Shown: positions 1 through 64,000, numbered from the stretch's first letter. The stretch: DNA of 64,000 bases from a virus (IMGVR_UViG_3300046170_000433:11616-75615), one strand, 5' to 3'. The notes: generated by a model not told the origin, from the sequence alone. Made by a program: numbers and translations.

Positions 1-318
1 GCACAGATTGAGCAAGTCAAGGAGAAGCTATACAAGGATTTGCTCGCCTTCCTCAAGGACGAGCCAGTCAAGCGTGAGGAAGTTGTGGAGGTAGAAGACC
101 CAACTCAACCAATCGTGGAAGAGCCTAAGCCTGAGCCTAAGCCTAAACCTAAGCCAAAGCCTAAGCCCAAGCCTGCTGACAACGAGGTTGCTACTGCAAT
201 CGTCACTCTACTCAACAGCAGTAAGGGTGCTGGTATCACAGAGGAGAGAGTCCGTGAGATAGTCCGTGAGGAAATATCTAAGATGGTCGATCAACTCTAT
301 ATCGGTGTGCTTTCATGA
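1..318 (+). CDS. 5'-truncated hypothetical protein with Pro-Lys linker
   Basis: Frame is open from position 1 (AQIEQVKEKLYKDLLAF...); contains an EPKPEPKPKPKPKPKPKP tract; ATGA overlap with next ORF. Confidence 0.7.
   Translation, partial: AQIEQVKEKLYKDLLAFLKDEPVKREEVVEVEDPTQPIVEEPKPEPKPKPKPKPKPKPADNEVATAIVTLLNSSKGAGITEERVREIVREEISKMVDQLYIGVLS
121..176 (+). repeat. 6-bp tandem repeat (cctaag-like) encoding (PK)n
   Basis: gagcctaagcctgagcctaagcctaaacctaagccaaagcctaagcccaagcct. Confidence 0.85.
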
Positions 319-593
319 GTAACCGAATGCCTGAAGAAGCGGAGGAGGAGGTACAGCCCCCTCCGTTTGATATGGATGGAACCTACAAGCATTTCAATGA
401 GAATGCCATACCTATGGATATGTGGTCTAAATCAGAATGCTTGATGGCTAGATTCCAAGAGCTATCCCTGCCTATGGAGCTATACCCGAGTTGCTACATG
501 CAAGTCGAGCAAGGTGCTATGCTCCTTATGTGGACGGTGGATAAAGAAAAAGAACAAGTAGGCTATGCCCTACATATGTTACCTCAGACCTAA
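315..593 (+). CDS. hypothetical protein
   Basis: 92-aa ORF coupled to the upstream ORF. Confidence 0.6.
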   Translation: MSNRMPEEAEEEVQPPPFDMDGTYKHFNENAIPMDMWSKSECLMARFQELSLPMELYPSCYMQVEQGAMLLMWTVDKEKEQVGYALHMLPQT

Positions 594-604
594 CCTAACA
601 ATTT

Positions 605-774
605 GAGCTAAGCAGATTCCTAGTGAGTCTCCCTCTATTTGCCCCACAAAAAAGCGAAGAAGCATCTTATGTATGTGCTTCCTAGCTGGGGTTGTCTGAG
701 GACGGGGAGACAAGGGATATGGCAAGCGTGGGCAGAAAATCCACGTGATAACCCGAAACCTGTCTGCACGGCTC
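605..774 (+). ncRNA. candidate structured non-coding RNA (multi-stem)
   Basis: Nested pairings 605-608/771-774, 612-616/763-767, 627-633/705-711, 641-646/687-692, 659-664/676-681, 714-720/748-754, 727-731/741-745 in an intergenic gap. Confidence 0.45.
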
Positions 775-798
775 TAAACCTAAAGAAAGGAAATCAAG

Positions 799-1731
799 AT
801 GATAAATATGTACAGAGACACACACTACCACAACCCATACTTAGATGGATATAATAAAGAACTACTACTCAACAATCTGTCTCGAGGGATAGAGGCATGC
901 ATCCTCGCAAAGTGGGGAACTGTCGGAGTCGATATGGCTGTTGAGAAAAGTGTAATTCAAGCAATGGAGGCATGTAAGATTGATGCATCCTTCCTTGAGG
1001 TCAAGTGGCCTGCTCCTATGATTCGTATGCAATTCGAAGGTAAAGAGCGTAAGGACTTGTGGATCGCACGAGGCAATTACAAGGAGATGATGGAGGAGGG
1101 AACTAGGCTAGCTCGATGGAGTGGTGACAAGCATCAGCTTGATGGCATTGAAACCATGAAGTCGCTATATGAGCATCCTTCCTCTGTAGAGTGGTCAGAT
1201 GATACCATACTATATTCTATCCAGAATGTTAGTGAGAGGGGAAATATCAACGGTCACTTTGCGTCTTCGACCACTGGCGAGAACCTAATTTCCGACTTGC
1301 ACAAGGCTAGTATCCATGACGATCCAGACCCCGAGAATAGTGCTAGGGTAATATTCGATCATGTGATGTTGGCTTTGAAGGTCATGAGTTATGCATCAAA
1401 TGAATACTTCCGCCCGACACCAGTCAGGAAAGACAATGTGAAGCTTCGGAAGAAACTAAAAAACAAAGGCTTTGATGTGCGCAAGAAGGGTAGTCTTCAA
1501 AGGGTTGTTTACCTCCCTAAGATTGTCCGAGAAGCATGCTCAAAGTCTAAGAGTTATACACCTACTAAACCATTACAGAACGGGAGAATCGGTTTCTTGA
1601 GGCAACTGAGGTCTGACTACTTTGTAAACAAGCAAGGTCAGTCCGTCCTTATCCCTCCCCTACCCGACAAGAACGGTAGATTCCCTAAAGTTCTATACAA
1701 GGTCAAAGACATCAAAGACTTGGCCGCCTAA
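799..1731 (+). CDS. hypothetical protein (310 aa, basic C-terminus)
   Basis: Long ORF with SD-like AAGGA upstream; no recognised motif. Confidence 0.75.
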   Translation: MINMYRDTHYHNPYLDGYNKELLLNNLSRGIEACILAKWGTVGVDMAVEKSVIQAMEACKIDASFLEVKWPAPMIRMQFEGKERKDLWIARGNYKEMMEEGTRLARWSGDKHQLDGIETMKSLYEHPSSVEWSDDTILYSIQNVSERGNINGHFASSTTGENLISDLHKASIHDDPDPENSARVIFDHVMLALKVMSYASNEYFRPTPVRKDNVKLRKKLKNKGFDVRKKGSLQRVVYLPKIVREACSKSKSYTPTKPLQNGRIGFLRQLRSDYFVNKQGQSVLIPPLPDKNGRFPKVLYKVKDIKDLAA

Positions 1732-1758
1732 CACAAACCCGCTAACGAAAGGAACGTC

Positions 1759-4245
1759 ATGAAATATAATATGTGGCTTAACCCACTTGGTGCTATCCGT
1801 ACCAGTCCAACTAAAAATACTAGCATAGATGCTAAGCTGTCCTATGTGGACGGCATGACTCCTATGGCACTTGTCGTTGTGTCTACTGACAGACGCGTAC
1901 TGCAAGAGCTGTATAATAATCACAATGTAGAAATAGAGCCTAACTCTAAGGCAAGTATCAATGAGGCACTCAATGAATCTAAGTTCACGCCTCCACCACT
2001 CCGCCCATTAACTCCTTATGAGATGGTGGGCATGATCGATGAGGTCAAGTTGCTCGAGGCAAAGGAAATACCTGAGAAGCCCAAGGACTTCAAGTACCAT
2101 GGTGAAGGCTCTTGGCCTAATATCAAGAAAGGTAACAAGTATAAGTTCCGTAGGCTCAAGTACTCGTATGCTCGCCCTCTTAGTAAGAAGAAGATGCACA
2201 CGGATCCTGATGGCAGAACCTATGTCCTTGACCATGAGCTTGAGCGTTATGGTGTAGATGCCGGATATGTTTTCCGTGACGAGGACAATCAAGAGTTTGT
2301 CTTCCGAGATAATCCAGTTGGGCAAGGAGAGTTCGCAAGCACATGGGTATGGAAGTTCTTTGAGATGCCCGAAATAAAAACGGTTGCAGAACATAGACCA
2401 AAGCTATTCGAGCATTACAATAAGAAGCTAGAGCTACTCGAAGAACTAAATGGTATACCATTCTATCCTGGGCAGAAGGATTACATAGCTCGTGTACTCT
2501 GTGTGGATGAGGCTATGGTGAGTGGTGATGTCGGCACTGGTAAGACTTGCATGGCTATCTCTATCAAGAATGCCAAGAATGCTAAGCGTTGTCTTATTGT
2601 TGCACCCAAAGGTACGGTCAAAGATGCATCGGGTCATTCAGTCAAGCATGACCCAGCTCAATGGGTAGCTGAGATAAACAAGTTCTCCCCTGATACAAAG
2701 GTGTACACATTGTTCACCCTTGATGACTACAAGTCATTGCTTCGCCCCAATGGTACTTTACCTCCAGGTATGTACATTACTTATCCCAATGCCTTCTGTA
2801 CTACCAAGGCATTTGAGAAGATTCCTAAAGCTTGGGCTGCCAATAAGCGTGAACAGAAATTCCGTGAGCGTCTTAGGGACTTGGACTTCGATGCACCTTA
2901 TGACAAGGAGAAGCCACCCTCTACTGAGAATCAATGGCATCGTGGTGTCGGGCAGACTCGCAATGGATTCACCTGCATAGTCAAGCCTAGCCTGTGTACC
3001 TTATCCAAGCATCAGTTTGATATGGCTCTGATCGATGAGGCTCACATCATGCAGACACTAGACTCAGCAGTAACATCATGCCTACTTAGATTACAACCCA
3101 AGTATAGATATGCTTTTACGGCTACACCTGTACCCAATATGCTACCAAACATATTCCCGATAGCAGGTTGGCTAGCTGTACCTAACTGGTATCACGGTGA
3201 GAAGAGTAATCCAAGATGGCCTTATACCATCGAGGGTGAGGGTGACTTCAAGTCCACATTCCATACCCAAGAGCGTGACTTCACCGAGGAGTCTGTCCGT
3301 AACAATGGAAGCTATTGTGTAAAGATTTCACCCACAATCAGTCAGACTCAGCGACTACTCAAGGTACTCAAGTCTATCGTTGCCTACATATCCAAGGAAG
3401 AATGCAATCCTGATGTAGTAGATTGCGAAGTAGAAACTATCCGTGTACCTCTTGGCTTTGCTCAGAAGAAGCTGTATGCACACAACCTAGATATATCTAA
3501 TATCCCATGGCGTGATCCAAAGACAAAGTATGGTGTGCAGTTACAGAGACTCAGAGGCATCTGTGCAGATCCTGCTGGAAGAAGCTTCAATAATGATTGG
3601 GTAAGTTCCAACTTTAATCCAAAGCTCATCACAACCCTAGAGCTTATTGGTGATGTACTCCAGAAGGGTGAGCAAATAATTCACATATCGTCATCATGTG
3701 GTCAAACGACAGAGCTGATCAAGAGACTTGGAGAGGCTGGAATTGAGTGTTCACGCATTGACTCTGAAGCTAGCAACCATGTCCGTGAGGCTAACAACTT
3801 CAAGAATGGTAAGACTAAGGTACTAGCAATGGGTGCTAAGTGTGCTGTTGGTCATAGCTTCAAGGATTGTAATAACATGATCATCGGTTCGTTTGACTGG
3901 AGCTTCGGTGCTTTCCATCAAGCCATGGGTAGAGTCTATCGACTTAACTCTACCAAGGATGTAAATATTAAAGTTCTACTTAATAAAGACACAATCGAAG
4001 AAGCCATGTTTGATAAGCTTGCAGACAAGCGTGATGCAGCAACGGTATGCCTTCTCGGTGAGTATGTACCTGCTGACTTCAAGGAGGGTGATGCTAGTGA
4101 AGTATTCGCTGAACACTTCCTTGCCTTCGATAGTGAGAGAGTTGATACAGAACCTGAGATAAAGATGGAAGCCCAATGGGGTAAGCTAAAAGGTAAGCTA
4201 GCTGTCCAAGCCAATGTCGAAATTAAGGATAAACAATTAGCTTGA
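1759..4245 (+). CDS. SNF2/SF2-family helicase
   Basis: Walker A GDVGTGKT, motif II LIDEAH, motif III FTATP, motif VI QAMGRVYR, C-terminal TIEE. Confidence 0.88.
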   Translation: MKYNMWLNPLGAIRTSPTKNTSIDAKLSYVDGMTPMALVVVSTDRRVLQELYNNHNVEIEPNSKASINEALNESKFTPPPLRPLTPYEMVGMIDEVKLLEAKEIPEKPKDFKYHGEGSWPNIKKGNKYKFRRLKYSYARPLSKKKMHTDPDGRTYVLDHELERYGVDAGYVFRDEDNQEFVFRDNPVGQGEFASTWVWKFFEMPEIKTVAEHRPKLFEHYNKKLELLEELNGIPFYPGQKDYIARVLCVDEAMVSGDVGTGKTCMAISIKNAKNAKRCLIVAPKGTVKDASGHSVKHDPAQWVAEINKFSPDTKVYTLFTLDDYKSLLRPNGTLPPGMYITYPNAFCTTKAFEKIPKAWAANKREQKFRERLRDLDFDAPYDKEKPPSTENQWHRGVGQTRNGFTCIVKPSLCTLSKHQFDMALIDEAHIMQTLDSAVTSCLLRLQPKYRYAFTATPVPNMLPNIFPIAGWLAVPNWYHGEKSNPRWPYTIEGEGDFKSTFHTQERDFTEESVRNNGSYCVKISPTISQTQRLLKVLKSIVAYISKEECNPDVVDCEVETIRVPLGFAQKKLYAHNLDISNIPWRDPKTKYGVQLQRLRGICADPAGRSFNNDWVSSNFNPKLITTLELIGDVLQKGEQIIHISSSCGQTTELIKRLGEAGIECSRIDSEASNHVREANNFKNGKTKVLAMGAKCAVGHSFKDCNNMIIGSFDWSFGAFHQAMGRVYRLNSTKDVNIKVLLNKDTIEEAMFDKLADKRDAATVCLLGEYVPADFKEGDASEVFAEHFLAFDSERVDTEPEIKMEAQWGKLKGKLAVQANVEIKDKQLA

Positions 4246-4250
4246 TTAAG

Positions 4251-4277
4251 TGTAACCTAATGAATAGGAGTGTAACA
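4251..4277. promoter_or_regulatory. variant/half copy of the 24-bp palindrome upstream of recombinase 1
   Basis: TGTAACCTA-ATGAA-TAGGAGTGTAACA just before ATG 4280. Confidence 0.45.
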
Positions 4278-4279
4278 AA

Positions 4280-5320
4280 ATGAAAATAACTAAGAGTGAA
4301 AATGGGAACTTCTCAGTAAAGTACAAGGATGCTTCTGGTAACTCTAGGTCAACCAACCTACGCACCAAAGATCGGAAGGAAGCCAGTAGACTAGTAAAAG
4401 ATTTACGCATCGAGGAGCTTGAGCAAGCTGGCAAGCTTGGAGTATTGTCAGCCGAGGTGATTACCAAGATTGCTGGCAGTAAGTCCATGAAGTATTGGGA
4501 TGTTGTCCAGGAATACGAGCAGCACATGAGAATGTCTGCTATCTCCGAGAACTCCATCTATACGATGATGGCTATCTTTGAACACTTCGGTAAGCTGTAC
4601 AAGGTTATAGATAAACCTATGGCATTAATTGAAGATAAGAAGATATATAATTATCTGAACACCGCTGATGACACATCACTAAGTAATCGTGCATTACGGA
4701 AGTCTACACTCAGTCAGTTGTGGAACTTTGCTCAGATAAAGATGTATGTCATGGTAAACCCAATGATGTTTATCAAGATCGATAAGTCTAAGCTCAAGCA
4801 TGAGCAGAAGACTCCGAAGGAAAGAAAGATATTCTACAAGAAGGAAGTGGATAAGATTATCAAGCATGCCCCTTACTTCTTTAGGCAGGCTACAGCGTTA
4901 TCCTATTGGACTGGTCTTAGGCTCGGTGATATCTGTTCTCTCGAGTGGGCAAGCATCAAGGATCGTAATCGTCTAGTCGTATGGACAGAGAAAAGAGATA
5001 AGCTAGTATCAATTGATACCATGGATCCTGCCTTTGGTGGTGGGATTGTAAAAGAAGTACTAGCCGAGATTGATGTAGAGGATAAGGTCTACTGCTTTCC
5101 TTCATGGCACAAGACCATGAGTGACCCCAAGAATAGGTCAAAGGCTAGTGTTTACTTCGGCAGGATCTGCGAACGATTAGAGATTCACGGCAGAAGCTTT
5201 CATTGCCTTCGCCATTCCTGTATCACAAGGTTAAGTAAGATCGGTGTGAGTATTGAAGCTATCGGCAAGGCTGTTGGTCATTCTAATACCAAGACAACCG
5301 AAGGCTATATACACAAGTGA
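4280..5320 (+). CDS. tyrosine recombinase/integrase 1
   Basis: Catalytic motifs TGLRLGD, FHCLRHS, GHS...TEGY; N-terminal arm-binding-like segment (KYKDASGNSRSTNLRTKDRKEA). Confidence 0.92.
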   Translation: MKITKSENGNFSVKYKDASGNSRSTNLRTKDRKEASRLVKDLRIEELEQAGKLGVLSAEVITKIAGSKSMKYWDVVQEYEQHMRMSAISENSIYTMMAIFEHFGKLYKVIDKPMALIEDKKIYNYLNTADDTSLSNRALRKSTLSQLWNFAQIKMYVMVNPMMFIKIDKSKLKHEQKTPKERKIFYKKEVDKIIKHAPYFFRQATALSYWTGLRLGDICSLEWASIKDRNRLVVWTEKRDKLVSIDTMDPAFGGGIVKEVLAEIDVEDKVYCFPSWHKTMSDPKNRSKASVYFGRICERLEIHGRSFHCLRHSCITRLSKIGVSIEAIGKAVGHSNTKTTEGYIHK

Positions 5321-5539
5321 CTACTTGTTAAGTTCGAAGAGGCGTTTGATATCATCGCGCCTATCTTCGACTACCTTCTCAAGGTTATTGATACGCTCGT
5401 GATTCCTAGCTTGGTTAATCTCCAGTCTAGCATTCCTTGCCTTAATTAAATCAATCTCCTCTTTCATTCTCTTTAGAAAGAAACCTAGCACTGATAGTGC
5501 AGCACCAACTCCTATGAGAATATAGTAGTCCATGCTCAC
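5321..5539 (-). CDS. small membrane-anchored coiled-coil protein
   Basis: N-terminal hydrophobic helix YYILIGVGAALSVLGFFL followed by a coiled coil. Confidence 0.65.
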   Translation of the reverse strand: MSMDYYILIGVGAALSVLGFFLKRMKEEIDLIKARNARLEINQARNHERINNLEKVVEDRRDDIKRLFELNK

Positions 5540-5787
5540 TTCATTGACTTCTTACCACGACACTTCCACTTCTTGCGGGAAAGAGCATTGGCACATGGTG
5601 GGTTCTTACACTTCTTTATACCAGCAGAACGTGCGCAATAGGCATCGCCCTTCTTTGTCCCAGGACGTATTCGGTCACCCCCACCCTTAGCTTTACCCTT
5701 CTGCCCGAAAGAACGGCACTTGCCTTTTACTCTCTTAGCAAAGCGCTTACCCTTGGTGGGTTTACATGCTTTCTTCTTAGCAGGCAT
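5536..5787 (-). CDS. small Lys/Cys-rich basic protein
   Basis: Motifs RSFGQKG, AYCARSAGIK and SRKKWKC; coupled to neighbours. Confidence 0.75.
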   Translation of the reverse strand: MPAKKKACKPTKGKRFAKRVKGKCRSFGQKGKAKGGGDRIRPGTKKGDAYCARSAGIKKCKNPPCANALSRKKWKCRGKKSMK

Positions 5788-5909
5788 TAATACTTCTTCC
5801 TGCCCATAGGCTTCTTGCCCACAGGTTTCTTGGCTTTAGCTTTATATGCTTTAGCAGCTGCTTTGCCTTTTTTAGTGTATGGGAATTTTTTTCCATTAAT
5901 GTTTGGCAT
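5787..5909 (-). CDS. 40-aa basic peptide MPNINGKKFPYTKKGKAAAKAYKAKAKKPVGKKPMGRKKY (not in ORF track)
   Basis: Manual translation; TAATG overlap with the 5787 start. Confidence 0.7.
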   Translation of the reverse strand: MPNINGKKFPYTKKGKAAAKAYKAKAKKPVGKKPMGRKKY

Positions 5910-5910
5910 T

Positions 5911-6144
5911 TTATTTATCTCCTTTTTTGGTTTTCTTTTTTTTCCACGAAATTCTTGCCGGCCCCTTCTTCTTCTTCATACTGGAATTACATTGAGCCTT
6001 CGTAGGTCTACATGCTGGGTAAGGTCTTTTGCTCTTACCCTTCTTGGCTGACTTCCTACCACAAGGCTTGCCTGTACGGCAGTCGATCCAGCCCTTCCCC
6101 CCATTACGGGAGAACCATTTCTTTAGACCCTCCTTAGCCATCAC
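5911..6144 (-). CDS. small basic protein (GLKKWF...GWIDCRTGKPCGR...YPACRP)
   Basis: ORF track; Lys/Cys-rich; coupled to neighbours. Confidence 0.75.
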   Translation of the reverse strand: MMAKEGLKKWFSRNGGKGWIDCRTGKPCGRKSAKKGKSKRPYPACRPTKAQCNSSMKKKKGPARISWKKKKTKKGDK

Positions 6145-6293
6145 TTCTTCTTAGACTTGTTCCCCCAATTCTTAGCTCCAACCTTCCGGCATTTAACTAA
6201 TGCACCAGAGGCATAAGCACTAGGCCATTTGGTGTAACGTCTCTTAACCTTGTGATAACAAGCGTCCTTCTTAGACTTCTTCTTCTTCGCCAT
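6141..6293 (-). CDS. 50-aa basic peptide MAKKKKSKKDACYHKVKRRYTKWPSAYASGALVKCRKVGAKNWGNKSKKK (not in ORF track)
   Basis: Manual translation; GAGG upstream; WPSAYASG motif recalled from marine phage proteins. Confidence 0.75.
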   Translation of the reverse strand: MAKKKKSKKDACYHKVKRRYTKWPSAYASGALVKCRKVGAKNWGNKSKKK

Positions 6294-6516
6294 CCTCTTC
6301 TAATATCTCCGATCCTAAGTCCATTACCATTGGAGTTCCCAAGAACTGCATGGATGTGAACAAGCATCCAACCATTGTTTCTCTTGTTAAATCAAATTCG
6401 CTGGAGAATCTTTCAATGAGATTCTCTAGTTCGAAAGTGAAAGCATCGACCTGCTCGTGATACTCCATTACTTTCTTTTCGGCTGAATCCTGCGGTTCTT
6501 TTTCTTGGTCAGACAT
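6271..6516 (-). CDS. small acidic protein
   Basis: 81-aa Asp/Glu-rich ORF. Confidence 0.6.
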   Translation of the reverse strand: MSDQEKEPQDSAEKKVMEYHEQVDAFTFELENLIERFSSEFDLTRETMVGCLFTSMQFLGTPMVMDLGSEILEEDGEEEEV

Positions 6517-6704
6517 TTTATGTTACTTCGTTTGTTATTACGTGGGTTGCCATCTTTATGATGAGCTTCCTTCCCCTTACCACACTTGGCTATGCGCCTA
6601 GCTTTATTCCTGCCTGCCCTTCTCTTCTTCTGTTCAGGTGTACCATGATAATCATACTCAGAGCCTTTAGCTCCTTTCTTATAAACTCTAGGCTTTCTTG
6701 CCAC
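6468..6704 (-). CDS. small basic HNH-type protein
   Basis: HHKDGNPRNN...N...NR HNH signature. Confidence 0.7.
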   Translation of the reverse strand: MARKPRVYKKGAKGSEYDYHGTPEQKKRRAGRNKARRIAKCGKGKEAHHKDGNPRNNKRSNIKCLTKKKNRRIQPKRK

Positions 6705-6883
6705 GTCTCTTGAGGTGTGGGTTCAGTTTCTTCTTAGTTCGATCTGCCTTCTTGTGACAGCAACATTTCTTTTGTTTTCTTCCCTTCATCTTTTCTTTTT
6801 GATTGGTTTCTTGAGGGTACATAAGGATTTTTTCTTATCTGAAGCTTGCTCTTGTTCCTTGGTTATTGAGTATTTCATATATA

Positions 6884-6907
6884 TGTATTCTAGATTACTA
6901 GGTTACA
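6884..6907. promoter_or_regulatory. 24-bp palindrome upstream of the basic-peptide cluster
   Basis: TGTATTCTA-GATTAC-TAGGTTACA; minus-strand ATG at 6878. Confidence 0.65.
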
Positions 6908-7323
6908 GCTTACAAATTAAATCCCATCCGTATCTATACTTCTCCCACATTCCCTCACTCTCAGGGTTGGGATATAGCTTGATGGTCATTCTATTCCCAA
7001 TATCTTTCTTTGGTATAATGTACCAAATTCTATCTCCACCCCTTACTATTACTGCAGCTAAGTAGTCGTATACATTTTTCCCATACCTCTTCTTTGCATT
7101 ACTCTTACAGCCCATTGAAGTATTAATATTATATCCGCACTTTCCAGTTAGTACGGGTACAAGTACCTTTTATCTGAATCTTTGATAATCCACCTTTGCC
7201 ATCCACTACTGCATCATACTGAGAATAGTCTCCCACGGGCATAGATACGTCTAGTCCTCTTTCTAGAGCCTCACATACAAACATCTGCTCGTATAGTGTT
7301 CCGGCTCTTTTGTTCAGACTCAT
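6903..7323 (-). CDS. PD-(D/E)XK endonuclease, split by a frameshift near 7140
   Basis: GTLYE...PVGDYSQYDAVVD...IQIKG continues in another frame as GKCGYNINTSMG...YDYLAAV...WYIIP. Confidence 0.7.
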
Positions 7324-10300
7324 AGAACTAGTCTTCTAAGCTCCTCTGAGTATTGAGACGTATTCTTTCTCGGCTTAGTGGGCGATCCGCCTATCCCTCT
7401 CAGATAGAAGTCATGGTTCTGCATGGACATAAGAAGTTTTTGCCTCCTAGAGTCACTAAGGACGCTAAGGATTGCCTGCATATCAGGATCTGACAGAGCG
7501 TACCTTGTGACGCCTTGCCTTATGTGTTTCCTCTTAAATTTCTCAATGACATCCTTCCTTGGGTCTTCCGCTTGTGACAAGGATAAGGCGGTCCTGTATG
7601 CTTCCTTGAATGCCTCTTTATCATTTGCGTATGCTGCCCTCTCCATCTTCTTCAATGCATTACCCATGGCGGTAGCAGTATAAGTCATGAAGCCACCTTT
7701 GCGCATCTCCATACCCATGACCTTGGAGTAAACTCGAAGTGAGTTTCTCATGCCAGTTATATCAGTTATTTGTCTCTCTGTTGCAAGCAGTCCCGTTGGG
7801 TCTATATCCTCGATGTCTGTTAGATGTGTAGCCATCTGCATATTCTGGACTACAGAGTTTAATCCCATGGAATACATAAGTGGTCGGACAACATTGCTAT
7901 AATCAGGCATTAACTTCTCTGTGTTAAATTCCCCTTCCGTTAAGTCTGTAAAGAAGCCACTAGTCTTTACTGCATTGAAGTAATTATTAACAGCGTTGTA
8001 GCTGTTCATCAGACTAGATATGGCTAGCACTCTACGTGTTGGGTCGAACTGCCCTGCCCTCGAGGTCGGGTCTAACTGACCTATGATGAGTGGTGAGGCA
8101 AATTCTTGTACGATACCTAACACATTGTTAGCACGTGCTGCTCTTTCAAAGACTGCGATACCATCAAACCTCGGGTCAGTTGCTGCAAGAGGAAGGCCGA
8201 TGATAGGAAGAGCTGCTGTTGCTGGTAGCTTGCGTAAAGAACTAGGTTTACCAAGGACTTCCTCGTCCCACCAGTCTGTGAACATCGTAAATGCAATACC
8301 AGCAGGTACGAGCCAAGCTGTAGACATGAGCATATACCTAATACTCTCTCTAATAGCTAGCTGACCATCTTTGTTCTTCATCTGCTCAAGACCTTTACCT
8401 GCTGATGATACAGACCATCCAACAAGTGGAGACAAGAACTGACCAGTGCCACTTTGTGTCCAAGAACCCTTACCGGCCATGGTATCATAGGTTACTTCTG
8501 ACATAGCTATGTTGTAGGATGCCAAGACAGCATCCCTAGTAAGCACTTTAGTCTCTGGGTCAACCTTCAGTCTTCTTCTGTAGTCCTGGGCGAGCTGAGT
8601 GAAAGACATACCCTCAGATACTAGTCTCTGGTTGAGGGATTCAACCATATCTACACTTCCAAATATCCAGCGGTCTAGTTTACTATCTTCGTAACCCAAA
8701 TCACTAGGTTTCACCTCAAATGTGTTGTTGTCCAGTGAGACTCCCTTGGCATCCAGTGCTTTTGCTGTCTGAATAACGAATTTCTCAATGGTATTAGCCA
8801 TCCCAAGTGCTATAGACTTGTTGGTAGCTTGTGCAAGGTATGTAAATGGAGCTGTAAGAGGTGTGAGTAATGATCCTGGGATGTAATTACCACTTGTCTT
8901 TGCTCTTTGACCTGCTCCAATCATAGAAAGTGAGTTTACTGCATTCCGTAAGTTACGTAGACCCTTCTGCATACCTCTGAGGCTACCTTCCTTACCTATT
9001 TCAGTCATGTTCTCACTAAATGACATCATTCCAGCTTCTCTACTGAATACATCTCTCAATTCAGATGCATACTTATCTGCACGAAGCATTTCTATGCCAA
9101 AACTCTCAAGAAAAGACCCTGCAACCTCTCGTGCAAGGTTGGCATATGTTTTACCGACTTGCCTAAAGGCAGTTGGGTTAAGACCAAGCCTTTTTACGAT
9201 ATCAGGAATAGACATTGTGGCTGTCCATGCCCCCTTCATCGTGTTTACCATCCCAAATGCTAATGTGCGCAAGACCTCAAGCCCCAAACTTATGTCTTGG
9301 TTGTTTGAGCTTCTCGAAGTGAAGGCCGCATTGATTGCAGCAAAAGCCTTTTGTGCCTCAACGAAAGTACGAGCCTCTTTGTCGAGCTGATCAAATGAAA
9401 CCCTCTTACCCTTGTTTGCCATGTGGGATTCCATCTTCTTCTTGAATGAACTCCACCAGATTCTATTGGTCTTACTTGGGACTGAACCCGACTTTATTGT
9501 ATAACCCAACTCATCAGCTAGGTTCTTATATGTTGTGTATGAAGGCTGATATTGGTCACGTATTGCACTGTAATTCTCAGTAAGCTTCTCACCTTTCCTT
9601 CCAAATTTAGCGGTCATGAGAATCTTAGACAAGTGTTGTCCAGATGATGTCTCATCATACATCTCGTATTCAAAGAACTCTCCAGGGAGAATGTTATAGA
9701 GACTACGAGCATGAATGGATGAATGTAGTTTTGTACCAGACATCATCGTACTTAAGGATTGCTCGGTGTCTCCGACTGCCTTGGCATCTTCTGTTGCTTC
9801 GGCATGTGCCTTGATTAATGCGTTTGCTCTATGTCTGAATTGACCCAAGAGGTTCGACAAAGTGGTGTCATCTGAATCGGGCAACAATTTCTTTAAATCA
9901 AGTATAGCATTGGCTACCTTGATGCCTGCATTTTCACCCTCTGCATTTCTCCATGCTCTTTCTAACTCCTCGGGCAAGAGTACTCTTACATTATTACCCT
10001 CATCGGTCTGAGAGGTGAGAGTTAATGGAGTTGCATGGGCAGACTTGCCCACAAATATTGGCTTAAAGAACAGATTGGCTATCTTGCCATCAACGAGCTT
10101 ACCCAAGGATTGTACGAAGCTTTCCTCTGCATCCACCTGTTGCACTTCAGCTTCTTTCATTCCGCCAAGTAGCTTCTGAAAAAACTTAGGTTGATAATCC
10201 TCGGACTCATCATAATCGAACTCTGGATCAAGAAGACTAACAACCTCTGCAATCTTAGTCATGTTGAGTTTTCGGGGTGTAGTGTAAACACCTTGATCCA

Positions 10301-13300
10301 CAAACCTTCTGTAGAGCTTGTCCATTCTACCAGTGGCTATGGACTCCCTCTCTACATCTTCATCATATACAGAGATGTCATACTTTCTGTAGAGCCTTTG
10401 GAAGTTCTCATTCTGAATACTCCATTGCTTGAGGTATGCTCTGAGTGCCTTCTTTCCTTCTTCGGTGTAGTTTCGATCAGGATCCTCTGCCTTGAGGTCT
10501 GCCCAAACCTTATTTATAGCTAGCTCCTCTTGACCTTGTAGGTCGGGTCGCTCATTGAACCAATCGAAAAGCTTTGATCCGAAGTTCCTCATGAAGAGAT
10601 TCACATTCTCCCCATTGTCCTTTGCCATCTCTGCATGCAGTCTGACGATAGCGCCGGATACTCTCTTACCTTGACCAAATATTCTACCAGCCTCAGCTTG
10701 GTAGTCTCTAGTATACTCATTGAGTAGTGTTGCAACAGCCTTACCTGCTGGGCCCAGTCTCGACATCCGCTCTTGGAGAGAAGATGCTGCAGCATGAAGG
10801 AATCCAACATTCGACACAGAGTATTGTATGCCAAAGTTAGGCTTACGCATTTCTCTTGCTAGTTGCTTAAAGTATCTATCCTCGGGTGTACCCTCATACT
10901 GCTCCTTGTACTCAGGTGTATCCATGATCTTAAATAGATTGGATGCTTCTGCTGCCATTCTCTTGGCTTCATCAGAGCTTTCACCCTTTCCTAGGGCATA
11001 TGTAAAGTTGTCATCCATGAGCTTGCCATCGGTGAGTCTAAGTGTGGCAAACTTAGCTCCTTCAAATAACTCTACAGGACCAGTAGTCTCAAAGTACTCG
11101 TCAAGGTCGGCAATTCTGTCGTTGTATGCCTCGAGGAACTTCTTGGCTATACTCTCCTCTTCCTTGGCTTTATCCATATCCTTGGAAAGTTCAGCAATCT
11201 CCTCATGAAGCTTACGAACATTCTTGAGAATGGACATCATGGATTTGTCCTTAACATCAGGAGTTGGCTTACCCTCGGAGGCTTGCTTAATAAGATTAAC
11301 TGCCTCTTGTACGGAGTGACCAGCTATCCTTCCTGGGGCGAGTCTCATGCGAGTAGTGAATGCACTACGAGGTACATCATTCTTTTGATCCTTGCCTAGC
11401 ATGAGTGCGACTGCAACTTGAACAGCCTGATCAAGCTCGGGGTCGGATATACCGACATCCTCTGCCTTGATATCCATCAAGTCGAATATCTCCTTGGCTG
11501 TCTTCTGTTCTATAAAATCCTTGGGGTCTTGTGCCTCAGCCAAACGATCCATAAGGTCGTACAGCTTCTTCTCATCTATCTCTAATTCCCTTAGCTTACT
11601 GAAAGATGTAGGTGATAATCCTGTGGCTGCTTCAAATGCATTCACTAAGGAGTACTCCCCTGTTGTCTCAGACTTATTATATAGTGTGCTTTTTAGATAC
11701 CTACCAAAGAGTGCTTGGGTCTTACCAGCATCGAACATGCTCTTGGGCTTAGTAAGAGCTTCCATGCGGTTCTGCTTCTCTATGACCTTGTAGCCGATAC
11801 TCTCCTTGGATGTTTTGGCTTCTCGGAATAAGTTACTGACATTCTCTCTAGCTCCTGCGAGTATTTTCATTAAGTTCCTTCCACCCGTGTCCTTGTTGGC
11901 TCGGGTTTCTAGGTCGTTAATGTCTCTTACTGAGTCTATGTCTATGTTGGGGTTGGTTGCCTCAGCGAACTGGGTGGATGCCTCCTCGGCTAGTAGCTTG
12001 GTCTTTTTGCCAATCACCTTGGCAATCACATCAGGAGTGGTTGAGCCATCAATGGTCATGAACTCCTTGAGTCTCTCAGGCTCTATATTCGCATCACCAA
12101 GATCAGCCAGTACAGCCTTTTGAATCTTACTGAAGTCTTTCAAAGAAGCAGTATGCGCGCGTAACGTGCCACGTGCTACACTCTGTTCAATGGTGTCAGC
12201 AGACTCCATTTGTAACCCATTATCCTGGGTTACAATACTATTATTAGCAGTCTCTATCCCTACCCTAAAGTGTACCTCGCCATCAAACTCATCATCTAGC
12301 TCGAGGTTTTCTTCCTTTACTCTCAATTCTATGATGTTTTCACCGTAACCCTCTGCCTGTCCATCCATGCTCGAGGAAACGAATATCTCATCAGTATTCT
12401 CTTTGGTTACAAAACCATCTTCGGCAACCTTCTCAGGATCTGCATCAGTTCTATGGTAAACGGTAATTGTACCATCTGCATTCTTGGGTATCGGGTTGCC
12501 CTTGCGGTCAGTAAAGCTTGAGTCTCCAGCAATCTCATCGTTGGACTCGAAAGCTCCTCTCATTAAATCTACATCATTGGCTGCAAGCTTGTCAGATGTA
12601 CGCAATAGCGTACGGTAGCGCTTACGAATCTCATCTGATGCAGTCCTCTGAGGAGTAAAGTCAGTATCAAATATCTTACTAGCCAAGTCTAACACCCAAT
12701 CAATTACTCTCTCGAACCTAGACTTAAACTTCCTTGCAAGCTTGGGAGGTAGTGGGCGATTAAGGAACTTCCTAAACTTAGGATTGGTAGCAAAGTTTGC
12801 CCAGAACTCATGCATGTTCATCAAGCCATGGTAATGCACTCCATCGGTCTGAGTCCTAAGCCAATCCATAAGCTCCTTAGTCTCATCATAGAACTGGATG
12901 GCTTGCTTCATTGATAAAACCTTCGATGCACCTCGAGGCATCTTGCCCTTACGCTTGGCTTGTATGCTTGCCTCTACTGCTGTAGCAAAAACCCTGTGGG
13001 CAACCTCCTCAAGGAATGCAACTCTTACTGCATCTTCTGCATTAAGGTCGGTATCACTAACCTTAAAGAATGGCCCCATAACAATAGTATCACCACGGAT
13101 ATAGGCTCTTGTAAGCTTACCATTACTACCATCATTCTGTATACCATCCTTGAAGTTGTCCCATGATCTAAACTGAACCTTTAAGTTCTTAACAAAAGGA
13201 TGTGCAAGTAAAGTCTGTGCCATATCAAGGAGTGACCCACTTAAGGCATCTGAGCCATCAAGTCTTAAAAGCTCCTTGTTCAATAAGGCAGTAAGTCGCA

Positions 13301-16300
13301 CTGGCTTACCATCCACCTCCAAGCCATCGGAGAACTTAGCTACTGCTTCTGCATTCTCTTGCTGTAACTCCTCAGAGATTGGTGGGCTTATTATCTTCTT
13401 CTTCGGCTCATCAATATGTCTCTGTATTTCACGCTCCAAAGATGCTTCGGTTTTTGCTATCTGACCAACCGACTCCATCTTATTTTGGTATGGCTCAAAG
13501 TATACGTTCAGAGTGGTCTGAAGAGTTGCTACATCTATAGCACCCGTAAGATACATTTTGGCATAATGCTGAACTAAGTTGAAGTCCTCATCCTCCATAT
13601 TGAGTTCACGTGCCATATCGAGGACATTTTCATATATCCCCTTGTCACCATCTGGGGCAACTTCCTCTACTTCCTCTTCTTCGTCTTCCTCAACTTCCTC
13701 TTCTACTTCCTCTTCAGTCTCCTCTTCTTGCTCCTCCTCAACTTCTTCCTCACTCTCCTCTTCTTGCTCAGGTGACTCCTCTTCCTCCTTCTCCTCTAGC
13801 TGTGCTGCCGGATCAAGTGTATCATCAGAAAGTTCTGCAACTTCATTCTCGGAGACTGCACCTGCCAGCACATCACTACCTGTACCCTTTTCTTGCTTCT
13901 GTACCTTTCCTCCCTTGTTTTCGTATGTTCTGACTGCTTTCTTGATAGCACTAAACTCGCCTTCACTAAGGACATCAAAGCCAGACACATATTCTTTAGT
14001 GCCTTGTTTGCCCTCAGCAATGTGATTAGTGAAATCAATAAGGTCTACAATTCTTACATTCTTTGTAGTGCCTAGCTTTTTACCTAGAGTAGACTTCTCT
14101 TCGTCAGCTATATCCTTTGCTCTTTCGAGTATCTTCTTCTGCAAAGAGTCTATAATCTTACTATTTAAATTGGGTGCATATACCTCAAGGAGTGGGTTGA
14201 ACTTATCACCCTCCATCGCAAGCTCATAGATTCTATTTGCTCTGTCATCTCTACCTACATTCTCCTTAAGGTAGTTCTGTACTTCGGCTGTCTCCATACT
14301 ACGAATAAACTCGTAGTCGGTGAAGCCCTCCATGGCATTATTGTACTCCTCTTCTGACTCAAAGTCTGCTGCAACTTGTGCCTCCTGATTAAAGGTAAGA
14401 ACATCTACTAGTTCTAGTCTGCCTCCGTCTGTATCATCTTCAAATGAATCTATTTCATTAATGTCAAAGTCACCTGTCTTATTCGCTAGTGGTCGTATTC
14501 GGATCGAGTAGCTTGCCGTCTTACCTGCTACTCGTCTTCCCATAGCCTTGATCACCTTAGAGTCCTTCTTGCCTCTGATCGTTCTCACAAGGTAAGCAGG
14601 CTCACCCTCTTGATCCTTCTTGAAATACCTTAACACTACTGCCTTCTTGGAGGTACTACTACCCTGCTTGTCACCCATATCAATTGCATTGAGATAGTTG
14701 ATGGCATCTCTTCCCTTCAAGGGATTAGGTAAACCCGTCTTCTCAACTGATGGGTAGATACGATTCGCACTATTTTCCTGCCCACGCTTATAAAAGCTCA
14801 TCTCGTTATTGGCAGTAGCTTTCTCTTCCTCTAAGTCTAACTTCTCCTCGGTACTGAGCTTACGTGTACCGCCCTTATTTTTACCAAATTCCCCCTGTTG
14901 ACTTAACTTTGACTTGGTGGTTTTGACCCAATCCTTTATTTCAATCTCGGAGTCAAAGGCATAATATACTTGGTTAGCCTCGTCATCCCTTGTCGTAAAG
15001 CCCACCACTTGACCGCTAGCAGTAACATCAGGCGTTACCTTAAATTTCCCTATTCGAGCCTGTCCAACCTCATATGTGTCACCCTTTTGGTAGATAGCCT
15101 CACCAAGCTTTACTCGCTTTTCTTTTGGGTCTTTAACCTGCCTGTCTTCTAAAACAAGCATCCCAATCTCTGCTTTAAGATTATCGTCTTTTACATTCAG
15201 TTCCTTATCACCAATAGCATAGGTCTTGCCATCATGGCTTACACCAAGAACCTTACCCTTCTCATCGATTTTAAGCTCAACTCCAGAAGCTCTACCCTTT
15301 TTGACACCACCAGTATCCTTCCCTGTGACATAGACTTTGGTGGTTATACCATTCTGATTCTCAATGGCTGAGACACCTTCGATAGTTCTACCTCTTCTAG
15401 CATCTACCTTGATGATCGCTGATGCAGATACTGAGTTATCTCCAGTCTTCTCTGTCTTGATGGTACTAGTCTCTTCATCAATGGCAGTAATTTTAACTAG
15501 CTCATCACTATCTTTTAGTTTTACAAACTGCCCTACCCTCGGCTCATGAGTCTTGAAGTTCTGAGCAGCGCTTTGTTGCCTTGCTAGCTCGATAGCCTTC
15601 TTCTCTTCCTCCTCTAGTGCTAGGTCGAAAGGTGTTGGCTTCTTCCACTCATTATCCATCAAGTGGTGCTTTACAAACTCGGCTGTCGCAGCATCTGCTA
15701 ACGCAGCTACATCCTGGGACTTATTGAGTCCATCAATCTCCTCGGCATAAAGCTCGGCATGAACTCTAGCTTGCCCCTTGATAAACTTCTCATTGATTCC
15801 ACTCTGTGGATTATTATCAATAAAGCTTTGAATGTCTCCCTCTAGCTCAGAGAAAACCTTGTAAGCAAGAATACCACCTAGAGTCTCGTTGTTCTTATCT
15901 TAGCACTATTAGACTTCTTGGTAGTAATAGATAGCTTTCTAAGATTGCCACCTTTGTCTAGCTCAACAAGACCCTCGTCCTCCATCTTAAGGGCAAGTGT
16001 TACTAAAGTATCATCCGTAACACTCTTTGTTGCATCGGGAAGGGAGTTACGTAATCGGATCGCTGTATCGTAAGCATTGTACAGCTGGCTCATATCCATA
16101 GCCATAATATCATTATCCGAGAATGGCATCTCCATATTGCCATCCATGTTAAGAATTAGCTCCTCTGCCTTAGCCTTTCTCTTAGCCTGTCTGTATAGCA
16201 AATCTACTGACTCTTGCTTCCGTTGGTCAGTTGGAGCATCTAAGTTCTGATTCTCTACGGTTAAGACTCCATCCTCTACCTTGTAAGTTGCAGAGTAAAC

Positions 16301-17875
16301 TCTCTCCCTACTAGATACATCAGATACTATTAATTGATTACCTTTGGAGCTTACCTCTAGGTTAGTTTGAGCAGTCTGTATTACATCATCATCCTTCTCC
16401 TCTTCCCGACCTTCTTGCTCCTTCTCTATCTGCTTTACTAGCTGAGGCTTCAGAGTCTTAAGTTCTTCCAATTTTTCATCGGTGAAGTTCTTTAAGTCCT
16501 CAGGCTTTATGATCTTATCCTTGCTGTCTACAATACTTAACTCACTAGACTTTAGCCTTTCAGTTGCTCCATTGTTATACTCAACTAATACGGTACGCTC
16601 TTCCTCTTCTACCTCAAGTACTCTAGCTAGTCTGTTTGATCCTATTGGTGTTACTACCGTGCCTACACCTTGTTCTGCTATAGCATTAAATCTTTTCTCC
16701 TCGAAACGATTCCTAATCTCTACTCTCTCATCTGAGGTTTCTAGTGGCTCTGACTCAGTATCCTCCTCCAAATCTGACTGAGCTGTATCTTGGGGTCTAA
16801 GTAACCTAGATACACCACCCGTAGCAGCCGTAACTGTACCACCACCAATAGCACCGAGAAGACCACCATTGATCATTCTCTCCCAGTCTTTCTCATTCCA
16901 CTCTTCTTTGGTATGATACTTGACGGTCGCCATCTGCACGACTTCCTGCATTGCCTCAGTTATACCCTCACCACCTGCACCCTGTGCAAGAAACACCATA
17001 CCCTCGGGTAGCGATTTAAATAACTTACCCACCTCTCTTTCAGCTGCATCTTTCCCAATGGACTTACTTAACTTGCCTACCAAGAAGACTGGTATTGCAG
17101 AGTCAAGTGCGCCGGAAGCACCACCTGCGAACATGGATAATGCTCTGGCCTCGCCAGGAGAAAGATACATTTCATCACTAGGATCGAGTCTAGTATATTC
17201 ATAAAGGTCACCATAAACATGACCCGTATTCTCTAATGCAGAACTACCGAATGCCCCTGCCCCCATTCCTGCCTTAGCCCCATAATTATCACCAAGATAC
17301 TTCTTGGCTTTGGACTTAAGCTCAGAAAGCTTATCGGTCTTTTCTAACCCCTTCTGTATCTTTTTACCAATACCTCTACCAACCACGGATGACACCATTG
17401 ATGGCACTATATCGACTACAGACCTTGAAGCTCCTTGAGCAAAATATTTTAGGAAGTCACTGAAGTCATCGATCATTGTGTAATTATCGAATACTTCCTT
17501 CCCATACTCACTAACTTGCCGAGCATCTCTCTGTGCTGAACGCATTAAATCACGCTCAGTCTCATCCATGCCAATAGCACCTAATGCAGATGCCAAGCCT
17601 TGTTTAAGACCTTGCTTCTTGGTGTAGTACTGCTGTGCTATAGCATCTGTTGCTCCACCGAAGAATGTCTTCTGTTCCCCATATGCTTTCTTTATTAAAG
17701 GAACAAACTCGTAGTCATCACGCTCAGAAGCAAACTGCTCAATATTTATGTTTCGCTCCTCAAGTCTAGACTTTAGCTCTAAAGCTAAGTCTTCATCCGT
17801 GGCATTATCTGCCCGTTGCGAAAAACCTTTTTTCCTTAAAAAGTCTCGATAATCAGATATAGCTACACTTGCCAT
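7320..17875 (-). CDS. giant (~3500 aa) internal-virion/polyvalent protein; one frameshift near 15900 joins ORFs 15878-17875 and 7320-15662
   Basis: Frame of the 2780-aa ORF is open upstream to ~15900 (DKNNETLGGILAY...); contains zincin-like EEVAH/HEFWAN and ART-like VYHRT modules and a Glu-rich tract. Confidence 0.75.
8690..8713. promoter_or_regulatory. intragenic 24-bp palindrome
   Basis: CGTAACCCA-AATCAC-TAGGTTTCA. Confidence 0.5.
12211..12234. promoter_or_regulatory. intragenic perfect 24-bp palindrome preceding in-frame ATG 12209
   Basis: TGTAACCCA-TTATCC-TGGGTTACA. Confidence 0.75.
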
Positions 17876-17883
17876 AGGTATAT

Positions 17884-17907
17884 TGTAACCTAGATAAATA
17901 GGTTGTA
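17884..17907. promoter_or_regulatory. 24-bp palindrome upstream of the giant protein gene
   Basis: TGTAACCTA-GATAAA-TAGGTTGTA; ATG at 17875. Confidence 0.75.
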
Positions 17908-17926
17908 AAGATTATCAGTTTTTTTC

Positions 17927-18571
17927 TCAGTTTCTTATGCCCTGCACAAGATTTTGGTAAGATGTAGTCTTTGGCATGGGCTTAATTGCTGTTGCTTTAC
18001 CAAGTGCAGACCTACGTGCCTCGAGATTATCCTTTATGTTCTGAGGCTCATTAACACCGAATCTTTTCCCTACACCCTCAGCTGCACCCTTTATCCCATT
18101 ATCCTGAAAACCACGTACTGCATCAGGACCAGCTATACCTGCTAATACACTCGCCCCTGTTTTAACTGGCAACGGCCCAGGGGTTGCTTTGAAAGCAGCT
18201 GCAGCTGCACTCATGCTAGATAAGGTATCTTGAGTTAAATCTTTATTTACCTCGGTCTGTGCATCAGAGGCATACTCCTCTTGAGTTTTCATGTTACTCT
18301 TAATCTGAATAATTGAGTCCTTTTCTTGCTCAGCAACACCCTCATAAAGTGCAATCATTTCATCAACATATTTATCATCAATGACATCATTCTCTCTGAC
18401 TACTGACACGACATTACTTAAAGGCTCTGTACTATTACTATCTTCCATTGGTTCTGAGAATGCTTGCTCTAGCCCCATAGTTGGCTCTGGCTCCTGGGAA
18501 AATGCTTGCTCTAGTCCCATGGTCTGCTCGGACTCTATTGGTTCTGAGAAAAAATCTTCTAACTGGCTCAT
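17927..18571 (-). CDS. probable internal virion protein with N-terminal TMGLEQAFS repeats
   Basis: 214 aa; duplicated ~39-bp unit at ~18450-18560. Confidence 0.65.
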   Translation of the reverse strand: MSQLEDFFSEPIESEQTMGLEQAFSQEPEPTMGLEQAFSEPMEDSNSTEPLSNVVSVVRENDVIDDKYVDEMIALYEGVAEQEKDSIIQIKSNMKTQEEYASDAQTEVNKDLTQDTLSSMSAAAAAFKATPGPLPVKTGASVLAGIAGPDAVRGFQDNGIKGAAEGVGKRFGVNEPQNIKDNLEARRSALGKATAIKPMPKTTSYQNLVQGIRN

Positions 18572-20591
18572 GGCTTAATCGTCTGCGGTATAGGAGCAAG
18601 GTCACCATCTTCTTCCATGCGATCCATTGCACCCTGAATTTCTTGCGATGTGGCATTCGATTCGTCTAATCCTTCAATTCCGCGAGCAGTTGGTGCAGAG
18701 GATGCATCTATTCCCCCACTCTTTAAATCTTTCAATTCTACAACAGCCTCTTTAGCTTGTTGCATTCTTGCCTGCTTATATTCCAGTACAGCTTTTTGTG
18801 CTTCGGCTAGTTCTTTAGCTGCCTCCACAACCTCAGGGTCCTGCTTGATCCAGCCTAACTCCTGCCCAAGTGCCTTACCCAGAACAATAGCCTCATAAAC
18901 TGCTGTTGCAAGTCCTGCACGAGCAGCAAGTTTTTTAGTACCCTTTGTTGCAAGCTTCTTTTTGACCCTTTGAGAAAAGCTGTCAGTCTTCACCTTTAGC
19001 TCTGAATCCATATGGTTAGCTAGCTTCTGCTCGTACTCATATCGATTTCTTAAATCCTTCCTTGGATCACCAGACTCAGTAGGCATAGGCTCACTAAAAG
19101 GCTTCATATTATTATTACTTAAGAATGTATTTATATCCTTAGCTTGGGTAAAGTAGCCTTGCGTTTTTATTCTATCATTAATTCTTTTCAGGGAAGCCTC
19201 TTTTTTCTTAACCTTTAATTCATTCTTCGCTCTGCGGTCATCTACTATATTTTTAGCAGTCATAGCAGATGGAACAGCTACAGATGCAATGGTAGCTGCA
19301 ATCGCCTCCATCTAAATCTAATTCACCTAAGCCATCTGTAACAAATGTTGCGGCAATCACTTATTGCCTCTGCTGTATCTAAAGTTGGCGAATAGAAAGA
19401 ATCATCTTTAGCCTCCTCTAGGGCTATGCGCTTTCTATCTACATTTTTCTCTAGATCACCCTCTTCCTTTTTCTTAAGAGCAAACTCATCAAATTCCTTT
19501 TCGCTTGCTGTCTCTCCACCCTCAGTCCTTGCCTTTAGCTACACTAGATTCATCTGCACCTTCTTCCTCTAGACCAGAACGCGAGTAACCATCTAGTACA
19601 TTTGGGTCATCAGTAAGCTCAACGAGCCTACTTTTGAAGGCTTCTTTAATAATTGAAATGCCCTCTTTACTCGACTGCTTACTCGATATCTTTAGTGACA
19701 TCTGGTCATATTCACTTATTAAATCATTAAGTTGCTTCTGTTGCTCACTATGATCTGTAAGCCTTGCCTGTAGCTTTCCCTGAATACCGCCAAAAGCTTG
19801 GTCTTTAGAACGACCTTGCTCAATAAGCTTACTAGTAAGAAGTTTCTTTTTGCTGTTCATTGAGAGTAGGCACATCTTTCCATGAAGCACCTTCTCTCCC
19901 TGTAATCCCCTCCATAAGGTTTTCAACAAATTCTATGTCATCATCTTCTGCTTCACCTGAATTCATTATTTGATCAACATCTACAATGACCCCCTGCATT
20001 CAATTGCTCTTTATTAGTTAGTCTCTGTCTAGCAAATTCCTGACGAGCTAGCGTAATATTCTTACGCACCTCTTCTAAATTACCACTACCCGCCTCCACA
20101 TCAAGTATAGCTGCAAACCCCTTCTTGAGGGTCATTATTTCCGACTCCTTCTGTTCCTGTCTTTGACGTCTTTTTTCTTTAAAGAAAAGTTGATTCTTCT
20201 TTGCAGCAGCTTCTCTCTCAGGCGCCCCTCTATCCCATTCGATTTTATCTACTGCATCTTCCCTCCGATATCTCTCCTCACGATCTGCTAAAACCTCAAG
20301 CCTCTTGCGGTCTTCATCATCTATTTCTCGGTTACGATCACGGACATCATCACGAAGTTCTTGTCTACGAATACGCTTCTGATCCTCGAGATACTCTCTT
20401 CTGTCCCTCATATCATCCTGCTTGGCAAACATGCGATCATACACACGACCTGCTTGAGGATTTATTACTCCACGACTTGGAGTTGTTGGTGCAGGACCAG
20501 CTGTTGGCGCACCAGCCATAGGTACGCTTGGACGGATAGCTTGACCAGCCATCCCAGGATCCATGTTAATTGGAAGTATTTGGCTCATCAT
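18568..20591 (-). CDS. probable internal virion (ejection) protein, broken by frameshifts
   Basis: ORF pieces 19974-20591, 19522-19929 and 18568-19311; helical, charged composition typical of podovirus ejection proteins. Confidence 0.55.
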
Positions 20592-20594
20592 AAA

Positions 20595-23500
20595 TTAACT
20601 CCCACGGTCAATCCATTTGAATCTAGATTCACATCTATTGGGCCATCTCCCATCTCCATCTGCTCCACTACCTTCTCCAATAGCATCGCCTGCTGCATTG
20701 ATTTCACTCTCAGGTGTGTTGGTCATTCCAAATTGGTTGGAAGGAATAATAGGTAATCCGTCTGCATCAACAAGTCCCATCCTTGTACCTATCTCATATA
20801 TAGCACCAAACTCGCCAAGAAGTGCTTCGTATGCTGCAAACATTTCTGCGCCTACAGAGTTTACGATCTGATTATAGAATGCCGGAATATTCTTAAGGTT
20901 ATTAATCCTATTAACCATAACTTGTTGCTCTGATGTGTATTCTCCATCAAGAGCAATTGACTCGTTACCAGTCTGTTCAGCTAGCACCTGCATGAGACTT
21001 GGGTTTTGTAGAAGCTCCTTGGTTGAATCAACAATAGCTTGATACTTCTCTTCGGCAGTTGTGATTTCCATATTACCCTCATCGACTGCTTGCTCGATGA
21101 GTTGCTCAGCAAGCTTAACTGCTGGCAAAGTCTCCTCTTGGGTTGACCCTACTACATTTGCAACTTCATCAGCTACCGTCAGACGATCATCCTCTCTCTG
21201 CTTCATCTGATCAAGCATACCTGTAGCTGTATCTATCTTTGCCCCCTGCTTTCTCACCTTCCTTGAGAGTTGTATTCTGTAAGGTTCTTTCTGCTTCTCC
21301 TAGTGTTGCTGCATTATCTAAATTTGAGTACTCATTGGCTGCCCTCATCTCAGCCTCTAATCTCATTCTGTCCCCTGTACCTGTAGTAGTTGATTCCCCA
21401 CGACGCATCGCTCCGAGACGATCTGCTCTTAGGGGCATCTGTTACATTTTGATACTGGTTTCTGTTTGCATCGTACTGAGCCTGAGTAAGGCTATTGGAT
21501 GCTGTCTGTATATTATCAAACTTGGTGTCGAAGGTATTCAGATTGTCTCCCTCGACGGTTTCCAACATACCTGTAAGGTTAGAAAATTTATCATCAATCG
21601 CACCAAGCTTCATGTCGGCACTCTTATCAGCATCTGACAGAGTCTCCTTTAGAAGGTCTTGCTCTGCACTTGGTAGGCTAATTGTGTTAACCTAATTGAT
21701 CGCCAACATTAGTAGCTAGACCTGCGTCAACATCTGACTGAGTCGCACTATATGTATCTCCATATATACCCGTGGTTAAGTCAAGTACCAGTCGGTGTTG
21801 TGTTTGCAAGACCTGTCGTTTTTGCAGTATCAAAACCAGTGGTAGTATTGTTCTGAGTGTTATCAAACCTCAGAGCATTATTCTGATTATTATTCTGATT
21901 ATTATTCTGTCTTTGTGATGCCATTATGATCTGTATACGGGTGGTGTTTTTGCAGGTGGAGCTTCCTGTGCTGCTGCCTCCTCAGGCTCAATTATTTCTG
22001 GGTCTACCTTTGTTACAAACGGCTTACCCGTAGCTGGGTTAATACCATTGTCCCTTTGGTACTGAGCATATTCCTCTGAGGTCATTTCTTCGATTGGACT
22101 TATAGTCATAACGGGGCCGTTATAATCGGACTCTGGAGCTAGCTTAATCTTAGTCGTATCGATTGTATAATTATCAGATTCTTCTTGCGGTGCAGTTTTG
22201 CCTAAAGGATTGATGTTCTTGTAAAACTGGTTCTGCTTAAGCTCGTCACTTGGCTGAGGCATATTATCTAAGCCGTCACCTATTCCTGCTACATCAATCT
22301 CCTTCTGAGTGTAAGTATCTCCGAGTCCAGTTACTTTACTTAAGTCCTTAAACTCAAGCTTCGGGTCTAGCTGTTTTTCGAACAGACCACCTTGCTCACG
22401 AATACCATTATCTGCACCTACAACTCCCCCACCAAACCTCGCAAGCCTCACCCTATCCATGGCTCTATCTCTTGCTCGCTCGACTGGATCAAGGTCTTCC
22501 ATGGCATTCCTAAGCTTAGAACTTATATCTAAGTCCCTTTGGGCATCCATTGCCCCTAAGTAATTCTGCTGATCACGCAGAGAACCCTTCATCTCATTAT
22601 AATCCTCCATCATGCCCTGCTGGGAATCCTTATCATCCCCATAGATATAATTCAGAGCATTCATTCCCTCTCTCGCATAAAGACCTAAGCTTTCATCCTC
22701 TTCAGTATTAGGATCGTCTACACCACCAGCAATAATACCCTTTGCACGAAGAGCATCCATCTGCTTATCAACTGCAGCTTGGTACTTACTTTTACCCTCA
22801 TACTCATCAAGTGGATTAAGCAGATCATCTAACTGTTGGTTTATAACCTTCTTACTACCATCAATGAGTCTCTCCTGCTCTTGCATGAAGGTCTGCTTGC
22901 CAGGCATATCTGGTCTAAATGCTCTAGTCTCAAGCTCGCCTGTCTCAGGATTTAAGTACTCAAAGTAGTAACTTAGGTTCTCATCGTAATCTGGGTTACG
23001 AATAATCTGACCAACCTCTTCAGCTAGCCCTGCATCTACATCTGATTGCGTGGCTGCACGACTTGGTTTTGCTGCTCTAATAGCAAGCTTCTCCTCAAGA
23101 GTCATGCGAGGATCGAGCATAGCTGCACCTCGTGCATCGAACATATCGAGGTTAGTAGCAATGTTACCCTTACGGGCATTTACTTCAGCTACCTGCTCAA
23201 CAATGTCATCAACAAGTCCCTCTGCTGCTGCTACATCCTCACGACCTGTAGCCCAATCCATCAAGTCTTTATATACCTCAGTCTTCTTCAAGAAGCCCAT
23301 GATCAGCCCTTGATCCCAGCCCTCATATGAAAGGTCACGAGCTATTTCATTTAACTGCTTTCTTTTTTGAGTTAAGACTTGGTCGGGGTCATAGAATGCA
23401 CCATCATCATCGTAAGAAATTCTTTTAGGTATATTAGTCCCAGGCTCAACTGGGGGCGCACCTTCATTTTCTTCATTAGGCGCACCAGCAGGAAACTCAA

Positions 23501-25464
23501 CTGTACTACCATCCTCATTGAGCCATTTAGTAGAAGTACCCTCACCCTTTGCATATGCCCAACTTTGAGTTCTGTTGGAGAAAAACCAATTCTTATCAAT
23601 AGAAGGATCATTCCACATCCAACCTGTATCCTCACTCCAATTCCACTTAGAATCAGGATCATCATACCACCATCCATTGTAGTCATTACCCGTGTACATC
23701 TTCCAATTAGGACTTTCGGGAGATGAAAAGTATGCTCCTAGCTCATCTCTATACCAATCCGGCACAGGATTTCCATCTTCACCTAGCAATGGTTGGTCTG
23801 TATTGGGCTGTGTATTATTCATGTCACCAGGATTTGTTGTGTCGGAGGGACTACCTGTATCAGAAGCCGGAGGATTACCTGTATCAGAGGCAGGGGGATT
23901 GCCTGTATCAGAAGCAGGGGGAGTCGCATTACCAGTATCAGAATCAGGCTCGAGGAATATCTCACCACTCTTAACTTGTGAGGCATCCATGTAAGTGCCT
24001 GTATCATAGTCATAGAATTTCCCTGTATTCATGTCAGGGTAAACCCATTCACCAGAATCAGGATCCTCACCTTGTTCCTTAGCCCAGAAAAACATACCCT
24101 TATCAGTTTGGTGTGGATACATCCATGTACCTGCTTTTCCGACCAAAACCAATCGGGGCTATTTTCTTCATCCTGATAAAACCACCCCATACTTAAGGAG
24201 TAATTCCAGCCGTCTCTGTCGCCCGTACCCTGATTGATTGTTCCAAACTTTTCGTGACTTACCCACCCTGGCGCATCAGCTCCTGACCAATAGGATTCTG
24301 TCTCTACTCTTTTGCCATTCTGAATCTCTGAGTCACCATAATAGCGACTGCTTTGATCAAAACTATAAGGAGTAGTTGCCTTATAAAAATCTAAATTCTC
24401 TAGGTTAGAGTCCATGGAAAAAGAATCACCATTATCTACTAAGCCAGTTAATTCTATTCCTGTTACATCATATGTCTCGCCCTTCCTGAACTTACCAAAT
24501 TCTGTAATTAATTTACTTACAGAATCAGGATTAGCAGCAACAAGAATTGCAGCTGCATCATCATCTATACTTTTACCATACAAACCTGATGTTGCTATTT
24601 TTACATTATCAATAACATTATTAAACTTATTGAAGCCCATGTCATCCCACCTCAGCATCATCATTTTTCGTTTTCTGTGCTTTGGTCAACTCTGTTGAGT
24701 TTATTGCTGCCTTGACTTGCTCGTTGGTCAGATTGGTACCTGTTGGTGGTTAAAATACCCGAGCCATCCGTTCTTCCATGTCGGTAAACTTCATTCCAAA
24801 ATGCCCAACAACCAAACCCAGCTTCGGACATTGCCTTGCCACCCATGTTTTCCTTGGCACATTCCTTGCCACCTTCTGTCTCAATGCCCTGGAACTCTTC
24901 ACTTAAATTACCAATCTTGCCGATACCTCCAGCTATCTCTCCCTCAATTTTTCCCCTTTTCTGCACCTCTAGATTGTATGTACTTATTTGACCAAACACC
25001 CCCCTTTCGATTCCAATAATCTTGAAGATCAGGTCGCTCATCATAGAACTTTTGGTAATCTGTACGAGATATGCTTTTCTTGGAACTGTTTAGACCAAGA
25101 TTATCCTCCATCTCCTCTGGGGACACCTTTACCATCGCCATCGGTATCTGCAATAGCTAGATACTTAGCATGCTCTAGCTGGGAAAGTGCCATTAGGATT
25201 CTAGGTCTTTTTCTAATTCGGCCCGCTCTTCTTCTGAGAGGGATTCTGCAACTCTAGCAAGTGACTCTTTATATTCCCCTTCAAGCCTATCGTTGATTTC
25301 ATTGTAGCTAGCAATCACATCTTCCGTATAAAGCTTAGCCCTTATGTCATTAACTTGCTGTGGAAGCTCTGAACCATCTCCATTGTAATTCGGGTCAATC
25401 GTGCCATGGGAAACTGAAGAGCTGATGACTTTATCGTCCTTGATCACCTCCATATTCTCAGCAT
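20595..25464 (-). CDS. large probable internal virion protein with two Trp-rich domains; many frameshifts
   Basis: Pieces 25193-25453, 24944-25153, 24661-25044, 24029-24664, 21924-24152, 21350-21613, 21211-21438 and 20595-21257 read through each other; motif ATQSDVDAGLA..VG occurs twice (~23030 and ~21730). Confidence 0.55.
23851..23942 (-). repeat. 24-bp tandem repeat encoding PPASDTGN x3-4
   Basis: cctgtatcagaagccggaggatta / cctgtatcagaggcagggggattg / cctgtatcagaagcagggggagtc. Confidence 0.85.
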
Positions 25465-25532
25465 AAGTGATCAGATAATTCGGTCTGATTGTTATTGATT
25501 GTAGAGTTGTTTTTTTCCTGTATGCTCATTTT

Positions 25533-28500
25533 TTAATCTGTTGTAATATAATCTATTGATCCATGAATTGCGTTTGTTGCAGCGGGCAAATCAGTTGGAC
25601 TAGTATTTGTCGGGAACTCCATCCAAATGTTTCCATCGTATATCCTAAACATTAATGCCTTCATGTAACCTTCTAGCGTATAACCCTGCCCAAAAGCTCC
25701 ATTATTATATACATTATATATGCCTGTAACGTGTTGCGGGTTGTATATGGCAAAAGGCAATCCATCGTATCTAACCGACCCATAATATCTCATACCTACA
25801 GTAGTGTCTCGAGTTACAGCAAAATCCATATGAACGTGCTTACCCTGCTTAACGTAGGTGTAATATAATTTAGAGTTACCTGAAAAGGTCGTACCATCGT
25901 AGACCATATTAGCCCCACGTGTACCAAACTCATAACCAACATCCAAATTCCCTTGCCCGTACTCGATATCTAGCGCTGGTGCTATGCTAATCTCAGGGTC
26001 GAAGTAAATTGTTCCATCCGACCCCATGCCAGACCAATTCAACATCATGATACTAAACCACTTGCAAGTAGGCGCTACGTCGAATGTATAGGTATACTGC
26101 GTTCTAGAGCTTGAAATACTTGCATTGTTTCGCAGCCAGTGAACCCTAGTATCCTCCACTACATAGGATTCACCAGAGCTTGCATTATGGGATATGGCAA
26201 CTTTGCCTTCAGGTAAAGTGCCGTCATACTCTGCGACCCCCGATGTAAAAACCACTAGAGAAGTTAGTATTAGCTTTAGCCAATATAGTAACTGTGTATT
26301 TTAGTATACCAGGCTGCACCTTAAATGCCCGACTAGTTGCACCCGATGTTGTGTCATTGATAGCAGTAGGATGTAACTTTGATAGCTTTAGCTCATGGTC
26401 ATACTTTAAATCCATGTCGTAGTTTGCAGAACTACTACTTCCGTATGTAGCAAACCAATCGCCATGAAAAGCTGCTCTTGAACATACATTTTCCGTATGA
26501 AGGATTTTTGTAACTCTTCTCCTAGCTGTTGAATGAGAAGAGGAACCATTATTGGTGAAGAAGGATAAGCCCCATTGACCGTCACCCATCATGATTTCAT
26601 TGGTTCCGCCCTCCAAGAAAACCGTTCCGGCATTTGTCGCACCTAATCGACATTTCGTATAACCATCTATACCCATACCGATCTTTACTTCGCCAGGTAC
26701 TGTGCCTTCGTTCCCAGGAACTTGGTTAACATAAAATGAACTAAAACCGCTGTCCGGCCCATAGGCGCTGGAACCAGCACTACCCATGAACCCTTCTGCC
26801 TCTATCGAGTAAACTTTCTTGGATGATGATGAATATTCCGTATGCCATTGGTCTATAGGACTTACTCTAAGGCCATTTTGGTGAGTCACATTACCAGTAA
26901 CCGCTAGGTCGCCACTTACAGTTACACCTGAGCTAGTAGTCTCTAGCTTCATTGCCCCATTGTGGAACAATTCAGTCTCTGCATTCTGCCTGCAAATCAA
27001 TCCCCACTCATTATTGGTGTCGTTGTAGATTCCAACAAACGAAGCACCATTCGACATTAACACCCAATCATCCTGAATGGCATATCCTGCATACCCATTT
27101 GTAGTAGATGTTACTTTTACTGAGCCATAGCTACCAGTTACATCTTTAATCTTCTGACTAGCACTCGATACCGTAGGATACGCAGGCAAGTTTCCGGCGT
27201 GGTACACCGTGTGGCCATTTATCGTTGTAAGAGCATCTGCCCCTCGGACTCTGAAACGATTTCCATTTGCCGCATAAACATCCAACAAATAACCCTCGGT
27301 ATTAGTTGAATCATTTCTGATATGCACGGCCGAGTTCGGGCCATTCATATAAATATAATTGTTGGTTTGTTTCGAATTAACGAACCTGAATCCCCAATCA
27401 TCTACATTGGTGGTCAAATCCCATCTACTACCTTTGGTGATCGTGTCGTCCGCATCGCTACGAATGAAAGAACTCGCATGAAGACCATCAAGTTTGTCAG
27501 CATCTAGCCCTGAGCCTGAACCATCGTTTCCGGCATGGTACGCTTCGTGTCCAAAGATGTATGCTTTGTTAGTGTCACCTTCTAGGGCTAATGGGTACGG
27601 AGTCTCCCATATATTATTCGCATCATCTATTGGAGAATCATTACCAGATGCATCTCTGTCTACTAATATATAAAAATTATTACTATTTACATGGATATAC
27701 CAATCATCCGCTACATGAGTATCGTTAAATTTAATTGTAGGATGTTCACCTCTTAGGTGAATAGATGGGTCATCCCATGATCCAGTATGATTAATTTCTA
27801 GCTTACCTTGAGGATTCGTAGTACCAATACCGACATTGCCATCGGAGTCGATTCGCATTTTTTCTGCTGAATTTGTGTCGAATCGCATATAGTTATCTGC
27901 ATTGTCATATAAAATCCTACCCTTCCAATCAGTTGCGCTTTCGGAAAAATCAATATATGCTCCAGCTGGTGCATTAAGTTGAAGTATGGCGCGCTGACCA
28001 CCTACAGACCTTACTCCCATATGAACACCAGTACCCAAGGGAGTTGTTCCCATTCCTCCTGCTACATGAAGGGCTGAACCAGGATTCGTAGTACCAATTC
28101 CGACTCGGCCACCACTTGGAGCAAGCAATATGTCACCAGCAGTGGTTGCGGAACCTAATTTTGATTCTAATATTAAACCATTAGCTCCATCGTGGTATAT
28201 ATCTGCTAGGTAATTGTTAGGATAAGTGGATGGAATATAGTTTAATCTAATCCCACTAGTACTATCGGGTTGCGCAATTGTTAATTTACTTCCAGCAATA
28301 TTACCAAAGGAAGGACTACTTCCTGATGTGTAAGCAGAAGAGGATATGGTGACTTGGTTAAAAGAGTCTTGGTTCACCGAAACACTTCCGCTTCCGGAGA
28401 AGTTAAGTGTACCGCTTTTAAAACCAGTTACATGTCCAAATGAATCAAAGTCTATAGCTTGTACAAACCTGCGATTGCTGTATCCTAAATCACCTGTTGA

Positions 28501-28815
28501 ATACCCTGCTAGAGTTCCTGGTCTATTTTGGTGAGTAAATACTCCTGATGCACTTAGAAGAAGTCCTGAGCCTGCACTTATGCCTAGATTGGCAGGGCTA
28601 ATAATTCCATCAGATGTGATATTAAGCTCATCAATGTTGAGTCCAAGAATCTGATTAATCTTATTTCCTAGGTTCGTGAAGTTCTCATCTAGGGATTCGT
28701 GGGATAGCGGCGCAGTCTCCATACTGCGAAGCTTCATGACGTCTATGTCTCCAGAGCTAACGGAAAATGGGGGAGAATAGACAGGCGATCCAAAAGTTAA
28801 CGGATTAATGCTCAT
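25533..28815 (-). CDS. tail fibre / receptor-binding protein; frameshift near 26250
   Basis: N-terminal LRSMETAPLSHESLDENFTNL anchor, two VGIGTTNP repeats, GNDGSGSGLDADKLDG motif; continues into ORF 25533-26255. Confidence 0.85.
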
Positions 28816-28838
28816 GTTATCAAGATAATTAGGTTACA
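28815..28838. promoter_or_regulatory. 24-bp palindrome overlapping the fibre start codon
   Basis: TGTTATCAA-GATAAT-TAGGTTACA. Confidence 0.7.
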
Positions 28839-28862
28839 TACAAAGGCCAATCTTTTATTGGC

Positions 28863-29722
28863 TTATTTAAAGGTTATCGCACTTCCCCCGATTGTTATAT
28901 TTCCTGATGCTGTGAGATGATCATATGCATCATTTGATACTTGGATTACTGTTACACTTACTGTGGTGTCTGTACCATCATGGCTGACTTCGTTTAATTG
29001 GTATACTATTTCTGCTGGTGTGCTGTAGGTAGTAGTGATTGTTGTGCTTTGGAATAGTGAAGTTGTTCCTGTTATTTCCACGACTCCGTTAGTTGCTACA
29101 GCGTCGAACTCAGATTTCAATATAGTGGCAGTACCAGTTGATGTGATACATCCACCAAGGGAAATCCTCAAGTTTCCCAAGGTCATTACCATTGGTTTTA
29201 AGTCCAGCAACCTCGAGGTTTGCAGATACAGAAGTACTCCCAAGATCGGAAGCAGTAGCATCGGAGGTTGTAGTTGTCATCTTAAATGAGTCCTGCCCCT
29301 CATCCCAATACATTGCCGCATTATCCTCTCCGCTACCTCTCTCGATCATGATGCCTGCATCACTTGTAGCGTTTGCATTATCACTAGCTCCTTTTGATAA
29401 TAAAATCAAAGAGTCGGATATGGTTGAGTTGGTAGTATTAAGAGTTGTGACAGCACCATTTACAGTTAGGTCACCCGACAATGTTAGGTTTGTACCTGTT
29501 ACATTGCCTGTGAAGTCTGCACCATCTAGCCTTGCATATTGAGTGAGGCTAGCAAGCTCAGTATCTACATAGTCCTTTGTGACTGCACCCAAAGGAGCAG
29601 TAGGATTAGCATTAAGTATTAAGTTTCCGGTCAGAGTCCCCCCCCGTAAGTGGCAGTCTCTCGCCTACCAATTGCTTTGTGGTTCTTCCGATTACGGTAA
29701 AGATAGATTCTTGTTCAGACAT
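28863..29722 (-). CDS. fibre-like protein; frameshifts at a C8 tract (~29640) and near 29160
   Basis: MSEQESIFTVIGRTTK...LPLTGG(fs)TLTGNLIL...AVTKDYVD...SGDLTVNGAVTTLNTTN...GIMIERG...WDE. Confidence 0.7.
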
Positions 29723-29752
29723 TATATATAGTGGTTGTTAGTTGGGTTAAAG

Positions 29753-32350
29753 TCAAAGTAAGGCTGGTATTAAATTTGTGTTCTTCTTAACAGCAGGGAT
29801 TTGGTCTGTGTTAGTTTTGATTGGTGTAAGTGCTGATTCGATTGGGGCTGGAATGAATTGTATCGAACTCTCCCGTTTCTTGACGTAATTGGCTGCATTA
29901 CCTGCGCACGACTGATTGCTCATCGTTACGAGATACGAGTTACCCAAGGTTCACTAACGTTGAACAATATTCTGGATAGTGAGAGTCATTCACGGCTGTA
30001 TTCACTTGGTAGTTGACGCGGGCTGTTTGATTGCGGTAATTCCACCCAAACATTGGCGAATGCCTTCTTGTGTAGTTACTGATTTTCTACATATCGAGGC
30101 TTAGATTTCCACGAAATCGCATTAACATCTGCATCGTCTACATCCGACGCTGAACAGTAGAAAGACAGCAGTCGAGTGTTGATACCGAACGACCATCTAT
30201 GCCGTTGCCTATTGTAACCTACAGCATCTAATTGCTGAGATACCTTAAATGAGAATCCAGATGCTGATGCAATCGCTGTAGCCTCAAATGGGAGATATGC
30301 GGTAACTCCATTCTGCCTAGTAACTCTAAGCCTAATCTCGTCTCCTATGGTAACTTCAACGCCTTCGGTATACTCGGCAGAGTAAGTGGTTGCATTAACT
30401 GAACCATTAAAGATTTCAGCATCTGCGGTTACATTGTAAAGCTGTACGCGACTATGCTGAATAAGACCACTTATATTATACTGAAGAGTTGCCCTAGTCC
30501 CCGAAGAGTCGGTGATCTCACCCAAGACAACTGCATTATTGAGCGTGGTCACTAAGCCGGTGGAGGTTAAGTTACCTGCAAAGGAAGATGCCTTAATCGT
30601 GATGGTTGTTCCGCTAATAGCGAACGCAGAAGAAGCATTTGCATCGATATCCAAATTAAAAGAACCAAGGTTAATTTCATTTCCTGACCTCGATACAATG
30701 GTTGATACTTCACCTGCGTAGTTATCCACGAGGTATGACTTTGCTCGGTCGTAAAACTTCTGAGGTGTATCAATCTCGGTATAGGCATCAACTGTATCTT
30801 TGTCTGATTCCGTGAGTGTTAAATCAGGTTGCAAGACAACATCAATTTCCGACCCATCTGCACCTCGCAAAGCAATTTCGGTAGAAAATATATTTCTATC
30901 GTAGTTTATAATTCCATAATCAAATATGTCATCGGTATAAGGTTGATTGTAATAATATTTCTTAGGATTTTTCCCTCGACTCCTAACCCATCCATTAACA
31001 TCTCCCTGTGGTGAATACCCTTCACCTATTAAAACTTCAAACTCGGCAACCTCGCCATTTGAGTCAGTTGTTTTTTCATAAGTTCGCTGAGTGGTAGCAG
31101 GATTAGTATCAAAATTAGTGAGGGTATGACTAGGTGATCTAAATAATTCTATAGCATCTGTAAAAGTATTACCTAGTAAATTCCAATCTGCTACATCTGG
31201 TTGGGAGTAGTTATTTGATTTGGTGGATTTGTAGTAATTTCCACTATAGACAACATAATTATTTCCACCATATTTTTTACCCTGCACCCAATTGAGAACA
31301 TTGGTTCTAGTTATGTAAAGCGTTCCGCTATCTGTCACATAATCCCCTTGTGACAACTCTCCAAAAGAAAATGCAGTAGCTAAGTTTGTTACAGTCACGA
31401 GGTCAGCATTTGCTAATGATGCGTCATCTTTTAAGTAAAACTTTGCGCCTGCTATTGGATTATACTGATCATCAACAGTTTTAATTTTTAAGGTTTGGGT
31501 AACTTCTAAAGATCCTGCTGAATAATTTGTTGAAGAATTATTTAAGTGATTTGCCCAAAGGAATCTTGTTCCATTAATCGCATTCCTTACTCCAGTTTTC
31601 CACCCTCCAAATTGAGAAATGTCTGCCCTTGCACCAGTATCGGAATCGAGCTTTTCAATAATTTGAAACACATTTGATTCATTATTAAAGGAATCCCTAG
31701 CACCATAAATTTGTACATTGCTAATAGTTGGATTTCCCGCTCTAAAAGTAATACCACTTGTGCCACTAGCATACATCTTACAATCCACCATCTCGGTGGT
31801 ATTTGAAATATTAAATTGTATGTCTCCATCGTTCCCAATTTTATCAATGATGCAGTTCTCAAATCTTACACTCCCAGTGATTGTTGCTGAAAACTCACCT
31901 CTAAAATTGACACCAATGAAATTACTTTTTCCATTGGAATTATTATCAATCCTTAAAGCTTTAGAGTTCCACCCCATACCAGACCCTTCGATGGCATAAA
32001 TGATGTCACCCACTTCAGGATTAAATGAAAATCCATTTTCAGTCTGTGGACTTTTTAATTGGAGTGTGCCCGTATTTTTTACATACAGTCTATCCTTATG
32101 TCCTGTGCCTTTGAATATCCAAATCTGTCTACCAAAATCAATATCTAGGTCACCCTCAATGTGGAGTGCATTCCCACCAAAATCCACAATTTTAAAAGTG
32201 CTATGAGATTGATCTCCGACTGTAGTTACATTTACTGAACTGATACCCTCCATCGCAGTTAAAAAAGATGCAGTATCATCAGTTCCACTTTGTGTAATTT
32301 TAGGGTAGGTATTACCTGCTATAACTAAATGTGCCTTCTGTGAAACTCAT
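29753..32350 (-). CDS. large tail/structural beta-rich protein; frameshifts near 32320 and at 29950-30230
   Basis: ATG 32350 overlaps the upstream stop; beta-helix-like N-terminal part; C-terminus ...KKNTNLIPALL in ORF 29753-29947. Confidence 0.65.
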
Positions 32351-32694
32351 GCGAAATCCTTTGTTACAGACTCTAAGTTTCCCGATGAGTCATAGGTGAT
32401 GTTTTTGGTTAGATGCACTGCATCATTCTCATCTTTCTCTACCACTTGAGTGAGCAAACCACTAGCATACGTAAACGCCTTACTACTAACTAATGTAAGC
32501 TTCTGGTTGTTCGTCCAAGTTGTCATGGCAGTCAACACTCCATCTGTGAATGTCGATTCTGTATAATTATCCGATGGATCGGGGTGGGTGTGGCTATCGC
32601 CACCTCCACCTCCGCCACCAGAGTTTATCTGCGCCTCAAGTTCCTTGATCTTAGAACCCAGCTTATCGCCAATCTGGGCTAAGATGTCAGTCAT
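32347..32694 (-). CDS. small fibre-associated protein
   Basis: N-terminal DILAQIGDKLG, poly-Gly linker, YD-like beta-hairpin repeats. Confidence 0.7.
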   Translation of the reverse strand: MTDILAQIGDKLGSKIKELEAQINSGGGGGGGDSHTHPDPSDNYTESTFTDGVLTAMTTWTNNQKLTLVSSKAFTYASGLLTQVVEKDENDAVHLTKNITYDSSGNLESVTKDFA

Positions 32695-33620
32695 TAGGCT
32701 ATAGCAGTATTAAATGCAGACTCGAAAGTAGAGTAATCACCAAGTGGTGTAGTATTTACTACAAGACCATTTGCGTTAGGCACGGTACAAATACCTGTAA
32801 CATTACCTGTGACATTACCCGTAACATTTCCAGTCAGATTCGCAGTAACGGTTGCAGCAGTAAGATTAGCTGCAGCTGTGCCAAGCTTCAACTCCCAGGT
32901 GCTTTCGTCATTGTCCCAAATAAGACCAGCTTTAGGATTTGGATCGTCATTAACATCATTACCTCTGTTAACATTGAATCCACCTGTTGATGCAGTAACA
33001 GAACCATCAGAAGCCAAGTTAACCTCAATGGTATTGTCGGCTACACTAACCTCAGTTGAACTAACTGTGGTAGTTGTTCCTTGCACGGTGAGGTCACCTG
33101 TAATTGTGACTGCTCCAGAAATTGTACCACCAGCTTTGTCGTACTTGTCATTTGTAAGACTAGTAATGTTTCCTGCATTAGTAGAAATGTTAGTGGCATT
33201 AGTTCCAATCTGAGCATCAAGCAGAGAATCTGCTTCAGCTAAGCTTTGAGCCTCATCAATGTAATTTGAATTTGTTTCAGCAATGTAAGTGCCATTAGCA
33301 TTCAATCCTGATGCAGTCTCAATCGTATTAATTGCAGCAGCATTTGTGGAGACTCCGTCTGCATTTGCTTTCGCTTGTGCATCAAGTTTATTGTCTGCAT
33401 CAGCCAATGATGATGCTGCTGATAGATAGTTACTAGACGTTGGTGCAGTATAAGTGCCATCAGCACCTAACCCTGCCCCTGTCTGGGTGGTATTTACTTC
33501 GCCTTGAAGTACACCTAACTCTGCTTTTGTAGCAAAGTCATTCGTTATTGAGCTTTCAAGAGACTTTATTTGCCCCCCGACTTTCTCACCTATTTTTCCT
33601 AATATATCTGTAGCTGGCAT
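32694..33620 (-). CDS. fibre-like protein
   Basis: N-terminal DILGKIGEKVG; GLxAxGTY..SNY repeats; GDLTVQGTTTTV; TGNVTGNV. Confidence 0.8.
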   Translation of the reverse strand: MPATDILGKIGEKVGGQIKSLESSITNDFATKAELGVLQGEVNTTQTGAGLGADGTYTAPTSSNYLSAASSLADADNKLDAQAKANADGVSTNAAAINTIETASGLNANGTYIAETNSNYIDEAQSLAEADSLLDAQIGTNATNISTNAGNITSLTNDKYDKAGGTISGAVTITGDLTVQGTTTTVSSTEVSVADNTIEVNLASDGSVTASTGGFNVNRGNDVNDDPNPKAGLIWDNDESTWELKLGTAAANLTAATVTANLTGNVTGNVTGNVTGICTVPNANGLVVNTTPLGDYSTFESAFNTAIA

Positions 33621-33632
33621 TGTTTGTAGTAG

Positions 33633-33881
33633 TTAGTTAGAATTTCTGTGTAAATCGTAATTAAGTCCGAAGGTAACTTCGTTTCCGTATTCTGCTCTTA
33701 TTGAATCAAGCCCTGCCTGATCCATGTAGTCCAAGTCATTCCAGTTATTGAATCCGTCACCTACCTTCATTCTCTTATTGGTTAGGTCTAGGCCTATTTC
33801 GCCCTGTCGTAGGGCGGGATTGATGGATTCCCATTGCTCCGCAGTATCGCGCCTTTGCAAGATGCGTCTTAATTCTGCCAT
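33633..33881 (-). CDS. Mtd-N/hyaluronidase-N-like fibre adaptor domain protein
   Basis: RILQRRDTAEQWESINPALRQGEIGLDLTNKRMKVGDG...WNDLDY; start MAELR at 33881. Confidence 0.8.
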   Translation of the reverse strand: MAELRRILQRRDTAEQWESINPALRQGEIGLDLTNKRMKVGDGFNNWNDLDYMDQAGLDSIRAEYGNEVTFGLNYDLHRNSN

Positions 33882-34126
33882 TATGCTCCTCCTCCATCGA
33901 TATCCAATACCTCCAAGTGTACGGTGTCCGCAACGCCACCATCTATTACAGCCCCGATCAATTCGGGTGGCTCTGCAATCCATTGGTTCGTAAGACTGTT
34001 GTACTGGAGTACACCTAGGTTAACTGGGTTCGGGTTTACATCTAATAAACTCAGCAGAGTCTTATCGGCTATTTGCTTCTTAACTTGTGCAAGCCTTCTG
34101 CCTATCTCTGTGAGTATATTCTGCAT
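33881..34126 (-). CDS. small fibre-associated protein
   Basis: N-terminal NILTEIGRRL; LLDV...GVLQYN...QW; IDGG...IDGGGA tail. Confidence 0.7.
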   Translation of the reverse strand: MQNILTEIGRRLAQVKKQIADKTLLSLLDVNPNPVNLGVLQYNSLTNQWIAEPPELIGAVIDGGVADTVHLEVLDIDGGGA

Positions 34127-34135
34127 CTCGTATAT

Positions 34136-34159
34136 TGTAACCTATTTATATATGTAACG
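34136..34159. promoter_or_regulatory. 24-bp palindrome upstream of the fibre cluster
   Basis: TGTAACCTA-TTTATA-TATGTAACG; ATG at 34126. Confidence 0.65.
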
Positions 34160-34170
34160 CACTAAGAAAA

Positions 34171-34665
34171 TTATTGCAATGCAGCAAGAAAGTCCTCGAG
34201 TGCTTTTTCAGCATCGAAGGTAGATGTATCTCTTTGGGTTATCACAATGTCTGCCCCTGCACTAGGTGCATTTGTAAATGTTAATGTGTTTCCGGCTAAA
34301 CTCACTTGGTAGTCAGATAGTGGATCCTGAACCAAACCATTAATGCTCACATCGTAGTTTGCTTCAGAGTCACTAGTCATATCAAAGCCTACAGTATATG
34401 AGGTTACCCCAGTGGCAGTTATTTGATCTGTAGGCATTACAGAGGAATCATCCTGCAAATCTGTTATCTGATCTTGTATCTCATTAAATTGCTCAGAGTT
34501 TCGATAAATGGATAAGTCCACAACTCTTTCAAGCTCTACTGCATCTTGCTTACGATTTACTTTCTCAGTTAATCTTGTAAGCACTTCAGGTAAATTGTTT
34601 TGACCCTCCTTAAATGCTACATTCATTTCGTAGCGAACACGACCACTCTGTTTCCTACGAGCCAC
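34171..34665 (-). CDS. tail-associated protein
   Basis: VSINGLVQDP..DY...LTFTNAPSAGADI beta domain common in tail proteins. Confidence 0.7.
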   Translation of the reverse strand: MARRKQSGRVRYEMNVAFKEGQNNLPEVLTRLTEKVNRKQDAVELERVVDLSIYRNSEQFNEIQDQITDLQDDSSVMPTDQITATGVTSYTVGFDMTSDSEANYDVSINGLVQDPLSDYQVSLAGNTLTFTNAPSAGADIVITQRDTSTFDAEKALEDFLAALQ

Positions 34666-37033
34666 TTTGTACTACCTCCGATGTCAGCTTGGTTCTTACA
34701 CCTGAAACCTCTACAGTTCTACCTAATATTTTGAATGGCTGGTCTATACCTCTGAGGGTAATCACATCCTGGAAGTAATTACCCTGTGCAAATAATGGTA
34801 TCATAACCTCATTACTTAAATCCTCCAGCTCTTGCTCTACTTCCTCAACCTCGGTTTGCTGGGTTGTGCTGAATGTAGATAGTTTTACATTAGCAATAAC
34901 GGCGGTATCTGTGAACTCATCTTCAACATAACCACCAGCCACATAGGTAGAATAGTCAAATATGTCCGACATATGTAGTGCATATGACCTCATTTTCTTC
35001 TCCGAAAACTTGTCTTGCAGGTCGGTTTTCCCAAACTTTAATGTACATGGATAATCTAATCCATTTCTAGAGAACTCTCTATATGGCCCACGATCCACTT
35101 CGCTTGAACCATATCCATATCTTACAATTCTTGCCCCATAAAAATAAGTCTTACCTGCCTCAGGAGTAAAGTTTTCTGAATCAATAAACTTCTCAGGGGA
35201 GTAGGATATTGTGCCATCAGAATTAATAGTTTTAGCACATAGATGTGTACCCATTATAAATCTTCGACTATTGATGGCATCAGTAGGAAATAATGCAGTC
35301 ATTGCAGTCATTGCAAAATCTACCTGGGAGATAGTGCCTTGTAGCAAATCGTAACCAATCATGCCCCAATCCAATACAAGCGAAGTTTGATCTGCCACAT
35401 AACCTATCGGGGCAGTAGTTAAAATCTCTTGCGTCATTGGATTCTCAGCAGAATAAACATATTCGATTTCTGCATTAGATATAAGCCTCCAAAACTCAGG
35501 CCCATTCATATATTGTGGGAATGGGATAGGCTCTATAGATGCAGGGCTTACAACAAACACACCATTAAATCCGGCAAACATCTGTCGTTGCTCATCAATA
35601 TTTATAACGGTGTGCCTAAAGTCTGCCACACGCTCACCCTTATATCTCTCCTCATAGTAGAAAGCAGTATACTTATCCCCTCTACTTACAGAAAGATACC
35701 CAGTCTGTCTGTAAACCATCAACTTATCACCAAGCTTAGACATCCGTAAGATACGCGACCCATCCTCAGGGAAAGCAATTGAATCAGATGACTCTCTTAC
35801 CATTTCAAGCTCTGGGCTAAAAGTGTCGGGTTCTTTAAGTAATATAAAACTAGCTTTATCACCAACAGTTACATTCTGTGTGCTACCAGCTTGCTCATCT
35901 CCAGTACTTGTAACAACGCCATCCGAAGTGTTATTGTAAGCTCCTTGTAATACAATAAAGGTCTTACCCATTATCCAGTTCGAATTTAAAGAAACAATAT
36001 CTGCATCGTAAACCTTTGTTACTCCAAGTGAATCAGTTACTGTCATGCGTATTGAGTCGCCTGCAATAAATGTAGAATGCGAGTAATCTAAAGCAGCTAA
36101 CTCAGACTCTGTGAAGTAGTAATATGGATTATGTGTAAAACTCTCATATCCCGATGATCCTGTCTCACGAGTCCCACCAAGAGGATAATCCAAAGTAAGG
36201 GTGATAATTGCACCATTACTCATTGCATGAACCTTAGCATCGTAGTTTTGCCCAAAAAGATTTGGCGCTGCCCTAGCCTCACGCTGATCATCCGCCAGCC
36301 TCCAGGATGAAAACTCTATTATGTGTGGGACTTTATAAGTTGTTACATAATCATCATAATCATAAAAGAACTCAGGGATGTCATAGGGAAAATTTGCAGC
36401 ACCCATGAAATAACTGAAGTTATTTTCGATGGTTTCATCAAAGTACTCAACGTCAGCAATAAAAAGCCTACCATCAAACTCTGATATTGTGCCTACTCTA
36501 ACAATGCCCCTCTCTCTAAGTGAGAATAATGGGAAAGCACAGGGCCAGCCGTCTCGGTAAAACAAAGGTAAATCTACACCATTATTCATGATGCAATAAC
36601 CATCAATAGTAACAACCTCCCAACGAGTTGCCTCTAGATTATATTTATTTGCGATGCCGTGCTTTGTAGAACTGTAGCCTATTTTGTCTAAATTAAATAG
36701 ACCTTCGGCAATCAGTACCCACTCCTTGGTATCCTCTTTAAATCTGTATATTTTATCTCTACAAGCTGCAACCAGAACCTTTACACCCTCTGACTCGAAT
36801 TGATGTAACATACGAATAGGAGCATCAGAACTATCTAGCTTAGATACTTCTGATCCACCCACACTAAAGTTACTCCAACCCTCTCGTCTAACTTCCCCAT
36901 CCGTTTCTCTGCGGAAGTTAATCTTCTCTACATAATTATTAGCACCAGCAGTATCTTGTGAATTAGATCCTGATATTAGGTTTCCACCATCTGGCACCAT
37001 CAATGAGTAGTGCTTGTATGCTTTTTTCGCCAT
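34655..37033 (-). CDS. probable tail nozzle / packaged-DNA stabilisation protein
   Basis: 792 aa, beta-rich; N-terminal NFR...GEVRREG and EFDGRLFIA; position downstream of the adaptor. Confidence 0.6.
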   Translation of the reverse strand: MAKKAYKHYSLMVPDGGNLISGSNSQDTAGANNYVEKINFRRETDGEVRREGWSNFSVGGSEVSKLDSSDAPIRMLHQFESEGVKVLVAACRDKIYRFKEDTKEWVLIAEGLFNLDKIGYSSTKHGIANKYNLEATRWEVVTIDGYCIMNNGVDLPLFYRDGWPCAFPLFSLRERGIVRVGTISEFDGRLFIADVEYFDETIENNFSYFMGAANFPYDIPEFFYDYDDYVTTYKVPHIIEFSSWRLADDQREARAAPNLFGQNYDAKVHAMSNGAIITLTLDYPLGGTRETGSSGYESFTHNPYYYFTESELAALDYSHSTFIAGDSIRMTVTDSLGVTKVYDADIVSLNSNWIMGKTFIVLQGAYNNTSDGVVTSTGDEQAGSTQNVTVGDKASFILLKEPDTFSPELEMVRESSDSIAFPEDGSRILRMSKLGDKLMVYRQTGYLSVSRGDKYTAFYYEERYKGERVADFRHTVINIDEQRQMFAGFNGVFVVSPASIEPIPFPQYMNGPEFWRLISNAEIEYVYSAENPMTQEILTTAPIGYVADQTSLVLDWGMIGYDLLQGTISQVDFAMTAMTALFPTDAINSRRFIMGTHLCAKTINSDGTISYSPEKFIDSENFTPEAGKTYFYGARIVRYGYGSSEVDRGPYREFSRNGLDYPCTLKFGKTDLQDKFSEKKMRSYALHMSDIFDYSTYVAGGYVEDEFTDTAVIANVKLSTFSTTQQTEVEEVEQELEDLSNEVMIPLFAQGNYFQDVITLRGIDQPFKILGRTVEVSGVRTKLTSEVVQSGS

Positions 37034-38859
37034 TATGGGAAAATATATCCTGCTTGTGCATATGCTGTATTCTCAAGTGTCTCAACTCTGTCGAGTAAAC
37101 CTTGGTAGGCTGCAGTAAGACTATTATTAGATGCAACAAGATTATTATAAGTAGTCTGAAGGGTATCAAGATTAGACTGGAAAGTAACATCTTGCGCTTC
37201 AAGTGCAGTTGCCCTTGTTTCCAGAGCAGTTGCCCGACCCTCCACATTGGTAGCTCTTGTTTGCAGAGAAGTTATATCAGCATCATTGCCCGTTATCTGA
37301 TTCTGCAAGCCAGTTATATCATTATCTAAAGATGTATCCTTTGACTGCAATAAGCCAACAGATGACTCAAGGGCAGTCGCCCTATTTTGTACTGCGGTAA
37401 TATCTAAATCATTGCCGTCTATCTGTGTCTGTAGACCATTTACTTCAGCAGCAAGTGCCTCTGCAGCACCACTCTCGTTGGAGGTAATATGATCCTGTAA
37501 CTCCTTAAGTGTGTTATATGCATCGCCTGCTCCATTGAGCAGTTCGTTTATCTCTGTGTCAGTATATGCCTTAGCATCTACCAATGTCTGCGAGACATTT
37601 AAATTGGTAGTATCGATCTGTCCCTGCAATCCAGAGATGTCAGAGTCGAGTGATGTATCCTTTGCCTCAAGGTCAGTAGCTCTTGTCTCCAGTGAAGTAG
37701 CCCTTCCCTGCAAAGCTGCAACATCAACATCATTGGAAGATGTCTCTGCGAGAACCTCTGCTCTAACGGAAGCTAACTCTGTGAGGACATGCGATTGCGA
37801 TGAGGCTATGGATGCAGTAGCATCTGCCCTAGCTTGATCAATATTACCCTGTAGCGTAATGCTACTAAGCTCGGCACTTACCCTATTTGCTTCAACGGTA
37901 CTATTCGTATTGCCAATCGAGACTTCTATTTCGGCTCTTGTAGATGCAATTAAAGACCTGACTGCATTGTCTTTCTCTATTTCCTCTGCTCTGACAGAAC
38001 CCAAACTAACCTCTATTTCATTTACTGCTAGTGATACTATTGGTAGTACAATTCCTTGTACAGTTGGATTAAATAGACTGATTTGGTCTGTTCTCCATCT
38101 AGCTACATGAAACTTCTGATCTACCTCATCCTTGTCATAGAAGTTATCAAACAATGCAGCTTCCAAATTAAGGGTAACCTTATTCTGGTCGATCATTGCC
38201 TGTGTCTCAGCAGGTGTCATGAACAACTCGTCCAACCCTGATATTTCACTAGCTTGATGCCCATGCACTTCAGCTGCATACTTTGGCACATCATCGAGTG
38301 TAATAAAATTAGCTATTGAAACCTTCGTTGCATACTCGTTATGGAAATGCACCTCGGGTGCTTTAGAGTTTGCTAGCTCTTCTAGTTGAGTCTCTCTAGT
38401 ATTTAAATCAGCAATTGTTGCGAAAGTGCTAGGTAGTTGATCGACCTTGTAATTAGTGTCATCCCACTTTGCATCAAGCATCACTTCGTGTGCATCAAAG
38501 TTTGCTTGCAATGTTGACATCTGAGTTGTCAGTTCTGCATCTTTTGCAACCCTCTCAGATGACATCTGTGTAATGCTTGCATTTAAGGTGTTAGATAGCA
38601 CTGCGTCTGCATCTTGCATCTCTGCCGTAGATGGATGTGTACCCATGTAGTCATCTAGCTCTTGCTTTGTTTGGTCAGCTAGTGATTGCAATGCTGCCAT
38701 CGTTGTCTGTATAGCAGAAACAGATTCGCCGGAAGCCAATGCTCCGCTATTAACGTCATCTGTTAAGTGAGCTAAACTATCAATTAGTGTTGCAAAGGAT
38801 GACTCACCAATTCTCTGACCAGCTGAGAAGGATGATTTTAACTGAGTGCGACTAGCCAT
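37033..38859 (-). CDS. long coiled-coil fibre protein
   Basis: N-terminal LKSSFSAGQR...FATLIDS; heptad repeats LQxRATxLE; AKAYTD...LLNGA..AYNTLKEL. Confidence 0.75.
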   Translation of the reverse strand: MASRTQLKSSFSAGQRIGESSFATLIDSLAHLTDDVNSGALASGESVSAIQTTMAALQSLADQTKQELDDYMGTHPSTAEMQDADAVLSNTLNASITQMSSERVAKDAELTTQMSTLQANFDAHEVMLDAKWDDTNYKVDQLPSTFATIADLNTRETQLEELANSKAPEVHFHNEYATKVSIANFITLDDVPKYAAEVHGHQASEISGLDELFMTPAETQAMIDQNKVTLNLEAALFDNFYDKDEVDQKFHVARWRTDQISLFNPTVQGIVLPIVSLAVNEIEVSLGSVRAEEIEKDNAVRSLIASTRAEIEVSIGNTNSTVEANRVSAELSSITLQGNIDQARADATASIASSQSHVLTELASVRAEVLAETSSNDVDVAALQGRATSLETRATDLEAKDTSLDSDISGLQGQIDTTNLNVSQTLVDAKAYTDTEINELLNGAGDAYNTLKELQDHITSNESGAAEALAAEVNGLQTQIDGNDLDITAVQNRATALESSVGLLQSKDTSLDNDITGLQNQITGNDADITSLQTRATNVEGRATALETRATALEAQDVTFQSNLDTLQTTYNNLVASNNSLTAAYQGLLDRVETLENTAYAQAGYIFP

Positions 38860-38860
38860 A

Positions 38861-39596
38861 TTATCCTCCTAAAAGGAATCCTCCACCTTGGTCGAGAGAC
38901 TCGACTGGATTCTGTGTTGAAAGCACCTCGGGCTTATTAACGGCAATTTTCCGCCTTTCCCTTTGGTAATTTTGTAAGTTGGTCTGTGCTTGCGATGCGT
39001 CATCATTTACGTCCTTCATAAAATGATACTTCACAAAGTAGTGAACGGCCAAGGCCGCATCGTCACCTAAGTTGGTTTTATAAGATTTTTGTTCTGCTGT
39101 AGCCTCAAATAAAGGTTTATATACATACTCTTGGTTATAAAGTATGCTTAATGTCTCATTATCACCTAAGACTGGAGCAGTATAAAATTGACCCCTGTCA
39201 AAACTAATCTTTCCAGGGTAAGTAGCTGATCTTTTAGAATGCCCACCATCAAATATTGTGTGCCTCTTGTACGCAGGGTAAATATGAAGCCTATAATACT
39301 TTGATGTATCACCATCATCTTCTGGTAACTGCCTCAAGACTACATCGAGTATTCTTGCTGACTCTACATCGAATTGACCAATCATACATTGCTTTTCACC
39401 ATGCAACTCTAGCTCATCCTTACTAAACGACTCTTCCATGGGAGTTGTTCGTAGCTCAGGGATATACGCCATAAGGTCACGAACGCCTGCTACGACCATA
39501 CGATCACGGAACTTTTCTACTCCACGACCCTTTCTTAAACCATCGACTAGTAAGAGGTCATTGACCGTATCAGTTAAACTCTTGCCAAGTCTTCAT
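38861..39596 (-). CDS. probable head-tail adaptor; frameshift near 39575
   Basis: MKTWQEF(fs)TDTVNDLLLVDG...; C-terminal ALAVHYFVKY helix; position in the operon. Confidence 0.55.
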
Positions 39597-40057
39597 TTCC
39601 GGCCTCCTGGGGTGAAGTAAAATCCAAGTACCATAGGGGCGAGAACGATCACGAAATAAGCGCTTAAATGTCCAGTGGTAACCATAATGGCCTGCTGTTT
39701 AACAGGAAATGTGATGAGTCCAAAGAGGAACTCGGTTGCTCCTTCTCCTGTGGGGTTACTGAGGGTAATGATTTCTTGGCTGGGGAAAAGGGTGCAAAGT
39801 ATGATTGTTGCCGACAAGGTGGAGACGAGGACGAGTGCGAGCAACCTCCTTGTGGCACGAGTGAAAGCCCCACCAGGACCGCTATTAAGTTGTTCTTGAA
39901 ATTTAAGTGCAAATTCATTTCCTCTAGCCTCCCTAGCTAATTCTAATTCAAATTTTTGTTGGCGACTATCAGCTACAGCACCAAACACCCCTTTTAAAAC
40001 TGAACCCAAAGCTGCTGAACCGCCAGCAGTAAAGAACATTGTTACTAGCTCGATCAT
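39593..40057 (-). CDS. holin-like membrane protein
   Basis: N-terminal GG-rich helix, F..ATRR.LA, multiple TM segments, C-terminal LGFYF. Confidence 0.6.
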   Translation of the reverse strand: MIELVTMFFTAGGSAALGSVLKGVFGAVADSRQQKFELELAREARGNEFALKFQEQLNSGPGGAFTRATRRLLALVLVSTLSATIILCTLFPSQEIITLSNPTGEGATEFLFGLITFPVKQQAIMVTTGHLSAYFVIVLAPMVLGFYFTPGGRK

Positions 40058-40422
40058 CTATTAACTCCCTCCACCTTGTCTCTTAACCTATCTAGCTCTT
40101 TCTCAAGGTACTTGAGTCTCTCGAATTGCTGATGGTCTGATGTGATCGGTGAATCTTGCATTTCAACTAAATGATCAAGGTCTGCCTTGGCTTGCTCAGT
40201 AAACTTCTCTATATGCATAACTCTTGCAGATAAATCGCCCAGAAGTGTAGACTCATGCTGTACCCTACCCATCTGCATCTCCATGCTAGACATTCGGTTT
40301 GTAAGCTCACCCCAAAGCCAGACCCCACTAGCCACCGCTAGAATTAGTTTCCCAGCAAAAGCAGCATTGGTTTTCAACTGAGTGGACTCAGAAAAAGATG
40401 CCTCTGACTCATTTTTAGTCAT
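40054..40422 (-). CDS. single-TM coiled-coil protein (lysis-region)
   Basis: LILAVASGVWLWG TM followed by a coiled coil. Confidence 0.6.
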   Translation of the reverse strand: MTKNESEASFSESTQLKTNAAFAGKLILAVASGVWLWGELTNRMSSMEMQMGRVQHESTLLGDLSARVMHIEKFTEQAKADLDHLVEMQDSPITSDHQQFERLKYLEKELDRLRDKVEGVNR

Positions 40423-40434
40423 CTTGCCCGAAAT

Positions 40435-41364
40435 CTATGATCTGTAGTAACCGCTTACCTGACCATCTACCTTAAACTCATCTAAGCTCTTAGTACAGAA
40501 ATACTCCTTGGTTGTGCCTGCAATTAGGGTTTCACTAAAGTTATTAGCTTTGAAAACCTCGAACGAATCTATTTGTTGGACACCCCCACCTTCTGAAGCA
40601 AAACCTATTACATATGTGCTTAGGTTATCTATCTCGTCTAAAAGCCCTGCACCAATTGAGGTGTATGTCTCCCCTGATGCGATTAGAGATACAAACGCAC
40701 CTGCTTCGTAGCGATCAACTTGGATGGTAAAATCACTATTTACACGTCGTATTATTGCTCTGTGCCAGACATTAAGCTGTATGTCAGCAGAAGAAGCTGG
40801 CTCGAACTCAGTTTCGCCAACACGCGCTTTTATGGATAGATCGGGTTTAATCCTAATAGCAGCAGCAGGGAAATTAATATCTATACTAGCTTTCTTGGTG
40901 TAGACACCTAATGGCTGTAAATCATCCTGTATGCTTTTGATTTTAAATAATACGGTATAATTAAGCTCAGGTGATAAAGGTACAACTGGTACAGTTGCAT
41001 AAGCAGAAGATCCTGCTTCGTAACTTAACTCAACTACTTGGCTATCCCCAAAGGGTGTCGTTTGCATGTTAGTATCGATTCTAACAGTGGGAGAATCAGG
41101 TGCGATACCAACGGTTTCTTCATCAAAGTACCTAGAGAAGACCAATACTTTTTGCTCGACCAGTATGTTATTACTAGTGGCATTTGTCATGCGAAATGAC
41201 TTTGCAGTAATGGATGGCAAATGATCGTTATCAGCCTCGTAAGGCCCATGCACAGAAGGGTGTTGATTGACAAGCAAGTGGTTGTCCGTAACCCCGATTA
41301 TAGGATTAAAATCTTCAGACGAATACTTGTCCCTCCCTATTGCATTTATGTTAACGGTATTCAT
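40435..41364 (-). CDS. structural protein with LamG/ConA-like beta-sandwich
   Basis: YTVLFKIK...NVWHRAIIRR...IQVD...IGF...IDSFEVF. Confidence 0.55.
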   Translation of the reverse strand: MNTVNINAIGRDKYSSEDFNPIIGVTDNHLLVNQHPSVHGPYEADNDHLPSITAKSFRMTNATSNNILVEQKVLVFSRYFDEETVGIAPDSPTVRIDTNMQTTPFGDSQVVELSYEAGSSAYATVPVVPLSPELNYTVLFKIKSIQDDLQPLGVYTKKASIDINFPAAAIRIKPDLSIKARVGETEFEPASSADIQLNVWHRAIIRRVNSDFTIQVDRYEAGAFVSLIASGETYTSIGAGLLDEIDNLSTYVIGFASEGGGVQQIDSFEVFKANNFSETLIAGTTKEYFCTKSLDEFKVDGQVSGYYRS

Positions 41365-41507
41365 TTCTCGCTAAGCTTTTTGTAAATGGCTATTGCCATG
41401 TAGATTGTCGTGAATGTTGCTGCAAAGCTAGCGGCAACTAAGTGGTATTCAGCTAGACCAAACGATGCCACCCAGCCGACAGTTCCGACCGTAGTGTGCT
41501 GATCCAT
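41361..41507 (-). CDS. 48-aa hydrophobic holin-like peptide (not in ORF track)
   Basis: MDQHTTVGTVGWVASFGLAEYHLVAASFAATFTTIYMAIAIYKKLSEK; abuts the upstream stop and overlaps the downstream start (ATGA). Confidence 0.65.
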   Translation of the reverse strand: MDQHTTVGTVGWVASFGLAEYHLVAASFAATFTTIYMAIAIYKKLSEK

Positions 41508-41915
41508 TTACTTCTTACCTTTCTTAGCTTTAGGCTTTGGAGCAGGCTCTTCCTCTAATGGCTTTTCTACCTCAACAACATCTACCTCAATTAAATCTTT
41601 TGGGTTATCCGAAGAAGATGGTTTTCCAGCTTCGCTCTTTATTTCCTCCGCATAACTTGCATTTGGGTTTTTCTCCGGCTCTTGCTTTATTGTTGCGAAG
41701 TTGCGAAATGCTATTTTCTCCCCCCCGACTTTTTTTTTGTACCAGTCCCAATCAGCTTCAGATAATTCCATAACACCAGGAACATCTTTCAGCTCTTCAG
41801 CAACTTTATCTTCTACTTCAGCAAGACCTACCCAAGATGATCCAATGAGTACAGGTATAAAACCCTCATATCCGTTATAGTCTTTATTAGCATTTTCAAA
41901 ATGTAAATATTTCAT
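41508..41915 (-). CDS. hypothetical protein downstream of capsid gene
   Basis: 135 aa with a PKPKAKKGKK tail. Confidence 0.7.
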   Translation of the reverse strand: MKYLHFENANKDYNGYEGFIPVLIGSSWVGLAEVEDKVAEELKDVPGVMELSEADWDWYKKKVGGEKIAFRNFATIKQEPEKNPNASYAEEIKSEAGKPSSSDNPKDLIEVDVVEVEKPLEEEPAPKPKAKKGKK

Positions 41916-41924
41916 AATCTATGT

Positions 41925-41964
41925 AAATAAGACGGGAGGCTCCGCATACGCAGCGCCTCCCGTC
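41925..41964 (-). terminator. rho-independent terminator after the major capsid gene
   Basis: GACGGGAGGC...GCCTCCCGTC stem followed by TTATTT on the minus strand. Confidence 0.75.
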
Positions 41965-42001
41965 CGTTCATGAGTGATGAGATGTGGAAGGCTTAATCGA
42001 C

Positions 42002-43885
42002 TCAGAATGAGTGGGTCGTGCCACCCAATGTGAACTGTACCGAATCGGAAATGTTTTCCAAGATAAGGTGACGGTGTGGACGATCCATCATCGTAGTCCA
42101 TTTTGTGGAACGAAGATTGAAGGTACGTTTCACCGAGTCCATACGGCAGCTGTAAAGACGATCAACTTCTGGATGAGGCTGTGTTCGTGTAACGCTGTTA
42201 GTGCCAGCGATTCCGATCTTAACGTCACTCCAATCAACGAGCCAAAGCATACGATGAGTTGAGGTGAACTTGGAAGCATCTCCTCCACTGAAGACATCAT
42301 CGCCAGAGCGTGTGCCATCAATAAGGTACTTCTGACCAGAACCAACGTTAAGGAGGTCATCGAACATTGGGTCATGGAAGACAGCCAACTGAACTCCAAC
42401 ATCAGGGATGTCGTAAACGTTGTAGTTGAAGAGAATAATCCCGTTATGCTCAATCGTCTGATTGATATTAGCATTACGCTGAGTCTCCCATCCGTAACGG
42501 AGTTTGTAGTAGGAGTTGAATGCCTCGAAGATTTTGACTGCGGTCAAACGGTCGGTCATTACGTCGATCACCGAAATGGTGTCTCCGTCCTGCTCACGGT
42601 TACGCTTGAGGAAGTACAAGTCAGAGAACAAGGAATCAAGATCAAGAGCGTTTCCGCCATTGTCCTTAATACGACCACCTTCACGAAGAAGACTCTTGAT
42701 ACCAAGCGCGTTGGCTTTGTACTCGAGTGTGCAGTTGGTGTCTTCTGGGTCAGCAACGCCAGGTAACTGCATGTAAGTCTCAGGCTTCTGAGCATCGCTG
42801 AGTGCTTGGTTGTACCATACAGCACGATTCCATTGATCTTGGGAAACCTTGGAAGCAATTTTGTTTTGCTCAGCCAATGGTTGGTAGACCATGGAAGAAA
42901 GATAAGGATTAACCTTGCCAGACATGATTTGCTCAAGAGTTTTCTTGTAGCTATCGTTGACCTCACGAGATTCACGAGTGGTTTGCAACCAGTTGACAAG
43001 TAAGCGAACGCTCATGTCGGTTGGTTGATTTCTGCACCATGACTCATAGTCGTTGATGTTGTTGGCAATGGTTTGAAGAATACCTGCGGTAGGTGCGAAT
43101 TTAGCTTGCTCAGGCGCCGGAAGCGTAGAGAAACTAGCACTTGCTGGAACTTCTTTACCAGTTGGGCGAAGAATAACTTCAGCTTTAGCAATTGTTCCCG
43201 TGTTGCCAGAGTTAGCACCATCAGCGTTGGTAGCACCAACGATCATGAACTGAACCTCTACAACTGCTCCTCCACTTGTCCAGTGGTTAACAATAACATA
43301 TCCACCAGGAAGGAAGTAACGTTCGATGTTGCCAATAGGAGTTACCCAATCAGAGCCACCCAAATTAACGGTTATTTTATAATCACCAGCTTTATTAGTG
43401 TAAGAAGGATCATAGGCATCAGAACCTGAAGCACTTGAACCGCCCTCAATGGCAAAATAGTTTGCATTGATAACAGAGCGTTGTCTGCGCTGAATGTATG
43501 GCAAGATGATTGATTGCTCAGCAATATTTTGCTTATTGATCAATGGCTTGATGTTCTGCACGGAAGAAGTAAGAAGAGTGGTAAGTCCACGTTCTTCAAC
43601 CCCAAGGGTTTTGGCTTCAGCAGCAGATGCAATAACTCTTGCTAGGTCGATTTCCTTGTTACCAAGTGCTTCGAACTCACCAGGTGTTAAACCTTTGATG
43701 TGTGCCTTAGTTAAGGTGCAGCCCGTAGAGCTATCGACTTTAATAATACGAGGTAGGGCGTCATAACCCGAACCTTGTGATCCAGGAATTAAGGAACTTG
43801 GCGAAGACGCAGTAGGTTGCGCCATTGCTGTGTTCTGATACCCAGAAGTAGTAAATTGTCCTGAATTTGATATTTCGTTTGCCAT
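42002..43885 (-). CDS. probable major capsid protein (627 aa)
   Basis: Follows portal and scaffold; AAC/TAC/ATC/CGT-rich codon use suggests high expression; has its own upstream site and downstream terminator. Confidence 0.7.
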   Translation of the reverse strand: MANEISNSGQFTTSGYQNTAMAQPTASSPSSLIPGSQGSGYDALPRIIKVDSSTGCTLTKAHIKGLTPGEFEALGNKEIDLARVIASAAEAKTLGVEERGLTTLLTSSVQNIKPLINKQNIAEQSIILPYIQRRQRSVINANYFAIEGGSSASGSDAYDPSYTNKAGDYKITVNLGGSDWVTPIGNIERYFLPGGYVIVNHWTSGGAVVEVQFMIVGATNADGANSGNTGTIAKAEVILRPTGKEVPASASFSTLPAPEQAKFAPTAGILQTIANNINDYESWCRNQPTDMSVRLLVNWLQTTRESREVNDSYKKTLEQIMSGKVNPYLSSMVYQPLAEQNKIASKVSQDQWNRAVWYNQALSDAQKPETYMQLPGVADPEDTNCTLEYKANALGIKSLLREGGRIKDNGGNALDLDSLFSDLYFLKRNREQDGDTISVIDVMTDRLTAVKIFEAFNSYYKLRYGWETQRNANINQTIEHNGIILFNYNVYDIPDVGVQLAVFHDPMFDDLLNVGSGQKYLIDGTRSGDDVFSGGDASKFTSTHRMLWLVDWSDVKIGIAGTNSVTRTQPHPEVDRLYSCRMDSVKRTFNLRSTKWTTMMDRPHRHLILENISDSVQFTLGGTTHSF

Positions 43886-43892
43886 AATAATT

Positions 43893-43916
43893 TGTAACTT
43901 AGTTAATTTGGTTACA
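43893..43916. promoter_or_regulatory. 24-bp palindrome upstream of the capsid gene
   Basis: TGTAACTTA-GTTAAT-TTGGTTACA; ATG at 43885. Confidence 0.75.
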
Positions 43917-44025
43917 AACAGAATAGCGTCTTACATATCAAAATTCTATAAACGCTGATTTTACCCCTAATTTAATGGGGGTGTATCTAGAATAGCTTTC
44001 TTAATTGAAAGCCAAAAGATGCATT

Positions 44026-45333
44026 TTATAATCCCAAGAGGGACAAAACCTTGTTCTCTCCTTGATCTGAATTACCTGTTTCCATGGATGGCCCAGGTCT
44101 TGGAGATGGGTTCATTCTTTTTGCAGATTGTTCTACTTGAGGAGTTTGCGTATTTTGCACTGGAGCTGACTTCCTTACAAAACCAGATGACTGAAGCTCT
44201 TCCAAGCTCTTGGCTATCTGCTTACTCATGGAGTCACCTGCACGTTTAGCGAGAAGTTGCATCACATCTGAATCTGAAAAGGTATAGTATTTATTTCGGT
44301 CTGATTCAGGAACATGAGGGTATCTTTCTCTTCGCACAAAAGTTTTTCCTCCTCTTTTCGTTTTACCAGATTGTATGAATGCTTCTTGCTCTTGATTGAT
44401 CCAGTTAGACAATCGTATATGAACTGGATTCTTTTCGTCAAAATCAACAATGTCAGAAGCAATACCATGGAAAGCTTCAATCATTTTATTTGCATCCCCA
44501 AGAACACGATCAACTATCTTAGCTTCTAACCCATGAGTCTTAGTAAACTGAGGATTTTTCCTAAACTGCTCCATAATCTCTGCTGGCACAGCTTTAGCAA
44601 CTAGCTTCTTCGATTCCTCTATAGCTTTCTTAGCTACAGGCTCTGCGCGCATACGATGCAACTCTCTTTGCTGTTTCTGTATTTCGGGAGTTAGCTTTTG
44701 CAAAGCATTCTCTTCTGCCTGCTTTTGTATTTTAGCTTCCTTAACTTGGTTAGCATTAAACTGAACTTTGTTTTGAGCTAAAAACCTTTTGTAATCTTCA
44801 TCCTCTTGAAAATCTAAATCAGGATCCTCTTGGATTCTTTTCTCAAGGTAGTTTTTGTGATTCCTAAAGAACTGTAAGTACTCGGCATCTTTACCCTTAA
44901 AGCCATCAACATTTGAACTAGCCCACTTAGCTAACTCATATCTCTCTTTTTCAGCATCATTTAAAGCACTTGTGTCTACATTAGTAGATCGTGGCTTTGG
45001 TGGTATTTTTGTTTGTGGCTTAAAGTCAGGATCTATAATTTTTTTCTTACGAGCTACTCTTTTCTTAGGAGCTTCTTTTACCTCCTCAGTAGCTTGTGGC
45101 TCTTCGGTAGCTTCCTCTTCTTGCTGTGGCTCATTCTCACCCACCTCTATATCATGCAATGCACTCTGCAAGCTACTGGGTGGAGTAAACTCTTCTTCCT
45201 CTTCCCCCTCCTCAGGCTCTTCCTTTTCAACGGCTTTAAATAAAGCATTAAAAATTGGATTAGAGGAATCTTCCTCCTCTACTTCCGGCGTTTCCTCTAC
45301 ATTCTCGTTTTCTTTAACTTCTTCTTCGCTCAT
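44026..45333 (-). CDS. probable scaffolding protein
   Basis: Acidic disordered N-terminus and helical body; lies between portal and capsid. Confidence 0.6.
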   Translation of the reverse strand: MSEEEVKENENVEETPEVEEEDSSNPIFNALFKAVEKEEPEEGEEEEEFTPPSSLQSALHDIEVGENEPQQEEEATEEPQATEEVKEAPKKRVARKKKIIDPDFKPQTKIPPKPRSTNVDTSALNDAEKERYELAKWASSNVDGFKGKDAEYLQFFRNHKNYLEKRIQEDPDLDFQEDEDYKRFLAQNKVQFNANQVKEAKIQKQAEENALQKLTPEIQKQQRELHRMRAEPVAKKAIEESKKLVAKAVPAEIMEQFRKNPQFTKTHGLEAKIVDRVLGDANKMIEAFHGIASDIVDFDEKNPVHIRLSNWINQEQEAFIQSGKTKRGGKTFVRRERYPHVPESDRNKYYTFSDSDVMQLLAKRAGDSMSKQIAKSLEELQSSGFVRKSAPVQNTQTPQVEQSAKRMNPSPRPGPSMETGNSDQGENKVLSLLGL

Positions 45334-45336
45334 AAA

Positions 45337-47635
45337 TTATTGTGGTATCGGCTGTCCTTGCGGTGGAGGCGCACCTGCTGCTTGTGCAGCTTGCCCTGGG
45401 GGTAATGCTTGTTGTGGTGCTTCTCCTCCCCCAGGTAGTTGTGGTTGCCCACCTTGTTGACCACCTTGCATTTGTTGCATGATCATTTGGAGCATCTGTT
45501 CAAACTGTGGAATCTTCTCCTTCAATCCAGCAATGAACTGCTCGTCTTCCATAGATAAGTCTTCAGCCTCATCTTGTTCGTCCATCTGCAAATTAAGATC
45601 ATAACCTGCTCCTGACATACGGAAGATTTCGTTAAGTATACCAAATATCCTTTCCTTCCCTAAAGCTTGGGCTATTTCTTTCATGCCCAATACTTGTGAA
45701 AAGAGTTGTGTTAAGGTTTGCGCCGCCTGTGTGTCCCTTGACCTTTCTGATCCATCTCTTCCCGAGAATAAGTACTCGTGGATTAAGTTCCTTGGGCTTC
45801 CAATAATATTCCTACCCTTTGGATTCTCATCCTGATCACCAGTGTCTTCTATCTCTAGTCCAGCATCGGTAATTGTTTTAAGGGAGAACCTTTGTTTCAC
45901 AGGGACATTAAATTCTGTAGTGCTACAGCATACGAGATGCTCGTAGATCATCTTCTTGGCTGCAGCGCGCATCTCATCGATACCTTCTGAGATAAAAGCA
46001 TAAATTGTATTAGTCGTGTTAGCTATCTCACTAACCTCGGTTGCAGATATTTCTCTTTGTGCAGCTTGCCCTAACTCTTGTGGAGAAAGTATCATTAACT
46101 TCTCAACTAAGTTAAGTAATTGGAATAAGGAATTAAGTGACATACTAATGCCCTGAGCTAATTCCCTAGATACATCTACTACATTGATTATGTTTTTTGT
46201 ATCAATTCCTAAGTCTGCAGCTTTAGCTCCTGAGTAGAACATAGCTTTTGGTTTCTGATAGAAATTATCTTCTGCCAAGGATGCCTGTAAGTATTCCTTC
46301 ACATCTTCATCTAATGCATCCTGATCAATTGTCAGAATCTTAAACATAGATATTTTCATGTGATGAAGCATCGCATAAACGATGTTATTCATTTGATCCT
46401 GATAAGGCATTAAGTCATGAGCGAACGAGCAGTTAGCCATACGATCATCATTCTGATTTATACCACCATATATGGCAGGTATGGAAGGCATCCACTCGCC
46501 ATAGATAATTGTCTCATCAGATGCCACAACTAGTTTTAACCAGCAATCAAAAGGGTAATCCCCTAGCCCTTCGGCTTTAGGATTCAACTTCATGTAGATG
46601 GTAGATACGAACATTGCTTTGTCCTCATCCTCACCTGCATAGATTCCCTTGTTAGAAGTTCTGTCGTTGCCGAACGGAAACCAATCAGTCTTCTTAGGAA
46701 ATGCTAATACCGATCCATCAAAATAGTAATCGAAGAAGTCTTTGTATGCATTAACCAAACCATGTAATGAATTGGTGTACTCAACTTCTCCAAGATTCCA
46801 ATACCCAGGATTCTCACGTACATCTGAATATCGGACAATATCCCAATACCCTAACCAATTCGGCCCGAGATTTGTATTCACTGCAGCTAACGGAGCAGAG
46901 TTGTCCCAGAATGTTCTAGTGGGATGTGGACTAATAAAATGTATACCTTCTTTCTCCACAAATGACTCCATGCCGTCAGGGGATTCCCTCCAGTGGACTT
47001 CTCTAGTCCATGGCTCAGATGGGAACATGAGAGAGTATCCATACATAAACATATGCCGGATAGACTGCTCAAACTGATGTCTGTATCCGAACTGCTCAGC
47101 CATCATTTCAACACGTTGTGACAATACTTCTGCCCTAATCTTAGAAGGAATGTCAGTACCTCTTGCCTCATACTTAAAGTATGGAAAGAGATTAGAAAAC
47201 CTAGAGGTCTGTGCCGCAACTCTTCGAGTTACATAAGAACGTATTAAAGATACTGAAACCTCATACAAACGCATAAGGTTAATATCTTTGATATCACCCT
47301 CATCATCATACTCTACGAACTTATCTTTCAGCTCAGGATCTATACCCTCTAGCTTTTGCTCACATTGTTGGATATTGATTTTTCCTTGAGCATATTGAAG
47401 CAAGGGAATCGTAAACTTATTTATTGGTAGGCTGTCCCAAGCCAAGTCCACCGAGAGATACAAGGAGTGATTCTTGCATGAGTGATATATTCCCCTCGTG
47501 GACTCGACTTCGGACTAAATCTGTTAAGCGTTCCTTAATCTTCCAATTCTTGGAATCGCTTTTCTTACAACAAAATACTTCTCTAAGTCTCGCTTGGGTC
47601 GTTCCCGTCTTCTCTAGTATGTCTGGATGAACCAT
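45337..47635 (-). CDS. probable portal protein; frameshift near 47490
   Basis: ~765 aa downstream of terminase; DLMPYQDQMN and ISATEV motifs; Gln/Pro-rich tail. Confidence 0.75.
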
Positions 47636-48026
47636 AAAAATCGAATAAGTTAGGGACGGAATCTGTTACGAAGTCTCCCATATATGTCTGTTCTAAGACG
47701 GTTAATAAAAGTGCGCAGGGTCCTGATATGCTTCCACGGAGATAACATGCCTTGAAGGCAGACATAGTAGTGTTTAATAAGGCAACTAACTCTTTCTCTG
47801 ACATTCTTAGATAGCCCAATAATCTTTGTACTCGATTCCTGTCCCATATGTCGTTAACTCCGACGTGCCTGTAGTGATTTGTTATTAGAAGGGAAGCTGG
47901 AGAATAATCATTCTTCCTCAGCTTCTTCCTCTTCGTACTCCTCATCTTCGTCTCCATCTTCATCTTCCTCATAATCCTCGTCCTCTTCGAAGTCACCTGC
48001 CTCTTCCTCGACATTAACATCATCAT
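47583..48026 (-). CDS. hypothetical protein, possible HTH (start uncertain)
   Basis: RVQRLLGYLRMSEKELVALLN...ISGPCALLL resembles an XRE-like helix pattern. Confidence 0.5.
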   Translation of the reverse strand: MMMLMSRKRQVTSKRTRIMRKMKMETKMRSTKRKKLRKNDYSPASLLITNHYRHVGVNDIWDRNRVQRLLGYLRMSEKELVALLNTTMSAFKACYLRGSISGPCALLLTVLEQTYMGDFVTDSVPNLFDFYGSSRHTREDGNDPSET

Positions 48027-48177
48027 GAACCATGTCTACGGTTGCACTTAATCGTTCATCATCAAGTTCAGAAACAGTTACCTCTATAGTAAGTTTTATC
48101 TTATCCCCTGCGTTGATGCCTTCAAAAAGCTCGGCAACCTCTTCATCGCCCAGCGAGAGTTGTAACAAGTCTTGCAT
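47908..48177 (-). CDS. very acidic small protein
   Basis: Start MQDLLQ at 48177; Asp/Glu tail. Confidence 0.6.
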   Translation of the reverse strand: MQDLLQLSLGDEEVAELFEGINAGDKIKLTIEVTVSELDDERLSATVDMVHDDVNVEEEAGDFEEDEDYEEDEDGDEDEEYEEEEAEEE

Positions 48178-48185
48178 AATACTTT

Positions 48186-48209
48186 TGTAACCCAAAAGAT
48201 TAGGTTACT
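48186..48209. promoter_or_regulatory. 24-bp palindrome upstream of the pre-portal genes
   Basis: TGTAACCCA-AAAGAT-TAGGTTACT; ATG at 48177. Confidence 0.72.
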
Positions 48210-49747
48210 CAAGCATTTATTTCAATAATGCTAGCAGTCTTAACGTTGGCATACGGTGTACCTGACTTTACATCGTAATACATAATAGGATAAGTAAGAG
48301 CATCGAATGCATGAATATAAACACTCCTCTTTGGTTTAAGACCTAAATTTGGGTCATATTTGCCATCTTTTTGCTTTTCAGAGGAAAGATGCCTAATGCT
48401 CTTCAAGACATCAGTACACTGGGCAGATACTATAATTTCTTCCTGTACTAGCTTTGCAATCATCAACCTCACCCTACCCTCAACTGAGCCTTGAAACTTT
48501 GGTGCAGCTTTCATACGAATAGGCTCTAGATCAAAATGATCGCACTTTTGCTTGGATATCTCCTCAAAGTCTCTGACATCATAGGATCCTGTCTTTGCCC
48601 TATATTGATTGAACGCACTATTATCTGAGATATGTACAAATTTTAGCTTTTGGCCGACATGATCATTCCAATACTTCATCTTTCGATAGATCAAAGGAAT
48701 TAAAGTAGTATAAGGAACTTTCTTATTTATTGTTACTAGTTCATCGAATACCGTCCATACCGACTTCTCTTTGCCTATGAGGCATTGCAAAAAGATCATA
48801 GCATTATTTACTGCCCCTGGGTCATATCCAATAATGACTGGGAAGTCTGGATTGGGAACTATACCTCTTTTGGCGTCCCCGACCACATGAAGAGGTTTTG
48901 AGAAGTACGGAGCTAATATAGCGTCGCCCGATGGTCTATCTACCCACTCCCCCTCGAGCATTCGTTTTGCTTCAATGGGGTCATTGGAGACAGCCTCCAT
49001 CACTCTGTCATAATATCCTTCAGGTAAGTTATCTACATTCTCGGCAATCCTTACATGCACTACATGATAATCTTTATTGTAATTACCATCTTCATCTAGG
49101 GGATTTTCGAAAAATCTTTTATACACCCAGTGGGATGGCCCACTCGGATTGCAAGCAGCGCAATATTGCTGACAGCCCTCGATTCCCTGCCTTCTACCTA
49201 ACTGCTGAACTATTGCCTCGAAGTAAGCTGGAGACTCCAAGTTCGTCAGCTCATCTACAAATACATAGCTTGGTTCAAATCCCTTTATTCGGTCAGACAA
49301 TATATTTCCAAACGGAGCAGACATGAGGCTGATCCTAGACCAACCACCATATCGGTTTTGCACATCAATATACGGAGCTTTCTGTAAGTCCATTTTCTCA
49401 TCCGTATGCTCAAGACCAAGACCTTCTTTCCACTCGGGTAATATCTCGGTCTGCAATTTGTGCCAAACACCACCTTGAGTTGCTTGTGACTTAATTCCCA
49501 CAACAATCAAACAAAGTGCGTTAAAATTCTCATAAGCATGACGAACAAGTTTATGTCCACCCAACACAAAAGTCTTACCCGATGCCCTTTCCCCATAGGC
49601 TAGAATGTATTTAGAAGTACTCTCGAATAGTTCCTGCTGGCTACCCGATAGACTCGGTGACCAAGGTTCTACATCTACATCTACCTCTTCTTCTTCATCG
49701 AATGCATCGATGAAAGCTTTTGGATCAATCTTCTTTAGCCTCGGCAT
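48209..49747 (-). CDS. terL: terminase large subunit
   Basis: Walker A GERASGKT, Walker B VFVDE, CNPSGPSHWVYKRF, nuclease IGYDPG and HAFDALTY. Confidence 0.92.
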   Translation of the reverse strand: MPRLKKIDPKAFIDAFDEEEEVDVDVEPWSPSLSGSQQELFESTSKYILAYGERASGKTFVLGGHKLVRHAYENFNALCLIVVGIKSQATQGGVWHKLQTEILPEWKEGLGLEHTDEKMDLQKAPYIDVQNRYGGWSRISLMSAPFGNILSDRIKGFEPSYVFVDELTNLESPAYFEAIVQQLGRRQGIEGCQQYCAACNPSGPSHWVYKRFFENPLDEDGNYNKDYHVVHVRIAENVDNLPEGYYDRVMEAVSNDPIEAKRMLEGEWVDRPSGDAILAPYFSKPLHVVGDAKRGIVPNPDFPVIIGYDPGAVNNAMIFLQCLIGKEKSVWTVFDELVTINKKVPYTTLIPLIYRKMKYWNDHVGQKLKFVHISDNSAFNQYRAKTGSYDVRDFEEISKQKCDHFDLEPIRMKAAPKFQGSVEGRVRLMIAKLVQEEIIVSAQCTDVLKSIRHLSSEKQKDGKYDPNLGLKPKRSVYIHAFDALTYPIMYYDVKSGTPYANVKTASIIEINA

Positions 49748-50393
49748 TTGACATCTCCTTGAGCGGTCGGAAGCCAGGCTTCCTCTTGTCTTGCTTCTTA
49801 TCTTTATCACTCATCTTGATCATCAAATCTAGCCCATGCAGTAACCTATCGTAGAACTTACCTTGTTGCTCGGTTGCTTGGAGAAATAACTTTGTCTTAA
49901 GTATTTCCTCCTCAGGATCCAACGAGCCTCCTGATATATCGTCTCTCAACTTCTCTCCAACCTCAAACAGAGCCATGTTTTGACGAATTGCTATCTTTTG
50001 AGTTACCTCTAAGGCATTGGACATTAAACGTCCTATACCACCTTTCAGGTTATCAAATACTTTTAGTTTCTCAATATTGGCAGGGTTTTTTAGCATTCCC
50101 TCAATATCGTTCATGAAAACTTCTTTTCCGTTGGCTTTTAATGCACCAAGAAATTCTTTGTGGCTTGGAGCTTCCGGCGGTTCCGACCTAGCCATCAGTT
50201 CAACTTCAGTTGGCGCGTGACCTTGTTCGCCAGCTACTTGCCATAATGCTTTAAGCTTCGGATCACGCCTAACTTTCTCACGCAAATTATGCTCTGCAAT
50301 ACCTAATTCCTCTGCAGCTGTTCCGTAGTTACCATCATGCTTGCGCATGAGAGTGGCTAACTCATCAGTACTATACTTTCGACGTCGCGGCAT
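49725..50393 (-). CDS. probable terminase small subunit (N-terminal Fis-like HTH)
   Basis: GNYGTAAEELGI..NLREKV; directly upstream of terL. Confidence 0.6.
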   Translation of the reverse strand: MPRRRKYSTDELATLMRKHDGNYGTAAEELGIAEHNLREKVRRDPKLKALWQVAGEQGHAPTEVELMARSEPPEAPSHKEFLGALKANGKEVFMNDIEGMLKNPANIEKLKVFDNLKGGIGRLMSNALEVTQKIAIRQNMALFEVGEKLRDDISGGSLDPEEEILKTKLFLQATEQQGKFYDRLLHGLDLMIKMSDKDKKQDKRKPGFRPLKEMSNAEAKED

Positions 50394-50766
50394 TTCTAAA
50401 AAATGACATTAACATTGGCTTGTATTTCTTCACCCAATCAGGGCTAGACCTAAGATAAGCAAAGCTACCGTTTGAGGCTAATGCATATGCTGAATTTCTT
50501 ACCTGCCAATCAAACAGATCAAAGTTACATCCCTGACAGAACCTTTTAGCTTCACCAACTTCAATATCATCCCAGTTGTGCCGTTCGCTAAGTAATTTAA
50601 CCTTATCAATATCTAGCTCAGAGTTTATAGCTATTTCCTCATCAGAAAGCACTCTTACCGCACTGGTCTTTCCATTCTCATTTAGAATCCTTTCCCTAGC
50701 CAAAAGCCTAACGAATATAGGCGGAAACTCATCAAATACTGCCCAACCTTTACGAATCTTCCTCAT
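50371..50766 (-). CDS. hypothetical protein
   Basis: 131-aa ORF coupled to neighbours. Confidence 0.65.
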   Translation of the reverse strand: MRKIRKGWAVFDEFPPIFVRLLARERILNENGKTSAVRVLSDEEIAINSELDIDKVKLLSERHNWDDIEVGEAKRFCQGCNFDLFDWQVRNSAYALASNGSFAYLRSSPDWVKKYKPMLMSFFRNAATSKV

Positions 50767-50965
50767 TACTTTTCTCCACTAATCTACATATTTTTGCATG
50801 AATAGGCTTGAGTTTCTTATATTCTCCTGATGGGTCTTTCATGTCACCCAAGCAACCTATCGAACTAATTTCACCAGTATCAGCTTTAAAACCCACTAAT
50901 AAAAATGTTGAGTAGTACTCCTTCAGCATCGGCTCAACGTTATTTAAAATCTCTTCATCCTTCAC
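50750..50965 (-). CDS. hypothetical protein
   Basis: 71-aa ORF with GTG start. Confidence 0.55.
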   Translation of the reverse strand: MKDEEILNNVEPMLKEYYSTFLLVGFKADTGEISSIGCLGDMKDPSGEYKKLKPIHAKICRLVEKSNEEDS

Positions 50966-51003
50966 GACTTTTAACTATGAATCACTCTCTGTGATTCTTC
51001 AAG

Positions 51004-51027
51004 TGTAAACATAAATATTAGGTAACA
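51004..51027. promoter_or_regulatory. 24-bp palindrome immediately before the integrase 2 ATG
   Basis: TGTAAACAT-AAATAT-TAGGTAACA then ATG at 51028. Confidence 0.6.
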
Positions 51028-51948
51028 ATGATCAAAAAAATACTTAAAACATTGACTAACAAGGCGTTACCAGGCATGCATGACACGCATGAGGTCGGCA
51101 GTTCGAATCTGCCATCTCCCACCAAGCCTAACTTAGTATCAGAGAATGACTTAGGGAGGCTTCCTGCACCTGACAAAGCTCACCGCATGTACCAGCATGC
51201 ATGCGCTCAACGCAACTTGCGGAAGACTTCTTTAGTGACCATGCGACAGCGAGTTTCTGCCTTTATCGCATGGATTGGCGATAAAAAGTTAGATGAAATA
51301 TCTCGGAGGGATGTGAAAACTTTTGCTGAATCTTTCCCAGGGCGATGGTCAAGAATCGGTCATCGCAATGATGTTTGCGTATTTTTGAATTGGTGTGGGC
51401 AAATGGGTTGGATCGAAGAGGGTCAATTTTACAAAATTAAGCTCATGGAAGTTTTACAAGATGAGAATCCGATTGATATTTTGTCAGTAGAACAAGCTGA
51501 GAAACTGCTAAATGTCATGCCTGATCGATTCAAAGCTCGAACTGCGTTGCAGTTATTTGCAGGAATCCGACCCTATGAATCCTTGAAAATCCAAAGTAAG
51601 GATTTAGATTTGCAAGGAAAAAAGCTGTATTTGCTTGGCGAATATTCAAAGCTTAGGCGCACAAGAGTGCTTCATGATTTGCCTCCAAACCTAATAAAAT
51701 GGCTAAAGAAATATCCATTACCAAACGCCTCTTACAATGCTTACAGATTGGCTCGCAGAAGATATTTTGGAAACATTGCACATGATGCCATGAGACACAC
51801 ATTTTGCACCTATGCTTACTTCAAAATGGGTATGGAAATGACCATGCGATACACTGGGCATTCCAATTATAAAACTTTCCATCGCCACTATTGCGAATCT
51901 TCTGCAAATGCAAAAGATGCTGAAAAATACTTCCGGCTAATCCCGTAG
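51028..51948 (+). CDS. int: tyrosine integrase 2 (attP-associated)
   Basis: AGIRPYE, YSKLRR, HDAMRHTF, GHS...HRHY catalytic set. Confidence 0.92.
   Translation: MIKKILKTLTNKALPGMHDTHEVGSSNLPSPTKPNLVSENDLGRLPAPDKAHRMYQHACAQRNLRKTSLVTMRQRVSAFIAWIGDKKLDEISRRDVKTFAESFPGRWSRIGHRNDVCVFLNWCGQMGWIEEGQFYKIKLMEVLQDENPIDILSVEQAEKLLNVMPDRFKARTALQLFAGIRPYESLKIQSKDLDLQGKKLYLLGEYSKLRRTRVLHDLPPNLIKWLKKYPLPNASYNAYRLARRRYFGNIAHDAMRHTFCTYAYFKMGMEMTMRYTGHSNYKTFHRHYCESSANAKDAEKYFRLIP
51075..51124 (+). other. attP core: 3' half of tRNA-Val(GAC)
   Basis: Anticodon arm CATGC-ATGACAC-GCATG, variable loop AGGTC, T arm GGCAG-TTCGAAT-CTGCC, acceptor 3' strand ATCTCCC-ACCA; no D arm or 5' acceptor strand upstream. Confidence 0.88.
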
Positions 51949-52049
51949 CCTGATACGTGCAGACTACGGCAGATAACGTAGTTTCAACGTGTAAGCCCAA
52001 TTTTCTGTTTTTAAAACCCTAGTTTTTATGCGGTTTTCAGCCGATTCTG

Positions 52050-52200
52050 GAACCATTAAGGGGGGGACTATAGGGGGGGATTAAGGAGGCTAAGAAGCAT
52101 AGATATAAAGTATAGCTTATTTCTTAGGAATAAAACCATACATACAAGGGAAAGGATTGTTAAGGAGAGGGATATTATTTTACCCCCCTATGGTTAACCC
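52050..52200. other. G-tract/inverted-repeat non-coding element, possible replication origin
   Basis: G7-ACTATA-G7; second copy AAGGGAAAGGATTGTTAAGGAGAGGG; ATAGGGGGG/CCCCCCTAT and CTAAGAA/TTCTTAG inverted repeats. Confidence 0.4.
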
Positions 52201-52674
52201 TCAGCGACCTGCCCACTTCAGATCAAGGTGATTGACACCTCCTATCGGGTTGGGTTTCAATGGTGGTGGTGGCGGAGGGGGCTTAACCCAATCCTGCACT
52301 TTCTCATCCCAATTCAGTCCGTGGAACTCTTTGAGGTGAACATATGCTCGTTCTCTTTTGTGGGCATTCCATGCAACTGAATCTACCCGCATTTGATTAT
52401 ACTTGTCATTACCTGTAAGGAGCAACTGATCAATACTAGATTCGTGACTGAGTAGCCAATGAGTCATGAACAGTACGCTTGTGACTGCCAGAACTGCTAG
52501 TAAGGTTGCTAGCCATGCCAAAACCTGAATTGTCTTGGTCATGCGAATTACTTTCTCCGTTAGATCGTGAATATCTGATATTTTTTGTCCATCTATTGAA
52601 ACGCCAGTAATGGTCTGCTCGAACTCAACTTCTTGATTTTCTTTCGCAAACTCGATGATCAAGTTTTTACTCAT
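52201..52674 (-). CDS. single-TM membrane protein with poly-Pro tail (possible lysogeny/exclusion gene)
   Basis: TAATG coupling at 52674; IQVLAWLATLLAVLAVTSVLFM; PPPPPPP. Confidence 0.6.
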   Translation of the reverse strand: MSKNLIIEFAKENQEVEFEQTITGVSIDGQKISDIHDLTEKVIRMTKTIQVLAWLATLLAVLAVTSVLFMTHWLLSHESSIDQLLLTGNDKYNQMRVDSVAWNAHKRERAYVHLKEFHGLNWDEKVQDWVKPPPPPPPLKPNPIGGVNHLDLKWAGR

Positions 52675-52898
52675 TATAATTTTTCGCCTTTCTTGAAGTC
52701 TAGTGAAAAGCGTTGTACGGCAATCCACTTGGGGGTTTTAATTTCTTTTTCTTTTAACATCTCTAATGCTGATTCTATCGCATTCTGAGCAAAGTTATTA
52801 ACTGGAATACCTCCGAGCTTTTCACACATAGATAGAATTTCATCGTATGTTTCAGGCTTCACTCTAATGCCTATTGATTTTTCTGTGGTTTTATTCAT
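52674..52898 (-). CDS. ribbon-helix-helix-like regulator (repressor position)
   Basis: KSIGIRVKPETYDEI..MCEKLG..VNNFAQNAI; divergent from the early operon. Confidence 0.6.
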   Translation of the reverse strand: MNKTTEKSIGIRVKPETYDEILSMCEKLGGIPVNNFAQNAIESALEMLKEKEIKTPKWIAVQRFSLDFKKGEKL

Positions 52899-52936
52899 CG
52901 GTATTCCTCGATTTGGGCAAGCTGTGCATTTAACAT

Positions 52937-53056
52937 TTTCCTACAAAAACATAAAAAAATTATCAAGGTCAATACTTTATTTCACTTTTTTTCACTTGTT
53001 TTAGTGGTTTGCTAAATTATTTTGCATTTTGCTAATTTTTTTCTTTTTTTAGGAAA
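52937..53056. promoter_or_regulatory. divergent promoter/operator region with ~35-bp imperfect inverted repeat
   Basis: TTTCCTACAAAAACATAAAAAAATTATCAAGGTCAA versus TTGCATTTTGCTAATTTTTTTCTTTTTTTAGGAAA. Confidence 0.55.
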
Positions 53057-53080
53057 CGATATCCGCTAAAGATGTAAACC

Positions 53081-53293
53081 ATGAGTGAAAAAGTGTGTGG
53101 AAAACAGGTGAGATTGGCCGAAACTCTGAGTCTTAGCGAAGCAGCTAGGATTTTGAAGTTCGACTCATTCCGTTCTGTAAACGAACTGATTAAGGCAAAA
53201 AAGCTTCGTGCTTTCAAAACGCCTTTCAGCAGAAATAAACGCGTCCTCAAGTCAGAGATTGAGGCATTAACCGTAATGGAAGAAATTATATGA
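53081..53293 (+). CDS. excisionase-like HTH protein
   Basis: LSLSEAARIL...SVNELIKAKKLRAFK...RVLKSEI. Confidence 0.75.
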   Translation: MSEKVCGKQVRLAETLSLSEAARILKFDSFRSVNELIKAKKLRAFKTPFSRNKRVLKSEIEALTVMEEII

Positions 53294-53766
53294 GTGATAT
53301 TGAGACTAAACTAAAAAATCCTTTTCCAGCCAATGCAGTCCATTGGCGAGTCGGATCGACAACCAAAGATAAATCTAAGGGAACTGCCCTAGCCTACCTT
53401 AATGCTAGAGATGTCATGAAACGTCTTGACGAGGTTATTGGAATGGAAAACTGGAAAGACTGCTATGCAGAAACTGCTAGTGGAAGATTAATTTGTACCC
53501 TTAAAGTTCGAATCGATGGTGAATGGATTGGGAAAACCGATGGTGCGGGTGACACCAACGTCGAAGGTGAAAAGGGTGCTATTTCAGATGCGTTCAAAAG
53601 AGCAGCAGTTAAATGGGGAATCGGAAGATACCTTTATTATTTGCCAGCAAAATGGGTTGAAATTGATCAGTATCGCAAGATAAAGAATCCACCTCAGTTG
53701 CCTAAGTGGGCTTTACCAAAAGACATCTCAGGTGAGAAAAGCGCAAACTTAGAAGGATGGCAGTAA
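53290..53766 (+). CDS. sak: Rad52/Rad22-family (Sak) single-strand annealing protein
   Basis: LAYLNARDVMKRLDEVIG..NW; EKGAISDAFKRAAVKWGIGRYLY. Confidence 0.9.
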   Translation: MSDIETKLKNPFPANAVHWRVGSTTKDKSKGTALAYLNARDVMKRLDEVIGMENWKDCYAETASGRLICTLKVRIDGEWIGKTDGAGDTNVEGEKGAISDAFKRAAVKWGIGRYLYYLPAKWVEIDQYRKIKNPPQLPKWALPKDISGEKSANLEGWQ

Positions 53767-54839
53767 AAAGAGACGAGCGAGCATGGAACGGCGTTACCAA
53801 AATGTCTGGTAGCTCCGTTTATGAAAATATGCTCTGCCTTGCGAGATTCAAGGCATCCCAGAAGTTTAAGGATTACGACACTTCCGATGCTTCCGCAGGA
53901 ACTCAACTTCATTCCTACATGGAAGACGGAGTGCCTCTTGATGAAATCATTGATAACAACGAGCGTTTCATCATACAGGAATGCCGTAGAATGGAAGACA
54001 TTGTAACCAAGAAATTTGGGTTAAAGGGTAGTGTTAGTCGCGAGCCTAGGTTGTGGCTCAAGGACGAAAAGGATGAGTTGGGCATCCTCTCTGGTCAGAT
54101 CGATAGGCTCGAGATTGACGGAGAGGATGCCTCCATTCTTGACTACAAAATGCTGTATGGCAATTACGAGGAGGCTCATCGGAATAAACAGCTTCAAGTG
54201 TATGCCATGCTCGTATTTGAGAATTATCCCGAAGTTCAACAGATTCAGCTAGCGTTGCTACAACCTGCCCTTGGTAAATGCACCACAGGTATAATGCATC
54301 GTGACTTAGGAATAATCCTCAAGGGATTGATAAGGGAGTTATCTATTAAAGTAGAAGACGAAGAAGCAGAGGAAACTGCCGGCCCTAAACAATGTAAATA
54401 CTGCAAAGCGTTGGCTCACTGTCCAACAGCTTTCGAATACTTAAAAAATGAAACTAAAGAGATTGATATGGATAATATTTCAAATGACGAATTGGCTGAA
54501 AAGATGGGGCTTGTTGGCCTTATCGAACGTTTCGGCAAAAGTGTTAAATCTGCTACTAAGAGCCGTCTTGAAGCTGGGGTTGATGTTCCTGGATATAAGC
54601 TTAGGAACACTGGATCAACTACTTCCTTTGATGCTGCAGGTGCGGCAGAAATTCTATTTGGCTCGAATTTGCCTGTTAAGGAATTTCTACAAGCAGTCAA
54701 AATTAGCGAACCCGACTTGGTTACCATCTGGGCGGAATTTACGAAACAGGGAAAGGCTCAAGCTCGCAAAGACCTACGTCAGCGCCTTGAGCAGGTAATG
54801 TTTCAGAAAGCAAAAGCTAAGTCAGTAACAGCAGAATGA
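53757..54839 (+). CDS. PD-(D/E)XK Cas4-like exonuclease
   Basis: GTQLH, GQIDRL, ILDYK, QLQVYA, CKYCKA...CP. Confidence 0.85.
   Translation: MAVKRDERAWNGVTKMSGSSVYENMLCLARFKASQKFKDYDTSDASAGTQLHSYMEDGVPLDEIIDNNERFIIQECRRMEDIVTKKFGLKGSVSREPRLWLKDEKDELGILSGQIDRLEIDGEDASILDYKMLYGNYEEAHRNKQLQVYAMLVFENYPEVQQIQLALLQPALGKCTTGIMHRDLGIILKGLIRELSIKVEDEEAEETAGPKQCKYCKALAHCPTAFEYLKNETKEIDMDNISNDELAEKMGLVGLIERFGKSVKSATKSRLEAGVDVPGYKLRNTGSTTSFDAAGAAEILFGSNLPVKEFLQAVKISEPDLVTIWAEFTKQGKAQARKDLRQRLEQVMFQKAKAKSVTAE
54002..54025. promoter_or_regulatory. intragenic 24-bp palindrome
   Basis: TGTAACCAA-GAAATT-TGGGTTAAA. Confidence 0.55.
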
Positions 54840-55270
54840 ATGCATTTTTCATTAGTTGTAACCCACCAAGATCAACTGCTCAATCAACCAAGAAGATAGG
54901 AGTTAGAAAAGATGGAAAGCCATTTTCATTCACTACAGCGAAAGGAAAACAGCAAGAAGCCGACTTTATGTCACTCCTTATGCCGCATGTGCCTGAGAAG
55001 CCTTGCGAAGGCCCTCTTAAGCTTACGATTATTTATAAGCTTCCTTTTCTCTCTAATGAGAAGAAAGCGGTAAAAGAACGTGGCTGGGAATATCACATCA
55101 AGAAACCTGATTCCGATAATTTGCTTAAATTATTTCAAGATACAATGGGTAAGCTCCTATTTTGGAACGATGATGCCCAAGTCGTGGAATTAGCGATGAT
55201 GAAGATTCGACATCAGCAACCTGGTATTTACGTACACCTCATAGAAATCGATGAAACGGATAGAGGTTAG
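54836..55270 (+). CDS. rusA: RusA-like Holliday junction resolvase
   Basis: KPDSDNLLK...D...WNDDAQVVEL. Confidence 0.88.
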   Translation: MNAFFISCNPPRSTAQSTKKIGVRKDGKPFSFTTAKGKQQEADFMSLLMPHVPEKPCEGPLKLTIIYKLPFLSNEKKAVKERGWEYHIKKPDSDNLLKLFQDTMGKLLFWNDDAQVVELAMMKIRHQQPGIYVHLIEIDETDRG

Positions 55271-55790
55271 ACTTTCGGATACGGTCGAAGCTCGCTTGGA
55301 AAACATGAAACAAATGTTCGGCATGGAAAAGCAACAGATATTATTAGCCGCTTTTGCCCAGTACATGCCGAACATCCAAGCACCTGAACCGAAAAAGGAA
55401 TCGAAACGTAGACCCAATAGCAAGAAAAGTTTGGGTGAAGGTAATAAGCCAAAGAACATCAAAGAGGTCATCGATTACTTCAAGCAAAGAAGTGTTGCTG
55501 AGCCTCTTCAGCCAAAGGCTGAGCTATTCTTTGATCATTATCAATCCAAAGGTTGGGTTGTCGGGAAATCACCCGTCAAACATTGGGGTTCATGTCTTAC
55601 AATTTGGCTTAGAAATAATCCCGATTGGCGTCCTGTACCAGCAACGGAGAAAGAAACTATTTCACTAAATGATTTTCTAGATTGGGCAGAGGATAAGCGT
55701 CCACCGATCTTCGAGAAATATCGTACAGCGAAATCAATTCAAGATATCGACCAATTGTACATCGATGAATATGCTGACAACAATAAGTGA
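55251..55790 (+). CDS. replication initiator-like protein with N-terminal RHH-like segment
   Basis: P...EVIDYF...AELFFDHYQSKGWVVGKSPVKHW...W; directly upstream of DnaB. Confidence 0.65.
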   Translation: MKRIEVRLSDTVEARLENMKQMFGMEKQQILLAAFAQYMPNIQAPEPKKESKRRPNSKKSLGEGNKPKNIKEVIDYFKQRSVAEPLQPKAELFFDHYQSKGWVVGKSPVKHWGSCLTIWLRNNPDWRPVPATEKETISLNDFLDWAEDKRPPIFEKYRTAKSIQDIDQLYIDEYADNNK

Positions 55791-57030
55791 TCCTGATGTC
55801 GAGCGAGGTTTCCTCGCTTGCTCAGCCAAGTCGATTGAATGCTTGGATGAAGCTATCTGCATGGGAATAAATACAGATTGGTTTTCAGAGCCATTTCATC
55901 AGAAGGTTTGGACTCTTATGCTCGAGCATAAGGATTCCGAATGTATAGACATTGATGTAATTCTTTCCTTTAAAGAAGCCGAAGATCGTGACCGTGTAAC
56001 GTCAATCTACGGAGCTTGTGAAACCTCAACAGGTTTTGGTTCTTTTGTTGAAGCCTTAAAGGAGCAGTACATCAAAAATGGGCTGAAAAAGATTTCTCTT
56101 CAGATTTCCAATGACCTAGCTAGTAATCAGCAGTCTAAGATTTTGATTGAGGAAATTGATCGTGAGCTAACTAAGCTGACTATCGATAACCAAGAGGATG
56201 TTCGTTCTGCTCCTGAAATCATTGATTCCATGTGGGAACAGCTTCAAAAGCGCATGGAGCAAGATGGCATGAGTGGTATTTCAACAGGAATAAATAAGCT
56301 CGATCAGATGACTCATGGTTGGCAACCCAACAATCTCATAGTGGTGGCAGCGCGAACCTCAGTAGGAAAGACTGCTTTTGGATGCGAGATGGCTCTAAAT
56401 GCAGTCAAAGAAGGTAAGAGAGTTTTGTTCTTCTCATTAGAGATGAAAGCTGAGGCAGTCATGCGTAGGCTTATTTCGAATAAATCAGAAGTTCCTGTCG
56501 GATACATAGTTGATAATACTGCTCGCCCCGAGGATATCGCAAAATATCAGTCGGCAATGGACTGGATGAAAGACCGAAGCTTTTGGGTAGATGATCGTGG
56601 AAACATCAATACAGCTCAAGTGAAAGCAAAGGCTAGGAAGTTTGCACGAAAAGGACTCGATATGATCGTTGTGGATTACGCGCAGAAAATGCGACCAATC
56701 AATGCGAGAATCCCTCGAGAACAGCAAGTCGCTGAGATTGCAGGATCCATGAAAGACATCGCAATGGAGCTAGACATTCCAGTCATCCTTTTATCACAGC
56801 TAAATCGTTCAGCAGACGAATTAAATCGTAAGCCAAGATTATCCGACATGAGAGAATCAGGATCACTAGAACAAGATGCTGATGTCTGTCTCATGCTTTG
56901 GAGAAAGAACGATGACCCTGATGAAACAATTATATCTTTAGAAAAGCAACGCGACGGTGCATGTGGTGACATCGAAGTGTGCTTCAAACCAAAAATCCAG
57001 AAATTCACACCACGACCTGTATTACATTAA
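55765..57030 (+). CDS. dnaB: DnaB-like replicative helicase
   Basis: AARTSVGKT, FFSLEM, IVVDYAQ, LSQLNR, SDMRESGSLEQDAD, KQRDG. Confidence 0.95.
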   Translation: MNMLTTISDPDVERGFLACSAKSIECLDEAICMGINTDWFSEPFHQKVWTLMLEHKDSECIDIDVILSFKEAEDRDRVTSIYGACETSTGFGSFVEALKEQYIKNGLKKISLQISNDLASNQQSKILIEEIDRELTKLTIDNQEDVRSAPEIIDSMWEQLQKRMEQDGMSGISTGINKLDQMTHGWQPNNLIVVAARTSVGKTAFGCEMALNAVKEGKRVLFFSLEMKAEAVMRRLISNKSEVPVGYIVDNTARPEDIAKYQSAMDWMKDRSFWVDDRGNINTAQVKAKARKFARKGLDMIVVDYAQKMRPINARIPREQQVAEIAGSMKDIAMELDIPVILLSQLNRSADELNRKPRLSDMRESGSLEQDADVCLMLWRKNDDPDETIISLEKQRDGACGDIEVCFKPKIQKFTPRPVLH

Positions 57031-57032
57031 TC

Positions 57033-57473
57033 ATGAGCGCATTAGCAAAAGCAACATTCATGGGTCGCCTCACAAGCGATCCGACAGAAAAAACGATTGG
57101 CGAGTCTTCCCTTGTCACTTTCAGCCTAGCCGTAAACCTCCCAGGAAAGGGTGGAGAGAAATCTGCCCACTTTTTTGATTTTGAGGCATGGCGTGGAGCT
57201 GGCGAGTACATTGCGAAGTTCGCAAAGAAAGGTGATTCCGTTTTCCTAGAAGCTGATCTTAGGATCGATACCTTCGAGGATAAGGATGGTAAGCCCCGTA
57301 AGAAAACTAAGTTTGTGGTTAAGCCCATGACCTTCATGTTTCAATCCGGCGCCCAAACCCCTAAAGGGAGCGATTCCGAAGGAATCGCTAGCGGTTCGCA
57401 ATCCAAAGCCCGTAAGCCACAGACTGCTGACAAGGTAGAGGATCCTGATCTGGGTGAGGATGTACCCTGGTAA
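57033..57473 (+). CDS. ssb: single-stranded DNA-binding protein
   Basis: GRLTSDP, FSLAVN, AW...AEYI..F.KKG; acidic tail EDVPW. Confidence 0.92.
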   Translation: MSALAKATFMGRLTSDPTEKTIGESSLVTFSLAVNLPGKGGEKSAHFFDFEAWRGAGEYIAKFAKKGDSVFLEADLRIDTFEDKDGKPRKKTKFVVKPMTFMFQSGAQTPKGSDSEGIASGSQSKARKPQTADKVEDPDLGEDVPW

Positions 57474-57661
57474 TGGCAACATTACTAACAAAAAATATTT
57501 GTCGAGAGACTAACGTGGAAGATGGAAACGGTAGAAACTTGATAATCACAATCAATGCAGAAACTAACGAATTGGAGTTTAAGCCTAAAGGCAGAACAGC
57601 AAAGGCAATGGTTAGCCTTCCAATCTCGAAAGTTTACCAACTAATTAAAAACGCAAATTAA
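57473..57661 (+). CDS. hypothetical protein
   Basis: TAATG coupling to ssb. Confidence 0.65.
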   Translation: MATLLTKNICRETNVEDGNGRNLIITINAETNELEFKPKGRTAKAMVSLPISKVYQLIKNAN

Positions 57662-57662
57662 T

Positions 57663-57902
57663 ATGGCGGAAGAAGAAAAAGCAGAGGCTCCTGTTCAACA
57701 AACTGAAGAGGAAGCAAAACAAAAATGGGAAGCAATGTCTGTTGATGAAAAGATCAACACCATTGCCAATAACGCAATGTCTCGCCAAGAGGCATACCAA
57801 CGGATGGAAGGAATCCTCGAAAAGGTACAGACCATAGCTGTCCGCCTCGAGAATCTTGAGCTGAAGCAAAAGCTTGAGGTTCAAGACGGTGGAAAGGAAT
57901 AG
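57663..57902 (+). CDS. hypothetical coiled-coil protein
   Basis: 79-aa ORF within the operon. Confidence 0.65.
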   Translation: MAEEEKAEAPVQQTEEEAKQKWEAMSVDEKINTIANNAMSRQEAYQRMEGILEKVQTIAVRLENLELKQKLEVQDGGKE

Positions 57903-58096
57903 TTCTGACTCCTTTGATCATTCGAGTGGTAGGGAGGATAAAGGCCCTGCCACTCAGAATGATCGAGGCTACTGGTCAAGTTTGAAGAAAGAGGTGGATG
58001 AGGCATGTGAATACTTTTGGTCACGTGATCAGATATGCGGATTTACCGATGACGGAAAAAGAATTGGTACAGGGATACCTAGACGGATGAAGCAAT

Positions 58097-58354
58097 TTGC
58101 AGGAAGTCATGAATACTCGCTTTGAGATTCATCACTTAGAGGCAAAAAGATTCTTACTTACAAGTTTAGCAAACCCTCAAAATGTCCACCTAGTAGATTT
58201 AGACGAGTATGACGGCTATGGAGAATGCTCATGTGAATATTTTACGTTCAAGATTGGCCCGCAGTTAAAGAAAGGAAAAAAACCATTAAAACAATGCAGA
58301 CATTTACGCTCAGTAAAGACATTAATTCGACAGAATTTACCTTCCCAAGATTAA
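58097..58354 (+). CDS. SWIM-type zinc-finger protein
   Basis: CSCEYF...CRH. Confidence 0.65.
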   Translation: MQEVMNTRFEIHHLEAKRFLLTSLANPQNVHLVDLDEYDGYGECSCEYFTFKIGPQLKKGKKPLKQCRHLRSVKTLIRQNLPSQD

Positions 58355-58833
58355 TTGGGCTTACCGGCCCGAAGGGTATGGGGAAGACTACTTTTGCTAA
58401 TCGCATAGGTGGGGAAATTTTGAGTTTATCAACGCCGATCAAGCAGATGCTTGAACTTATAGTTCCGAAGATTTACATCTACGAGGAAAAGGAGAAGCAG
58501 ATACCAGGATTCCCTGAAGGAATAACTGCGAGAGTTCTCATGCAACGACTAGGTACGGAATTTGGGCGAGCATGTTACCCAGATATTTGGGTTAATCACA
58601 CAAAGATAGAAGCTAATAGAAGGATAAAAGCTTTTGAGGCTGTGGGGATAGAAAGCGCACGAGTAATCGTTGATGACATTCGATTCAGGAATGAAGCAGA
58701 TATGATTCATGAGCTTGGTGGAGAAGTATGGAAATTAAAACGAGAAGGATATTTACCGAAGGAAGATAGTCATTCATCTGAGGATGGCTTACCTGAAGAA
58801 CATATAGATAAGGAGATTATTATAGATGAGTAA
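58294..58833 (+). CDS. deoxynucleoside monophosphate kinase
   Basis: IGLTGPKGMGKTT, MQRLGTEFGR, DDIRFRNEA, HSSE. Confidence 0.88.
   Translation: MQTFTLSKDINSTEFTFPRLIGLTGPKGMGKTTFANRIGGEILSLSTPIKQMLELIVPKIYIYEEKEKQIPGFPEGITARVLMQRLGTEFGRACYPDIWVNHTKIEANRRIKAFEAVGIESARVIVDDIRFRNEADMIHELGGEVWKLKREGYLPKEDSHSSEDGLPEEHIDKEIIIDE
58573..58596. promoter_or_regulatory. intragenic 24-bp palindrome
   Basis: TGTTACCCA-GATATT-TGGGTTAAT; overlaps the conserved PDIWV codons. Confidence 0.45.
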
Positions 58834-58987
58834 TGTAAAATCGGACTGGGGATTTATCTTACTATGCTTGGGGTTAGTTATGCTAGTGAGTTATTTAGCT
58901 AGCTTCTTGCTCAAGTGTTAGTTGTGCGAAGAAATTATGTTGCCCGAAACCTGGGCATGGAAATTGCCCTATCTGCGAATACAAGTA

Positions 58988-59302
58988 ATGAAAGATTTAG
59001 TAAAAAAAGTAGAGCAATGGCATGAGGATCGGAATTTGATCTTAGGATCAACCGACAAGGATCAGGTCTTAAAATTAATGCAAGAGCTAGGGGAGTTGAG
59101 TGACTCTATCTGCAAGAAGAACTGCCCAGCTGATGATATAGGAGACATGTTGGTCATAATGATTAATATCTGTAAGCGAAACTTCATTACCTTAGAGGAA
59201 TGTTTAAATACTGCTTATAACGACATTAAGGACAGAAGAGGTGTGATGGTCGATGGTGTGTTTGTTAAGGAGGCAGACATGGATGAGCAAGTACAAGTCT
59301 AG
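58988..59302 (+). CDS. MazG-like nucleotide pyrophosphohydrolase
   Basis: KLMQELGEL, DDIGDMLV, CLNTAYNDIKDRRG.MVDGVFVKE. Confidence 0.85.
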   Translation: MKDLVKKVEQWHEDRNLILGSTDKDQVLKLMQELGELSDSICKKNCPADDIGDMLVIMINICKRNFITLEECLNTAYNDIKDRRGVMVDGVFVKEADMDEQVQV

Positions 59303-59474
59303 AGATTTTTGTGAGGGGGAGAAGCTTCCTAGAACTAGTCAGTTGAGTATAGCGATGACAGTAGATCAAAAGAAGGAGCTGATGCAAAATGCTCACAGGA
59401 AGAGGAAGAGTGTCTCGAGATATGTTCGAGACATATTGAAAAAGAATGGTTCTATCTCAGGGCCGAATAATTGA
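59283..59474 (+). CDS. ribbon-helix-helix (CopG/MobC-like) protein
   Basis: LSIAMTVDQKKEL..NA...KSVSRYVRDIL. Confidence 0.65.
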   Translation: MSKYKSRDFCEGEKLPRTSQLSIAMTVDQKKELMQNAHRKRKSVSRYVRDILKKNGSISGPNN

Positions 59475-59802
59475 AGAGAAAGGAAATAATATGAGCATGA
59501 GAAAGGTTTACCAACAAATTATTTCAGCAAATATGCTATCCGTTACAGTTGAGCATAATGGCTGTCACGGAGGAGATGCAGGACATGGAGGGTATGTTAA
59601 AGTAACACTTAAAGATGATGGGTGTACTGCCCTGGAGGTAGATGGTAAAGAATCTGATGGGGTAGAAATTATGCTTAGGGGAAGTACCGAAAGGGATACA
59701 TTCATCCAAGCACTTATTGTAATACTCAGAGAGTTGCATGGCCCTATTTTTGATTTAAACGGCCCGATACCATACTTTGATGACCCTGATTCTACGGTGT
59801 GA
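59446..59802 (+). CDS. hypothetical phage protein
   Basis: GGDAGHGG motif; GVEI.LRG..E..TF. Confidence 0.65.
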   Translation: MVLSQGRIIEEKGNNMSMRKVYQQIISANMLSVTVEHNGCHGGDAGHGGYVKVTLKDDGCTALEVDGKESDGVEIMLRGSTERDTFIQALIVILRELHGPIFDLNGPIPYFDDPDSTV

Positions 59803-60305
59803 CTGGTCAGATCAAAATTGATCTAAACCAAGCTGAATGCGAAATAGTTCGCTTCATAGCTGAGGGGCGAAGATCGGAAAATCGTAAGTATGGGGTTAAA
59901 GACTTACTAGTTGCAAAGGAAGACCCTTTGCAAAGGGACATAGAAGGGTGTGGAGCAGAGTATGCATTTGCTAAGGTATACAATCTATACCCTCCGACTG
60001 ATCTTCGCCCCAGGGCAGGTTCGCCGGACTTTATAGTTAAGGGCAGAACGATTGATATCAAGCAATCTGACTACGATAATGCTCGGCTAATTGTGCCTCC
60101 TTACAAGATGGATGATGCAAAAGTTTGCGACTCCTATGTGTTGGTCACTGGTAAATTACCCAATTATATACTAAGGGGATTTGCGAAAAAGCACCAAATT
60201 TGTAACCAAAAAAACTTGATAACACTTAGGTCTTTGGTTTATGCTTTGAGTATCAAAGAGTTAAACCCAATGCCTAATTATGAACGTAGCAGCATATGCA
60301 GTTGA
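59799..60305 (+). CDS. hypothetical protein with PD-(D/E)XK-like motif
   Basis: GAEYAF...PDF...IDIK. Confidence 0.6.
   Translation: MTGQIKIDLNQAECEIVRFIAEGRRSENRKYGVKDLLVAKEDPLQRDIEGCGAEYAFAKVYNLYPPTDLRPRAGSPDFIVKGRTIDIKQSDYDNARLIVPPYKMDDAKVCDSYVLVTGKLPNYILRGFAKKHQICNQKNLITLRSLVYALSIKELNPMPNYERSSICS
60201..60224. promoter_or_regulatory. intragenic 24-bp palindrome
   Basis: TGTAACCAA-AAAAAC-TTGATAACA; right arm is the same variant as at 28815. Confidence 0.55.
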
Positions 60306-60471
60306 TTCGCCAAGCGAAACAATACAAGAAAGGGTAGCTTCTTTACGTAACTTCTTAAATGTTGTCATCGACATCGAAAGTGATGCTCGAAGAAAAGCAA
60401 ATGAGATACGCAAAGATATAGAGCAATTAGAAGCTCCGAAGCTAGAAGAAGTAAATGACGATGAACTCTGA
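60280..60471 (+). CDS. hypothetical protein
   Basis: 63-aa helical ORF. Confidence 0.55.
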   Translation: MNVAAYAVDSPSETIQERVASLRNFLNVVIDIESDARRKANEIRKDIEQLEAPKLEEVNDDEL

Positions 60472-60520
60472 AATCATAATCGTCACTATACTTACTATCC
60501 TTTTTTATATTACCGCTAGG

Positions 60521-60802
60521 CTATAAGAGAAATCCTTTTTCTCTCGCCCAGGCTGGGTTCTTATGAATCTGGTCATGGCATCCTCGGCAACTTGCCAACC
60601 ACGTATCCGTATCCAAATAGTATTTACCTCTTCCTTTTATGTGATGCACGTCCGTGCTTTTTGCTTTTCCACACACTTCGCATATGGACAATGTGGCTAG
60701 GAAGTTCCGGCGCAGTTCTGAGTATTTCTTCATATCTGTCGCCCTCTTCTTCGACACTCTCCTGAGTGGCGTTTTTCTTTTTAGAGGCCCGCTTCTTTTC
60801 AT
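60521..60802 (-). CDS. HNH endonuclease
   Basis: CEVC...DVHH...CRGCHDQIH. Confidence 0.85.
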   Translation of the reverse strand: MKRSGPLKRKTPLRRVSKKRATDMKKYSELRRNFLATLSICEVCGKAKSTDVHHIKGRGKYYLDTDTWLASCRGCHDQIHKNPAWAREKGFLL

Positions 60803-60917
60803 TTTTCAATAATATGGAAATCGTAAACTCTTATAATCTGTGGCATCACAGCCATCGCATGCTCGAGGCTGATTTCGTAAAAGTACCAAAAAGTATTCCA
60901 GTCAAAGCTTTCTCCGT

Positions 60918-61208
60918 TCACCTCCGCGATGATGAACGTTTCTTGCGAGTCCCAGATGAATGTATGGACTCTGTTTTTAACCATTGATTCCATTGGTCTA
61001 AATATATACCAGCATCACCATGGTTGTCCGCTTTTGTCGGAATATCTGGTAATTTACCAGTCTTGCTCAATTTAGCCCCAATCTTTTGATAACCCATTAT
61101 CTCTGAGTAGTACTTTAAAGCCACCCCGTCCCCCTCTGAAATTGCTCTTATCTCCCTGACATAGGCAGGGGGCTTCACTCCCTTCATTGTACAATAATAC
61201 CCCCCCAA
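60918..61208 (-). CDS. hypothetical protein
   Basis: ORF within the minus-strand block. Confidence 0.5.
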   Translation of the reverse strand: MGGYYCTMKGVKPPAYVREIRAISEGDGVALKYYSEIMGYQKIGAKLSKTGKLPDIPTKADNHGDAGIYLDQWNQWLKTESIHSSGTRKKRSSSRR

Positions 61209-61271
61209 CGGGGTAGAGCATTCCTTACTGCTTCTTCAAGGGTATCAAAGACACCTTCTGCATTTTTCCAT

Positions 61272-61649
61272 TTACCTTCGTAAATATGGATTTCTTCTTC
61301 GCCTACGAATACGCTTAATCCTCTGGAGCTTATCCGAGGCTGCCCAGCCAATTGGTCTGCCATAATATTCTCTTCCCCAACATTTGTCATAAATTATGTT
61401 ACTGAATGGGACATAACACCCACATCCACGGTTCGATCCGTTACTTGGTCGGCATCTCTTCAATTCTGCATCATATATCGGGCATTTAAGGCATATTCTG
61501 AACCTTCTCTTCCATTCTCGAATATCTTCGGTAGTTTTGAGTGTTATATAAGGCAAAACCTTAAATATTCCCAATAATATGCGATAAGTAGCCAGTAGGC
61601 TTGGGTTTTCTATGCGAAATACCCGAATAAACTCCTTTATTCTCTTCAA
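61272..61649 (-). CDS. Cys-rich hypothetical protein
   Basis: CLKCP...C...GCGC...CW, Zn-binding-like. Confidence 0.6.
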   Translation of the reverse strand: MKRIKEFIRVFRIENPSLLATYRILLGIFKVLPYITLKTTEDIREWKRRFRICLKCPIYDAELKRCRPSNGSNRGCGCYVPFSNIIYDKCWGREYYGRPIGWAASDKLQRIKRIRRRRRNPYLRR

Positions 61650-63688
61650 GCGAAAGCTTCTTCCTCTTCGTAAGCAAATATAGGCTGTTGCTCATTCTCG
61701 AATAGGTCAGAAGTCTTAAAGCCAGTAGAATTATCCTCAATCGCTTCCTGTATATCTACAGCATCCCCTGCCCCGACCATCTCATCTAAAACATCTGCCG
61801 ATTCAACCGTAGGGGCTTTTTTTACACTTGTGCGATTACCCTGATTTGCGCCAATGCTTTCTGCAACTTGACTTCTATCTGCATCACTAGTCTCCAGAGT
61901 ATCTGCATTCGCATTAGCCCTTGCACCAGTGGATTTGAGATTCAAATCAGACATCCTTTGAGCTAATGCACCCTCGCCATATTGATCAGCAAAATCATTT
62001 CTGTCACCTAGATCAGATAAATCATATTCAGTACCATCCTCAGTTGTTGTAGTTTCTCCCCCACCAGATCCTGTACCTTGGTTCTGCACACCATTTCCTA
62101 AACCTCTTTTGTTCCCTACAATAGGTACATTCTTACGAGCTTTCTTTTTCTTCTTTTTCTTCTTTCCACCTCCGCCACCACCTCCGGCACCAATAGTAAT
62201 ATCTGCACCGAAAACATCTCTTGCTACAGAGAGAGGCATACTTAATGCATTACCCAAAACAGAAAGTGGTGCGCCAACAAGACCTTTCAAGCCTTGTCCA
62301 GCCATACCCAAGTTTCCGTATGCAAGACCTTGCCCCATAAGTGCAACAGAATCTGGCACACCCATAACTGTACCCAAAAGCGAATTTCTGTCACTAGAAC
62401 CAAAAAGATAATCACCCGATCCATCAATCACATTACCCATGTTCAGGATGCCTCTTCCAAGAAAATTATCACCAACAGCCTGACCCACACTTGCCAATCC
62501 TCCACCAACTGTATCAGTTACAAAGTTTAAGGGCTTAAGAAGCATTCCACCAAAATCACGGATTCCATCAGTAAAGGAATCTACCTTATCGTAGAATGTC
62601 GGAGTGCCTGCATAACGAACACCATTAACCATCTGATTAGGCTCACCATATTCATTGAAACCATATCTATCTCCTGCAATTCGTGAACGTGCTGTAGCTC
62701 GTGCAGCCGCACCAGATGAGATGCTCATCGGATCATTAAGCGCCTGTCCTATGTTTTGTGTCTGCCGAGGAAATACATAACCACCATTGGTAGCAGGATC
62801 CGAAACATAGCCCTTCTTTGCACCAATATTATTGATGCCACTAGCAATCAAACTACCTATAAATGGCGTATTGCCCTCAGGACCAGCAACCATTGTTCCC
62901 TGGGGGATATACATATTCGACATAGGATCAACATACTTCTGTCCCTCAATCGTATTATAAGAATATGCACCCAATGGTATTTGGCTTTCCGCGTATGCAT
63001 CCTGGGCTTCATTCGAATATACACCACTTGCTACATCAGGACTTGTGAAATCAAAATAATCTAATCCAGCATCTGCAGCAGAAGCTAACTGACTAGCAGT
63101 ATTTGTTATCTGACTCCTCTCCCAGTTACTCAAATTAGGGTCATTTGCTACCTCACCTAAAGCTGCAATAGCCTCATTCGAGTCAAAATTTACAGAACCA
63201 TCGTCATTATAAGTCAATAAACCATAATCTTCTAAGATATTCTGCTCTGTCTGGTTAATACTGGTTATATCCTCAAGAATCCCTGCCTCTTCTAAAGTTA
63301 AATTCTCATTCTCGAAGAAATTCGTGTTCGTTAGGGTGTCTGTACCTGTATCAAAGTTGTTTGTGAACCAGGATGGGTCATAATCACCACCCGTGTTCAT
63401 GACTCCATTCATCCAATCAAAAGAATCGGTAGTTGTGCCAAACAAATCATTCTGCACCTCCGGCAAAAGGATGTAATTGTCAGCAGGAAGATTGTAATCA
63501 GCAAACCTATCGACGCTGTTTACTGCATAACCACCTAAGTCAAATGAGCTAATCGGATCATATCCACCTCCACCACCACCAAAAGTATTACCTGCCCAAG
63601 TGTTAGCGAAGGTATCTTGAGGAGTATAGGCAGTAACCCCATCATAATAACTTGCACCACCCGAATGATTTCCTCCTAAGCCAAACAT
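61646..63688 (-). CDS. 680-aa low-complexity protein (acidic, Gly-rich, poly-Gly/poly-Lys)
   Basis: Long ORF; GGGGGGGKKKKKKKARK; start abuts the palindrome. Confidence 0.75.
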   Translation of the reverse strand: MFGLGGNHSGGASYYDGVTAYTPQDTFANTWAGNTFGGGGGGYDPISSFDLGGYAVNSVDRFADYNLPADNYILLPEVQNDLFGTTTDSFDWMNGVMNTGGDYDPSWFTNNFDTGTDTLTNTNFFENENLTLEEAGILEDITSINQTEQNILEDYGLLTYNDDGSVNFDSNEAIAALGEVANDPNLSNWERSQITNTASQLASAADAGLDYFDFTSPDVASGVYSNEAQDAYAESQIPLGAYSYNTIEGQKYVDPMSNMYIPQGTMVAGPEGNTPFIGSLIASGINNIGAKKGYVSDPATNGGYVFPRQTQNIGQALNDPMSISSGAAARATARSRIAGDRYGFNEYGEPNQMVNGVRYAGTPTFYDKVDSFTDGIRDFGGMLLKPLNFVTDTVGGGLASVGQAVGDNFLGRGILNMGNVIDGSGDYLFGSSDRNSLLGTVMGVPDSVALMGQGLAYGNLGMAGQGLKGLVGAPLSVLGNALSMPLSVARDVFGADITIGAGGGGGGGKKKKKKKKARKNVPIVGNKRGLGNGVQNQGTGSGGGETTTTEDGTEYDLSDLGDRNDFADQYGEGALAQRMSDLNLKSTGARANANADTLETSDADRSQVAESIGANQGNRTSVKKAPTVESADVLDEMVGAGDAVDIQEAIEDNSTGFKTSDLFENEQQPIFAYEEEEAFA

Positions 63689-63689
63689 A

Positions 63690-63713
63690 TGTTACCTATA
63701 TTACTTGGTTTCA
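63690..63713. promoter_or_regulatory. 24-bp palindrome
   Basis: TGTTACCTA-TATTAC-TTGGTTTCA; ATG at 63688. Confidence 0.65.
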
Positions 63714-63825
63714 TCTCATTGGTCAAATCCTGAACGCTACCAATTGATTCCCAGTTTAGGAAAGTTCAGAAACGGTGCATATATATATACAGCTGCCGGA
63801 TCCTGATTCCCCCCAGGCACCCCCT

Positions 63826-63851
63826 TGTAACCTAATGTGTATTAGGTAACA
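63826..63851. promoter_or_regulatory. palindrome variant with 8-bp spacer
   Basis: TGTAACCTA-ATGTGTAT-TAGGTAACA. Confidence 0.6.
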
Positions 63852-63860
63852 CATATGCTG

Positions 63861-63873
63861 TAAGTCGTTGATA
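63861..63873 (-). promoter_or_regulatory. IHF-consensus site
   Basis: Minus strand TATCAACGACTTA matches WATCAANNNNTTR exactly. Confidence 0.5.
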
Positions 63874-63958
63874 GCCAATAAGTTTATTCGTGGCGCTTTT
63901 ATAGGTGTCACCAAGTTGGTGCAATCAATATTAATCAAATCAAATAAAATCAAATATC

Positions 63959-64000
63959 ATGACAAATCTAATCAATCAAAATAATCAAGATCAAGCCAAT
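63959..64000 (+). CDS. 3'-truncated ORF (MTNLINQNNQDQAN...), probable first gene of the + strand early block
   Basis: ATG after an AATC/A-rich leader; open to the window end. Confidence 0.4.
   Translation, partial: MTNLINQNNQDQAN

Follow-up and report, generated by a model that had tools for sequence, protein, structure and literature searches.

The question raised by this locus is what a 24-bp palindrome, TGTWACCYA-N6-TRGGTWACA, does when it recurs throughout the genome of an uncultured marine phage whose host is probably one of the Opitutales (Verrucomicrobia). A sequence-only reading had located 13 copies of this dyad in the window, which is the whole 64,000-nt stretch of DNA analysed here, and all of them were recovered with zero to three mismatches (Table 1). 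At a threshold of at most three mismatches, dinucleotide shuffles of the window gave 0.31 ± 0.53 matches, with a maximum of two, so the observed count is well above chance. The whole 75.6-kb phage genome contains 20 dyads with a 9+6+9 layout, one 8-bp-spacer variant (9+8+9) and one half site, that is, about 21 copies. When the whole genome was scanned with a position weight matrix (PWM), the 20 sites scored 15–32 and the next best matches at most 10.3, which is a clean split. The 8-bp-spacer variant and the half site had both been described correctly, and a possibly error-garbled copy suspected near 25465 was absent from the sites scoring at least 8. The network had been regarded as one of late-gene starts, but seven of the 20 strong dyads are found outside the window, within the 11.6 kb on its left, in a left-arm operon of small non-structural genes, and so the network is not mainly late. 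Genome-wide, 16 dyads are intergenic or start-associated and four are intragenic; the copies noted earlier inside the exonuclease, dNMP kinase and 59799 genes were confirmed, and the copy at 8690 in the giant gene is the fourth. By PWM score the intragenic dyads lie in either orientation, some of them antisense. An antisense ATG abuts the dyad in the exonuclease gene, and its ORF is only 28 aa long.

Table 1. Dyads and associated features in the window (coordinates from its first nucleotide).
Feature	Position	Strand	Description
Half site before recombinase 1	4251..4274	+	Distal arm TGTAACCTA perfect; AGGAG Shine-Dalgarno in place of proximal arm
Recombinase 1	4280..5320	+	Lambda-Int-like; catalytic R, HxxR, H and Y present; putative binder
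Dyad	6884..6907	-	5 nt before ATG (6878) of 30-aa basic peptide, first in basic-peptide cluster
Dyad	8690..8713		Inside 2779-aa ORF, no adjoining start codon
Dyad, sole perfect copy	12211..12234	-	In giant 2779-aa ORF; 1 nt, then in-frame ATG leaving 1629 codons
Dyad	17884..17907	-	ATG of 665-aa virion protein gene 8 nt on; GATAAT hexamer 3 nt upstream of dyad
Dyad	28815..28838	-	Shares its final A with the ATG of 863-aa tail-fibre gene
Promoter-like TTGGCC-17-TATCTT			Tail-fibre gene; -10-like hexamer in spacer of dyad 28815..28838
Terminator-like hairpin	28862-28846		Directly upstream of tail-fibre-gene dyad
Dyad	34136..34159	-	ATG of 81-aa gene 9 nt on; kept at clade B orthologue
Dyad	43893..43916	-	ATG of 627-aa capsid-like gene 7 nt on
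-10-like hexamer TATTCT	43920..43925	-	3 nt upstream of capsid-like-gene dyad; TAnTnT kept
Conserved protein	47583..48026	-	C-terminal ~90 aa resemble Xre/Cro-type HTH; in dyad-preceded unit
Dyad	48186..48209	-	Abuts TerL stop; ATG of 89-aa very acidic protein 8 nt on, then HTH-like gene; kept in both clades
Dyad	51004..51027	+	Abuts ATG of integrase 2
GATTCT hexamer			5 nt upstream of integrase 2 dyad (51004..51027); GATAAT in relative G004
Dyad	54002..54025		Inside PD-(D/E)XK exonuclease gene
Dyad	58573..58596		Inside dNMP kinase gene; in G001 arms kept, spacer changed
Dyad	60201..60224		Within ORF 59799-60305; conserved in G001, G002 and G003
Dyad	63690..63713	-	1 nt before ATG of 680-aa gene
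Promoter-like TTGACC-17-TAATAT			680-aa gene; -10-like hexamer is dyad positions 11-16 of 63690..63713; same layout in G001
8-bp-spacer variant	63826..63851		Two perfect arms; non-coding terminal region; kept in G002

To see whether the dyad acts as DNA or as RNA, the two arms were compared across 42 sites. The data showed no compensatory changes between the arms: pairing was kept at 257 of 378 positions, as against 264 ± 4.7 when arms were shuffled between sites, and positions 4 and 21 were A-A or T-T in 23 of the 42 sites. This lack of covariation indicates a DNA site for a protein rather than an RNA hairpin. An RNA hairpin serving as a terminator, processing site or translational operator was accordingly rejected, because the stem shows no compensatory changes and no T-tract follows the dyads on their 3′ side. 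The spacers differ at most sites, with AATAAC common to three left-arm sites in direct orientation, and when read in gene orientation they are non-random (aaTAAc, with T16 invariant). Two classes of sites could be distinguished, of which the left-arm class has a strong distal arm and the class at structural genes and the right end a strong proximal arm; the well-kept arm of the left-arm sites is thus the one distal to the ATG, in the opposite orientation.

The dyads are closely anchored to start codons. Of the 20 dyads, 14 have an ATG at a gap of -1 to +9 nt that opens an ORF of 60 aa or more, compared with 8.8% of random 24-mers (binomial P = 4e-11), and the gap is only -1 to +3 nt in 28 of 48 oriented sites, while the distance to the upstream stop codon is far more variable, from about -22 to +109 nt. 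The nine start-associated copies proposed earlier, at 6884, 12211, 17884, 28815, 34136, 43893, 48186, 51004 and 63690, were all confirmed. Their ATGs had been said to have no Shine-Dalgarno sequence, and this held for all eight start-associated ORFs that were scanned, none of which had such a motif (0/8), in a set that excludes the 30-aa ORF after 6884 and the internal ATG following 12211. In the left operon, genes that have no dyad carry AAGGA/GGAGG-type Shine-Dalgarno sequences, whereas dyad-preceded genes mostly do not. The combination of a dyad with a missing Shine-Dalgarno sequence suggests leaderless or short-leader expression units.

The network is retained throughout a family of uncultured marine phages, in which a reversed-pattern control gave zero matches. 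In a distant group of relatives, clade B, whose capsid-like protein is 56–61% identical, the motif is TGTWACACK-N6-MGTGTWACA, present in 8–11 copies per genome and again located beside ATGs, which means that the half-site changed from CCY to CAC on both arms. In the relatives G317 and G318 most sites are one-armed, and the arm retained is mainly the ATG-proximal TAGGTTACA. The motif was not enriched in five candidate host genomes of Opitutales (1.8–2.5 Mb), which gave 3–6 matches each versus 6–21 for the reversed control. Hence, it is a motif particular to this phage lineage. Together with the anchoring to starts that have no Shine-Dalgarno sequence, this makes one phage-encoded factor serving many units the natural reading.

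We give a probability of about 0.5 to the explanation that the dyads are operators of a phage-encoded regulator, probably a repressor, which overlap the core promoters of leaderless or short-leader genes; protein binding, repression as the sign of regulation and the identity of the binder are what we infer. One sequence-specific phage protein would bind the dyads, probably as a dimer or a dimer of dimers, and each start-associated dyad would overlap the core promoter or the transcription start of the gene behind it, the resulting mRNAs being leaderless or short-leader and free of a Shine-Dalgarno sequence. The bound protein would block host RNA polymerase at about 16 gene starts, and the four intragenic dyads could have a roadblock role. 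In this way a single factor might silence or time most of the genome, and the two site classes could lead to different occupancy and, through it, to different timing. The tight gap between dyad and ATG counts against a simple operator model, and a promoter or translation role fits it better; the one-armed sites of G317 and G318 are also poorly explained by a symmetric dimer. A prophage copy, which would speak for lysogeny, was not found in 301 Opitutales genomes.

The position of the dyads relative to promoter-like sequences was compared among genes. At the tail-fibre and 680-aa genes, a -35-like hexamer is followed after 17 nt by a -10-like one that falls in the dyad spacer; the ATG comes at dyad position 24–26, and G001 has the same arrangement of -35, -10 and dyad at both genes. 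At the capsid-like gene (a label taken over from the earlier reading; the 627-aa product has no family hit), 29 distinct relatives have a -10-like TAnTnT hexamer that occupies -9 to -4 with respect to the dyad. The centre of the dyad therefore lies near -11 relative to the promoter at the first two genes and near +9 at the third, which favours a repressor over an activator that must sit at a set position. Control of the whole programme by one protein, activator or repressor, had been suggested before; the single phage factor stands as the natural reading, but the activator is disfavoured by this variable placement. In the capsid-like-gene dyad, three runs belonging to two studies gave RNA contigs with ends at 43912, 43913 and 43907; contigs of both studies end at dyad position 4–5, one of them with a fold-back joint. 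As transcript evidence, these assembled contigs at one site are a weak hint. One RNA contig reads through the dyad at 34136. Sigma-70-like matches showed no overall enrichment, and several left-arm dyads have no recognisable promoter elements.

The next explanation, which we consider unlikely, is that the dyad is a positive promoter element for a phage activator or sigma-like factor that sets where leaderless or near-leaderless transcripts begin; the AT-rich spacer ending in T16 would take the part of the -10, and the conserved ACA that of the start site. The tight gap to the ATG, the missing Shine-Dalgarno sequences, the non-random spacer and the many sites that have no other conserved promoter element are consistent with it, as is the terminator-like hairpin abutting the fibre-gene dyad, since there the promoter must be within the dyad. 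At the capsid-like gene, on the other hand, the contig ends inside the dyad and the conserved -10-like hexamer upstream of it suggest that the dyad lies within the transcript instead of being the promoter, and in clade B the dyad lies 16–19 nt from the ATG of the capsid gene. The two-fold symmetry is also unusual for a promoter, intragenic copies occur in either orientation, and no signature of a phage RNA polymerase or sigma factor was seen among the proteins tested.

Tyrosine-recombinase core sites, such as dif, loxP and the attP core, have inverted arms of about 9–13 bp around a 6–8-bp central region. The dyads could correspondingly be core-type sites of recombinase 1, at which the protein has an architectural or regulatory role or catalyses rare site-to-site exchange, but we regard this as quite improbable. 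The 9+6+9 layout, with one 9+8+9 site, is that of core sites, recombinase 1 is encoded in every dyad-bearing genome examined (37–74% identity), as the core-site reading would have it, and in both clades a dyad or half dyad lies ahead of its own gene, clade B having a full dyad in place of the half site. The AATAAC spacer shared in direct orientation also fits. The likeness to dif and loxP that had been pointed out holds for the geometry, which is all that the comparison rests on; the dyads differ from core sites in their twenty copies, differing central regions, start-codon anchoring, which a core-site function leaves unexplained, and lack of any sign of recombination. The differing spacers had already been held to argue against ordinary recombination, and apart from the three AATAAC sites this is borne out: the genomes align collinearly, none of them has an inversion or deletion with an end at a dyad, and the break in identity across a dyad does not exceed that across other gene junctions (P = 0.30 and 0.56). 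Several other proteins are equally present in every genome. Recombinase 1 had been put forward as an attractive binder and is a possible one, but nothing specific was found for it: there are no rearrangements or extra mosaic breakpoints at dyads, and its catalytic residues are intact, so it gives no sign of turning into a pure DNA binder. The fuller proposal, that recombinase 1 occupies all of the ~21 core-site-like dyads and doubles as a genome-wide regulator of leaderless starts, its half-site specificity having co-evolved with the network across this marine Verrucomicrobia phage family, is a long shot.

It is very improbable that the dyad works in mRNA, as a translation-initiation element that replaces the Shine-Dalgarno sequence and is bound by a protein or pairs with another RNA. 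Its location at the ribosome-binding position, mostly in place of a Shine-Dalgarno sequence, its inclusion in the transcribed leader of the capsid-like gene and the proximal arms retained in G317 and G318 would agree with such a role. Nevertheless, conservation covers both arms, which form a two-fold symmetric DNA site and show no compensatory changes; the left-arm sites best keep the ATG-distal, oppositely oriented arm, antisense copies occur within genes, and the clade B capsid gene has its ATG 16–19 nt away from the dyad. Finally, recruitment of a host transcription factor with this box, which is conceivable for a factor with few chromosomal sites, is the least probable reading, as matches in the five candidate host genomes fall below the reversed control and the phage clades do not share one half-site.

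Most descriptions of dispersed regulatory repeats come from actinobacteriophages, and two of the three classes have no known function yet. The closest known cases to the putative operators are mycobacteriophage stoperators, the start-associated sequences (SAS/ESAS) and the Cluster O repeats. Cluster A stoperators similarly comprise dozens of copies of a short motif genome-wide, mostly in short intergenic spaces and some within genes, and are likewise interpreted as places where one phage protein shuts down transcription throughout a temperate phage; in their case this is the immunity repressor. They are, however, 13 bp long, asymmetric and oriented with transcription, whereas the motif here is a 24-bp dyad with no consistent orientation, is anchored to start codons, and is a putative repressor site. 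The stoperator motif is also the operator at the early lytic promoter beside the repressor gene, while here the divergent switch-like region at 52899-53080 has no dyad.

Cluster K SAS lie a few nucleotides upstream of start codons, mostly ATG, and are absent from the host genome; they are 13-bp asymmetric sequences that contain an AGGAG core and are confined to the non-structural half of the genome, and a translation-initiation role has been proposed for them (PMC3203893). ESAS are inverted repeats of unknown function with a subcluster-specific consensus and arms that show no hairpin-like covariation (PMC3203893). Start-codon proximity, a lineage-specific consensus, absence of arm covariation and no host enrichment are shared with the network described here. 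Unlike SAS, the motif here is symmetric, has no AGGAG, replaces the Shine-Dalgarno sequence, and precedes structural, non-structural and recombinase genes. The 17-bp dyads of Cluster O (TGTTCGG-N3-CCGAACA), with more than 30 copies per genome, about one-third of them intragenic, are predicted to bind a dimeric protein; their function is unknown, and according to the authors they are not closely linked to translation starts or predicted promoters (PMC4351075). They share the dyad symmetry, but have shorter invariant arms (7+3+7) and occur in phages that are not obviously temperate, while the dyads here have a strong start-codon link and promoter-like elements at several sites.

A comparable repeat network is thus found in an unrelated family of uncultured marine phages with Opitutales as predicted host, and little work has been done on translation signals in that group. 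Their 24-bp length, clean score separation and precise start-codon anchoring make the sites unusually well defined. If the repressor model is true, the network would be a second and independent mechanism by which a single protein silences the entire genome of a temperate phage. The natural change of specificity between the clades offers a means of identifying the binder through covariation. The switch-like region at 52899-53080 contains TTTCACT and TTTGCTAA repeats instead of a dyad, so the dyads are probably not operators of the local RHH or HTH_17 proteins. The HTH-like protein encoded at 47583-48026 is a candidate binder, as a lead only.

The 24-bp dyad TGTWACCYA-N6-TRGGTWACA was found 13 times in the window at up to three mismatches, against 0.31 matches expected, which bears out the 13 copies listed by the sequence-only reading. 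The whole-genome total is larger, and a position-weight scan of the genome gave 20 dyads with scores of 15-32, and scores of at most 10.3 for everything else. Both arms of the 8-bp-spacer variant at 63826 are perfect, and one relative keeps this variant too; the half site at 4251 is real, while the supposed garbled copy near 25465 was rejected as a site. Read in the direction of the gene, the sites have the consensus TGTAACCyA-aaTAAc-TAGgTWACAa, in which the spacer core is AT-only and T16 is invariant. At the seven left-arm sites the arm distal to the ATG is near-perfect (8-9 of 9 positions) and the proximal arm is weaker (7 of 9); among the start-associated sites of the window, six of nine have a perfect proximal arm and a weaker distal one.

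The data showed that the dyads are anchored to start codons. Between -1 and +9 nt past the dyad, 14 of the 20 sites have the ATG of an ORF with 60 aa or more, a property found for 8.8% of random 24-mers (P ~4e-11). One further site has its ATG at +20, after an inserted AAAGGAAAGG Shine-Dalgarno sequence, and another lies upstream of a 30-aa basic peptide. The distance from the dyad to the upstream stop codon is far looser (about -22 to +109 nt), and even in long intergenic spaces (43893, 51004, 63690) the dyad adjoins the ATG. The perfect copy at 12211 lies within the giant ORF, and an in-frame ATG follows 1 nt later. In the left operon, dyad-less genes have Shine-Dalgarno sequences of the AAGGA/GGAGG type, whereas dyad-bearing genes mostly have none.

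Five relatives found via TerL all carry the motif, with no match to the reversed-pattern control. Relatives of the 627-aa capsid-like protein are encoded on 48 IMG/VR loci (56-98% identity), and in most of them the dyad lies upstream of the gene. In the distant clade B, which comprises three complete ~80-kb genomes, one of them with terminal repeats, the dyad reads TGTWACACK-N6-MGTGTWACA and is present in 8-11 copies per genome at up to three mismatches (control 0), most of them again adjoining ATGs. Between clades A and B the outer TGTWAC is unchanged, while the inner three bases are altered on both arms genome-wide. The dyad is kept across the clades at the orthologous starts of the capsid-like gene, the small gene after TerL, the 81-aa gene, recombinase 1 and the basic-peptide cluster, although the proteins of such genes are only 30-60% identical. 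Conservation in related phages, which the sequence-only reading had named as a check, was found in the five TerL relatives and, with a changed half-site, in clade B. Two genomes closer than clade B, G317 (L112-L115) and G318 (L116-L119), with a capsid-like protein 76-80% identical, contain only 5 and 11 sites in the position-weight scan, mostly of the form nnnnATCTA-N6-TAGGTTACA, in which one arm is full and the other is reduced to its inner CTA. A de novo search found no other dyad family in these two genomes, and every candidate binder gene is still there.

The position of the dyad relative to promoter-like elements was compared gene by gene. At the capsid-like gene, 29 distinct relatives have a TAnTnT hexamer at -9 to -4 from the dyad. 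RNA contigs of three runs, which belong to two studies, have their ends here at 43912, 43913 and 43907, which are dyad positions 4-5 and 10; one contig has a fold-back joint at 43913, and two runs have no cover farther upstream. As the end of a contig need not be the end of an RNA, this hints only weakly at a start about 7 nt past the hexamer, with the dyad spanning about -3 to +21. The contigs had usable ends at this site only, and their uncovered parts are uninformative; one contig reads through dyad 34136. About 40 nt past the stop codon of the capsid-like gene there is a GC-rich hairpin (ACGGGAGGC...GCCTCCCGT), probably a partial terminator; in two runs the contigs have ends near 41981, and one contig bridges the hairpin. 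Integrase 2 has the same layout as the capsid-like gene, with GATTCT (GATAAT in the relative G004) 5 nt upstream of the dyad. At the 680-aa gene, the -10-like hexamer of TTGACC-17-TAATAT occupies dyad positions 11-16 and the ATG comes 1 nt past the dyad; the layout is kept in the relative G001 (TTGCAG-17-TAATAT). The fibre gene, where a terminator-like hairpin adjoins the dyad, has TTGGCC-17-TATCTT, whose -10-like hexamer covers positions 12-17, and its ATG starts at position 24; this layout, too, is kept in G001. In clade B, TTGACA-like hexamers are often located 3-6 nt upstream of the dyad; that of recombinase 1 includes the helicase stop codon, and hence it is not independent evidence.

These data are best explained, with a probability of about one half, by the dyads being operators of a phage regulator at the core promoters of leaderless or short-leader genes, where the regulator is probably repressive. 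The centre of the dyad falls near -11 or near +9, depending on the gene, and from either place a bound protein would impede RNA polymerase. It is mainly this shift, which a position-dependent activator would not tolerate, that makes us prefer repression. A positive promoter element is an unlikely, though not negligible, alternative. The repressive step is one that we infer, because sigma-70-type promoter matches were overall no more frequent than in shuffles, which leaves individual sites alone informative, and several left-arm sites have no recognisable promoter. A phage RNA polymerase or sigma factor was also considered as the reader of the sites and rejected, with no match among the proteins tested in Pfam, PHROGs and PDB sequence searches. 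The giant protein had no match of any kind in these searches, and no called ORF contained a convincing DxDxD metal-binding motif.

That the dyads are recombinase sites is quite improbable. Their 9+6+9 geometry fits a recombinase core site, and recombinase 1 is similar to lambda Int (PDB 1Z1B, E = 7.6e-8), with the catalytic residues R, HxxR, H and Y all present; however, the spacers differ between sites, the genomes are collinear, and breaks in identity are not larger at dyads than at gene junctions elsewhere. The same observations disfavour the earlier proposal of recombinase 1 as the binder. Dyads as preferred mosaic or recombination junctions were rejected as well: some BLAST segments end at dyads, but the identity breaks there are not larger (P = 0.30 and 0.56).

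A role of the dyad in RNA was judged from 42 distinct sites of six records. The data showed that 257 of 378 arm positions can pair, compared to 264 +/- 4.7 with arms shuffled between sites, and that 23 of the 42 sites have A-A or T-T at position 4/21, which means that departures from the consensus in one arm are uncompensated in the other. An RNA hairpin or cruciform was rejected, because the arms do not covary. Judged from its sequence, the dyad is a DNA site and not an RNA structure, and an RNA-level translation element is very improbable. A host factor is hardly credible, as a host regulator box was rejected for five candidate host genomes, which had 3-6 matches each, fewer than the reversed control. 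With no enrichment in these five genomes and a clade-specific half-site, a phage-encoded binder is the simplest inference; the earlier interpretation of one phage protein acting genome-wide is retained in this part, but not in its choice of recombinase 1.

The genes kept in all dyad-bearing genomes include those for recombinase 1, the HTH-like protein, the TerS-like 222-aa protein, the 131-aa protein, integrase 2 and the HNH endonuclease. The HTH-like protein is conserved in its C-terminal ~90 aa and is encoded within a dyad-preceded unit. Its AlphaFold2 model (pLDDT 72) has five main helices and a short C-terminal helix; Foldseek found no PDB match to the model below E = 1, the weak ones being mostly Xre/Cro/C-protein HTH folds, and its ESM Atlas neighbours (0.93) carry HTH families. 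This protein is a candidate HTH-like binder, as a lead only. The overlapping 89-aa protein has 41 D+E residues, and the DNA for its acidic tail also encodes, in another frame, the K/R-rich N-terminal part of the HTH-like ORF; possibly only one of these two stretches is translated. The 131-aa protein had no family and no Atlas match. The gene for the 74-aa ribbon-helix-helix-like protein has a membrane-protein gene next to it, and an HTH_17 protein is encoded divergently at 53081-53293. The 182-nt AT-rich region between them looks like a separate genetic switch. Because this region contains repeated TTTCACT and TTTGCTAA motifs and no dyad, the two proteins probably have their own operators.

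The dyads resemble L5-like stoperators in genome-wide spread and repressor logic, but stoperators are asymmetric and oriented, while the dyads are symmetric. Cluster K SAS elements are also located before ATGs, but unlike the dyads they contain a Shine-Dalgarno core (PMC3203893), and Cluster K ESAS inverted repeats share with the dyads a subcluster-specific consensus and no hairpin covariation (PMC3203893). The 17-bp dyads of Cluster O are similarly symmetric, and according to the authors they have no link to starts or promoters (PMC4351075). In this marine phage, whose likely host belongs to another phylum, dyad symmetry occurs together with start anchoring and Shine-Dalgarno replacement.

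Features of the phage genome (window coordinates unless marked as genome)
Feature	Position	Strand	Content
Window	genome 11616-75615		part of one 75,615-bp virus record
Left operon			small genes (Pfam GP88, L5 gp82-like, C5 methylase), SNF2 helicase, lambda-Int-like recombinase
GP88 match	genome 5719-6477		left operon (L001), E = 9e-30
Phage_L5_gp82 match	genome 9355-9741		left operon (L001), E = 3e-28
Recombinase 1	4280-5320	+	lambda-Int-like
Long block		-	basic peptides, 2779-aa protein, tail-fibre and virion proteins, 627-aa capsid-like, portal, TerL, TerS-like
Basic cluster	5321-6878		very basic small ORFs
665-aa and 2779-aa ORFs	7320-17875		separate in the window
GC-rich hairpin	41963-41932		probable partial terminator
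Capsid-gene hexamer	43920-43925		TATTCT
HTH-like ORF	47583-48026		candidate binder
89-aa acidic ORF	47908-48177		
131-aa ORF	50371-50766		
Integrase 2			second tyrosine recombinase
tRNA-Val identity	51075-51124		attP core
Ribbon-helix-helix-like ORF	52674-52898		74 aa
Divergent region	52899-53080		switch-like
Recombination and replication operon			Rad52-like, PD-(D/E)XK nuclease, RusA, DnaB, SSB, dNMP kinase
End repeat	63801-64000 (genome 75416-75615); genome 13-212		200 nt

No close cultured relative was found by megablast, which gave no match, or by TerL tblastn, where all matches were below 30% identity. The GP88 and Phage_L5_gp82 families take their names from mycobacteriophage proteins. 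About 50 nt in the 5′ part of the integrase-2 ORF are identical to the 3′ part of a tRNA-Val gene, and a 42-nt stretch of it matches 27 contigs exactly, 26 of which are marine Opitutales or Verrucomicrobia; the remaining one, although its record names an archaeon, belongs to a related phage. RNA-run contigs overlapping this stretch extend into the 5′ half of the tRNA. Together, these observations suggest that the host is likely an Opitutales bacterium and that the phage is probably temperate. The capsid-like protein was absent from the 301 Opitutales genomes searched for prophage copies, and the 8-kb flanks of 26 host tRNA-Val loci contained no phage genes. The 13.9-kb contig L047 (CALIKS010000040.1) is filed under the MAG of an uncultured archaeon. 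It contains a dyad and genes for portal, TerL, TerS-like protein and integrase 2, whose products are 55-84% identical to those of the window, and it is phage DNA that was placed in an archaeal MAG by binning.

In G001 (14633 onward) a dyad precedes a single 3682-aa ORF covering both the 665-aa and the 2779-aa ORFs of the window, and around the internal dyad 12211 the two genomes are not homologous, so the giant gene looks like a fusion of modules. In the basic cluster, an 83-aa product has 31 K+R residues and a 30-aa product 11. Clade B has the 83-aa and 50-aa products at 74-81% identity, and there the cluster adjoins the HNH gene, whereas in the window it lies between recombinase 1 and the giant gene; the module has thus moved, and in both clades it begins with a dyad. 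The final 200 nt of the record recur near its beginning. They are a terminal repeat or else, if the genome is circular or permuted, an overlap left by the assembly, and the 8-bp-spacer dyad falls within them.
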